DNA from: Auanema rhodensis
Taxonomy: Eukaryota; Animalia; Nematoda
Reading direction: 5' to 3'
Assembly (NCBI GenBank): GCA_964057225.1
Contig: OZ059895.1
Coordinates: 10,044,001-10,108,000 of the forward strand
Length of the DNA stretch: 64,000 nt
The stretch's first letter is position 1, and each line of letters begins with the position of its first letter. The notes under the pieces were generated by a model. The model did no database searches, was not told the origin of the DNA, and saw nothing but the letters and a program-made list of their open reading frames with translations. Made by a program: the position numbers and the translations under genes. Positions 1 to 64,000 of the stretch are shown piece by piece.

Positions 1-1959
1 TAAAACGAGGATAAGTATGTTAACCATTGAATATCAGATAATTTCGCTTACGATCATACCACGTTAAAAGTACGCCACACAGCTGATTTTTAATTTTATC
101 TCCGTAACAAATGTTTTCAATTTTCAAGCATTTTAACTTAGATAGCTCAACCAAAGGAAAGCAAATTATCTTCAATCTTATTTCTATATTACAGTTATAA
201 ACCAGTAGTTATTGAACCTTCGTCTAGACTTTACTGTTTTTATCTATTTCCTATCAAAACAAACATTGTTTAAACACTATACAACTATGAAACCTTTTTT
301 AATTTATTGTATTTGGAGCTCATAAGATTTGATAACATCGAGGGTTCCTGATGGAACGTGGAAAATTACATAACTAACATTAAATTGGAAAAAAAACTAA
401 AACGAGGATAAGTATGTTAACCATTGAATATCAGATATTTTCGCTTACGACCATACCACGTTAAAAGTACGCCATACAGCTGATTTTTAATTTTATCTCT
501 TCCGTAACAAATGTTTTCAATTTTCAAGCATTTTAACTTAGATAGCTCAACCAAACGAGAGCAAATTATCTTCAATCTTATTTCTATATTGCAGTTATAA
601 ACCAGTAGGTAATGAACCTTCGTCTTGACTTCACTGTTTTTATCTTTTCCCTATCGAAACTAACATTGTTTAAACACTATGCAACTGTGAAACCTTTTTT
701 AATTTATTGTATTTGGAGCTCATAAGATTTGATATCATCAAGGGATCCTGATGGAACGTGGAAAATTACATAACTAACATGAAATTGGAGAAAAAACTAA
801 AACGAGGATAAGTATGTTAACCATTGAATATTAGATAATTTCGCTTACGACCATACCACGTTAAAAGTACGCCACACTGCTGATTTTTAATTTTATCTCC
901 ATAACAAATGTTTTCAATTTTCAAGCATTTTAACTTAGATAGCTCAACCAAAGGAAAGCAAATTATCTTCAATCTTATTTCTATATTACAGTTATAAACC
1001 AGTAGTTATTGAACCTTCGTCTAGACTTTACTGTTTTTATCTATTTCCTATCAAAACAAACATTGTTTAAACACTATACAACTATGAAACCTTTTTTAAT
1101 TTATTGTATTTGGAGCTCATAAGATTTGATAACATCGAGGGTTCCTGATGGAACGGGGAAAATTACATAACTAACATTAAATTGGAAAAAAAACTAAAAC
1201 GAGGATAAGTATGTTAACCATTGAATATCAGATATTTTCGCTTACGACCATACCACGTTAAAAGTACGCCATACAGCTGATTTTTAATTTTATCTCTTCC
1301 GTAACAAATGTTTTCAATTTTCAAGCATTTTAACTTAGATAGCTCAACCAAACGAGAGCAAATTATCTTCAATCTTATTTCTATATTGCAGTTATAATCC
1401 AGTAGGTAATGAACCTTCGTCTTGACTTCACTGTTTTTATCTTTTCCCTATCGAAACTAACATTGTTTAAACACTATGCAACTGTGAAACCTTTTTTAAT
1501 TTATTGTATTTGGAGCTCATAAGATTTGATATCATCAAGGGATCCTGATGGAACGTGGAAAATTACATAACTAACATGAAATTGGAGAAAAAACTAAAAC
1601 GAGGATAAGTATGTTAACCATTGAATATTAGATAATTTCGCTTACGACCATACCACGTTAAAAGTACGCCATACAGCTGATTTTTAATTTTATCTCCGTA
1701 ACAAATGTTTTCAATTTTCAAGCATTTTAACTTAGATAGCTCAACCAAAGGAAAGCAAATTATCTTCAATCTTATTTCTATATTACAGTTATAAACCAGT
1801 AGTTATCAAACCTTCATCTTAACTTCACTGTTTCTATCTATTTCCTATCGAAACAAACATTGTTTAAACACTATGCAACTTTGAAACCCTTTTTAATTTA
1901 TTGTTTTTGGAGCTCATAAGATTTGATATCATCGAGGGTTCCAGATGGAACGTAGAAAA

Positions 1960-4900
1960 TTACATAACTAACATGAAATTGGAAAAAAAACAATAACGAG
2001 GATAAGTATGTAAATCATTGAATATCAGATATTTCCGCTTACGACCATACCACGTTGAAAGTACGCCATACAGCTGATTTTTAAATTTATCTCTTCCGTA
2101 ACAAATGTTTTCAATTTTCAAGCATTTTAACTTAGATAGCTCAACCAAACGAGAGCAAATTATCTTCAATCTTATTTCTATATTGCAGTTATGAACCAGT
2201 AGGTAATGAACCTTCGTCTTGACTTCACTGTTTTTATATTTTTCCTATCGAAACTAACATTGTTTAAACACTATGCAACTGTGAAACCTTTTTTAATTTA
2301 TTGTATTTGGAGCTCATAAGATTTGATATCATCGAGGGATCCTGATGGAACCTGGAAAATTACATAACTAACATGAAATTGGAAAAAAAACTGAAACGAG
2401 GATAAGTATGTTAACCATTGAATATCAGATAATTTTGCTTACGACCATACCACGTTAAAAGTACGCCACACAGCTGATTTTTAATTTTATCTCCGTAACA
2501 AATGTTTTCAATTTTCAAGCATTTTAACTTAGATAGCTCAACCAAAGGAAAGCAAATTATCTTCAATCTTATTTCTATATTACAGTTATAAACCAGTAGT
2601 TATTGAACCTTCGTCTAGACTTTACTGTTTTTATCTATTTCCTATCAAAACAAACACTGTTTAAACACTATGCAACTGTGAAACCTTTTTTAATTTATTG
2701 TATTTGGAGCTCATAAGATTTGATAACATCGAGGGTTCCTGATGGAACGTGGAAAATTACATAACTAACATTAAATTGGAAAAAAAACTAAAACGAGGAT
2801 AAGTATGTTAACCATTGAATATCAGATATTTTCGCTTACGACCATACCACGTTAAAAGTACGCCATACAGCTGATTTTTAATTTTATCTCTTCCGTAACA
2901 AATGTTTTCAATTTTCAAGCATTTTAACTTAGATAGCTCAACCAAACGAGAGCAAATTATCTTCAATCTTATTTCTATATTGCAGTTATAATCCAGTAGG
3001 TAATGAACCTTCGTCTTGACTTCACTGTTTTTATATTTTTCCTATCGAAACTAACATTGTTTAAACACTATGCAACTGTGAAACCTTTTTTAATTTATTG
3101 TATTTGGAGCTCATAAGATTTGATATCATCGAGGGTTCCTGATGGAACCTGGAAAATTACATAACTAACATGAAATTGGAAAAAAAACTGAAACGAGGAT
3201 AAGTATGTTAACCATTGAATATCAGATAATTTTGCTTACGACCATACCACGTTAAAAGTACGCCACACAGCTGATTTTTAATTTTATCTCCGTAACAAAT
3301 GTTTTCAATTTTCAAGCATTTTAACTTAGATAGCTCAACCAAAGGAAAGCAAATTATCTTCAATCTTATTTCTATATTACAGTTATAAACCAGTAGTTAT
3401 TGAACCTTCGTCTAGACTTTACTGTTTTTATCTATTTCCTATCAAAACAAACACTGTTTAAACACTATGGAACTGTGAAACCTTTTTTAATTTATTGTAT
3501 TTGGAGCTCATAAGATTTGATAACATCGAGGGTTCCTGATGGAACGTGGAAAATTACATAACTAACATTAAATTGGAAAAAAAACTAAAACGAGGATAAG
3601 TATGTTAACCATTGAATATCAGATATTTTCGCTTACGACCATACCACGTTAAAAGTACGCCATACAGCTGATTTTTAATTTTATCTCTTCCGTAACAAAT
3701 GTTTTCAATTTTCAAGCATTTTAACTTAGATAGCTCAACCAAACGAGAGCAAATTATCTTCAATCTTATTTCTATATTGCAGTTATAATCCAGTAGGTAA
3801 TGAACCTTCGTCTTGACTTCACTGTTTTTATCTTTTCCCTATCGAAACTAACATTGTTTAAACACTATGCAACTGTGAAACCTTTTTTAATTTATTGTAT
3901 TTGGAGCTCATAAGATTTGATATCATCAAGGGATCCTGATGGAACGTGGAAAATTACATAACTAACATGAAATTGGAGAAAAAACTAAAACGAGGATAAG
4001 TATGTTAACCATTGAATATTAGATAATTTCGCTTACGACCATACCACGTTAAAAGTACGCCATACAGCTGATTTTTAATTTTATCTCCGTAACAAATGTT
4101 TTCAATTTTCAAGCATTTTAACTTAGATAGCTCAACCAAAGGAAAGCAAATTATCTTCAATCTTATTTCTATATTACAGTTATAAACCAGTAGTTATCAA
4201 ACCTTCATCTTAACTTCACTGTTTCTATCTATTTCCTATCGAAACAAACATTGTTTAAACACTATGCAACTTTGAAACCCTTTTTAATTTATTGTTTTTG
4301 GAGCTCATAAGATTTGATATCATCGAGGGTTCCAGATGGAACGTAGAAAATTACATAACTAACATGAAATTGGAAAAAAAACAATAACGAGGATAAGTAT
4401 GTAAATCATTGAATATCAGATATTTCCGCTTACGACCATACCACGTTGAAAGTACGCCATACAGCTGATTTTTAAATTTATCTCTTCCGTAACAAATGTT
4501 TTCAATTTTCAAGCATTTTAACTTAGATAGCTCAACCAAACGAGAGCAAATTATCTTCAATCTTATTTCTATATTGCAGTTATGAACCAGTAGGTAATGA
4601 ACCTTCGTCTTGACTTCACTGTTTTTATATTTTTCCTATCGAAACTAACATTGTTTAAACACTATGCAACTGTGAAACCTTTTTTAATTTATTGTATTTG
4701 GAGCTCATAAGATTTGATATCATCGAGGGATCCTGATGGAACCTGGAAAATTACATAACTAACATGAAATTGGAAAAAAAACTGAAACGAGGATAAGTAT
4801 GTTAACCATTGAATATCAGATAATTTTGCTTACGACCATACCACGTTAAAAGTACGCCACACAGCTGATTTTTAATTTTATCTCCGTAACAAATGTTTTC

Positions 4901-5300
4901 AATTTTCAAGCATTTTAACTTAGATAGCTCAACCAAAGGAAAGCAAATTATCTTCAATCTTATTTCTATATTACAGTTATAAACCAGTAGTTATTGAACC
5001 TTCGTCTAGACTTTACTGTTTTTACCTATTTCCTATCAAAACAAACATTGTTTAAACACTATGCAACTGTGAAACCTTTTTTAATTTATTGTATTTGGAG
5101 CTCATAAGATTTGATATCATCGAGGGATCCTGATGGAACGTGGAAAATTACATAACTAACATGAAATTGGAGAAAAAACTAAAACGAGGATAAGTATGTT
5201 AACCATTGAATATTAGATAATTTCGCTTACGACCATACCAGGTTAAAAGTACGCCACACAGCTGATTTTTAATTTTATCTCCGTAACAAATGTTTTCAAT
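1960..5300 (+). repeat. 2391-bp six-monomer higher-order repeat (approximate limits)
   Basis: A distinctive monomer (CAATAACGAGG...GTAAATCATTG...TTTCCGC) recurs at 1960/4351 and 16177/18568 (2391 bp apart) and at 12589/16177 (3588 bp apart). Confidence 0.8.
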
Positions 5301-5621
5301 TTTCAAGCATTTTAACTTAGATAGCTCAACCAAAGGAAAACAAATTATCTTCAATCTTATTTCTATATTACAGTTATAAACCAGTAGTTATTGAACCTTC
5401 GTCTAGACTTTACTGTTTTTATCTATTTCCTATCAAAACAAACATTGTTTAAACACTATACAACTATGAAACCTTTTTTGATTTATCGTATTTGGAGCTC
5501 ATAAGATTTGATATCATCGAGGGTTCCAGATGGAACGTGAAAAATTACATAACTAACATAAAATTTGAAAAAAAACTATAACGAGGATAAGTAGGTAAAC
5601 CATTGAATATCAGATATTTTC

Positions 5622-5740
5622 GCTTACGACCATACCACGTTGAAAGTACGCCATCCCGTCCGATCTGGCAAGTCAAGCAACGTTGGGCCCGGTTAGTACA
5701 TGGATCGGAGACGGCTTGGGAATCCCGGGTGCCGTATGCT
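5622..5740 (+). rRNA. 5S: 5S rRNA gene, variant T79A+A116T (possibly defective)
   Basis: Full 119-nt 5S followed by oligo-T. The two substitutions disrupt pairs in helix IV and helix I. Confidence 0.85.
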
Positions 5741-7748
5741 TTTCAAATTTTTTTAACGATCATAACACGTTGAAAGTACGCCATGCAGCTGATTTTCAAT
5801 TTTAACTCTTCTATAACAAATTTTTTCAATTTTCAAGCAGTTTTACTTGGATAGCTCAACCAAAGCAGAGCAAAATATCTACAATCTTATTTCTATATTA
5901 CAGTTATAAACCAGTAGTTATTGAACCTTCATCTTAACTTTACTGTTTCTATCTATTTCCTATCGAAACAAACATTGTTTAAACACTATGCAACTGTGAA
6001 ACCTTTTTTATTTTATTGTATTTGGAGCTCATAAGATTTGATATCATCGAGGGATCCTGATGGAACGTGGAAAATTACATAACTAACATGAAATTGGAAA
6101 AAAAACTAAAACGAGGATAAGTATGTTAACCATTGAATATCAGATAATTTCGCTTACGACCATACCACGTTAAAAGTACGCCATACAGCTGAATTTTAAT
6201 TTTATCTCTTCCGTAACAAATGTTTTCAATTTTCAAGCATTTTAACTTAGATAGCTCAACCAAACGAGAGCAAATTATCTTCAATCTTATTTCTATTTTA
6301 CAGTTATGAACCAGTAGGTAATGAACCTTCGTCTTGACTTCACTGTTTTTATATTTTTCCTATCGAAACAAACATTGTTTAAACACTATGCAACTGTGAA
6401 ACCTCTTCAATTTATTGCATTTGGAGCTTATAAGATTTGATATCATCGAGGGATCCTGATGGAACGTGGAAAATTACATAACTAACATGAAATTGGAAAA
6501 AAAACTAAAACGAGGATAAGTATGTTAACCATTGAATATCAGATAATTTCGCTTACGACCATACCACGTTAAAAGTACGCCATACAGCTGAATTTTAATT
6601 TTATCTCTTCCGTAACAAATGTTTTCAATTTTCAAGCATTTTAACTTAGATAGCTCAACCAAAGGAAAGCAAATTATCTTCAATCTTATTTCTATATTAC
6701 AGTTATAAACCAGTAGTTATCAAACCTTCATCTTAACTTTACTGTTTCTATCTATTTCCTATCGAAACAAACATTGTTTAAACACTATGCAACTGTGAAA
6801 CCTCTTCAATTTATTGCATTTGGAGCTTATAAGATTTGATATCATCGAGGGATCCTGATGGAACGTGGAAAATTACATAACTAACATGAAATTGGAAAAA
6901 AAACTAAAACGAGGATAAGTATGTTAACCATTGAATATCAGATAATTTTGCTTACGACCATACCACGTTAAAAGAACGCCATACAGCTGAATTTTAATTT
7001 TATCTCTTCCGTAACAAATGTTTTCAATTTTCAAGCATTTTTACTTAGATAGCTCAACCAAAGGAGAGCAAATTATCTTCAATCTTATTTCTATATTACA
7101 GTTATAAACCAGTAGTTATTAAACCTTCATCTTAACTTTACTGTTTCTATCTATTTCCTATCGAAACAAACATTGTTTAAACACTATGCAACTTTGAAAC
7201 CCTTTTTAATTTATTGTTTTTGGAGCTCATAAGATTTGATATCATCGAGGGATCCTAATGGAACGTGGAAAATTACATAACTAACATAAAATTGGAAAAA
7301 AACTAAAACGAGGATAAGTATGTTGACCATTGAATATCAGATATTTTCGCTTACGACCATACCACGTTAAAAGTACGCAATACAGCTGATTTTTAATTTT
7401 ATCTCTTCCGTAACAAATGTTTTCAATTTTCAAGCATTTTAACTTAGATAGCTCAACCAAACGAGAGCAAATTATCTTCAATCTTATTTCTATATTGCAG
7501 TTATAAACCAGTAGTAAATGAACCTTCGTCTTGACTTCACTGTTTTTATCTTTTTCCTATCGAAACAAACATTGTTTAAACACTATGCAACTGTGAAACC
7601 TTTTTTAATTTATTGTATTTGGAGCTCATAAGATTTGATATCATCGAGGGATCCTGAAGGAACGTGGAAAATTACATAACTAACATAAAATTTGAAAAAA
7701 AACTATAACGAGGATAAGTAGGTAAACCATTGAATATCAGATATTTTC

Positions 7749-7867
7749 GCTTACGACCATACCACGTTGAAAATACGCCATCCCGTCCGATCTGGCAAGT
7801 CAAGCAACGTTGGGCCCGGTTAGTACTTGGATCGGAGACGGCTTGGGAATCCCGGGTGCCGTAAGCT
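7749..7867 (+). rRNA. 5S: 5S rRNA gene (G25A)
   Basis: GCTTACGACC...CCGTAAGCT followed by TTT; helices I-V can be folded by eye. Confidence 0.92.
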
Positions 7868-10800
7868 TTTCAAATTTTTTTAACGATCATAACACGTTGA
7901 AAGTACGCCATACAGCTGATTTTCAATTTTATCTCTTCTGTAACAAATTTTTTCAATTTTTAAGCAGTTTTACTTGGATAGCTCAACCGAAGCAGAGCAA
8001 AATATCTACAATCTTATTTCTATATTACAGTTATAAACCAGTAGTTATTGAACCTTCATCTTAACTTTACTGTTTCTATCTATTTCCTATCGAAACAAAC
8101 ATTGTTTAAACACTATGCAACTTTGAAACCCTTTTTAATTTATTGTTTTTGGAGCTCATAAGATTTGATATCATCGAGGGATCCTGATGGAACGTGGAAA
8201 ATTACATAACTAACATTAAATTGGAAAAAAAACTGAAACGAGGATAAGTATGTTAACCATTGAATATCAGATATTTTCGCTTCCGACCATACCACGTTAA
8301 AAGTACGCCATACAGCTGATTTTTAATTTTATCTCTTCCGTAACAAATGTTTTCAATTTTCAAGCATTTTAACTTAGATAGCTCAACCAAACGAGAGCAA
8401 ATTATCTTCAATCTTATTTCTATATTACAGTTATAAACCAGTAGTTATTGAACCTTCGTCTAGACTTTAGTGTTTTTATCTATTTCCTATCAAAACAAAC
8501 ATTGTTTAAACACTATACAACTATGAAAACTTTTTTAATTTATTGTATTTGGAGCTCATAAGATTTGATATCATCGAGGGGTCCTGATGGAACGTGGAAA
8601 ATTACATAACAAACATAAAATTTGAAAAAAAACTAAAACGAGGATAAGTATGTTAACCATTGAATATCAGATATTTTCGCTTACGACCATACCACGTTAA
8701 AAGTACGCCATACAGCTGATTTTTAATTTTATCTCTTCCGTAACAAATGTTTTCAATTTTCAAGCATTTTAACTTAGATAGCTCAACCAAACGAGAGCAA
8801 ATTATCTTCAATCTTATTTCTATATTGCAGTTATAAATCAGTAGGTAATGAACCTTCGTCTTGACTTCACTGTTTTTATCTTTTCCCTATCGAAACTAAC
8901 ATTGTTTAAACACTATGCAACTGTGAAACCTTTTTTAATTTATTGTATTTGGAGCTTATAAGATTTGATATCATCGAGGGATCCTGATGGAACTTTGAAA
9001 ATTACATAACTAACATGAAATTGGAAAAAAAACTAAAACGAGGATAAGTATGTTAACCATTGAATATCAGATAATTTCGCTTACGATCATACCACGTTAA
9101 AAGTACGCCACACAGCTGATTTTTAATTTCATCTCTTCCGTAACAAATGTTTTCAATTTTCAAGCATTTTTACTTAGATAACTCAACCAAAGGAGAGCAA
9201 ATTATCTTCATTCTTATTTCTATATTACAGTTATAAACCAGTAGTTATCAAACCTTCATCTTAACTTTACTGTTTCTATCTATTTCCTATCGAAACACAC
9301 ATTGTTTAAACACTATGCAACTGTGAAACCTCTTCAATTTATTGCATTTGGAGCTCATAAGATTTGATATCATTGAGGGATCCTGATGGAACGTGGAAAA
9401 TTACATAACTAACATTAAATTGGAAAAAAAACTAAAACGAGGATAAGTATGTTAACCATTGAATATCAGATGATTTCGCTTACGACCATACCACGTTAAA
9501 AGTACGCCATACAGCTGATTTTTAAATTTAGCTCTTCCGTAACAAATGTTTTCAATTTTCAAGCATTTTAACTTAGATAGCTCAACCAAACGAGAGCAAA
9601 TTATCTTCAATCTTATTTCTATATTGCAGTTATGAACCAGTAGGTAATGAACCTTCGTCTTGACTTCACTGTTTTTATATTTTTCCTATCGAAACTAACA
9701 TTGTTTAAACACTATGCAACTGTGAAACCTTTTTTAATTTATTGTATTTGGAGCTCATAAGATTTGATATCATCGAGGGATCTTGATGGAACCTGGAAAA
9801 TTACATAACTAACATGAAATTGGAAAAAAAACTAAAACGAGGATAAGTATGTTAACCATTGAATATCAGATAATTTCGCTTACGATCATACCACGTTAAA
9901 AGTACGCCACACAGCTGATTTTTAATTTTATCTCCGTAACAAATGTTTTCAATTTTCAAGCATTTTAACTTAGATAGCTCAACCAAAGGAAAGCAAATTA
10001 TCTTCAATCTTATTTCTATATTACAGTTATAAACCAGTAGTTATTGAACCTTCGTCTAGACTTTACTGTTTTTATCTATTTCCTATCAAAACAAACATTG
10101 TTTAAACACTATACAACTATGAAACCTTTTTTAATTTATTGTATTTGGAGCTCATAAGATTTGATAACATCGAGGGTTCCTGATGGAACGTGGAAAATTA
10201 CATAACTAACATTAAATTGGAAAAAAAACTAAAACGAGGATAAGTATGTTAACCATTGAATATCAGATATTTTCGCTTACGACCATACCACGTTAAAAGT
10301 ACGCCATACAGCTGATTTTTAATTTTATCTCTTCCGTAACAAATGTTTTCAATTTTCAAGCATTTTAACTTAGATAGCTCAACCAAACGAGAGCATATTA
10401 TCTTCAATCTTATTTCTATATTGCAGTTATAAACCAGTAGGTAATGAACCTTCGTCTTGACTTCACTGTTTTTATCTTTTCCCTATCGAAACTAACATTG
10501 TTTAAACACTATGCAACTGTGAAACCTTTTTTAATTTATTGTATTTGGAGCTCATAAGATTTGATATCATCAAGGGATCCTGATGGAACGTGGAAAATTA
10601 CATAACTAACATGAAATTGGAGAAAAAACTAAAACGAGGATAAGTATGTTAACCATTGAATATTAGATAATTTCGCTTACGACCATACCACGTTAAAAGT
10701 ACGCCACACTGCTGATTTTTAATTTTATCTCCGTAACAAATGTTTTCAATTTTCAAGCATTTTAACTTAGATAGCTCAACCAAAGGAAAGCAAATTATCT

Positions 10801-13800
10801 TCAATCTTATTTCTATATTACAGTTATGAACCAGTAGTTATTGAACGTTCGTCTAGACTTTACTGTTTTTATCTATTTCCTATCAAAACAAACATTGTTT
10901 AAACACTATACAACTATGAAACCTTTTTTAATTTATTGTATTTGGAGCTCATAAGATTTGATAACATCGAGGGTTCCTGATGGAACGTGGAAAATTACAT
11001 AACTAACATTAAATTGGAAAAAAAACTAAAACGAGGATAAGTATGTTAACCATTGAATATCAGATATTTTCGCTTACGACCATACCACGTTAAAAGTACG
11101 CCATACAGCTGATTTTTAATTTTATCTCTTCCGTAACAAATGTTTTCAATTTTCAAGCATTTTAACTTAGATAGCTCAACCAAACGAGAGCAAATTATCT
11201 TCAATCTTATTTCTATATTGCAGTTATAAACCAGTAGGTAATGAACCTTCGTCTTGACTTCACTGTTTTTATCTTTTCCCTATCGAAACTAACATTGTTT
11301 AAACACTATGCAACTGTGAAACCTTTTTTAATTTATTGTATTTGGAGCTCATAAGATTTGATATCATCAAGGGATCCTGATGGAACGTGGAAAATTACAT
11401 AACTAACATGAAATTGGAGAAAAAACTAAAACGAGGATAAGTATGTTAACCATTGAATATTAGATAATTTCGCTTACGACCATACCACGTTAAAAGTACG
11501 CCACACTGCTGATTTTTAATTTTATCTCCGTAACAAATGTTTTCAATTTTCAAGCATTTTAACTTAGATAGCTCAACCAAAGGAAAGCAAATTATCTTCA
11601 ATCTTATTTCTATATTACAGTTATAAACCAGTAGTTATTGAACCTTCGTCTAGACTTTACTGTTTTTATCTATTTCCTATCAAAACAAACATTGTTTAAA
11701 CACTATACAACTATGAAACCTTTTTTAATTTATTGTATTTGGAGCTCATAAGATTTGATAACATCGAGGGTTCCTGATGGAACGTGGAAAATTACATAAC
11801 TAACATTAAATTGGAAAAAAAACTAAAACGAGGATAAGTATGTTAACCATTGAATATCAGATATTTTCGCTTACGACCATACCACGTTAAAAGTACGCCA
11901 TACAGCTGATTTTTAATTTTATCTCTTCCGTAACAAATGTTTTCAATTTTCAAGCATTTTAACTTAGATAGCTCAACCAAACGAGAGCAAATTATCTTCA
12001 ATCTTATTTCTACATTGCAGTTATAAACCAGTAGGTAATGAACCTTCGTCTTGACTTCACTGTTTTTATCTTTTCCCTATCGAAACTAACATTGTTTAAA
12101 CACTATGCAACTGTGAAACCTTTTTTAATTTATTGTATTTGGAGCTCATAAGATTTGATATCATCAAGGGATCCTGATGGAACGTGGAAAATTACATAAC
12201 TAACATGAAATTGGAGAAAAAACTAAAACGAGGATAAGTATGTTAACCATTGAATATTAGATAATTTCGCTTACGACCATACCACGTTAAAAGTACGCCA
12301 CACTGCTGATTTTTAATTTTATCTCCGTAACAAATGTTTTCAATTTTCAAGCATTTTAACTTAGATAGCTCAACCAAAGGAAAGCAAATTATCTTCAATC
12401 TTATTTCTATATTACAGTTATAAACCAGTAGTTATTGAACCTTCGTCTAGACTTTACTGTTTTTATCTATTTCCTATCAAAACAAACATTGTTTAAACAC
12501 TATACAACTATGAAACCTTTTTTAATTTATCGTATTTGGAGCTCATAAGATTTGATATCATCGAGGGTTCCAGATGGAACGTAGAAAATTACATAACTAA
12601 CATGAAATTGGAAAAAAAACAATAACGAGGATAAGTATGTAAATCATTGAATATCAGATATTTCCGCTTACGACCATACCACGTTGAAAATACGCCATAC
12701 AGCTGATTTTTAAATTTATCTCTTCCGTAACAAATGTTTTCAATTTTCAAGCATTTTAACTTAGATAGCTCAACCAAACGAGAGCAAATTATCTTCAATC
12801 TTATTTCTATATTGCAGTTATGAACCAGTAGGTAATGAACCTTCGTCTTGACTTCACTGTTTTTATATTTTTCCTATCGAAACTAACATTGTTTAAACAC
12901 TATGCAACTGTGAAACCTTTTTTAATTTATTGTATTTGGAGCTCATAAGATTTGATATCATCGAGGGATCCTGATGGAACCTGGAAAATTACATAACTAA
13001 CATGAAATTGGAAAAAAAACTGAAACGAGGATAAGTATGTTAACCATTGAATATCAGATAATTTTGCTTACGACCATACCACGTTAAAAGTACGCCACAC
13101 AGCTGATTTTTAATTTTATCTCCGTAACAAATGTTTTCAATTTTCAAGCATTTTAACTTAGATAGCTCAACCAAAGGAAAGCAAATTATCTTCAATCTTA
13201 TTTCTATATTACAGTTATAAACCAGTAGTTATTGAACCTTCGTCTAGACTTTACTGTTTTTATCTATTTCCTATCGAAACAAACATTGTTTAAACACTAT
13301 GCAACTGTGAAACCTTTTTTAATTTATTGTATTTGGAGCTCATAAGATTTGATATCATCGAGGGATCCTGATGGAACGTGGAAAATTACATAACTAACAT
13401 GAAATTGGAGAAAAAACTAAAACGAGGATAAGTATGTTAACCATTGAATATTAGATAATTTCGCTTACGACCATACCACGTTAAAAGTACGCCACACTGC
13501 TGATTTTTAATTGTATCTCCGTAACAAATGTTTTCAATTTTCAAGCATTTTAACTTAGATAGCTCAACCAAAGGAAAGCAAATTATCTTCAATCTTATTT
13601 CTATATTACAGTTATAAACCAGTAGTTATTGAACCTTCGTCTAGACTTTACTGTTTTTATCTATTTCCTATCAAAACAAACATTGTTTAAACACTATACA
13701 ACTATGAAACCTTTTTTAATTTATTGTATTTGGAGCTCATAAGATTTGATAACATCGAGGGTTCCTGATGGAACGTGGAAAATTACATAACTAACATTAA

Positions 13801-16800
13801 ATTGGAAAAAAAACTAAAACGAGGATAAGTATGTTAACCATTGAATATCAGATATTTTCGCTTACGACCATACCACGTTAAAAGTACGCCATACAGCTGA
13901 TTTTTAATTTTATCTCTTCCGTAACAAATGTTTTCAATTTTCAAGCATTTTAACTTAGATAGCTCAACCAAACGAGAGCAAATTATCTTCAATCTTATTT
14001 CTATATTACAGTTATAAACCAGTAGTTATTGAACCTTCGTCTAGACTTTACTGTTTTTATCTATTTCCTATCGAAACAAACATTGTTTAAACACTATGCA
14101 ACTGTGAAACCTTTTTTAATTTATTGTATTTGGAGCTCATAAGATTTGATATCATCGAGGGATCCTGATGGAACGTGGAAAATTACATAACTAACATGAA
14201 ATTGGAGAAAAAACTAAAACGAGGATAAGTATGTTAACCATTGAATATTAGATAATTTCGCTTACGACCATACCACGTTAAAAGTACGCCACACTGCTGA
14301 TTTTTAATTGTATCTCCGTAACAAATGTTTTCAATTTTCAAGCATTTTAACTTAGATAGCTCAACCAAAGGAAAGCAAATTATCTTCAATCTTATTTCTA
14401 TATTACAGTTATAAACCAGTAGTTATTGAACCTTCGTCTAGACTTTACTGTTTTTATCTATTTCCTATCAAAACAAACATTGTTTAAACACTATACAACT
14501 ATGAAACCTTTTTTAATTTATTGTATTTGGAGCTCATAAGATTTGATAACATCGAGGGTTCCTGATGGAACGTGGAAAATTACATAACTAACATTAAATT
14601 GGAAAAAAAACTAAAACGAGGATAAGTATGTTAACCATTGAATATCAGATATTTTCGCTTACGACCATACCACGTTAAAAGTACGCCATACAGCTGATTT
14701 TTAATTTTATCTCTTCCGTAACAAATGTTTTCAATTTTCAAGCATTTTAACTTAGATAGCTCAACCAAACGAGAGCAAATTATCTTCAATCTTATTTTTA
14801 TATTACAGTTATAAACCAGTAGTTATTGAACCTTCGTCTAGACTTTACTGTTTTTATCTATTTCCTATCAAAACAAACATTGTTTAAACACTATACAACT
14901 ATGAAACCTTTTTTAATTTATTGTATTTGGAGCTCATAAGATTTGATAACATCGAGGGTTCCTGATGGAACGTGGAAAATTACATAACTAACATTAAATT
15001 GGAAAAAAAACTAAAACGAGGATAAGTATGTTAACCATTGAATATCAGATATTTTCGCTTACGACCATACCACGTTAAAAGTACGCCATACAGCTGATTT
15101 TTAATTTTATCTCTTCCGTAACAAATGTTTTCAATTTTCAAGCATTTTAACTTAGATAGCTCAACCAAACGAGAGCAAATTATCTTCAATCTTATTTTTA
15201 TATTACAGTTATAAACCAGTAGTTATTGAACCTTCGTCTAGACTTTACTGTTTTTATCTATTTCCTATCAAAACAAACATTGTTTAAACACTATACAACT
15301 ATGAAACCTTTTTTAATTTATTGTATTTGGAGCTCATAAGATTTGATAACATCGAGGGTTCCTGATGGAACGTGGAAAATTACATAACTAACATTAAATT
15401 GGAAAAAAAACTAAAACGAGGATAAGTATGTTAACCATTGAATATCAGATATTTTCGCTTACGACCATACCACGTTAAAAGTACGCCATACAGCTGATTT
15501 TTAATTTTATCTCTTCCGTAACAAATGTTTTCAATTTTCAAGCATTTTAACTTAGATAGCTCAACCAAACGAGAGCAAATTATCTTCAATCTTATTTCTA
15601 CATTGCAGTTATAAACCAGTAGGTAATGAACCTTCGTCTTGACTTCACTGTTTTTATCTTTTCCCTATCGAAACTAACATTGTTTAAACACTATGCAACT
15701 GTGAAACCTTTTTTAATTTATTGTATTTGGAGCTCATAAGATTTGATATCATCAAGGGATCCTGATGGAACGTGGAAAATTACATAACTAACATGAAATT
15801 GGAGAAAAAACTAAAACGAGGATAAGTATGTTAACCATTGAATATTAGATAATTTCGCTTACGACCATACCACGTTAAAAGTACGCCACACTGCTGATTT
15901 TTAATTTTATCTCCGTAACAAATGTTTTCAATTTTCAAGCATTTTAACTTAGATAGCTCAACCAAAGGTAAGCAAATTATCTTCAATCTTATTTCTATAT
16001 TACAGTTATAAACCAGTAGTTATTGAACCTTCGTCTAGACTTTACTGTTTTTATCTATTTCCTATCAAAACAAACATTGTTTAAACACTATACAACTATG
16101 AAACCTTTTTTAATTTATCGTATTTGGAGCTCATAAGATTTGATATCATCGAGGGTTCCAGATGGAACGTAGAAAATTACATAACTAACATGAAATTGGA
16201 AAAAAAACAATAACGAGGATAAGTATGTAAATCATTGAATATCAGATATTTCCGCTTACGACCATACCACGTTGAAAATACGCCATACAGCTGATTTTTA
16301 AATTTATCTCTTCCGTAACAAATGTTTTCAATTTTCAAGCATTTTAACTTAGATAGCTCAACCAAACGAGAGCAAATTATCTTCAATCTTATTTCTATAT
16401 TGCAGTTATGAACCAGTAGGTAATGAACCTTCGTCTTGACTTCACTGTTTTTATATTTTTCCTATCGAAACTAACATTGTTTAAACACTATGCAACTGTG
16501 AAACCTTTTTTAATTTATTGTATTTGGAGCTCATAAGATTTGATATCATCGAGGGATCCTGATGGAACCTGGAAAATTACATAACTAACATGAAATTGGA
16601 AAAAAAACTGAAACGAGGATAAGTATGTTAACCATTGAATATCAGATAATTTTGCTTACGACCATACCACGTTAAAAGTACGCCACACAGCTGATTTTTA
16701 ATTTTATCTCCGTAACAAATGTTTTCAATTTTCAAGCATTTTAACTTAGATAGCTCAACCAAAGGAAAGCAAATTATCTTCAATCTTATTTCTATATTAC

Positions 16801-19800
16801 AGTTATAAACCAGTAGTTATTGAACCTTCGTCTAGACTTTACTGTTTTTATCTATTTCCTATCGAAACAAACATTGTTTAAACACTATGCAACTGTGAAA
16901 CCTTTTTTAATTTATTGTATTTGGAGCTCATAAGATTTGATATCATCGAGGGATCCTGATGGAACGTGGAAAATTACATAACTAACATGAAATTGGAGAA
17001 AAAACTAAAACGAGGATAAGTATGTTAACCATTGAATATTAGATAATTTCGCTTACGACCATACCACGTTAAAAGTACGCCACACTGCTGATTTTTAATT
17101 GTATCTCCGTAACAAATGTTTTCAATTTTCAAGCATTTTAACTTAGATAGCTCAACCAAAGGAAAGCAAATTATCTTCAATCTTATTTCTATATTACAGT
17201 TATAAACCAGTAGTTATTGAACCTTCGTCTAGACTTTACTGTTTTTATCTATTTCCTATCAAAACAAACATTGTTTAAACACTATACAACTATGAAACCT
17301 TTTTTAATTTATTGTATTTGGAGCTCATAAGATTTGATAACATCGAGGGTTCCTGATGGAACGTGGAAAATTACATAACTAACATTAAATTGGAAAAAAA
17401 ACTAAAACGAGGATAAGTATGTTAACCATTGAATATCAGATATTTTCGCTTACGACCATACCACGTTAAAAGTACGCCATACAGCTGATTTTTAATTTTA
17501 TCTCTTCCGTAACAAATGTTTTCAATTTTCAAGCATTTTAACTTAGATAGCTCAACCAAACGAGAGCAAATTATCTTCAATCTTATTTCTATATTACAGT
17601 TATAAACCAGTAGTTATTGAACCTTCGTCTAGACTTTACTGTTTTTATCTATTTCCTATCAAAACAAACATTGTTTAAACACTATACAACTATGAAACCT
17701 TTTTTAATTTATTGTATTTGGAGCTTATAAGATTTGATAACATCGAGGGTTCCTGATGGAACGTGGAAAATTACATAACTAACATTAAATTGGAAAAAAA
17801 ACTAAAACGAGGATAAGTATGTTAACCATTGAATATCAGATATTTTTGCTTACGACCATACCACGTTAAAAGTACGCCATACAGCTGATTTTTAATTTTA
17901 TCTCTTCCGTAACAAATGTTTTCAATTTTCAAGCATTTTAACTTAGATAGCTCAACCAAACGAGAGCAAATTATCTTCAATCTTATTTCTATATTGCAGT
18001 TATAAACCAGTAGGTAATGAACCTTCGTCTTGACTTCACTGTTTTTATCTTTTCCCTATCGAAACTAACATTGTTTAAACACTATGCAACTGTGAAACCT
18101 TTTTTAATTTATTGTATTTGGAGCTCATAAGATTTGATATCATCAAGGGATCCTGATGGAACGTGGAAAATTACATAACTAACATGAAATTGGAGAAAAA
18201 ACTAAAACGAGGATAAGTATGTTAACCATTGAATTTTAGATAATTTCGCTTACGACCATACCACGTTAAAAGTACGCCACACTGCTGATTTTTAATTTTA
18301 TCTCCGTAACAAATGTTTTCAATTTTCAAGCATTTTAACTTAGATAGCTCAACCAAAGGAAAGCAAATTATCTTCAATCTTATTTCTATATTACAGTTAT
18401 AAACCAGTAGTTATTGAACCTTCGTCTAGACTTTACTGTTTTTATCTATTTCCTATCAAAACAAACATTGTTTGAACACTATACAACTATGAAACCTTTT
18501 TTAATTTATCGTATTTGGAGCTCATAAGATTTGATATCATCGAGGGTTCCAGATGGAACGTAGAAAATTACATAACTAACATGAAATTGGAAAAAAAACA
18601 ATAACGAGGATAAGTATGTAAATCATTGAATATCAGATATTTCCGCTTACGACCATACCACGTTGAAAGTACGCCATACAGCTGATTTTTAAATTTATCT
18701 CTTCCGTAACAAATGTTTTCAATTTTCAAGCATTTTAACTTAGATAGCTCAACCAAACGAGAGCAAATTATCTTCAATCTTATTTCTATATTGCAGTTAT
18801 GAACCAGTAGGTAATGAACCTTCGTCTTGACTTCACTGTTTTTATATTTTTCCAATCGAAACTAACATTGTTTAAACACTATGCAACTGTGAAACCTTTT
18901 TTAATTTATTGTATTTGGAGCTCATAAGATTTGATATCATCGAGGGATCCTGATGGAACCTGGAAAATTACATAACTAACATGAAATTGGAAAAAAAACT
19001 GAAACGAGGATAAGTATGTTAACCATTGAATATCAGATAATTTTGCTTACGACCATACCACGTTAAAAGTACGCCACACAGCTGATTTTTAATTTTATCT
19101 CCGTAACAAATGTTTTCAATTTTCAAGCATTTTAACTTAGATAGCTCAACCAAAGCAAAGCAAATTATCTTCAATCTTATTTCTATATTACAGTTATAAA
19201 CCAGTAGTTATTGAACCTTCGTCTAGACTTTACTGTTTTTTTCTATTTCCTATCAAAACAAACATTGTTTAAACACTATGCAACTGTGAAACCTTTTTTA
19301 ATTTATTGTATTTGGAGCTCATAAGATTTGATATCATCGAGGGATCCTGATGGAACGTGGAAAATTACATAACTAACATGAAATTGGAGAAAAAACTAAA
19401 ACGAGGATAAGTATGTTAACCATTGAATATTAGATAATTTCGCTTACGACCATACCACGTTAAAAGTACGCCACACAGCTGATTTTTAATTTTATCTCCG
19501 TAACAAATGTTTTCAATTTTCAAGCATTTTAACTTAGATAGCTCAACCAAAGGAAAACAAATTATCTTCAATCTTATTTCTATATTACAGTTATAAACCA
19601 GTAGTTATTGAACCTTCGTCTAGACTTTACTGTTTTTATCTATTTCCTATCAAAACAAACATTGTTTAAACACTATACAACTATGAAACCTTTTTTGATT
19701 TATCGTATTTGGAGCTCATAAGATTTGATATCATCGAGGGTTCCAGATGGAACGTGAAAAATTACATAACTAACATAAAATTTGAAAAAAAACTATAACG

Positions 19801-19838
19801 AGGATAAGTAGGTAAACCATTGAATATCAGATATTTTC

Positions 19839-19957
19839 GCTTACGACCATACCACGTTGAAAGTACGCCATCCCGTCCGATCTGGCAAGTCAAGCAACGT
19901 TGGGCCCGGTTAGTACATGGATCGGAGACGGCTTGGGAATCCCGGGTGCCGTATGCT
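19839..19957 (+). rRNA. 5S: 5S rRNA gene, variant T79A+A116T (possibly defective)
   Basis: Same variant as the copy at 5622. Confidence 0.85.
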
Positions 19958-22763
19958 TTTCAAATTTTTTTAACGATCATAACACGTTGAAAGTACGCCA
20001 TGCAGCTGATTTTCAATTTTAACTCTTCTATAACAAATTTTTTCAATTTTCAAGCAGTTTTACTTGGATAGCTCAACCAAAGCAGAGCAAAATATCTACA
20101 ATCTTATTTCTATATTACAGTTATAAACCAGTAGTTATTGAACCTTCATCTTAACTTTACTGTTTCTATCTATTTCCTATCGAAACAAACATTGTTTAAA
20201 CACTATGCAACTGTGAAACCTTTCTTATTTTATTGTATTTGGAGCTCATAAGATTTGATATCATCGAGGGATCCTGATGGAACGTGGAAAATTACATAAC
20301 TAACATGAAATTGGAAAAAAAACTAAAACGAGGATAAGTATGTTAACCATTGAATATCAGATAATTTCGCTTACGACCATACCACGTTAAAAGTACGCCA
20401 TACAGCTGAATTTTAATTTTATCTCTTCCGTAACAAATGTTTTCAATTTTCAAGCATTTTAACTTAGATAGCTCAACCAAAGGAAAGCAAATTATCTTCA
20501 ATCTTATTTCTATATTACAGTTATAAACCAGTAGTTATCAAACCTTCATCTTAACTTTACTGTTTCTATCTATTTCCTATCGAAACAAACATTGTTTAAA
20601 CACTATGCAACTGTGAAACCTCTTCAATTTATTGCATTTGGAGCTTATAAGATTTGATATCATCGAGGGATCCTGATGGAACGTGGAAAATTACATAACT
20701 AACATGAAATTGGAAAAAAAACTAAAACGAGGATAAGTATGTTAACCATTGAATATCAGATAATTTCGCTTACGACCATACCACGTTAAAAGTACGCCAT
20801 ACAGCTGAATTTTAATTTTATCTCTTCCGTAACAAATGTTTTCAATTTTCAAGCATTTTAACTTAGATAGCTCAACCAAAGGAAAGCAAAGTATCTTCAA
20901 TCTTATTTCTATATTACAGTTATAAACCAGTAGTTATCAAACCTTCATCTTAACTTTACTGTTTCTATCTATTTCCTATCGAAACAAACATTGTTTAAAC
21001 ACTATGCAACTGTGAAACCTCTTCAATTTATTGCATTTGGAGCTTATAAGATTTGATATCATCGAGGGATCCTGATGGAACGTGGAAAATTACATAACTA
21101 ACATGAAATTGGAAAAAAAACTAAAACGAGGATAAGTATGTTAACCATTGAATATCAGATAATTTCGCTTACGATCATACCACGTTAAAAGTACGCCATA
21201 CAGCTGAATTTTAATTTTATCTCTTCCGTAACAAATGTTTTCAATTTTCAAGCATTTTAACTTAGATAGCTCAACCAAAGGAAAGCAAATTATCTTCAAT
21301 CTTATTTCTATTTTACAGTTATGAACCAGTAGGTAATGAACCTTCGTCTTGACTTCACTGTTTTTATATTTTTCCTATCGAAACAAACATTGTTTAAACA
21401 CTATGCAACTGTGAAACCTCTTCAATTTATTGCATTTGGAGCTTATAAGATTTGATATCATCGAGGGATCCTGATGGAACGTGGAAAATTACATAACTAA
21501 CATGAAATTGGAAAAAAAACTAAAACGAGGATAAGTATGTTAACCATTGAATATCAGATAATTTCGCTTACGACCATACCACGTTAAAAGTACGCCATAC
21601 AGCTGAATTTTAATTTTATCTCTTCCGTAACAAATGTTTTCAATTTTCAAGCATTTTAACTTAGATAGCTCAACCAAAGGAAAGCAAATTATCTTCAATC
21701 TTATTTCTATATTACAGTTATAAACCAGTAGTTATCAAACCTTCATCTTAACTTTACTGTTTCTATCTATTTCCTATCGAAACAAACATTGTTTAAACAC
21801 TATGCAACTGTGAAACCTCTTCAATTAATTGCATTTGGAGCTTATAAGATTTGATATCATCGAGGGATCCTGATGGAACGTGGAAAATTACATAACTAAC
21901 ATGAAATTGGAAAAAAAACTAAAACGAGGATAAGTATGTTAACCATTGAATATCAGATAATTTCGCTTACGACCATACCACGTTAAAAGTACGCCATACA
22001 GCTGAATTTTAATTTTATCTCTTCCGTAACAAATGTTTTCAATTTTCAAGCATTTTTACTTAGATAGCTCAACCAAAGGAGAGCAAATTATCTTCAATCT
22101 TATTTCTATATTACAGTTATAAACCAGTAGTTATTAAACCTTCATCTTAACTTTACTGTTTCTATCTATTTCCTATCGAAACAAACATTGTTTAAACACT
22201 ATGCAACTTTGAAACCCTTTTTAATTTATTGTTTTTGGAGCTCATAAGATTTGATATCATCGAGGGATCCTAATGGAACGTGGAAAATTACATAACTAAC
22301 ATTAAATTGGAAAAAAACTAAAACGAGGATAAGTATGTTAACCATTGAATATCAGATATTTTCGCTTACGACCATACCACGTTAAAAGTACGCAATACAG
22401 CTGATTTTTAATTTTATCTCTTCCGTAACAAATGTTTTCAATTTTCAAGCATTTTAACTTAGATAGCTCAACCAAACGAGAGCAAATTATCTTCAATCTT
22501 ATTTCTATATTGCAGTTATAAACCAGTAGTAAATGAACCTTCGTCTTGACTTCACTGTTTTTATCTTTTTCCTATCGAAACAAACATTGTTTAAACACTA
22601 TGCAACTTTGAAACCCTTTTTAATTTATTGTATTTGGAGCTCATAAGATTTGATATCATCGAGGGATCCTGAAGGAACGTGGAAAATTACATAACTAACA
22701 TAAAATTTGAAAAAAAACTATAACGAGGATAAGTAGGTAAACCATTGAATATCAGATATTTTC

Positions 22764-22882
22764 GCTTACGACCATACCACGTTGAAAGTACGCCATCCCG
22801 TCCGATCTGGCAAGTCAAGCAACGTTGGGCCCGGTTAGTACTTGGACCGGAGACGGCTTGGGAATCCCGGGTGCCGTAAGCT
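22764..22882 (+). rRNA. 5S: 5S rRNA gene (T84C)
   Basis: Full-length 5S plus terminator. Confidence 0.93.
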
Positions 22883-24889
22883 TTTCAAATTTTTTTAACG
22901 ATCATAACACGTTGAAAGTACGCCATACAGCTGATTTTCAATTTTATCTCTTCTGTAACAAATTTTTTCAATTTTTAAGCAGTTTTACTTGGATAGCTCA
23001 ACCGAAGCAGAGCAAAATATCTACAATCTTATTTCTATATTACAGTTATAAACCAGTAGTTATTGAACCTTCATCTTAACTTTACTGTTTCTATCTATTT
23101 CCTATCGAAACAAACATTGTTTAAACACTATGCAACTTTGAAACCCTTTTTAATTTATTGTTTTTGGAGCTCATAAGATTTGATATCATCGAGGGATCCT
23201 GATGGAACGTGGAAAATTACATAACTAACATTAAATTGGAAAAAAAACTGAAACGAGGATAAGTATGTTAACCATTGAATATCAGATATTTTCGCTTACG
23301 ACCATACCACGTTAAAAGTACGCCATACAGCTGATTTTTAATTTTATCTCTTCCGTAACAAATGTTTTCAATTTTCAAGCATTTTAACTTAGATAGCTCA
23401 ACCAAACGAGAGCAAATTATCTTCAATCTTATTTCTATATTGCAGTTATGAACCAGTAGGTAATGAACCTTCGTCTTGACTTCACTGTTTTTATCTTTTT
23501 CCTATCGAAACTAACATTGTTTAAACACTATGCAACTGTGAAACCTTTTTTAATTTATTGTATTTGGAGCTCATAAGATTTGATATCATCGAGGGATCCT
23601 GATGGAACGTGGAAAATTACATAACTAACATGAGATTGCAAAAAATCTAAAACGAGGATAAGTATGTTAACTATTGAATGTCAGATAATTTCGCTTACGA
23701 CCATACCACGTTAAAAGTACGCCACACAGCTGATTTTTAATTTTATCTCCGTAACAAATGTTTTCAATTTTCAAGCATTTTAACTTAGATAGCTCAACCA
23801 AAGGAAAGCAAATTATCTTCAATCTTATTTCTATATTACAGTTATAAACCAGTAGTTATTGAACCTTCGTCTAGACTTTAGTGTTTTTATCTATTTCCTA
23901 TCAAAACAAACATTGTTTAAACACTATGCAACTTTGAAACCCTTTTTAATTTATTGTTTTTGGAGCTCATAAGATTTGATATCATCGAGGGATCCTGTCG
24001 GAACGTGGAAAATTACATAACTAACATTAAATTGGAAAAAAAACTAAAACGAGGATAAGTATGTTAACCATTGACAATCAGATATTTTCGCTTACGACCA
24101 TACCACGTCAAAAGTACGCCATACAGCTGATTTTTAATTTTATCTCTTCCGTAACAAATGTTTTCAATTTTGAAGCATTTTAACTTAGATAGCTCAACCA
24201 AACGAGAGCAAATTATCTTCAATCTTATTTCTATATTGCAGTTATAAACCAGTAGGTAATGAACCTTCGTCTTGACTTCACTGTTTTTATCTTTTTCCTA
24301 TCGAAACAAACATTGTTTAAACACTATGCAACTGTGAAACCTTTTTTAATTTATTGTATTTGGAGCTCATAAGATTTGATATCATCGAGGGATCCTGAAG
24401 AAACGTGGAAAATTACATAACTAACATAAAATTTGAAAAAAAACTATAACGAGGATAAGTATGTTAACCATTGACAATCAGATATTTTCGCTTACGACCA
24501 TACTACGTTAAAAGTACGCCATACAGCTGATTTTTAATTTTATCTCTTCCGTAACAAATGTTTTCAATTTTCAAGTATTTTAACTTAGATAGCTCAACCA
24601 AACGAGAGCAAATTATCTTCAATCTTATTTCTATATTGCAGTTATAAACCAGTAGGTAATGAACCTTCGTCTTGACTTCACTGTTTTTATCTTTTTCCTA
24701 TCGAAACAAACATTGTTTAAACACTATGCAACTGTGAAACCTTTTTTAATTTATTGTATTTGGAGCTCATAAGATTTGATATTATCGAGGGATCCTGAAG
24801 GAACGTGGAAAATTACATAACTAACATAAAATTTGAAAAAAAACTATAACGAGGATAAGTAGGTAAACCATTGAATATCAGATATTTTC

Positions 24890-25008
24890 GTTTACGACCA
24901 TACCACGTTGAAAGTACGCCATCCCGTCCGATCTGGCAAGTCAAGCAACGTTGGGCCCGGTTAGTACTTGGATCGGAGACGGCTTGGGAATCCCGGGTGC
25001 CGTAAGCT
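24890..25008 (+). rRNA. 5S: 5S rRNA gene (C2T)
   Basis: Full-length, starts GTTTACGACC. Confidence 0.93.
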
Positions 25009-27014
25009 TTTCAAATTTTTTTAACGATCATAACACGTTGAAAGTACGCCATACAGCTGAATTTCAATTTTATCTCTTCTGTAACAAATTTTTTCAATTT
25101 TTAAGCAGTTTTACTTGGATAGCTCAACCGAAGCAGAGCAAAATATCTACAATCTTATTTCTATATTACAGTTATAAACCAGTAGTTATTGAACCTTCAT
25201 CTTAACTTTACTGTTTCTATCTATTTCCTATCGAAACAAACATTGTTTAAACACTATGCAACTTTGAAACCTCTTCAATTTATTGCATTTGGAGCTCATA
25301 AGATTTGATATCATCGAGGGATCCTGATGGAACGTGGAAAATTACATAACTAACATGAAATTGGAAAAAAAACTAAAACGAGGATAAGTATGTTAACCAT
25401 TGAATATCAGATATTTTCGCTTACTTCCATACTACGTTAAACGTACGCCATACAGCTGATTTTTAATTTTATCTCTTCCGTAACAAATGTTTTCAATTTT
25501 CAAGCATTTTAACTTAGATAGCTCAACCAAACGAGAGCAAATTATCTTCAATCTTATTTCTATATTGCAGTTATGAACCAGTAGGTAATGAACCTTCGTC
25601 TTGACTTCACTGTTTTTATCTTTTTCCTATCGAAACTAACATTGTTTAAACACTATGCAACTGTGAAACCTTTTTTAATTTATTGTATTTGGAGCTCATA
25701 AGATTTGATATCATCGAGGGATCCTGATGGAACGTGGAAAATTACATAACTAACATGAGATTGCAAAAAATCTAAAACGAGGATAAGTATGTTAACTATT
25801 GAATGTCAGATAATTTCGCTTACGACCATACCACGTTAAAAGTACGCCACACAGCTGATTTTTAATTTTATCTCCGTAACAAATGTTTTCAATTTTCAAG
25901 CATTTTAACTTAGATAGCTCAACCAAACGAAAGCAAATTATCTTCAATCTTATTTCTATATTACAGTTATAAACCAGTAGTTATTGAACCTTCGTCTAGA
26001 CTTTAGTGTTTTTATCTATTTCCTATCAAAACAAACATTGTTTAAACACTATGCAACTTTGAAACCCTTTTTAATTTATTGTTTTTGGAGCTCATAAGAT
26101 TTGATATCATCGAGGGATCCTGTCGGAACGTGGAAAATTACATAACTAACATTAAATTGGAAAAAAAACTAAAACGAGGATAAGTATGTTAACCATTGAC
26201 AATCAGATATTTTCGCTTACGACCATACCACGTCAAAAGTACGCCATACAGCTGATTTTTAATTTTATCTCTTCCGTAACAAATGTTTTCAATTTTCAAG
26301 CATTTTAACTTAGATAGCTCAACCAAACGAGAGCAAATTATCTTCAATCTTATTTCTATATTGCAGTGATAAACCAGTAGGTAATGAACCTTCGTCTTGA
26401 CTTCACTGTTTTTATCTTTTTCCTATCGAAACAAACATTGTTTAAACACTATGCAACTGTGAAACCTTTTTTAATTTATTGTATTTGGAGCTCATAAGAT
26501 TTGATATCATCGAGGGATCCTGAAGGAACGTGGAAAATTACATAACTAACATAAAATTTGAAAAAAAACTATAACGAGGATAAGTATGTTAACCATTGAC
26601 AATCAGATATTTTCGCTTACGACCATACTACGTTAAAAGTACGCCATACAGCTGATTTTTAATTTTATCTCTTCCGTAACAAATGTTTTCAATTTTCAAG
26701 TATTTTAACTTAGATAGCTCAACCAAACGAGAGCAAATTATCTTCAATCTTATTTCTATATTGCAGTTATAAATCAGTAGGTAATGAACCTTCGTCTTGA
26801 CTTCACTGTTTTTATCTTTTTCCTATCGAAACAAACATTGTTTAAACACTATGCAACTGTGAAACCTTTTTTAATTTATTGTATTTGGAGCTCATAAGAT
26901 TTGATATTATCGAGGGATCCTGAAGGAACGTGGAAAATTACATAACTAACATAAAATTTGAAAAAAAACTATAACGAGGATAAGTAGGTAAACCATTGAA
27001 TATCAGATATTTTC

Positions 27015-27133
27015 GTTTACGACCATACCACGTTGAAAGTACGCCATCCCGTCCGATCTGGCAAGTCAAGCAACGTTGGGCCCGGTTAGTACTTGGATCG
27101 GAGACGGCTTGGGAATCCCGGGTGCCGTAAGCT
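27015..27133 (+). rRNA. 5S: 5S rRNA gene (C2T)
   Basis: Full-length 5S plus terminator. Confidence 0.93.
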
Positions 27134-28343
27134 TTTCAAATTTTTTTAACGATCATAACACGTTGAAAGTACGCCATACAGCTGAATTTCAATTTTATCT
27201 CTTCTGTAACAAATTTTTTCAATTTTTAAGCAGTTTTACTTGGATAGCTCAACCGAAGCAGAGCAAAATATCTACAATCTTATTTCTATATTACAGTTAT
27301 AAACCAGTAGTTATTGAACCTTCATCTTAACTTTACTGTTTCTATCTATTTCCTATCGAAACAAACATTGTTTAAACACTATGCAACTTTGAAACCCTTT
27401 TTAATTTATTGTTTTTGGAGCTCATAAGATTTGATATCATCGAGGGATCCTGATGGAACGTGGAAAATTACATAACTAACATTAAATTGGAAAAAAAACT
27501 GAAACGAGGATAACTATGTTAACCATTGAATATCAGATATTTTCGCTTACTTCCATACTACGTTAAACGTACGCCATACAGCTGATTTTTAATTTTATCT
27601 CTTCCGTAACAAATGTTTTCAATTTTCAAGCATTTTTACTTAGATAGCTCAACCAAAGGAGAGCAAATTATCTTCATTCTTATTTCTATATTACAGTTAT
27701 AAACCAGTAGTTATTGAACCTTCATCTTAACTTTACTGTTTCTATCTATTTCCTATCGAAACAAACATTGTTTAAACACTATGCAACTTTGAAACCCTTT
27801 TTAATTTATTGTTTTTGGAGCTCATAAGATTTGATATCATCGAGGGATCCTGATGGAACGTGGAAAATTACATAACTAACATTAAATTGGAAAAAAAACT
27901 GAAACGAGGATAACTATGTTAACCATTGAATATCAGATATTTTCGCTTACGACCATACCACGTTAAAAGTACGCCATACAGCTGATTTTTAATTTTATCT
28001 CTTCCGTAACAAATGTTTTCAATTTTCAAGCATTTTAACTTAGATAGCTCAACCAAACGAGAGCAAATTATCTTCAATCTTATTTCTATATTGCAGTTAT
28101 GAACCAGTAGGTAATGAACCTTCGTCTTGACTTCACTGTTTTTATCTTTTTCCTATCGAAACTAACATTGTTTAAACACTATGCAACTGTGAAACCTTTT
28201 TTAATTTATTGTATTTGGAGCTCATAAGATTTGATATCATCGAGGGATCCTGATGGAACGTGGAAAATTACATAACTAACATGAGATTGCAAAAAAACTG
28301 AAACGAGGATAAGTATGTTAACTATTGAATATCAGATATTTTC

Positions 28344-28462
28344 GCTTATGACCATACCACGTTGAAAGTACGCCATCCCGTCCGATCTGGCAAGTCAAGC
28401 AACGTTGGGCCCGGTTAGTACTTGGATCGGAGACGGCTTGGGAATCCCGGGTGCCGTAAGCT
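28344..28462 (+). rRNA. 5S: 5S rRNA gene (C6T)
   Basis: Full-length, starts GCTTATGACC; satellite-type upstream flank. Confidence 0.93.
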
Positions 28463-29259
28463 TTTCAAATTTTTTTAACGATCATAACACGTTGAAAGTA
28501 CGCCATACAGCTGATTTTCAATTTTATCTCTTCTGTAACAAATTTTTTCAATTTTTAAGCAGTTTTACTTGGATAGCTCAACCGAAGCAGAGCAAAATAT
28601 CTACAATCTTATTTCTATATTACAGTTATAAACCAGTAGTTATTGAACCTTCATCTTAACTTTACTGTTTCTATCTATTTCCTATCGAAACAAACATTTG
28701 CAACTGTGAAACCTCTTCAATTTATTGCATTTGGAGCTCATAAGATTTGATATCATCGAGGGATCCTGTCGGAACGTGGAAAATTACATAACTAACATTA
28801 AATTGGAAAAAAAACTAAAACGAAGATAAGTATGTTAACCATTGACAATCAGATATTTTCGCTTACGACCATACCACGTCAAAAGTACGCCATACAGCTG
28901 ATTTTTAATTTTATCTCTTCCGTAACAAATGTTTTCAATTTTCAAGTATTTTAACTCAGATAGCTCAACCAAACGAGAGCAAATTATCTTCAATCTTATT
29001 TCTATATTGCAGTTATAAACCAGTAGGTAATGAACCTTCGTCTTGACTTCACTGTTTTTATCTTTTTCCTATCGAAACAAACATTGTTTAAACACTATGC
29101 AACTGTGAAACCTTTTTTAATTTATTGTATTTGGAGCTCATAAGATTTGATATCATCGAGGGATCCTGAAGGAACGTGGAAAATTACATAACTAACATAA
29201 AATTTGAAAAAAACTATAACGAGGATAAGTAGGTAAACCATTGAATATCAAATATTTTC

Positions 29260-29378
29260 GCTTACGACCATACCACGTTGAAAGTACGCCATCCCGTCCG
29301 ATCTGGCAAGTCAAGCAACGTTGGGCCCGGTTAGTACTTGGATCGGAGACGGCTTGGGAATCCCGGGTGCCGTAAGCT
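29260..29378 (+). rRNA. 5S: 5S rRNA gene (consensus)
   Basis: Full-length 5S plus terminator. Confidence 0.95.
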
Positions 29379-31783
29379 TTTCAAATTTTTTTAACGATCA
29401 TAACACGTTGAAAGTACGCCATACAGCTGATTTTCAATTTTATCTCTTCTGTAACAAATTTTTTCAACTTTTAAGCAGTTTTACTTGGATAGCTCAACCG
29501 AAGCAGAGCAAAATATCTACAATCTAATTTCTATATTACAGTTATAAACCAGCAGTTATTGAACCTTCTTCTTAACTTTATTGTTTCTATCTATTTCCTA
29601 TCGAAACAAACATTGTTTAAACACTATGCAACTGTGAAACCTCTTCAATTTATTGCATTTGGAGCTCATAAGATTTGATATCATCGAGGGATCCTGATGG
29701 AACGTGGAAAATTACATAACTAACATGAAATTGGAAAAAAAACTAAAACGAGGATAAGTATGTTAACCATTGAATATCAGATATTTTCGCTTACGACCAT
29801 ACTACGTTAAACGTACGCCATACAGCTGATTTTTAATTTTATCTCTTCCGTAACAAATGTTTTCAATTTTCAAGCATTTTTACTTAGATAGCTCAACCAA
29901 AGGAGAGCAAATTATCTTCATTCTTATTTCTATATTACAGTTATAAACCAGTAGTTATTGAACCTTCATCTTAACTTTACTGTTTCTATCTATTTCCTAT
30001 CGAAACAAACATTGTTTAAACACTATGCAACTTTGAAACCCTTTTTAATTTATTGTTTTTGGAGCTCATAAGATTTGATATCATCGAGGGATCCTGATGG
30101 AACGTGGAAAATTACATAACTAACATCAAATTGGAAAAAAAACTGAAACGAGGATAAGTATGTTAACCATTGAATATCAGATATTTTCGCTTACGACCAT
30201 ACCACGTTAAAAGTACGCCATACAGCTGATTTTTAATTTTATCTCTTCCGTAACAAATGTTTTCAATTTTCAAGCATTTTAACTTAGATAGCTCAACCAA
30301 ACGAGAGCAAATTATCTTCAATCTTATTTCTATATTGCAGTTATGAACCAGTAGGTAATGAACCTTCGTCTTGACTTCACTGTTTTTATCTTTTTCCTAT
30401 CGAAACTAACATTGTTTAAACACTATGCAACTGTGAAACCTTTTTTAATTTATTGTATTTGGAGCTCATAAGATTTGATATCATCGAGGGATCCTGATGG
30501 AACGTGGAAAATTACATAACTAACATGAGATTGCAAAAAAACTAAAACGAGGATAAGTATGTTAACTATTGAATGTCAGATAATTTCGCTTACGACCATA
30601 CCACGTTAAAAGTACGCCACACAGCTGATTTTTAATTTTATCTCCGTAACAAATGTTTTCAATTTTCAAGCATTTTAACTTAGATAGCTCAACCAAAGGA
30701 AAGCAAATTATCTTCAATCTTATTTCTATATTACAGTTATAAACCAGTAGTTATTGAACCTTCGTCTAGACTTTACTGTTTTTATCTATTTCCTATCAAA
30801 ACAAACATTGTTTAAACACTATGCAACTATGAAACCTTTTTTAATTTATTGTATTTGGAGCTCATAAGAATTGATATCATTGAGGGATCCAGATGAAACG
30901 TGGAAAATTACATAACTAACATGAAATTGGAAAAAAAACTAAAACGAGGATAAGTATGTTAACCATTGAATATCAGATATTTTCGCTTACGACCATACCA
31001 CGTTGAAAGTACGCCATACAGCTGATTTTTAATTTTATCTCTTCCGTAACAAATGTTTTCAATTTTCAAGCATTTTTACTTAGATAGCTCAACCAAAGGA
31101 GAGCAAATTATCTTCATTCTTATTTCTATATTACAGTTATAAACCAGTAGTTATTGAACCTTCATCTTAACTTTACTGTTTCTATCTATTTCCTATCAAA
31201 ACAAACATTGTTTAAACACTATGCAACTCTGAAACCCTTTTTAATTTATTGTTTTTGGAGCTCATAAGATTTGATATCATCGAGGGATCCTAATGGAACG
31301 TGGAAAATTACATAACTAACATTAAATTGGAAAAAAACTAAAACGAGGATAAGTATGTTAACCATTGAATATCAGATATTTTCGCTTACGACCATACCAC
31401 GTTAAAAGTACGCAATACAGCTGATTTTTAATTTTATCTCTTCCGTAACAAATGTTTTCAATTTTCAAGCATTTTAACTTAGATAGCTCAACCAAACGAG
31501 AGCAAATTATCTTCAATCTTATTTCTATATTGCAGTTATAAACCAGTAGTAAATGAACCTTCGTCTTGACTTCACTGTTTTTATCTTTTTCCTATCGAAA
31601 CAAACATTGTTTAAACACTATGCAACTGTGAAACCTTTTTTAATTTATTGTATTTGGAGCTCATAAGATTTGATATCATCGAGGGATCCTGAAGGAACGT
31701 GGAAAATTACATAACTAACATAAAATTTGAAAAAAAACTATAACGAGGATAAGTAGGTAAACCATTGAATATCAGATATTTTC

Positions 31784-31902
31784 GCTTACGACCATACCAC
31801 GTTGAAAGTACGCCATCCCGTCCGATCTGGCAAGTCAAGCAACGTTGGGCCCGGTTAGTACTTGGATCGGAGACGGCTTGGGAATCCCGGGAGCCGTAAG
31901 CT
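31784..31902 (+). rRNA. 5S: 5S rRNA gene (T109A)
   Basis: Full-length, CCCGGGAGCC variant. Confidence 0.92.
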
Positions 31903-33909
31903 TTTCAAATTTTTTTAACGATCATAACACGTTGAAAGTACGCCATACAGCTGATTTTCAATTTTATCTCTTCTGTAACAAATTTTTTCAATTTTTAAGC
32001 AGTCTTACTTAGATAGCTCAACCAAACGAGAGCAAATTATCTTCAATCTTATTTCTATATTGCAGTTATGAACCAGTAGGTAATGAACCTTCGTCTTGAC
32101 TTCACTGTTTTTATCTTTTTCCTATCGAAACTAACATTGTTTAAACACTATGCAACTGTGAAACCTTTTTTAATTTATTGTATTTGGAGCTCATAAGATT
32201 TGATATCATCGAGGGATCCTGATGGAACGTGGAAAATTACATAACTAACATGAGATTGCAAAAAATCTAAAACGAGGATAAGTATGTTAACTATTGAATG
32301 TCAGATAATTTCGCTTACGACCATACCACGTTAAAAGTACGCCACACAGCTGATTTTTAATTTTATCTCCGTAACAAATGTTTTCAATTTTCAAGCATTT
32401 TAACTTAGATAGCTCAACCAAAGGAAAGCAAATTATCTTCAATCTTATTTCTATATTACAGTTATAAACCAGTAGTTATTGAACCTTCTTCTAGACTTTA
32501 GTGTTTTTATCTATTTCCTATCAAAACAAACATTGTTTAAACACTATACAACTATGAAAACTTTTTTAATTTATTGTATTTGGAGCTCATAAGATTTGAT
32601 ATCATCGAGGGATCCTGATGGAACGTGGAAAATTACATAACTAACATAAAATTTGAAAAAAAACTAAAACGAGGATAAGTAGGTAAACCATTGAATATCA
32701 GATATTTTCGCTTACGACCATACCACGTTGAAAGTACGCCATACAGCTGATTTTTAATTTTATCTCTTCCGTAACAAATGTTTTCAATTTTCAAGCATTT
32801 TTACTTAGATAGCTTAACCAAAGGAGAGCAAATTATCTTCAATCTTATTTCTATATTACAGTTATAAACCAGTAGTTATTAAACCTTCATCTTAACTTTA
32901 CTGTTTCTATCTATTTCCTATCGAAACAAACATTGTTCAAACACTATGCAACTTTGAAACCCTTTTTAATTTATTGTTTTTGGAGCTCATAAGATTTGAT
33001 ATCATCGAGGGATCCTGTCGGAACGTGGAAAATTACATAACTAACATTAAATTGGAAAAAAAACTAAAACGAGGATAAGTATGTTAACCATTGACAATCA
33101 GATATTTTCGCTTACGACCATACCACGTCAAAAGTACGCCATACAGCTGATTTTTAATTTTATCTCTTCCGTAACAAATGTTTTCAATTTTCAAGTATTT
33201 TAACTTAGATAGCTCAACCAAACGAGAGCAAATTATCTTCAATCTTATTTCTATATTGCAGTTATAAACCAGTAGGTAATGAACCTTCGTCTTGACTTCA
33301 CTGTTTTTATCTTTTTCCTATCGAAACAAACATTGTTTAAACACTATGCAACTGTGAAACCTTTTTTAATTTATTGTATTTGGAGCTCATAAGATTTGAT
33401 ATTATCGAGGGATCCTGAAGGAACGTGGAAAATTACATAACTAACATAAAATTTGAAAAAAAACTATAACGAGGATAAGTATGTTAACCATTGACAATCA
33501 GATATTTTCGCTTACGACCATACTACGTTAAAAGTACGCCATACAGCTGATTTTTAATTTTATCTCTTCCGTAACAAATGTTTTCAATTTTCAAGTATTT
33601 TAACTTAGATAGCTCAACCAAACGAGAGCAAATTATCTTCAATCTTATTTCTATATTGCAGTTATAAATCAGTAGGTAATGAACCTTCGTCTTGACTTCA
33701 CTGTTTTTATCTTTTTCCTATCGAAACAAACATTGTTTAAACACTATGCAACTGTGAAACCTTTTTTGATTTATTGTATTTCGAGCTCATAAGATTTGAT
33801 ATTATCGAGGGATCCTGAAGGAACGTGGAAAATTACATAACTAACATAAAATTTGAAAAAAAACTATAACGAGGATAAGTAGGTAAACCATTGAATATCA
33901 GATATTTTC

Positions 33910-34028
33910 GTTTACGACCATACCACGTTGAAAGTACGCCATCCCGTCCGATCTGGCAAGTCAAGCAACGTTGGGCCCGGTTAGTACTTGGATCGGAGAC
34001 GGCTTGGGAATCCCGGGTGCCGTAAGCT
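33910..34028 (+). rRNA. 5S: 5S rRNA gene (C2T)
   Basis: Full-length 5S plus terminator. Confidence 0.93.
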
Positions 34029-34838
34029 TTTCAAATTTTTTTAACGATCATAACACGTTGAAAGTACGCCATACAGCTGAATTTCAATTTTATCTCTTCT
34101 GTAACAAATTTTTTCAATTTTTAAGCAGTTTTACTTGGATAGCTCAACCGAAGCAGAGCAAAATATCTACAATCTTATTTCTATATTACAGTTATAAACC
34201 AGTAGTTATTGAACCTTCATCTTAACTTTACTGTTTCTATCTATTTCCTATCAAAACAAACATTGTTTAAACACTATGCAACTTTGAAACCCTTTTTAAT
34301 TTATTGTTTTTGGAGCTCATAAGATTTGATATCATCGAGGGATCCTAATGGAACGTGGAAAATTACATAACTAACATTAAATTGGAAAAAAACTAAAACG
34401 AGGATAAGTATGTTAACCATTGAATATCAGATATTTTCGCTTACGACCATACCACGTTAAAAGTACGCAATACAGCTGATTTTTAATTTTATCTCTTCCG
34501 TAACAAATGTTTTCAATTTTCAAGCATTTTAACTTAGATAGCTCAACCAAACGAGAGCAAATTATCTTCAATCTTATTTCTATATTGCAGTTATAAACCA
34601 GTAGTAAATGAACCTTCGTCTTGACTTCACTGTTTTTATCTTTTTCCTATCGAAACAAACATTGTTTAAACACTATGCAACTGTGAAACCTTTTTTAATT
34701 TATTGTATTTGGAGCTCATAAGATTTGATATCATCGAGGGATCCTGAAGGAACGTGGAAAATTACATAACTAACATAAAATTTGAAAAAAAACTATAACG
34801 AGGATAAGTAGGTAAACCATTGAATATCAGATATTTTC

Positions 34839-34957
34839 GCTTACGACCATACCACGTTGAAAGTACGCCATCCCGTCCGATCTGGCAAGTCAAGCAACGT
34901 TGGGCCCGGTTAGTACTTGGATCGGAGACGGCTTGGGAATCCCGGGAGCCGTAAGCT
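34839..34957 (+). rRNA. 5S: 5S rRNA gene (T109A)
   Basis: Full-length 5S plus terminator. Confidence 0.92.
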
Positions 34958-36168
34958 TTTCAAATTTTTTTAACGATCATAACACGTTGAAAGTACGCCA
35001 TACAGCTGATTTTCAATTTTATCTCTTCTGTAACAAATTTTTTCAATTTTTAAGCAGTCTTACTTAGATAGCTCAACCAAACGAGAGCAAATTATCTTCA
35101 ATCTTATTTCTATATTGCAGTTATGAACCAGTAGGTAATGAACCTTCGTCTAGACTTTACTGTTTTTATCTTTTTCCTATCGAAACTAACATTGTTTAAA
35201 CACTATGCAACTGTGAAACCTTTTTTAATTTATTGTATTTGGAGCTCATAAGATTTGATATCATCGAGGGATCCTGATGGAACGTGGAAAATTACATAAC
35301 TAACATGAAATTGGAAAAAAAACTAAAACGAGGATAAGTATGTTAACCATTGAATATCAGATATTTTCGCTTACGACCATACCACGTTGAAAGTACGCCA
35401 TACAGCTGATTTTTAATTTTATCTCTTCCGTAACAAATGTTTTCAATTTTCAAGCATTTTTACTTAGATAGCTCAACCAAAGGAGAGCAAATTATCTTCA
35501 TTCTTATTTCTATATTACAGTTATAAACCAGTAGTTATTGAACCTTCATCTTAACTTTACTGTTTCTATCTATTTCCTATCAAAACAAACATTGTTTAAA
35601 CACTATGCAACTTTGAAACCCTTTTTAATTTATTGTTTTTGGAGCTCATAAGATTTGATATCATCGAGGGATCCTAATGGAACGTGGAAAATTACATAAC
35701 TAACATAAAATTTGAAAAAAAACTAAAACGAGGATAAGTAGGTAAACCATTGAATATCAGATACTTTCGCTTACGACCATACCACGTTGAAAGTACGCAA
35801 TACAGCTGATTTTTAATTTTATCTCTTCCGTAACAAATGTTTTCAATTTTCAAGCATTTTAACTTAGATAGCTCAACCAAACGAGAGCAAATTATCTTCA
35901 ATCTTATTTCTATATTGCAGTTATAAACCAGTAGTAAATGAACCTTCGTCTTGACTTCACTGTTTTTATCTTTTTCCTATCGAAACAAACATTGTTTAAA
36001 CACTATGCAACTGTGAAACCTTTTTTAATTTATTGTATTTGGAGCTCATAAGATTTGATATCATCGAGGGATCCTGAAGGAACGTGGAAAATTACATAAC
36101 TAACATAAAATTTGAAAAAAAACTATAACGAGGATAAGTAGGTAAACCATTGAATATCAGATATTTTC

Positions 36169-36287
36169 GCTTACGACCATACCACGTTGAAAGTACGCCA
36201 TCCCGTCCGATCTGGCAAGTCAAGCAACGTTGGGCCCGGTTAGTACTTGGATCGGAGACGGCTTGGGAATCCCGGGAGCCGTAAGCT
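36169..36287 (+). rRNA. 5S: 5S rRNA gene (T109A)
   Basis: Full-length 5S plus terminator. Confidence 0.92.
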
Positions 36288-38294
36288 TTTCAAATTTTTT
36301 TAACGATCATAACACGTTGAAAGTACGCCATACAGCTGATTTTCAATTTTATCTCTTCTGTAACAAATTTTTTCAATTTTTAAGCAGTCTTACTTAGATA
36401 GCTCAACCAAACGAGAGCAAATTATCTTCAATCTTATTTCTATATTGCAGTTATGAACCAGTAGGTAATGAACCTTCGTCTTGACTTCACTGTTTTTATC
36501 TTTTTCCTATCGAAACTAACATTGTTTAAACACTATGCAACTGTGAAACCTTTTTTAATTTATTGTATTTGGAGCTCATAAGATTTGATATCATCGAGGG
36601 ATCCTGATGGAACGTGGAAAATTACATAACTAACATGAGATTGCAAAAAATCTAAAACGAGGATAAGTATGTTAACTATTCAATGTCAGATAATTTCGCT
36701 TACGACCATACCACGTTAAAAGTACGCCACACAGCTGATTTTTAATTTTATCTCCGTAACAAATGTTTTCAATTTTCAAGCATTTTAACTTAGATAGCTC
36801 AACCAAAGGAAAGCAAATTATCTTCAATCTTATTTCTATATTACAGTTATAAACCAGTAGTTATTGAACCTTCGTCTAGACTTTAGTGTTTTTATCTATT
36901 TCCTATCAAAACAAACATTGTTTAAACACTATACAACTATGAAAACTTTTTTAATTTATTGTATTTGGAGCTCATAAGATTTGATATCATCGAGGGATCC
37001 TGATGGAACGTGGAAAATTACATAACTAACATAAAATTTGAAAAAAAACTAAAACGAGGATAAGTAGGTAAACCATTGAATATCAGATATTTTCGCTTAC
37101 GACCATACCACGTTGAAAGTACGCCATACAGCTGATTTTTAATTTTATCTCTTCCGTAACAAATGTTTTCAATTTTCAAGCATTTTTACTTAGATAGCTC
37201 AACCAAAGGAGAGCAAATTATCTTCAATCTTATTTCTATATTACAGTTATAAACCAGTAGTTATTAAACCTTCATCTTAACTTTACTGTTTCTATCTATT
37301 TCCTATCGAAACAAACATTGTTCAAACACTATGCAACTTTGAAACCCTTTTTAATTTATTGTTTTTGGAGCTCATAAGATTTGATATCATCGAGGGATCC
37401 TGTCGGAACGTGGAAAATTACATAACTAACATTAAATTGGAAAAAAAACTAAAACGAGGATAAGTATGTTAACCATTGACAATCAGATATTTTCGCTTAC
37501 GACCATACCACGTCAAAAGTACGCCATACAGCTGATTTTTAATTTTATCTCTTCCGTAACAAATGTTTTCAATTTTCAAGTATTTTAACTTAGATAGCTC
37601 AACCAAACGAGAGCAAATTATCTTCAATCTTATTTCTATATTGCAGTTATAAACCAGTAGGTAATGAACCTTCGTCTTGACTTCACTGTTTTTATCTTTT
37701 TCCTATCGAAACAAACATTGTTTAAACACTATGCAACTGTGAAACCTTTTTTAATTTATTGTATTTGGAGCTCATAAGATTTGATATTATCGAGGGATCC
37801 TGAAGGAACGTGGAAAATTACATAACTAACATAAAATTTGAAAAAAAACTATAACGAGGATAAGTATGTTAACCATTGACAATCAGATATTTTCGCTTAC
37901 GACCATACTACGTTAAAAGTACGCCATACAGCTGATTTTTAATTTTATCTCTTCCGTAACAAATGTTTTCAATTTTCAAGTATTTTAACTTAGATAGCTC
38001 AACCAAACGAGAGCAAATTATCTTCAATCTTATTTCTATATTGCAGTTATAAATCAGTAGGTAATGAACCTTCGTCTTGACTTCACTGTTTTTATCTTTT
38101 TCCTATCGAAACAAACATTGTTTAAACACTATGCAACTGTGAAACCTTTTTTGATTTATTGTATTTCGAGCTCATAAGATTTGATATTATCGAGGGATCC
38201 TGAAGGAACGTGGAAAATTACATAACTAACATAAAATTTGAAAAAAAACTATAACGAGGATAAGTAGGTAAACCATTGAATATCAGATATTTTC

Positions 38295-38413
38295 GTTTAC
38301 GACCATACCACGTTGAAAGTACGCCATCCCGTCCGATCTGGCAAGTCAAGCAACGTTGGGCCCGGTTAGTACTTGGATCGGAGACGGCTTGGGAATCCCG
38401 GGTGCCGTAAGCT
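38295..38413 (+). rRNA. 5S: 5S rRNA gene (C2T)
   Basis: Full-length 5S plus terminator. Confidence 0.93.
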
Positions 38414-39223
38414 TTTCAAATTTTTTTAACGATCATAACACGTTGAAAGTACGCCATACAGCTGAATTTCAATTTTATCTCTTCTGTAACAAATTTTTTC
38501 AATTTTTAAGCAGTTTTACTTGGATAGCTCAACCGAAGCAGAGCAAAATATCTACAATCTTATTTCTATATTACAGTTATAAACCAGTAGTTATTGAACC
38601 TTCATCTTAACTTTACTGTTTCTATCTATTTCCTATCAAAACAAACATTGTTTAAACACTATGCAACTTTGAAACCCTTTTTAATTTATTGTTTTTGGAG
38701 CTCATAAGATTTGATATCATCGAGGGATCCTAATGGAACGTGGAAAATTACATAACTAACATTAAATTGGAAAAAAACTAAAACGAGGATAAGTATGTTA
38801 ACCATTGAATATCAGATATTTTCGCTTACGACCATACCACGTTAAAAGTACGCAATACAGCTGATTTTTAATTTTATCTCTTCCGTAACAAATGTTTTCA
38901 ATTTTCAAGCATTTTAACTTAGATAGCTCAACCAAACGAGAGCAAATTATCTTCAATCTTATTTCTATATTGCAGTTATAAACCAGTAGTAAATGAACCT
39001 TCGTCTTGACTTCACTGTTTTTATCTTTTTCCTATCGAAACAAACATTGTTTAAACACTATGCAACTGTGAAACCTTTTTTAATTTATTGTATTTGGAGC
39101 TCATAAGATTTGATATCATCGAGGGATCCTGAAGGAACGTGGAAAATTACATAACTAACATAAAATTTGAAAAAAAACTATAACGAGGATAAGTAGGTAA
39201 ACCATTGAATATCAGATATTTTC

Positions 39224-39342
39224 GCTTACGACCATACCACGTTGAAAGTACGCCATCCCGTCCGATCTGGCAAGTCAAGCAACGTTGGGCCCGGTTAGTA
39301 CTTGGATCGGAGACGGCTTGGGAATCCCGGGAGCCGTAAGCT
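39224..39342 (+). rRNA. 5S: 5S rRNA gene (T109A)
   Basis: Full-length 5S plus terminator. Confidence 0.92.
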
Positions 39343-40553
39343 TTTCAAATTTTTTTAACGATCATAACACGTTGAAAGTACGCCATACAGCTGATTTTCA
39401 ATTTTATCTCTTCTGTAACAAATTTTTTCAATTTTTAAGCAGTCTTACTTAGATAGCTCAACCAAACGAGAGCAAATTATCTTCAATCTTATTTCTATAT
39501 TGCAGTTATGAACCAGTAGGTAATGAACCTTCGTCTAGACTTTACTGTTTTTATCTTTTTTCTATCGAAACTAACATTGTTTAAACACTATGCAACTGTG
39601 AAACCTTTTTTAATTTATTGTATTTGGAGCTCATAAGATTTGATATCATCGAGGGATCCTGATGGAACGTGGAAAATTACATAACTAACATGAAATTGGA
39701 AAAAAAACTAAAACGAGGATAAGTATGTTAACCATTGAATATCAGATATTTTCGCTTACGACCATACCACGTTGAAAGTACGCCATACAGCTGATTTTTA
39801 ATTTTATCTCTTCCGTAACAAATGTTTTCAATTTTCAAGCATTTTTACTTAGATAGCTCAACCAAAGGAGAGCAAATTATCTTCATTCTTATTTCTATAT
39901 TACAGTTATAAACCAGTAGTTATTGAACCTTCATCTTAACTTTACTGTTTCTATCTATTTCCTATCAAAACAAACATTGTTTAAACACTATGCAACTTTG
40001 AAACCCTTTTTAATTTATTGTTTTTGGAGCTCATAAGATTTGATATCATCGAGGGATCCTAATGGAACGTGGAAAATTACATAACTAACATAAAATTTGA
40101 AAAAAAACTAAAACGAGGATAAGTAGGTAAACCATTGAATATCAGATACTTTCGCTTACGACCATACCACGTTGAAAGTACGCAATACAGCTGATTTTTA
40201 ATTTTATCTCTTCCGTAACAAATGTTTTCAATTTTCAAGCATTTTAACTTAGATAGCTCAACCAAACGAGAGCAAATTATCTTCAATCTTATTTCTATAT
40301 TGCAGTTATAAACCAGTAGTAAATGAACCTTCGTCTTGACTTCACTGTTTTTATCTTTTTCCTATCGAAACAAACATTGTTTAAACACTATGCAACTGTG
40401 AAACCTTTTTTAATTTATTGTATTTGGAGCTCATAAGATTTGATATCATCGAGGGATCCTGAAGGAACGTGGAAAATTACATAACTAACATAAAATTTGA
40501 AAAAAAACTATAACGAGGATAAGTAGGTAAACCATTGAATATCAGATATTTTC

Positions 40554-40672
40554 GCTTACGACCATACCACGTTGAAAGTACGCCATCCCGTCCGATCTGG
40601 CAAGTCAAGCAACGTTGGGCCCGGTTAGTACTTGGATCGGAGACGGCTTGGGAATCCCGGGAGCCGTAAGCT
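40554..40672 (+). rRNA. 5S: 5S rRNA gene (T109A)
   Basis: Full-length 5S plus terminator. Confidence 0.92.
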
Positions 40673-42679
40673 TTTCAAATTTTTTTAACGATCATAACAC
40701 GTTGAAAGTACGCCATACAGCTGATTTTCAATTTTATCTCTTCTGTAACAAATTTTTTCAATTTTTAAGCAGTCTTACTTAGATAGCTCAACCAAACGAG
40801 AGCAAATTATCTTCAATCTTATTTCTATATTGCAGTTATGAACCAGTAGGTAATGAACCTTCGTCTTGACTTCACTGTTTTTATCTTTTTCCTATCGAAA
40901 CTAACATTGTTTAAACACTATGCAACTGTGAAACCTTTTTTAATTTATTGTATTTGGAGCTCATAAGATTTGATATCATCGAGGGATCCTGATGGAACGT
41001 GGAAAATTACATAACTAACATGAGATTGCAAAAAATCTAAAACGAGGATAAGTATGTTAACTATTCAATGTCAGATAATTTCGCTTACGACCATACCACG
41101 TTAAAAGTACGCCACACAGCTGATTTTTAATTTTATCTCCGTAACAAATGTTTTCAATTTTCAAGCATTTTAACTTAGATAGCTCAACCAAAGGAAAGCA
41201 AATTATCTTCAATCTTATTTCTATATTACAGTTATAAACCAGTAGTTATTGAACCTTCGTCTAGACTTTAGTGTTTTTATCTATTTCCTATCAAAACAAA
41301 CATTGTTTAAACACTATACAACTATGAAAACTTTTTTAATTTATTGTATTTGGAGCTCATAAGATTTGATATCATCGAGGGATCCTGATGGAACGTGGAA
41401 AATTACATAACTAACATAAAATTTGAAAAAAAACTAAAACGAGGATAAGTAGGTAAACCATTGAATATCAGATATTTTCGCTTACGACCATACCACGTTG
41501 AAAGTACGCCATACAGCTGATTTTTAATTTTATCTCTTCCGTAACAAATGTTTTCAATTTTCAAGCATTTTTACTTAGATAGCTCAACCAAAGGAGAGCA
41601 AATTATCTTCAATCTTATTTCTATATTACAGTTATAAACCAGTAGTTATTAAACCTTCATCTTAACTTTACTGTTTCTATCTATTTCCTATCGAAACAAA
41701 CATTGTTCAAACACTATGCAACTTTGAAACCCTTTTTAATTTATTGTTTTTGGAGCTCATAAGATTTGATATCATCGAGGGATCCTGTCGGAACGTGGAA
41801 AATTACATAACTAACATTAAATTGGAAAAAAAACTAAAACGAGGATAAGTATGTTAACCATTGACAATCAGATATTTTCGCTTACGACCATACCACGTCA
41901 AAAGTACGCCATACAGCTGATTTTTAATTTTATCTCTTCCGTAACAAATGTTTTCAATTTTCAAGTATTTTAACTTAGATAGCTCAACCAAACGAGAGCA
42001 AATTATCTTCAATCTTATTTCTATATTGCAGTTATAAACCAGTAGGTAATGAACCTTCGTCTTGACTTCACTGTTTTTATCTTTTTCCTATCGAAACAAA
42101 CATTGTTTAAACACTATGCAACTGTGAAACCTTTTTTAATTTATTGTATTTGGAGCTCATAAGATTTGATATTATCGAGGGATCCTGAAGGAACGTGGAA
42201 AATTACATAACTAACATAAAATTTGAAAAAAAACTATAACGAGGATAAGTATGTTAACCATTGACAATCAGATATTTTCGCTTACGACCATACTACGTTA
42301 AAAGTACGCCATACAGCTGATTTTTAATTTTATCTCTTCCGTAACAAATGTTTTCAATTTTCAAGTATTTTAACTTAGATAGCTCAACCAAACGAGAGCA
42401 AATTATCTTCAATCTTATTTCTATATTGCAGTTATAAATCAGTAGGTAATGAACCTTCGTCTTGACTTCACTGTTTTTATCTTTTTCCTATCGAAACAAA
42501 CATTGTTTAAACACTATGCAACTGTGAAACCTTTTTTGATTTATTGTATTTCGAGCTCATAAGATTTGATATTATCGAGGGATCCTGAAGGAACGTGGAA
42601 AATTACATAACTAACATAAAATTTGAAAAAAAACTATAACGAGGATAAGTAGGTAAACCATTGAATATCAGATATTTTC

Positions 42680-42798
42680 GTTTACGACCATACCACGTTG
42701 AAAGTACGCCATCCCGTCCGATCTGGCAAGTCAAGCAACGTTGGGCCCGGTTAGTACTTGGATCGGAGACGGCTTGGGAATCCCGGGTGCCGTAAGCT
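42680..42798 (+). rRNA. 5S: 5S rRNA gene (C2T)
   Basis: Full-length 5S plus terminator. Confidence 0.93.
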
Positions 42799-43608
42799 TT
42801 TCAAATTTTTTTAACGATCATAACACGTTGAAAGTACGCCATACAGCTGAATTTCAATTTTATCTCTTCTGTAACAAATTTTTTCAATTTTTAAGCAGTT
42901 TTACTTGGATAGCTCAACCGAAGCAGAGCAAAATATCTACAATCTTATTTCTATATTACAGTTATAAACCAGTAGTTATTGAACCTTCATCTTAACTTTA
43001 CTGTTTCTATCTATTTCCTATCAAAACAAACATTGTTTAAACACTATGCAACTTTGAAACCCTTTTTAATTTATTGTTTTTGGAGCTCATAAGATTTGAT
43101 ATCATCGAGGGATCCTAATGGAACGTGGAAAATTACATAACTAACATTAAATTGGAAAAAAACTAAAACGAGGATAAGTATGTTAACCATTGAATATCAG
43201 ATATTTTCGCTTACGACCATACCACGTTAAAAGTACGCAATACAGCTGATTTTTAATTTTATCTCTTCCGTAACAAATGTTTTCAATTTTCAAGCATTTT
43301 AACTTAGATAGCTCAACCAAACGAGAGCAAATTATCTTCAATCTTATTTCTATATTGCAGTTATAAACCAGTAGTAAATGAACCTTCGTCTTGACTTCAC
43401 TGTTTTTATCTTTTTCCTATCGAAACAAACATTGTTTAAACACTATGCAACTGTGAAACCTTTTTTAATTTATTGTATTTGGAGCTCATAAGATTTGATA
43501 TCATCGAGGGATCCTGAAGGAACGTGGAAAATTACATAACTAACATAAAATTTGAAAAAAAACTATAACGAGGATAAGTAGGTAAACCATTGAATATCAG
43601 ATATTTTC

Positions 43609-43727
43609 GCTTACGACCATACCACGTTGAAAGTACGCCATCCCGTCCGATCTGGCAAGTCAAGCAACGTTGGGCCCGGTTAGTACTTGGATCGGAGACG
43701 GCTTGGGAATCCCGGGTGCCGTAAGCT
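43609..43727 (+). rRNA. 5S: 5S rRNA gene (consensus)
   Basis: Full-length 5S plus terminator. Confidence 0.95.
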
Positions 43728-45734
43728 TTTCAAATTTTTTTAACGATCATAACACGTTGAAAGTACGCCATACAGCTGATTTTCAATTTTATCTCTTCTG
43801 TAACAAATTTTTTCAATTTTTAAGCAGTCTTACTTAGATAGCTCAACCAAACGAGAGCAAATTATCTTCAATCTTATTTCTATATTGCAGTTATGAACCA
43901 GTAGGTAATGAACCTTCGTCTTGACTTCACTGTTTTTATCTTTTTCCTATCGAAACTAACATTGTTTAAACACTATGCAACTGTGAAACCTTTTTTAATT
44001 TATTGTATTTGGAGCTCATAAGATTTGATATCATCGAGGGATCCTGATGGAACGTGGAAAATTACATAACTAACATGAGATTGCAAAAAATCTAAAACGA
44101 GGATAAGTATGTTAACTATTGAATGTCAGATAATTTCGCTTACGACCATACCACGTTAAAAGTACGCCACACAGCTGATTTTTAATTTTATCTCCGTAAC
44201 AAATGTTTTCAATTTTCAAGCATTTTAACTTAGATAGCTCAACCAAAGGAAAGCAAATTATCTTCAATCTTGTTTCTATATTACAGTTATAAACCAGTAG
44301 TTATTGAACCTTCGTCTAGACTTTAGTGTTTTTATCTATTTCCTATCAAAACAAACATTGTTTAAACACTATACAACTATGAAAACTTTTTTAATTTATT
44401 GTATTTGGAGCTCATAAGATTTGATATCATCGAGGGATCCTGATGGAACGTGGAAAATTACATAACTAACATAAAATTTGAAAAAAAACTAAAACGAGGA
44501 TAAGTAGGGAAACCATTGAATATCAGATATTTTCGCTTACGACCATACCACGTTGAAAGTACGCCATACAGCTGATTTTTAATTTTATCTCTTCCGTAAC
44601 AAATGTTTTCAATTTTCAAGCATTTTTACTTAGATAGCTCAACCAAAGGAGAGCAAATTATCTTCAATCTTATTTCTATATTACAGTTATAAACCAGTAG
44701 TTATTAAACCTTCATCTTAACTTTACTGTTTCTATCTATTTCCTATCGAAACAAACATTGTTCAAACACTATGCAACTTTGAAACCCTTTTTAATTTATT
44801 GTTTTTGGAGCTCATAAGATTTGATATCATCGAGGGATCCTGTCGGAACGTGGAAAATTACATAACTAACATTAAATTGGAAAAAAAACTAAAACGAGGA
44901 TAAGTATGTTAACCATTGACAATCAGATATTTTCGCTTACGACCATACCACGTCAAAAGTACGCCATACAGCTGATTTTTAATTTTATCTCTTCCGTAAC
45001 AAATGTTTTCAATTTTCAAGTATTTTAACTTAGATAGCTCAACCAAACGAGAGCAAATTATCTTCAATCTTATTTCTATATTGCAGTTATAAACCAGTAG
45101 GTAATGAACCTTCGTCTTGACTTCACTGTTTTTATCTTTTTCCTATCGAAACAAACATTGTTTAAACACTATGCAACTGTGAAACCTTTTTTAATTTATT
45201 GTATTTGGAGCTCATAAGATTTGATATTATCGAGGGATCCTGAAGGAACGTGGAAAATTACATAACTAACATAAAATTTGAAAAAAAACTATAACGAGGA
45301 TAAGTATGTTAACCATTGACAATCAGATATTTTCGCTTACGACCATACTACGTTAAAAGTACGCCATACAGCTGATTTTTAATTTTATCTCTTCCGTAAC
45401 AAATGTTTTCAATTTTCAAGTATTTTAACTTAGATAGCTCAACCAAACGAGAGCAAATTATCTTCAATCTTATTTCTATATTGCAGTTATAAATCAGTAG
45501 GTAATGAACCTTCGTCTTGACTTCACTGTTTTTATCTTTTTCCTATCGAAACAAACATTGTTTAAACACTATGCAACTGTGAAACCTTTTTTGATTTATT
45601 GTATTTCGAGCTCATAAGATTTGATATTATCGAGGGATCCTGAAGGAACGTGGAAAATTACATAACTAACATGAAATTTGAAAAAAAACTATAACGAGGA
45701 TAAGTAGGTAAACCATTGAATATCAGATATTTTC

Positions 45735-45853
45735 GTTTACGACCATACCACGTTGAAAGTACGCCATCCCGTCCGATCTGGCAAGTCAAGCAACGTTGGG
45801 CCCGGTTAGTACTTGGATCGGAGACGGCTTGGGAATCCCGGGTGCCGTAAGCT
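45735..45853 (+). rRNA. 5S: 5S rRNA gene (C2T)
   Basis: Full-length 5S plus terminator. Confidence 0.93.
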
Positions 45854-46663
45854 TTTCAAATTTTTTTAACGATCATAACACGTTGAAAGTACGCCATACA
45901 GCTGAATTTCAATTTTATCTCTTCTGTAACAAATTTTTTCAATTTTTAAGCAGTTTTACTTGGATAGCTCAACCGAAGCAGAGCAAAATATCTACAATCT
46001 TATTTCTATATTACAGTTATAAACCAGTAGTTATTGAACCTTCATCTTAACTTTACTGTTTCTATCTATTTCCTATCAAAACAAACATTGTTTAAACACT
46101 ATGCAACTTTGAAACCCTTTTTAATTTATTGTTTTTGGAGCTCATAAGATTTGATATCATCGAGGGATCCTAATGGAACGTGGAAAATTACATAACTAAC
46201 ATTAAATTGGAAAAAAACTAAAACGAGGATAAGTATGTTAACCATTGAATATCAGATATTTTCGCTTACGACCATACCACGTTAAAAGTACGCAATACAG
46301 CTGATTTTTAATTTTATCTCTTCCGTAACAAATGTTTTCAATTTTCAAGCATTTTAACTTAGATAGCTCAACCAAACGAGAGCAAATTATCTTCAATCTT
46401 ATTTCTATATTGCAGTTATAAACCAGTAGTAAATGAACCTTCGTCTTGACTTCACTGTTTTTATCTTTTTCCTATCGAAACAAACATTGTTTAAACACTA
46501 TGCAACTGTGAAACCTTTTTTAATTTATTGTATTTGGAGCTCATAAGATTTGATATCATCGAGGGATCCTGAAGGAACGTGGAAAATTACATAACTAACA
46601 TAAAATTTGAAAAAAAACTATAACGAGGATAAGTAGGTAAACCATTGAATATCAGATATTTTC

Positions 46664-46782
46664 GCTTACGACCATACCACGTTGAAAGTACGCCATCCCG
46701 TCCGATCTGGCAAGTCAAGCAACGTTGGGCCCGGTTAGTACTTGGATCGGAGACGGCTTGGGAATCCCGGGTGCCGTAAGCT
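46664..46782 (+). rRNA. 5S: 5S rRNA gene (consensus)
   Basis: Full-length 5S plus terminator. Confidence 0.95.
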
Positions 46783-48789
46783 TTTCAAATTTTTTTAACG
46801 ATCATAACACGTTGAAAGTACGCCATACAGCTGATTTTCAATTTTATCTCTTCTGTAACAAATTTTTTCAATTTTTAAGCAGTCTTACTTAGATAGCTCA
46901 ACCAAACGAGAGCAAATTATCTTCAATCTTATTTCTATATTGCAGTTATGAACCAGTAGGTAATGAACCTTCGTCTTGACTTCACTGTTTTTATCTTTTT
47001 CCTATCGAAACTAACATTGTTTAAACACTATGCAACTGTGAAACCTTTTTTAATTTATTGTATTTGGAGCTCATAAGATTTGATATCATCGAGGGATCCT
47101 GATGGAACGTGGAAAATTACATAACTAACATGAGATTGCAAAAAATCTAAAACGAGGATAAGTATGTTAACTATTGAATGTCAGATAATTTCGCTTACGA
47201 CCATACCACGTTAAAAGTACGCCACACAGCTGATTTTTAATTTTATCTCCGTAACAAATGTTTTCAATTTTCAAGCATTTTAACTTAGATAGCTCAACCA
47301 AAGGAAAGCAAATTATCTTCAATCTTGTTTCTATATTACAGTTATAAACCAGTAGTTATTGAACCTTCGTCTAGACTTTAGTGTTTTTATCTATTTCCTA
47401 TCAAAACAAACATTGTTTAAACACTATACAACTATGAAAACTTTTTTAATTTATTGTATTTGGAGCTCATAAGATTTGATATCATCGAGGGATCCTGATG
47501 GAACGTGGAAAATTACATAACTAACATAAAATTTGAAAAAAAACTAAAACGAGGATAAGTAGGTAAACCATTGAATATCAGATATTTTCGCTTACGACCA
47601 TACCACGTTGAAAGTACGCCATACAGCTGATTTTTAATTTTATCTCTTCCGTAACAAATGTTTTCAATTTTCAAGCATTTTTACTTAGATAGCTCAACCA
47701 AAGGAGAGCAAATTATCTTCAATCTTATTTCTATATTACAGTTATAAACCAGTAGTTATTAAACCTTCATCTTAACTTTACTGTTTCTATCTATTTCCTA
47801 TCGAAACAAACATTGTTCAAACACTATGCAACTTTGAAACCCTTTTTAATTTATTGTTTTTGGAGCTCATAAGATTTGATATCATCGAGGGATCCTGTCG
47901 GAACGTGGAAAATTACATAACTAACATTAAATTGGAAAAAAAACTAAAACGAGGATAAGTATGTTAACCATTGACAATCAGATATTTTCGCTTACGACCA
48001 TACCACGTCAAAAGTACGCCATACAGCTGATTTTTAATTTTATCTCTTCCGTAACAAATGTTTTCAATTTTCAAGTATTTTAACTTAGATAGCTCAACCA
48101 AACGAGAGCAAATTATCTTCAATCTTATTTCTATATTGCAGTTATAAACCAGTAGGTAATGAACCTTCGTCTTGACTTCACTGTTTTTATCTTTTTCCTA
48201 TCGAAACAAACATTGTTTAAACACTATGCAACTGTGAAACCTTTTTTAATTTATTGTATTTGGAGCTCATAAGATTTGATATTATCGAGGGATCCTGAAG
48301 GAACGTGGAAAATTACATAACTAACATAAAATTTGAAAAAAAACTATAACGAGGATGAGTATGTTAACCATTGACAATCAGATATTTTCGCTTACGACCA
48401 TACTACGTTAAAAGTACGCCATACAGCTGATTTTTAATTTTATCTCTTCCGTAACAAATGTTTTCAATTTTCAAGTATTTTAACTTAGATAGCTCAACCA
48501 AACGAGAGCAAATTATCTTCAATCTTATTTCTATATTGCAGTTATAAATCAGTAGGTAATGAACCTTCGTCTTGACTTCACTGTTTTTATCTTTTTCCTA
48601 TCGAAACAAACATTGTTTAAACACTATGCAACTGTGAAACCTTTTTTGATTTATTGTATTTGGAGCTCATAAGATTTGATATTATCGAGGGATCCTGAAG
48701 GAACGTGGAAAATTACATAACTAACATAAAATTTGAAAAAAAACTATAACGAGGATAAGTAGGTAAACCATTGAATATCAGATATTTTC

Positions 48790-48908
48790 GTTTACGACCA
48801 TACCACGTTGAAAGTACGCCATCCCGTCCGATCTGGCAAGTCAAGCAACGTTGGGCCCGGTTAGTACTTGGATCGGAGACGGCTTGGGAATCCCGGGTGC
48901 CGTAAGCA
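48790..48908 (+). rRNA. 5S: 5S rRNA gene (C2T, T119A; first terminator reduced to T3)
   Basis: Ends CCGTAAGCATTTCAAATTTTTTT. Confidence 0.9.
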
Positions 48909-50119
48909 TTTCAAATTTTTTTAACGATCATAACACGTTGAAAGTACGCCATACAGCTGAATTTCAATTTTATCTCTTCTGTAACAAATTTTTTCAATTT
49001 TTAAGCAGTTTTACTTGGATAGCTCAACCGAAGCAGAGCAAAATATCTACAATCTTATTTCTATATTACAGTTATAAACCAGTAGTTATTGAACCTTCAT
49101 CTTAACTTTACTGTTTCTATCTATTTCCTATCGAAACAAACATTGTTTAAACACTATGCAACTGTGAAACCTCTTCAATTTATTGCATTTGGAGCTCATA
49201 AGATTTGATATCATCGAGGGATCCTGATGGAACGTGGAAAATTACATAACTAACATGAAATTGGAAAAAAAACTAAAACGAGGATAAGTATGTTAACCAT
49301 TGAATATCAGATATTTTCGCTTACTTCCATACTACGTTAAACGTACGCCATACAGCTGATTTTTAATTTTATCTCTTCCGTAACAAATGTTTTCAATTTT
49401 CAAGCATTTTTACTTAGATAGCTCAACCAAAGGAGAGCAAATTATCTTCATTCTTATTTCTATATTACAGTTATAAACCAGTAGTTATTGAACCTTCATC
49501 TTAACTTTACTGTTTCTATCTATTTCCTATCGAAACAAACATTGTTTAAACACTATGCAACTTTGAAACCCTTTTTAATTTATTGTTTTTGGAGCTCATA
49601 AGATTTGATATCATCGAGGGATCCTGATGGAACGTGGAAAATTACATAACTAACATTAAATTGGAAAAAAAACTGAAACAAGGATAAGTATGTTAACCAT
49701 TGAATATCAGATATTTTCGCTTACGACCATACCTTGTTAAAAGTACGCCATACGGCTGATTTTTAATTTTATCTCTTCCGTAACAAATGTTTTCAATTTT
49801 CAAGCATTTTAACTTAGATAGCTCAACCAAACGAGAGCAAATTATCTTCAATCTTATTTCTATATTGCAGTTATGAACCAGTAGGTAATGAACCTTCGTC
49901 TTGACTTCACTGTTTTTATCTTTTTCCTATCGAAACTAACATTGTTTAAACACTATGCAACTGTGAAACCTTTTTTAATTTATTGTATTTGGAGCTCATA
50001 AGATTTGATATCATCGAGGGATCCTGATGGAACGTGGAAAATTACATAACTAACATAAAATTTGAAAAAAAAACTATAACGAGGATAAGTAGGTAAACCA
50101 TTGAATATCAGATATTTTC

Positions 50120-50238
50120 GCTTACGACCATACCACGTTGAAAGTACGCCATCCCGTCCGATCTGGCAAGTCAAGCAACGTTGGGCCCGGTTAGTACTTG
50201 GATCGGAGACGGCTTGGGAATCCCGGGTGCCGTAAGCT
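50120..50238 (+). rRNA. 5S: 5S rRNA gene (consensus)
   Basis: Full-length 5S plus terminator. Confidence 0.95.
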
Positions 50239-51447
50239 TTTCAAATTTTTTTAACGATCATAACACGTTGAAAGTACGCCATACAGCTGATTTTCAATTT
50301 TATCTCTTCTGTAACAAATTTTTTCAATTTTTAAGCAGTTTTACTTGGATAGCTCAACCGAAGCAGAGCAAAATATCTACAATCTTATTTCTATATTACA
50401 GTTATAAACCAGTAGTTATTGAACCTTCATCTTAACTTTACTGTTTCTATCTATTTCCTATCGAAACAAACATTGTTTAAACACTATGCAACTGTGAAAC
50501 CTCTTCAATTTATTGCATTTGGAGCTCATAAGATTTGATATCATCGAGGGATCCTGATGGAACGTGGAAAATTACATAACTAACATGAAATTGGAAAAAA
50601 AACTAAAACGAGGATAAGTATGTTAACCATTGAATATCAGATATTTTCGCTTACGACCATACTACGTTAAACGTACGCCATACAGCTGATTTTTAATTTT
50701 ATCTCTTCCGTAACAAATGTTTTCAATTTTCAAGCCTTTTTACTTAGATAGCTCAACCAAAGGAGAGCAAATTATCTTCATTCTTATTTCTATATTACAG
50801 TTATAAACCAGTAGTTATTGAACCTTCATCTTAACTTTACTGTTTCTATCTATTTCCTATCGAAACAAACATTGTTTAAACACTATGCAACTTTGAAACC
50901 CTTTTTAATTTATTGTTTTTGGAGCTCATAAGATTTGATATCATCGAGGGATCCTGATGGAACGTGGAAAATTACATAACTAACATTAAATTGGAAAAAA
51001 AACTGAAACGAGGATAAGTATGTTAACCATTGAATATCAGATATTTTCGCTTACGACCATACCACGTTAAAAGTACGCCATACAGCTGATTTTTAATTTT
51101 ATCTCTTCCGTAACAAATGTTTTCAATTTTCAAGCATTTTAACTTAGATAGCTCAACCAAACGAGAGCAAATTATCTTCAATCTTATTTCTATATTGCAG
51201 TTATGAACCAGTAGGTAATGAACCTTCGTCTTGACTTCACTGTTTTTATCTTTTTCCTATCGAAACTAACATTGTTTAAACACTATGCAACTGTGAAACC
51301 TTTTTTAATTTATTGTATTTGGAGCTCATAAGATTTGATATCATCGAGGGATCCTGATGGAACGTGGAAAATTACATAACTAACATGAGATTGCAAAAAA
51401 ACTAAAACGAGGATAAGTATGTTAACTATTGAATATCAGATATTTTC

Positions 51448-51566
51448 GCTTATGACCATACCACGTTGAAAGTACGCCATCCCGTCCGATCTGGCAAGTC
51501 AAGCAACGTTGGGCCCGGTTAGTACTTGGATCGGAGACGGCTTGGGAATCCCGGGTGCCGTAAGCT
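51448..51566 (+). rRNA. 5S: 5S rRNA gene (C6T)
   Basis: Full-length; satellite-type upstream flank. Confidence 0.93.
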
Positions 51567-53972
51567 TTTCAAATTTTTTTAACGATCATAACACGTTGAA
51601 AGTACGCCATACAGCTGATTTTCAATTTTATCTCTTCTGTAACAAATTTTTTCAATTTTTAAGCAGTTTTACTTGGATAGCTCAACCGAAGCAGAGCAAA
51701 ATATCTACAATCTTATTTCTATATTACAGTTATAAACCAGTAGTTATTGAACCTTCATCTTAACTTTACTGTTTCTATCTATTTCCTATCGAAACAAACA
51801 TTGTTTAAACACTATGCAACTGTGAAACCTCTTCAATTTATTGCATTTGGAGCTCATAAGATTTGATATCATCGAGGGATCCTGATGGAACGTGGAAAAT
51901 TACATAACTAACATGAAATTGGAAAAAAAACTAAAACGAGGATAAGTATGTTAACCATTGAATATCAGATATTTTCGCTTACGACCATACTACGTTAAAC
52001 GTACGCCATACAGCTGATTTTTAATTTTATCTCTTCCGTAACAAATGTTTTCAATTTTCAAGCATTTTTACTTAGATAGCTCAACCAAACGAGAGCAAAT
52101 TATCTTCAATCTTATTTCTATATTGCAGTTATGAACCAGTAGGTAATGAACCTTCGTCTTGACTTCACTGTTTTTATCTTTTTCCTATCGAAACTAACAT
52201 TGTTTAAACACTATGCAACTGTGAAACCTTTTTTAATTTATTGTATTTGGAGCTCATAAGATTTGATATCATCGAGGGATCCTGATGGAACGTGGAAAAT
52301 TACATAACTAACATGAGATTGCAAAAAAACTAAAACGAGGATAAGTATGTTAACTATTGAATGTCAGATATTTTCGCTTACGACCATACCACGTTAAAAG
52401 TACGCCACACAGCTGATTTTTAATTTTATCTCCGTAACAAATGTTTTCAATTTTCAAGCATTTTAACTTAGATAGCTCAACCAAAGGAAAGCAAATTATC
52501 TTCAATCTTATTTCTATATTACAGTTATAAACCAGTAGTTATTGAACCTTCGTCTAGACTTTAGTGTTTTTATCTATTTCCTATCAAAACAAACATTGTT
52601 TAAACACTATACAACTATGAAAACTTTTTTAATTTATTGTATTTGGAGCTCATAAGATTTGATATCATCGAGGGATCCTGATGGAACGTGGAAAATTACA
52701 TAACTAACATAAAATTTGAAAAAAAACTAAAACGAGGATAAGTAGGTAAACCATTGAATATCAGATATTTTCGCTTACGACCATACCACGTTGAAAGTAC
52801 GCCATACAGCTGATTTTTAATTTTATCTCTTCCGTAACAAATGTTTTCAATTTTCAAGCATTTTTACTTAGATAGCTCAACCAAAGGAGAGCAAATTATC
52901 TTCAATCTTATTTCTATATTACAGTTATAAACCAGTAGTTATTAAACCTTCATCTTAACTTTACTGTTTCTATCTATTTCCTATCGAAACAAACATTGTT
53001 TAAACACTATGCAACTTTGAAACCCTTTTTAATTTATTGTTTTTGGAGCTCATAAGATTTGATATCATTGAGGGATCCTGTCGGAACGTGGAAAATTACA
53101 TAACTAACATGAAATTGGAAAAAAAACTAAAACGAGGATAAGTATGTTAACCATTGAATATCAGATATTTTCGCTTACGACCATACTACGTTAAACGTAC
53201 GCCATACAGCTGATTTTTAATTTTATCTCTTCCGTAACAAATGTTTTCAATTTTCAAGCATTTTTACTTAGATAGCTCAACCAAACGAGAGCAAATTATC
53301 TTCAATCTTATTTCTATATTGCAGTTATGAACCAGTAGGTAATGAACCTTCGTCTTGACTTCACTGTTTTTATCTTTTTCCTATCGAAACTAACATTGTT
53401 TAAACACTATGCAACTGTGAAACCTTTTTTAATTTATTGTATTTGGAGCTCATAAGATTTGATATTATCGAGGGATCCTGAAGGAACGTGGAAAATTACA
53501 TAACTAACATAAAATTTGAAAAAAAACTATAACGAGGATAAGTATGTTAACCATTGACAATCAGATATTTTCGCTTACGACCATACTACGTTAAAAGTAC
53601 GCCATACAGCTGATTTTTAATTTTATCTCTTCCGTAACAAATGTTTTCAATTTTCAAGTATTTTAACTTAGATAGCTCAACCAAACGAGAGCAAATTATC
53701 TTCAATCTTATTTCTATATTGCAGTTATAAATCAGTAGGTAATGAACCTTCGTCTTGACTTCACTGTTTTTATCTTTTTCCTATCGAAACAAACATTGTT
53801 TAAACACTATGCAACTGTGAAACCTTTTTTGATTTATTGTATTTCGAGCTCATAAGATTTGATATTATCGAGGGATCCTGAAGGAACGTGGAAAATTACA
53901 TAACTAACATGAAATTTGAAAAAAAACTATAACGAGGATAAGTAGGTAAACCATTGAATATCAGATATTTTC

Positions 53973-54091
53973 GTTTACGACCATACCACGTTGAAAGTAC
54001 GCCATCCCGTCCGATCTGGCAAGTCAAGCAACGTTGGGCCCGGTTAGTACTTGGATCGGAGACGGCTTGGGAATCCCGGGTGCCGTAAGCT
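53973..54091 (+). rRNA. 5S: 5S rRNA gene (C2T)
   Basis: Full-length 5S plus terminator. Confidence 0.93.
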
Positions 54092-54901
54092 TTTCAAATT
54101 TTTTTAACGATCATAACACGTTGAAAGTACGCCATACAGCTGAATTTCAATTTTATCTCTTCTGTAACAAATTTTTTCAATTTTTAAGCAGTTTTACTTG
54201 GATAGCTCAACCGAAGCAGAGCAAAATATCTACAATCTTATTTCTATATTACAGTTATAAACCAGTAGTTATTGAACCTTCATCTTAACTTTACTGTTTC
54301 TATCTATTTCCTATCAAAACAAACATTGTTTAAACACTATGCAACTTTGAAACCCTTTTTAATTTATTGTTTTTGGAGCTCATAAGATTTGATATCATCG
54401 AGGGATCCTAATGGAACGTGGAAAATTACATAACTAACATTAAATTGGAAAAAAACTAAAACGAGGATAAGTATGTTAACCATTGAATATCAGATATTTT
54501 CGCTTACGACCATACCACGTTAAAAGTACGCAATACAGCTGATTTTTAATTTTATCTCTTCCGTAACAAATGTTTTCAATTTTCAAGCATTTTAACTTAG
54601 ATAGCTCAACCAAACGAGAGCAAATTATCTTCAATCTTATTTCTATATTGCAGTTATAAACCAGTAGTAAATGAACCTTCGTCTTGACTTCACTGTTTTT
54701 ATCTTTTTCCTATCGAAACAAACATTGTTTAAACACTATGCAACTGTGAAACCTTTTTTAATTTATTGTATTTGGAGCTCATAAGATTTGATATCATCGA
54801 GGGATCCTGAAGGAACGTGGAAAATTACATAACTAACATAAAATTTGAAAAAAAACTATAACGAGGATAAGTAGGTAAACCATTGAATATCAGATATTTT
54901 C

Positions 54902-55020
54902 GCTTACGACCATACCACGTTGAAAGTACGCCATCCCGTCCGATCTGGCAAGTCAAGCAACGTTGGGCCCGGTTAGTACTTGGATCGGAGACGGCTTGGG
55001 AATCCCGGGTGCCGTAAGCT
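54902..55020 (+). rRNA. 5S: 5S rRNA gene (consensus)
   Basis: Full-length 5S plus terminator. Confidence 0.95.
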
Positions 55021-57027
55021 TTTCAAATTTTTTTAACGATCATAACACGTTGAAAGTACGCCATACAGCTGATTTTCAATTTTATCTCTTCTGTAACAAA
55101 TTTTTTCAATTTTTAAGCAGTCTTACTTAGATAGCTCAACCAAACGAGAGCAAATTATCTTCAATCTTATTTCTATATTGCAGTTATGAACCAGTAGGTA
55201 ATGAACCTTCGTCTTGACTTCACTGTTTTTATCTTTTTCCTATCGAAACTAACATTGTTTAAACACTATGCAACTGTGAAACCTTTTTTAATTTATTGTA
55301 TTTGGAGCTCATAAGATTTGATATCATCGAGGGATCCTGATGGAACGTGGAAAATTACATAACTAACATGAGATTGCAAAAAATCTAAAACGAGGATAAG
55401 TATGTTAACTATTGAATGTCAGATAATTTCGCTTACGACCATACCACGTTAAAAGTACGCCACACAGCTGATTTTTAATTTTATCTCCGTAACAAATGTT
55501 TTCAATTTTCAAGCATTTTAACTTAGATAGCTCAACCAAAGGAAAGCAAATTATCTTCAATCTTGTTTCTATATTACAGTTATAAACCAGTAGTTATTGA
55601 ACCTTCGTCTAGACTTTAGTGTTTTTATCTATTTCCTATCAAAACAAACATTGTTTAAACACTATACAACTATGAAAACTTTTTTAATTTATTGTATTTG
55701 GAGCTCATAAGATTTGATATCATCGAGGGATCCTGATGGAACGTGGAAAATTACATAACTAACATAAAATTTGAAAAAAAACTAAAACGAGGATAAGTAG
55801 GTAAACCATTGAATATCAGATATTTTCGCTTACGACCATACCACGTTGAAAGTACGCCATACAGCTGATTTTTAATTTTATCTCTTCCGTAACAAATGTT
55901 TTCAATTTTCAAGCATTTTTACTTAGATAGCTCAACCAAAGGAGAGCAAATTATCTTCAATCTTATTTCTATATTACAGTTATAAACCAGTAGTTATTAA
56001 ACCTTCATCTTAACTTTACTGTTTCTATCTATTTCCTATCGAAACAAACATTGTTCAAACACTATGCAACTTTGAAACCCTTTTTAATTTATTGTTTTTG
56101 GAGCTCATAAGATTTGATATCATCGAGGGATCCTGTCGGAACGTGGAAAATTACATAACTAACATTAAATTGGAAAAAAAACTAAAACGAGGATAAGTAT
56201 GTTAACCATTGACAATCAGATATTTTCGCTTACGACCATACCACGTCAAAAGTACGCCATACAGCTGATTTTTAATTTTATCTCTTCCGTAACAAATGTT
56301 TTCAATTTTCAAGTATTTTAACTTAGATAGCTCAACCAAACGAGAGCAAATTATCTTCAATCTTATTTCTATATTGCAGTTATAAACCAGTAGGTAATGA
56401 ACCTTCGTCTTGACTTCACTGTTTTTATCTTTTTCCTATCGAAACAAACATTGTTTAAACACTATGCAACTGTGAAACCTTTTTTAATTTATTGTATTTG
56501 GAGCTCATAAGATTTGATATTATCGAGGGATCCTGAAGGAACGTGGAAAATTACATAACTAACATAAAATTTGAAAAAAAACTATAACGAGGATGAGTAT
56601 GTTAACCATTGACAATCAGATATTTTCGCTTACGACCATACTACGTTAAAAGTACGCCATACAGCTGATTTTTAATTTTATCTCTTCCGTAACAAATGTT
56701 TTCAATTTTCAAGTATTTTAACTTAGATAGCTCAACCAAACGAGAGCAAATTATCTTCAATCTTATTTCTATATTGCAGTTATAAATCAGTAGGTAATGA
56801 ACCTTCGTCTTGACTTCACTGTTTTTATCTTTTTCCTATCGAAACAAACATTGTTTAAACACTATGCAACTGTGAAACCTTTTTTGATTTATTGTATTTG
56901 GAGCTCATAAGATTTGATATTATCGAGGGATCCTGAAGGAACGTGGAAAATTACATAACTAACATAAAATTTGAAAAAAAACTATAACGAGGATAAGTAG
57001 GTAAACCATTGAATATCAGATATTTTC

Positions 57028-57146
57028 GTTTACGACCATACCACGTTGAAAGTACGCCATCCCGTCCGATCTGGCAAGTCAAGCAACGTTGGGCCCGGTT
57101 AGTACTTGGATCGGAGACGGCTTGGGAATCCCGGGTGCCGTAAGCA
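57028..57146 (+). rRNA. 5S: 5S rRNA gene (C2T, T119A)
   Basis: Same variant as the 48790 copy, 8238 bp away. Confidence 0.9.
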
Positions 57147-58357
57147 TTTCAAATTTTTTTAACGATCATAACACGTTGAAAGTACGCCATACAGCTGAAT
57201 TTCAATTTTATCTCTTCTGTAACAAATTTTTTCAATTTTTAAGCAGTTTTACTTGGATAGCTCAACCGAAGCAGAGCAAAATATCTACAATCTTATTTCT
57301 ATATTACAGTTATAAACCAGTAGTTATTGAACCTTCATCTTAACTTTACTGTTTCTATCTATTTCCTATCGAAACAAACATTGTTTAAACACTATGCAAC
57401 TGTGAAACCTCTTCAATTTATTGCATTTGGAGCTCATAAGATTTGATATCATCGAGGGATCCTGATGGAACGTGGAAAATTACATAACTAACATGAAATT
57501 GGAAAAAAAACTAAAACGAGGATAAGTATGTTAACCATTGAATATCAGATATTTTCGCTTACTTCCATACTACGTTAAACGTACGCCATACAGCTGATTT
57601 TTAATTTTATCTCTTCCGTAACAAATGTTTTCAATTTTCAAGCATTTTTACTTAGATAGCTCAACCAAAGGAGAGCAAATTATCTTCATTCTTATTTCTA
57701 TATTACAGTTATAAACCAGTAGTTATTGAACCTTCATCTTAACTTTACTGTTTCTATCTATTTCCTATCGAAACAAACATTGTTTAAACACTATGCAACT
57801 TTGAAACCCTTTTTAATTTATTGTTTTTGGAGCTCATAAGATTTGATATCATCGAGGGATCCTGATGGAACGTGGAAAATTACATAACTAACATTAAATT
57901 GGAAAAAAAACTGAAACAAGGATAAGTATGTTAACCATTGAATATCAGATATTTTCGCTTACGACCATACCTTGTTAAAAGTACGCCATACAGCTGATTT
58001 TTAATTTTATCTCTTCCGTAACAAATGTTTTCAATTTTCAAGCATTTTAACTTAGATAGCTCAACCAAACGAGAGCAAATTATCTTCAATCTTATTTCTA
58101 TATTGCAGTTATGAACCAGTAGGTAATGAACCTTCGTCTTGACTTCACTGTTTTTATCTTTTTCCTATCGAAACTAACATTGTTTAAACACTATGCAACT
58201 GTGAAACCTTTTTTAATTTATTGTATTTGGAGCTCATAAGATTTGATATCATCGAGGGATCCTGATGGAACGTGGAAAATTACATAACTAACATAAAATT
58301 TGAAAAAAAAACTATAACGAGGATAAGTAGGTAAACCATTGAATATCAGATATTTTC

Positions 58358-58476
58358 GCTTACGACCATACCACGTTGAAAGTACGCCATCCCGTCCGAT
58401 CTGGCAAGTCAAGCAACGTTGGGCCCGGTTAGTACTTGGATCGGAGACGGCTTGGGAATCCCGGGTGCCGTAAGCT
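58358..58476 (+). rRNA. 5S: 5S rRNA gene (consensus)
   Basis: Full-length 5S plus terminator. Confidence 0.95.
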
Positions 58477-59685
58477 TTTCAAATTTTTTTAACGATCATA
58501 ACACGTTGAAAGTACGCCATACAGCTGATTTTCAATTTTATCTCTTCTGTAACAAATTTTTTCAATTTTTAAGCAGTTTTACTTGGATAGCTCAACCGAA
58601 GCAGAGCAAAATATCTACAATCTTATTTCTATATTACAGTTATAAACCAGTAGTTATTGAACCTTCATCTTAACTTTACTGTTTCTATCTATTTCCTATC
58701 GAAACAAACATTGTTTAAACACTATGCAACTGTGAAACCTCTTCAATTTATTGCATTTGGAGCTCATAAGATTTGATATCATCGAGGGATCCTGATGGAA
58801 CGTGGAAAATTACATAACTAACATGAAATTGGAAAAAAAACTAAAACGAGGATAAGTATGTTAACCATTGAATATCAGATATTTTCGCTTACGACCATAC
58901 TACGTTAAACGTACGCCATACAGCTGATTTTTAATTTTATCTCTTCCGTAACAAATGTTTTCAATTTTCAAGCCTTTTTACTTAGATAGCTCAACCAAAG
59001 GAGAGCAAATTATCTTCATTCTTATTTCTATATTACAGTTATAAACCAGTAGTTATTGAACCTTCATCTTAACTTTACTGTTTCTATCTATTTCCTATCG
59101 AAACAAACATTGTTTAAACACTATGCAACTTTGAAACCCTTTTTAATTTATTGTTTTTGGAGCTCATAAGATTTGATATCATCGAGGGATCCTGATGGAA
59201 CGTGGAAAATTACATAACTAACATTAAATTGGAAAAAAAACTGAAACGAGGATAAGTATGTTAACCATTGAATATCAGATATTTTCGCTTACGACCATAC
59301 CACGTTAAAAGTACGCCATACAGCTGATTTTTAATTTTATCTCTTCCGTAACAAATGTTTTCAATTTTCAAGCATTTTAACTTAGATAGCTCAACCAAAC
59401 GAGAGCAAATTATCTTCAATCTTATTTCTATATTGCAGTTATGAACCAGTAGGTAATGAACCTTCGTCTTGACTTCACTGTTTTTATCTTTTTCCTATCG
59501 AAACTAACATTGTTTAAACACTATGCAACTGTGAAACCTTTTTTAATTTATTGTATTTGGAGCTCATAAGATTTGATATCATCGAGGGATCCTGATGGAA
59601 CGTGGAAAATTACATAACTAACATGAGATTGCAAAAAAACTAAAACGAGGATAAGTATGTTAACTATTGAATATCAGATATTTTC

Positions 59686-59804
59686 GCTTATGACCATACC
59701 ACGTTGAAAGTACGCCATCCCGTCCGATCTGGCAAGTCAAGCAACGTTGGGCCCGGTTAGTACTTGGATCGGAGACGGCTTGGGAATCCCGGGTGCCGTA
59801 AGCT
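59686..59804 (+). rRNA. 5S: 5S rRNA gene (C6T)
   Basis: Full-length; satellite-type upstream flank. Confidence 0.93.
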
Positions 59805-61410
59805 TTTCAAATTTTTTTAACGATCATAACACGTTGAAAGTACGCCATACAGCTGATTTTCAATTTTATCTCTTCTGTAACAAATTTTTTCAATTTTTAA
59901 GCAGTTTTACTTGGATAGCTCAACCGAAGCAGAGCAAAATATCTACAATCTTATTTCTATATTACAGTTATAAACCAGTAGTTATTGAACCTTCATCTTA
60001 ACTTTACTGTTTCTATCTATTTCCTATCGAAACAAACATTGTTTAAACACTATGCAACTGTGAAACCTCTTCAATTTATTGCATTTGGAGCTCATAAGAT
60101 TTGATATCATCGAGGGATCCTGATGGAACGTGGAAAATTACATAACTAACATGAAATTGGAAAAAAAACTAAAACGAGGATAAGTATGTTAACCATTGAA
60201 TATCAGATATTTTCGCTTACGACCATACTACGTTAAACGTACGCCATACAGCTGATTTTTAATTTTATCTCTTCCGTAACAAATGTTTTCAATTTTCAAG
60301 CATTTTTACTTAGATAGCTCAACCAAACGAGAGCAAATTATCTTCAATCTTATTTCTATATTGCAGTTATGAACCAGTAGGTAATGAACCTTCGTCTTGA
60401 CTTCACTGTTTTTATCTTTTTCCTATCGAAACTAACATTGTTTAAACACTATGCAACTGTGAAACCTTTTTTAATTTATTGTATTTGGAGCTCATAAGAT
60501 TTGATATCATCGAGGGATCCTGATGGAACGTGGAAAATTACATAACTAACATGAGATTGCAAAAAAACTAAAACGAGGATAAGTATGTTAACTATTGAAT
60601 GTCAGATATTTTCGCTTACGACCATACCACGTTAAAAGTACGCCACACAGCTGATTTTTAATTTTATCTCCGTAACAAATGTTTTCAATTTTCAAGCATT
60701 TTAACTTAGATAGCTCAACCAAAGGAAAGCAAATTATCTTCAATCTTATTTCTATATTACAGTTATAAACCAGTAGTTATTGAACCTTCGTCTAGACTTT
60801 AGTGTTTTTATCTATTTCCTATCAAAACAAACATTGTTTAAACACTATACAACTATGAAAACTTTTTTAATTTATTGTATTTGGAGCTCATAAGATTTGA
60901 TATCATCGAGGGATCCTGATGGAACGTGGAAAATTACATAACTAACATAAAATTTGAAAAAAAACTAAAACGAGGATAAGTAGGTAAACCATTGAATATC
61001 AGATATTTTCGCTTACGACCATACCACGTTGAAAGTACGCCATACAGCTGATTTTTAATTTTATCTCTTCCGTAACAAATGTTTTCAATTTTCAAGCATT
61101 TTTACTTAGATAGCTCAACCAAAGGAGAGCAAATTATCTTCAATCTTATTTCTATATTACAGTTATAAACCAGTAGTTATTAAACCTTCATCTTAACTTT
61201 ACTGTTTCTATCTATTTCCTATCGAAACAAACATTGTTTAAACACTATGCAACTTTGAAACCCTTTTTAATTTATTGTTTTTGGAGCTCATAAGATTTGA
61301 TATCATTGAGGGATCCTGTCGGAACGTGGAAAATTACATAACTAACATTAAATTGGAAAAAAAACTAAAACGAGGATAAGTATGTTAACCATTGACAATC
61401 AGATATTTTC

Positions 61411-61529
61411 GCTTACGACCATACCACGTTGAAAGTAAGCCATCCCGTCCGATCTGGCAAGTCAAGCAACGTTGGGCCCGGTTAGTACTTGGATCGGAGA
61501 CGGCTTGGGAATCCCGGGTGCCGTAAGCT
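61411..61529 (+). rRNA. 5S: 5S rRNA gene (C28A)
   Basis: Full-length; C28A breaks the C28-G51 pair of helix III; satellite-type upstream flank. Confidence 0.88.
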
Positions 61530-62739
61530 TTTCAAATTTTTTTAACGATCATAACACGTTGAAAGTACGCCATACAGCTGATTTTCAATTTTATCTCTTC
61601 TGTAACAAATTTTTTCAACTTTTAAGCAGTTTTACTTGGATAGCTCAACCGAAGCAGAGCAAAATATCTACAATCTAATTTCTATATTACAGTTATAAAC
61701 CAGTAGTTATTGAACCTTCTTCTTAACTTTACTGTTTCTATCTATTTCCTATCGAAACAAACATTGTTTAAACACTATGCAACTGTGAAACCTCTTCAAT
61801 TTATTGCATTTGGAGCTCATAAGATTTGATATCATCGAGGGATCCTGATGGAACGTGGAAAATTACATAACTAACATGAAATTGGAAAAAAAACTAAAAC
61901 GAGGATAAGTATGTTAACCATTGAATATCAGATATTTTCGCTTACGACCATACTACGTTAAACGTACGCCATACAGCTGATTTTTAATTTTATCTCTTCC
62001 GTAACAAATGTTTTCAATTTTCAAGCATTTTTACTTAGATAGCTCAACCAAAGGAGAGCAAATTATCTTCATTCTTATTTCTATATTACAGTTATAAACC
62101 AGTAGTTATTGAACCTTCATCTTAACTTTACTGTTTCTATCTATTTCCTATCGAAACAAACATTGTTTAAACACTATGCAACTTTGAAACCCTTTTTAAT
62201 TTATTGTTTTTGGAGCTCATAAGATTTGATATCATCGAGGGATCCTGATGGAACGTGGAAAATTACATAACTAACATCAAATTGGAAAAAAAACTGAAAC
62301 GAGGATAAGTATGTTAACCATTGAATATCAGATATTTTCGCTTACGACCATACCACGTTAAAAGTACGCCATACAGCTGATTTTTAATTTTATCTCTTCC
62401 GTAACAAATGTTTTCAATTTTCAAGCATTTTAACTTAGATAGCTCAACCAAACGAGAGCAAATTATCTTCAATCTTATTTCTATATTGCAGTTATGAACC
62501 AGTAGGTAATGAACCTTCGTCTTGACTTCACTGTTTTTATCTTTTTCCTATCGAAACTAACATTGTTTAAACACTATGCAACTGTGAAACCTTTTTTAAT
62601 TTATTGTATTTGGAGCTCATAAGATTTGATATCATCGAGGGATCCTGATGGAACGTGGAAAATTACATAACTAACATAAAATTTGAAAAAAAACTATAAC
62701 GAGGATAAGTAGGTAAACCATTGAATATCAGATATTTTC

Positions 62740-62858
62740 GCTTACGACCATACCACGTTGAAAGTACGCCATCCCGTCCGATCTGGCAAGTCAAGCAACG
62801 TTGGGCCCGGTTAGTACTTGGATCGGAGACGGCTTGGGAATCCCGGGTGCCGTAAGCT
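62740..62858 (+). rRNA. 5S: 5S rRNA gene (consensus)
   Basis: GCTTACGACCATACCACGTTGAAAGTACGCCATCCCGTCCGATCTGGCAAGTCAAGCAACGTTGGGCCCGGTTAGTACTTGGATCGGAGACGGCTTGGGAATCCCGGGTGCCGTAAGCT; contains the conserved eukaryotic CCGATCT and GTTAGTACTTGG motifs. Confidence 0.96.
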
Positions 62859-62872
62859 TTTCAAATTTTTTT
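62858..62872 (+). terminator. Pol III oligo-T terminator pair (T4 + T7); representative copy, present after the full 5S genes
   Basis: TTTTCAAATTTTTTT directly after the 5S 3' end. Pol III terminates at runs of 4 or more T. Confidence 0.85.
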
Positions 62873-62873
62873 A

Positions 62874-62902
62874 ACGATCATAACACGTTGAAAGTACGCC
62901 AT
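62874..62902 (+). repeat. Downstream degenerate duplicate of 5S nt 5-33 (representative; follows every full gene)
   Basis: ACGATCATAACACGTTGAAAGTACGCCAT versus gene ACGACCATACCACGTTGAAAGTACGCCAT: 27/29 identical, offset 130 bp. Confidence 0.95.
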
Positions 62903-63669
62903 ACAGCTGATTTTCAATTTTATCTCTTCTGTAACAAATTTTTTCAATTTTTAAGCAGTTTTACTTGGATAGCTCAACCGAAGCAGAGCAAAATATCTAC
63001 AATCTTATTTCTATATTACAGTTATAAACCAGTAGTTATTGAACCTTCATCTTAACTTTACTGTTTCTATCTATTTCCTATCGAAACAAACATTGTTTAA
63101 ACACTATGCAACTTTGAAACCCTTTTTAATTTATTGTTTTTGGAGCTCATAAGATTTGATATCATCGAGGGATCCTGATGGAACGTGGAAAATTACATAA
63201 CTAACATCAAATTGGAAAAAAAACTGAAACGAGGATAAGTATGTTAACCATTGAATATCAGATATTTTCGCTTACGACCATACCACGTTAAAAGTACGCC
63301 ATACAGCTGATTTTTAATGTTATCTCTTCCGTAACAAATGTTTTCAATTTTCAAGCATTTTAACTTAGATAGCTCAACCAAACGAGAGCAAATTATCTTC
63401 AATCTTATTTCTATATTGCAGTTATGAACCAGTAGGTAATGAACCTTCGTCTTGACTTCACTGTTTTTATCTTTTTCCTATCGAAACTAACATTGTTTAA
63501 ACACTATGCAACTGTGAAACCTTTTTTAATTTATTGTATTTGGAGCTCATAAGATTTGATATCATCGAGGGATCCTGATGGAACGTGGAAAATTACATAA
63601 CTAACATAAAATTTGAAAAAAAACTATAACGAGGATAAGTAGGTAAACCATTGAATATCAGATATTTTC

Positions 63670-63737
63670 GCTTACGACCATACCACGTTGAAAGTACGCC
63701 ATCCCGTCCGATCTGGCAAGTCAAGCAACGTTGGGCC
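63670..63737 (+). pseudogene. 5S: 5S rRNA gene interrupted after nt 68
   Basis: Matches consensus to ...CAACGTTGGGCC, then switches abruptly to unrelated sequence. Confidence 0.93.
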
Positions 63738-64000
63738 TGTCGTTTGACAACTGGACTATTACCTCCAAGTATCAGTCCAAGTATGGAGTCGGTTCGTATG
63801 AGTGCGGTATTATGCGTTAAGACAAGTTAAATGAAGAAAGGTTTATTCAACAAAATGCAACAATAGTAAATTGAACAAGTGGATTGATTTAAGAATTTCC
63901 AAGAAATTCCTAAAATCAAAACAAAATTGGTGAGACATAAAAATTTTAACCATTTGGTTCTCCCTTTTATAGGGAGGCACCAGATGGTTAAAGGGGGTGG
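63738..64000 (-). mobile_element. Foreign insertion in a 5S gene; probable LTR end (U3-R-U5 part) of an antisense LTR retrotransposon, cut off by the window edge
   Basis: The junction begins TGT (minus strand ends ...AAACGACA). Minus-strand TATAAAA at 63965-63971 and AATAAA at 63842-63847 lie in LTR order. No coding sequence or second end is visible. Confidence 0.6.

Follow-up and report, generated by a model that had tools for sequence, protein, structure and literature searches.

The 64-kb stretch of Auanema rhodensis DNA analysed here (the window) is a landscape of 5S rRNA gene units and gene-less satellite monomers. Rfam model RF00001, with which a check of the original prediction had been suggested, recovers 29 full-length 5S genes in it, all on the forward strand and scoring 100.2–108.2 bits over model positions 1–120 against a gathering score of 38, together with a partial match at 63670–63748 that represents a 30th gene interrupted by an LTR element. 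Cutting the window at each 5S start defines 150 units, namely 29 gene units (20 of 529 bp, eight of 530 bp and one of 517 bp) and 121 gene-less units (68 of 400 bp, 32 of 397 bp, 19 of 399 bp and two of 401 bp); the two predicted size classes do exist, but their lengths are 529/530 bp (one 517) and 397–401 bp rather than a uniform 530 and 400 bp. The overall layout is as follows:

1–5621, forward strand: gene-less satellite of 14 units, mostly 397 and 400 bp in alternation (TRF period 397, 14.2 copies; unit list)
5622–63669, forward strand: mixed array of 29 gene units (529/530 bp, one 517) interleaved with 107 gene-less units of 397–401 bp (RF00001, unit list)
63670–63737, forward strand: 5S gene interrupted after nt 68 by an LTR element (partial RF00001 match and sequence reading)

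Neither of the limits originally assigned to the array, 5622 and 63737, is a true boundary. On the left the 14 further gene-less units belong to the right-hand side of a ~0.4-Mb satellite block that starts near C3:9.64 Mb. On the right an LTR element of ~10.2 kb begins at 63738; its ends are TG...CA, its LTRs measure ~335 bp and its target duplication is 5 bp long (GGGCC). The remainder of the interrupted 5S gene resumes past it, outside the window. The share of gene units climbs from left to right, from two of 49 units up to 19838, through seven of 33 between 19839 and 33909, to 20 of 68 from 33910 onwards. The gene-less DNA holds no ORF of note, the single 95-aa ORF in the 64 kb being taken as chance.

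The anatomy of the two unit types is best illustrated by neighbouring examples near the right-hand end of the window:

62740–62858, forward strand: intact 5S rRNA gene (RF00001, 107.5 bits, model 1–120)
62744–62772, forward strand: upstream repeat copy, 5S nt 5–33, within this gene (sequence reading)
62859–62873, forward strand: T-rich linker, which with T119 reads TTTTCAAATTTTTTTA, a Pol III terminator-like run (sequence reading)
62874–62902, forward strand: downstream direct repeat, a copy of 5S nt 5–33 identical at 27 of 29 positions (T9 and A14 differ), then ACAGCTG (sequence reading, alignment)
63270–63302, forward strand: gene-less head, 5S nt 1–33 with C9, C14 and A21, joined straight to ACAGCTG at 63303 (sequence reading, alignment)

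The parental unit of 529/530 bp consists of an intact 5S gene, a T-run terminator, the 29-bp copy of nt 5–33 and a spacer of 367 bp. The T run TTTTCAAATTTTTTT stands directly 3' of each gene and is the same throughout the 29 gene units, as befits a Pol III terminator, and across the same units the linker and downstream copy show no variation at all (π = 0). As predicted, the second copy of nt 5–33 is located exactly 130 bp downstream in each of the 29, with its last 19 bp perfect; the 27/29 identity claimed for it applies to 24 units, but in the other five it is 26/29. Of the two bases that distinguish the downstream copy from the gene in the window's gene units, T9 and A14, the latter is private to this zone, the copies in other arrays having C14. 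A wider homology between spacer and 5S gene past the 29 bp was considered and rejected, since the best local score against the rest of the gene (18, compared with 14.2 ± 1.9 for shuffled sequences) was equalled by 6% of the shuffles. Judged by their sequence, the 5S genes embedded in the array look intact: nine of the 33 genes sampled in and beside the window match the genome consensus and the others differ by one or two bases, while diversity in the window's 29 gene units is about three times lower in the gene (π 0.013) than in the spacer (π 0.04).

Each of the 121 gene-less monomers comprises 5S nt 1–33 and the gene unit's full 367-bp spacer. That these monomers read nt 1–33 and then ACAGCTG, the flank of the downstream copy, had been proposed and holds for 121 of 121; the gene's C9 and C14 are likewise retained, in 117 and 121 heads, respectively. 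A21, which characterises 103 of the 121 local heads, is present in neither repeat of the gene unit and is a later change. The monomers are without a functional gene, 5S nt 34–119 being absent, and a 4-kb gene-less stretch gives no RF00001 match even at E ≤ 10. No constraint on the 33-nt stub or the upstream region is seen in pure satellites, the stub showing no greater conservation across lineages than the spacer, and the gene-less units are most likely inert repeat DNA.

Comparison of the two supports a deletion between direct repeats, as originally suggested: taking the 130 bp between its two 29-bp repeats out of the 530-bp unit yields the 400-bp unit, whose junction is marked by a hybrid repeat. 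The loss of 130 bp matches the distance by which the two copies are offset, the head bears the gene's C9 followed by the downstream copy's flank, and the consensus head of the main satellite is the exact predicted hybrid (gene nt 1–33 with G21, then ACAGCTG). The internal control region does fall within the lost part, which takes in all of 5S nt 34–119 and the terminator too. The crossover interval, on the other hand, has to be corrected from nt 15–33 to nt 10–33 because the downstream copy in other arrays has C14. Four heads with T9 were considered as products of a crossover in nt 5–8; all four combine a satellite-type spacer with A21, so that T9 reflects point changes and this origin is rejected. 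Reciprocal double-gene junctions are absent from a genome-wide pattern search (up to three mismatches) in which control patterns gave 1717–2136 matches, counts that are lower bounds, and such products may have been lost.

Beyond the window, ~0.3 Mb of a roughly 3.8-Mb region of the chromosome was sampled. Only units of 396–402 bp are found in the samples at C3 9.7, 9.8, 9.9, 9.95, 10.0, 10.15, 11.2 and 11.6 Mb, i.e. in long arrays separate from the genes. The first gene-less junction match lies at 9.6396 Mb, and the pure 400-bp satellite was sampled from 9.64 to 10.03 Mb; to the left of the window the downstream copy is matched once in the 10.02-Mb sample, which contains 400-bp units and a single gene-body match, and also at C3:10,029,843. 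Pure arrays of the 530-bp type with the downstream duplicate, which it had been suggested to look for in related genomes, exist in this same genome, where at least 17 consecutive 529-bp units occupy C3 11.994–12.003 Mb. Genome-wide pattern counts at up to three mismatches, which are lower bounds, amount to 2136 gene heads, 1717 downstream copies and 1942 gene-less junctions; on the reverse strand 322 downstream copies compare with 1118 genes. Scans of metagenome contigs for the junction and for the 5S gene gave no matches.

The gene-less heads fall into several lineages, which diverge as deeply as the gene lineages do. One unites the 9.6–10.15 Mb group with the window, and another, at 11.2 and 11.6 Mb, has G7A and C10T in common. 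In the 12–13 Mb arrays one lineage carries a T at −6 (26 of 32 gene-less heads versus none of 71 gene heads), and in another the 150-bp flanks on each side are identical to a gene unit, with three mismatches in 765 bp. This last family is the only one that emerged from the comparison of 150-bp flanks, and a search of gene/gene-less pairs turned up none in which both whole flanking spacers match within two mismatches.

The coexistence of gene and gene-less units at roughly 1:4, a central element of the original prediction, is borne out as a number in the window (1:4.2, 29 versus 121), but self-deletion is not supported as its cause, and genome-wide the ratio is nearer 1:1 (~2136 genes versus at least 1942 gene-less heads). 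The right-hand half of the window is built from large repeated blocks:

33910–42679, forward strand: two copies of a 4385-bp block, each with three gene and seven gene-less units, differing at one base (block comparison)
42680–48789, forward strand: two copies of a 3055-bp block, each with two gene and five gene-less units, without mismatches; a third copy at 53973–57027 is identical to the second (block comparison)
48790–61410, forward strand: an 8238-bp repeat (48790–57027) whose first 4383 bases recur from 57028 with four mismatches (block comparison, unit list)

The blocks of 4385, 3055 and 8238 bp are 99.9–100% identical, compared with ~93% between neighbouring monomers, which is the signature of a higher-order repeat. 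The window ratio stems from these very young blocks of 3.1–8.2 kb.

The array could alternatively be read as a pool of gene units that continually delete their own cassette, ancestor and derivative persisting side by side at a steady ~1:4. Every gene unit indeed carries the deletion substrate, and the gene-less family of the 13-Mb arrays that is nearly identical to a gene unit on both flanks indicates that a deletion event can still happen. The window itself tells a different story: in the first ~90 bp past the junction gene and gene-less units are separated by fixed differences (alignment columns 176, 191, 201 and 219; 29 of 29 versus 0 of 121), their divergence over the first 100 bp of spacer is 11.6% as opposed to 2.4–4% within each type, and all gap-free comparable gene-less units are at least six mismatches per 100 bp away from any window gene unit next to the junction. 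No gene-less unit in the window is therefore a recent product of a window gene unit, and the earlier notion of a unit that keeps deleting itself in place gives way to two separate lineages. The four T9 heads, being point changes, do not help the continual-deletion reading; the gene pattern repeats in near-identical blocks, and the ratio ranges from 0 to over 5:1 across arrays. Ongoing local self-deletion is largely refuted within this window, and we regard a steady-state pool as very unlikely. That the interleaving or the block copy number could be an assembly artefact deserves mention, as 3-kb blocks at 100% identity are hard to assemble and their copy number could be wrong. However, mixed arrays with differing variants and patterns turn up at over ten places that were sampled separately, the units mixed in the left part of the window are 7–10% diverged and not confusable, and the contig measures 24 Mb, all of which renders this explanation exceedingly improbable.

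The number and order of the founding events are a subtler matter. A spacer tree shows 13 state changes between gene and gene-less, and an interpretation of these as many independent deletions was withdrawn: the private T at −6 is shared by 26 of the 32 gene-less heads of the 12–13 Mb arrays, so the tree mostly reflects spacer exchange. These heads sit on spacers identical to those of local gene units, heads and spacers thus do recombine, and the junction is identical in all gene-less units of the genome, which would suit a single deletion whose presence or absence was later moved to other spacers by crossover or gene conversion ending inside the 29-bp repeat. Yet repeated homology-guided deletion would yield the same identical junction, the markers linked to the head differ by lineage (A or G after the junction, G7A/C10T, T at −6, gene-type flanks), and each transfer requires an exchange to end inside ~30 bp, a demand that makes it no easier than deleting the cassette anew; a unique event is possible, if rather unlikely. 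The order might also have been the reverse, a stub unit arising first by non-homologous deletion in a 5S unit devoid of the duplicate, and the gene unit being made later, by joining the gene's terminator to stub nt 5 or by putting the cassette back, before it replaced the original everywhere. Neither history can do without a non-homologous join, the downstream copy and the stub occupy equivalent positions (they are aligned with each other by MAFFT), and the depth of the gene-less lineages equals that of the gene lineages. Such a history, however, demands that the new gene unit swept completely through more than 1 Mb, the recent gene-less units would still need a deletion, no relic gene unit without a downstream copy is found genome-wide, and the copy is present in every sampled gene array, long pure runs included; we consider it improbable.

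Deletion from the gene unit hence seems to have been rare but repeated, with amplification dominating. As gene-less units on local spacers could come from exchange or gene conversion via the 29-bp repeat, the independent deletions could number anywhere from one to about five. As the sequence shows, joining of the two 29-bp copies removes exactly 130 bp (one repeat copy, the terminator, and 5S nt 34–119 including the internal promoter) and leaves a unit of 399/400 bp with a 33-nt 5S stub. In the mechanism that we favour, the joining was presumably a non-reciprocal deletion guided by homology, for instance through single-strand annealing at a break or through slippage during replication; it would be rare, with perhaps a few occurrences on this chromosome. 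From there the gene-less lineages would each have expanded through unequal exchange and the amplification of blocks, the largest giving rise to the ~0.4-Mb satellite whose end falls in this window. Old gene units and old gene-less units probably came to be interleaved here because 3–8 kb blocks carrying both were copied very recently. Taken as a whole, this account, comprising the edge of a 5S-derived satellite, direct-repeat deletion, few founding events, lineage amplification and recent block copying, is likely to be correct.

5S-derived satellites are usually known from the end product alone. Here a single assembled chromosome has the parental unit, the joining repeat pair, derived lineages of several ages, pure arrays of each type and a boundary zone, and offers a test and teaching case for the decay of a gene array to satellite, for the rarity of founding deletions relative to amplification, and for higher-order blocks that set local gene density. 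A bolder idea is that the downstream copy serves as a built-in, repeatedly used switch that makes Pol III gene units gene-less, Pol III gene arrays then being the systematic source of this worm's satellites; the gene-less units, in which the upstream region, start site and a nearby T run are preserved, might even produce short transcripts of the 5S head by which the repeat is marked for silencing or for elimination from body cells. This is a long shot, and we would be most surprised if it proved right.

Frogs, fish, plants and beetles are all known to have formed satellites from 5S rDNA, and A. rhodensis provides a clean example. The oocyte-type 5S repeat of Xenopus laevis is reported (Jacq, Miller and Brownlee 1977) to have a partial copy (~101 nt) of the gene's 5' part shortly after the gene; this pseudogene is not known to have seeded a gene-less satellite. 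The nematode unit resembles it in having a partial gene copy 3' of the gene, but the copy is only 29 nt long and starts at nt 5.

In pikes, amplified 5S arrays with higher-order structure have a spacer diversity of 0.051 versus 0.0145 for the gene (Symonova et al. 2017, PMC5437419), which mirrors the threefold difference observed here, but those arrays consist of gene-bearing units without significant pseudogenisation. The beetle Tribolium freemani has 5S genes interspersed with spacer-only tandem arrays, and a longer spacer variant there consists of the shorter one with a portion of the 5S gene added (Volaric et al. 2024, PMC11202950). Spacer-only arrays among 5S genes and interruptions by retrotransposons are common to both systems; the beetle differs in sequence and unit sizes, no intra-unit direct repeat is described there as a deletion substrate (PMC11202950), and in A. 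rhodensis the gene-less unit also builds arrays of hundreds of kb away from the genes. PcP190 of frogs, 5SHindIII of the fish Hoplias malabaricus and PLsatB of Plantago lagopus are 5S rDNA-derived satellites that similarly combine a gene part with a spacer part and were amplified outside functional arrays (PMC5437419, PMC3342222, PMC11202950). PcP190 keeps a region of ~120 bp akin to the whole transcribed part, whereas only nt 1–33 are left here. These families come from vertebrates and plants and any likeness to the nematode satellite would extend only to the 5S gene, so an independent origin is taken to apply; A. rhodensis is set apart by the persistence of parental unit, derived unit and joining repeat on one chromosome.

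The 5S array lies on C3 in the 181-Mb assembly of the roundworm Auanema rhodensis, where the window covers C3:10044001–10108000, and the GC content of the window stays at 30–33% from end to end. Rfam detects 29 full-length 5S rRNA genes on the + strand (100–108 bits against a threshold of 38) and a partial gene at window position 63670. Cutting the window at each 5S start yields 150 units, 29 of which carry a gene and measure 529 or 530 bp (one is 517 bp), while the remaining 121 are gene-less and 397–401 bp long. Between the genes, tandem repeats have a TRF period of 397–400 bp and 91–96% identity; in a 4-kb gene-less stretch Rfam found nothing at a cutoff as loose as E<=10, and the array contains one ORF of more than 90 amino acids. 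The array does not end where the original prediction had placed its limits. Bases 1–5621, ahead of the proposed start at 5622, are 14 further gene-less units, and at the proposed end, 63737, a ~10.2-kb LTR element interrupts a 5S gene behind nt 68, and the remainder of the gene lies beyond it. This element runs from window position 63738 past the window end and has TG...CA ends, LTRs of about 335 bp and a 5-bp target duplication (GGGCC), and the array resumes behind it. Some units depart in length or arrangement:

Window 1–5621 and 9877–19838: gene-less array, in which units of 397 and 400 bp mostly alternate to form a 797-bp dimer; the shorter unit is the 400-bp form minus 3 bp (ATC---TCC)
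Window 28344–28860: the 517-bp gene unit, its spacer short by 12 bp (alignment columns 356–367)

Just past the T-run, exactly 130 bp 3' of the gene's own nt 5–33, all 29 gene units carry a second copy of these 29 bp, the downstream copy. The identity of 27/29 first noted between the two repeats holds in 24 gene units but not in the other five, where it is 26/29; in the window the mismatches to the gene are T9 and A14. The heads of the gene-less units read 5S nt 1–33 followed by ACAGCTG, which is the flank of the downstream copy, and they retain the gene's C9 in 117 of 121 cases and its C14 in all 121. The basic observation behind the original prediction is thereby confirmed, far beyond chance. 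The four heads with T9 instead are point changes, and all four are on satellite backgrounds. Locally, 103 of the 121 heads carry A21, a base found in neither repeat of the gene unit; the consensus head of the satellite block of ~0.4 Mb is the exact predicted hybrid, gene nt 1–33 with G21 and then ACAGCTG.

A single hybrid repeat is left in the product, and the length lost equals the spacing of the repeats. A crossover within nt 15–33, as originally proposed, is too narrow, because A14 is private to the window zone, the downstream copies of other arrays carrying C14; the interval is nt 10–33. The 130-bp loss probably took a non-reciprocal route. Its reciprocal product, a 659-bp unit with a second gene starting in the 5' end of the downstream copy, had no match in the genome, where control patterns returned thousands. 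An interval of 130 bp is stiff for a looped-out crossover, and annealing of resected ends or slippage faces no such problem. The part lost includes 5S nt 34–119 and so, given the known layout of type 1 Pol III promoters, the A box, intermediate element and C box.

As to the origin of the downstream copy, no homology of the downstream region to the 5S gene was found past the 29 bp, nor any gene unit without the downstream copy in the arrays. The history could have run in reverse, with the stub coming first and the present gene unit being made later, but this would require a complete sweep of the new gene unit and would still require later deletions, and we therefore consider it improbable. Pure 530-bp arrays with the downstream copy, which the original prediction had proposed to look for in related genomes, are present in this very genome, since C3 11.88–13.47 Mb, where gene units are in the majority, includes stretches of 17 or more 529-bp units in a row, none of them lacking the downstream copy.

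The prediction had also put the local coexistence of gene and gene-less units at 1:4 down to the deletion substrate that the unit carries; the evidence points away from ongoing self-deletion. In the window, the types show four fixed differences within the initial 60 bp of the spacer (29/29 gene versus 0/121 gene-less units), and several more sites are nearly fixed. Divergence between the types is 11.6% beside the junction, against 2.4–4% within each, and drops to about 6% farther along the spacer. Gap-free comparisons beside the junction put each gene-less unit of the window zone that they cover 6 or more mismatches per 100 bp away from every gene unit. Gene and gene-less units are different lineages next to the junction. 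In addition, a block of 4385 bp (three gene and seven gene-less units) is repeated with 1 mismatch, a block of 3055 bp with 0–4 mismatches and an 8238-bp segment with 4 mismatches in 4383 bases; adjoining monomers are only ~93% alike. Because gene spacing repeats in such near-identical blocks, the local ratio is a property of the blocks that chanced to be copied. Gene density climbs across the window, from 2/49 units to 7/33 and then 20/68, and the satellite block has its right-hand boundary zone here.

Arrays related to 5S occupy much of C3 9.64–13.47 Mb, a region of 3.8 Mb of which about 0.3 Mb was sampled. They occur in both orientations, which implies large inversions within the super-locus:

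C3 9.64–10.14 Mb, + strand
C3 10.15 and 11.2 Mb, - strand
C3 11.6 and 11.88–12.9 Mb, + strand
C3 13.04–13.22 Mb, - strand
C3 13.46 Mb, + strand

Samples at 9.7–10.0, 10.15, 11.2 and 11.6 Mb hold only gene-less units of 396–402 bp, and gene units are first hinted at near 10.03 Mb. With up to 3 mismatches allowed, genome-wide pattern counts came to at least 2136 for gene heads, at least 1717 for downstream copies and at least 1942 for gene-less junctions. At ~12.094–12.097 Mb there are units only 345 bp long that combine a full gene with a shortened spacer, and pattern matches at 12.436 Mb are spaced 547 and 1077 bp apart, so further unit-length variants exist. Outside the arrays, a solitary, intact-looking 5S gene (C8:10319125–10319243, 107 bits) has unrelated flanks and lacks the downstream 29-bp copy.

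In a spacer tree (n=468), units cluster with others of their array, whichever type they are. A 12–13 Mb clade with 113 members (support 0.998) contains 79 gene and 34 gene-less units; three spacer haplotypes in it are found in both states, and the tree shows 13 or more changes of state. Taken as a count of deletions, this number is overstated. In the 12–13 Mb arrays 26 of 32 gene-less heads share a private T at -6, seen in none of 71 gene heads, and most of these gene-less heads are for that reason one lineage, which exchange and block copying have combined with local spacers. Another lineage there consists of four block copies near 13.08–13.10 Mb, identical to a gene unit in the 150-bp flanks on both sides, with 3 mismatches in 765 bp, and this near-identity indicates a recent event. 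The satellites at 11.2 and 11.6 Mb have G7A and C10T in common in the stub. We conclude that gene-less head lineages are few, about three to five, and that the founding event is rare, amplification being the main contributor; the sequences of these lineages would fit fresh deletion as well as they would fit exchange through the 29-bp repeat.

The sample of genes from the window and its immediate surroundings numbered 33; 9 match the genome-wide 5S consensus exactly, and the others are 1–2 bases off. Among the 29 window gene units diversity is 0.013 in the gene versus ~0.04 in the spacer, and the terminator and downstream copy are invariant. Among satellite lineages the stub differs by 8–10% and the spacer by 5–14%; the stub is no better kept, and this comparison gives no sign of constraint on gene-less units. 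Spacers ahead of genes mostly (26/30) read GTAGGTAAACC at about -26 to -23 before the 5S start (e.g. 62710–62720), those ahead of stubs mostly GTATGTTAACC (e.g. 63240–63250), and TAAA at this position is also found in the 12–13 Mb gene arrays. This TAAA may represent a TATA-like upstream element retained alongside the genes, or it may simply be linked to them.

The partial copy after each A. rhodensis gene recalls Xenopus oocyte 5S DNA, which carries a pseudogene after the gene. The satellite itself belongs among the known 5S rDNA-derived satellites, such as PcP190 in frogs, 5SHindIII in Hoplias and PLsatB in Plantago (PMC5437419, PMC3342222, PMC11202950), the host here being a nematode. Pikes have 5S arrays with higher-order structure and a similar gene-to-spacer diversity ratio (PMC5437419). 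The closest match is the 5S clusters of Tribolium freemani, where 5S genes and retrotransposons are interspersed with spacer-unit arrays, and where one spacer variant takes in a piece of the 5S gene (PMC11202950). What makes the A. rhodensis case of interest is that it still has the parent, the substrate and the products together.
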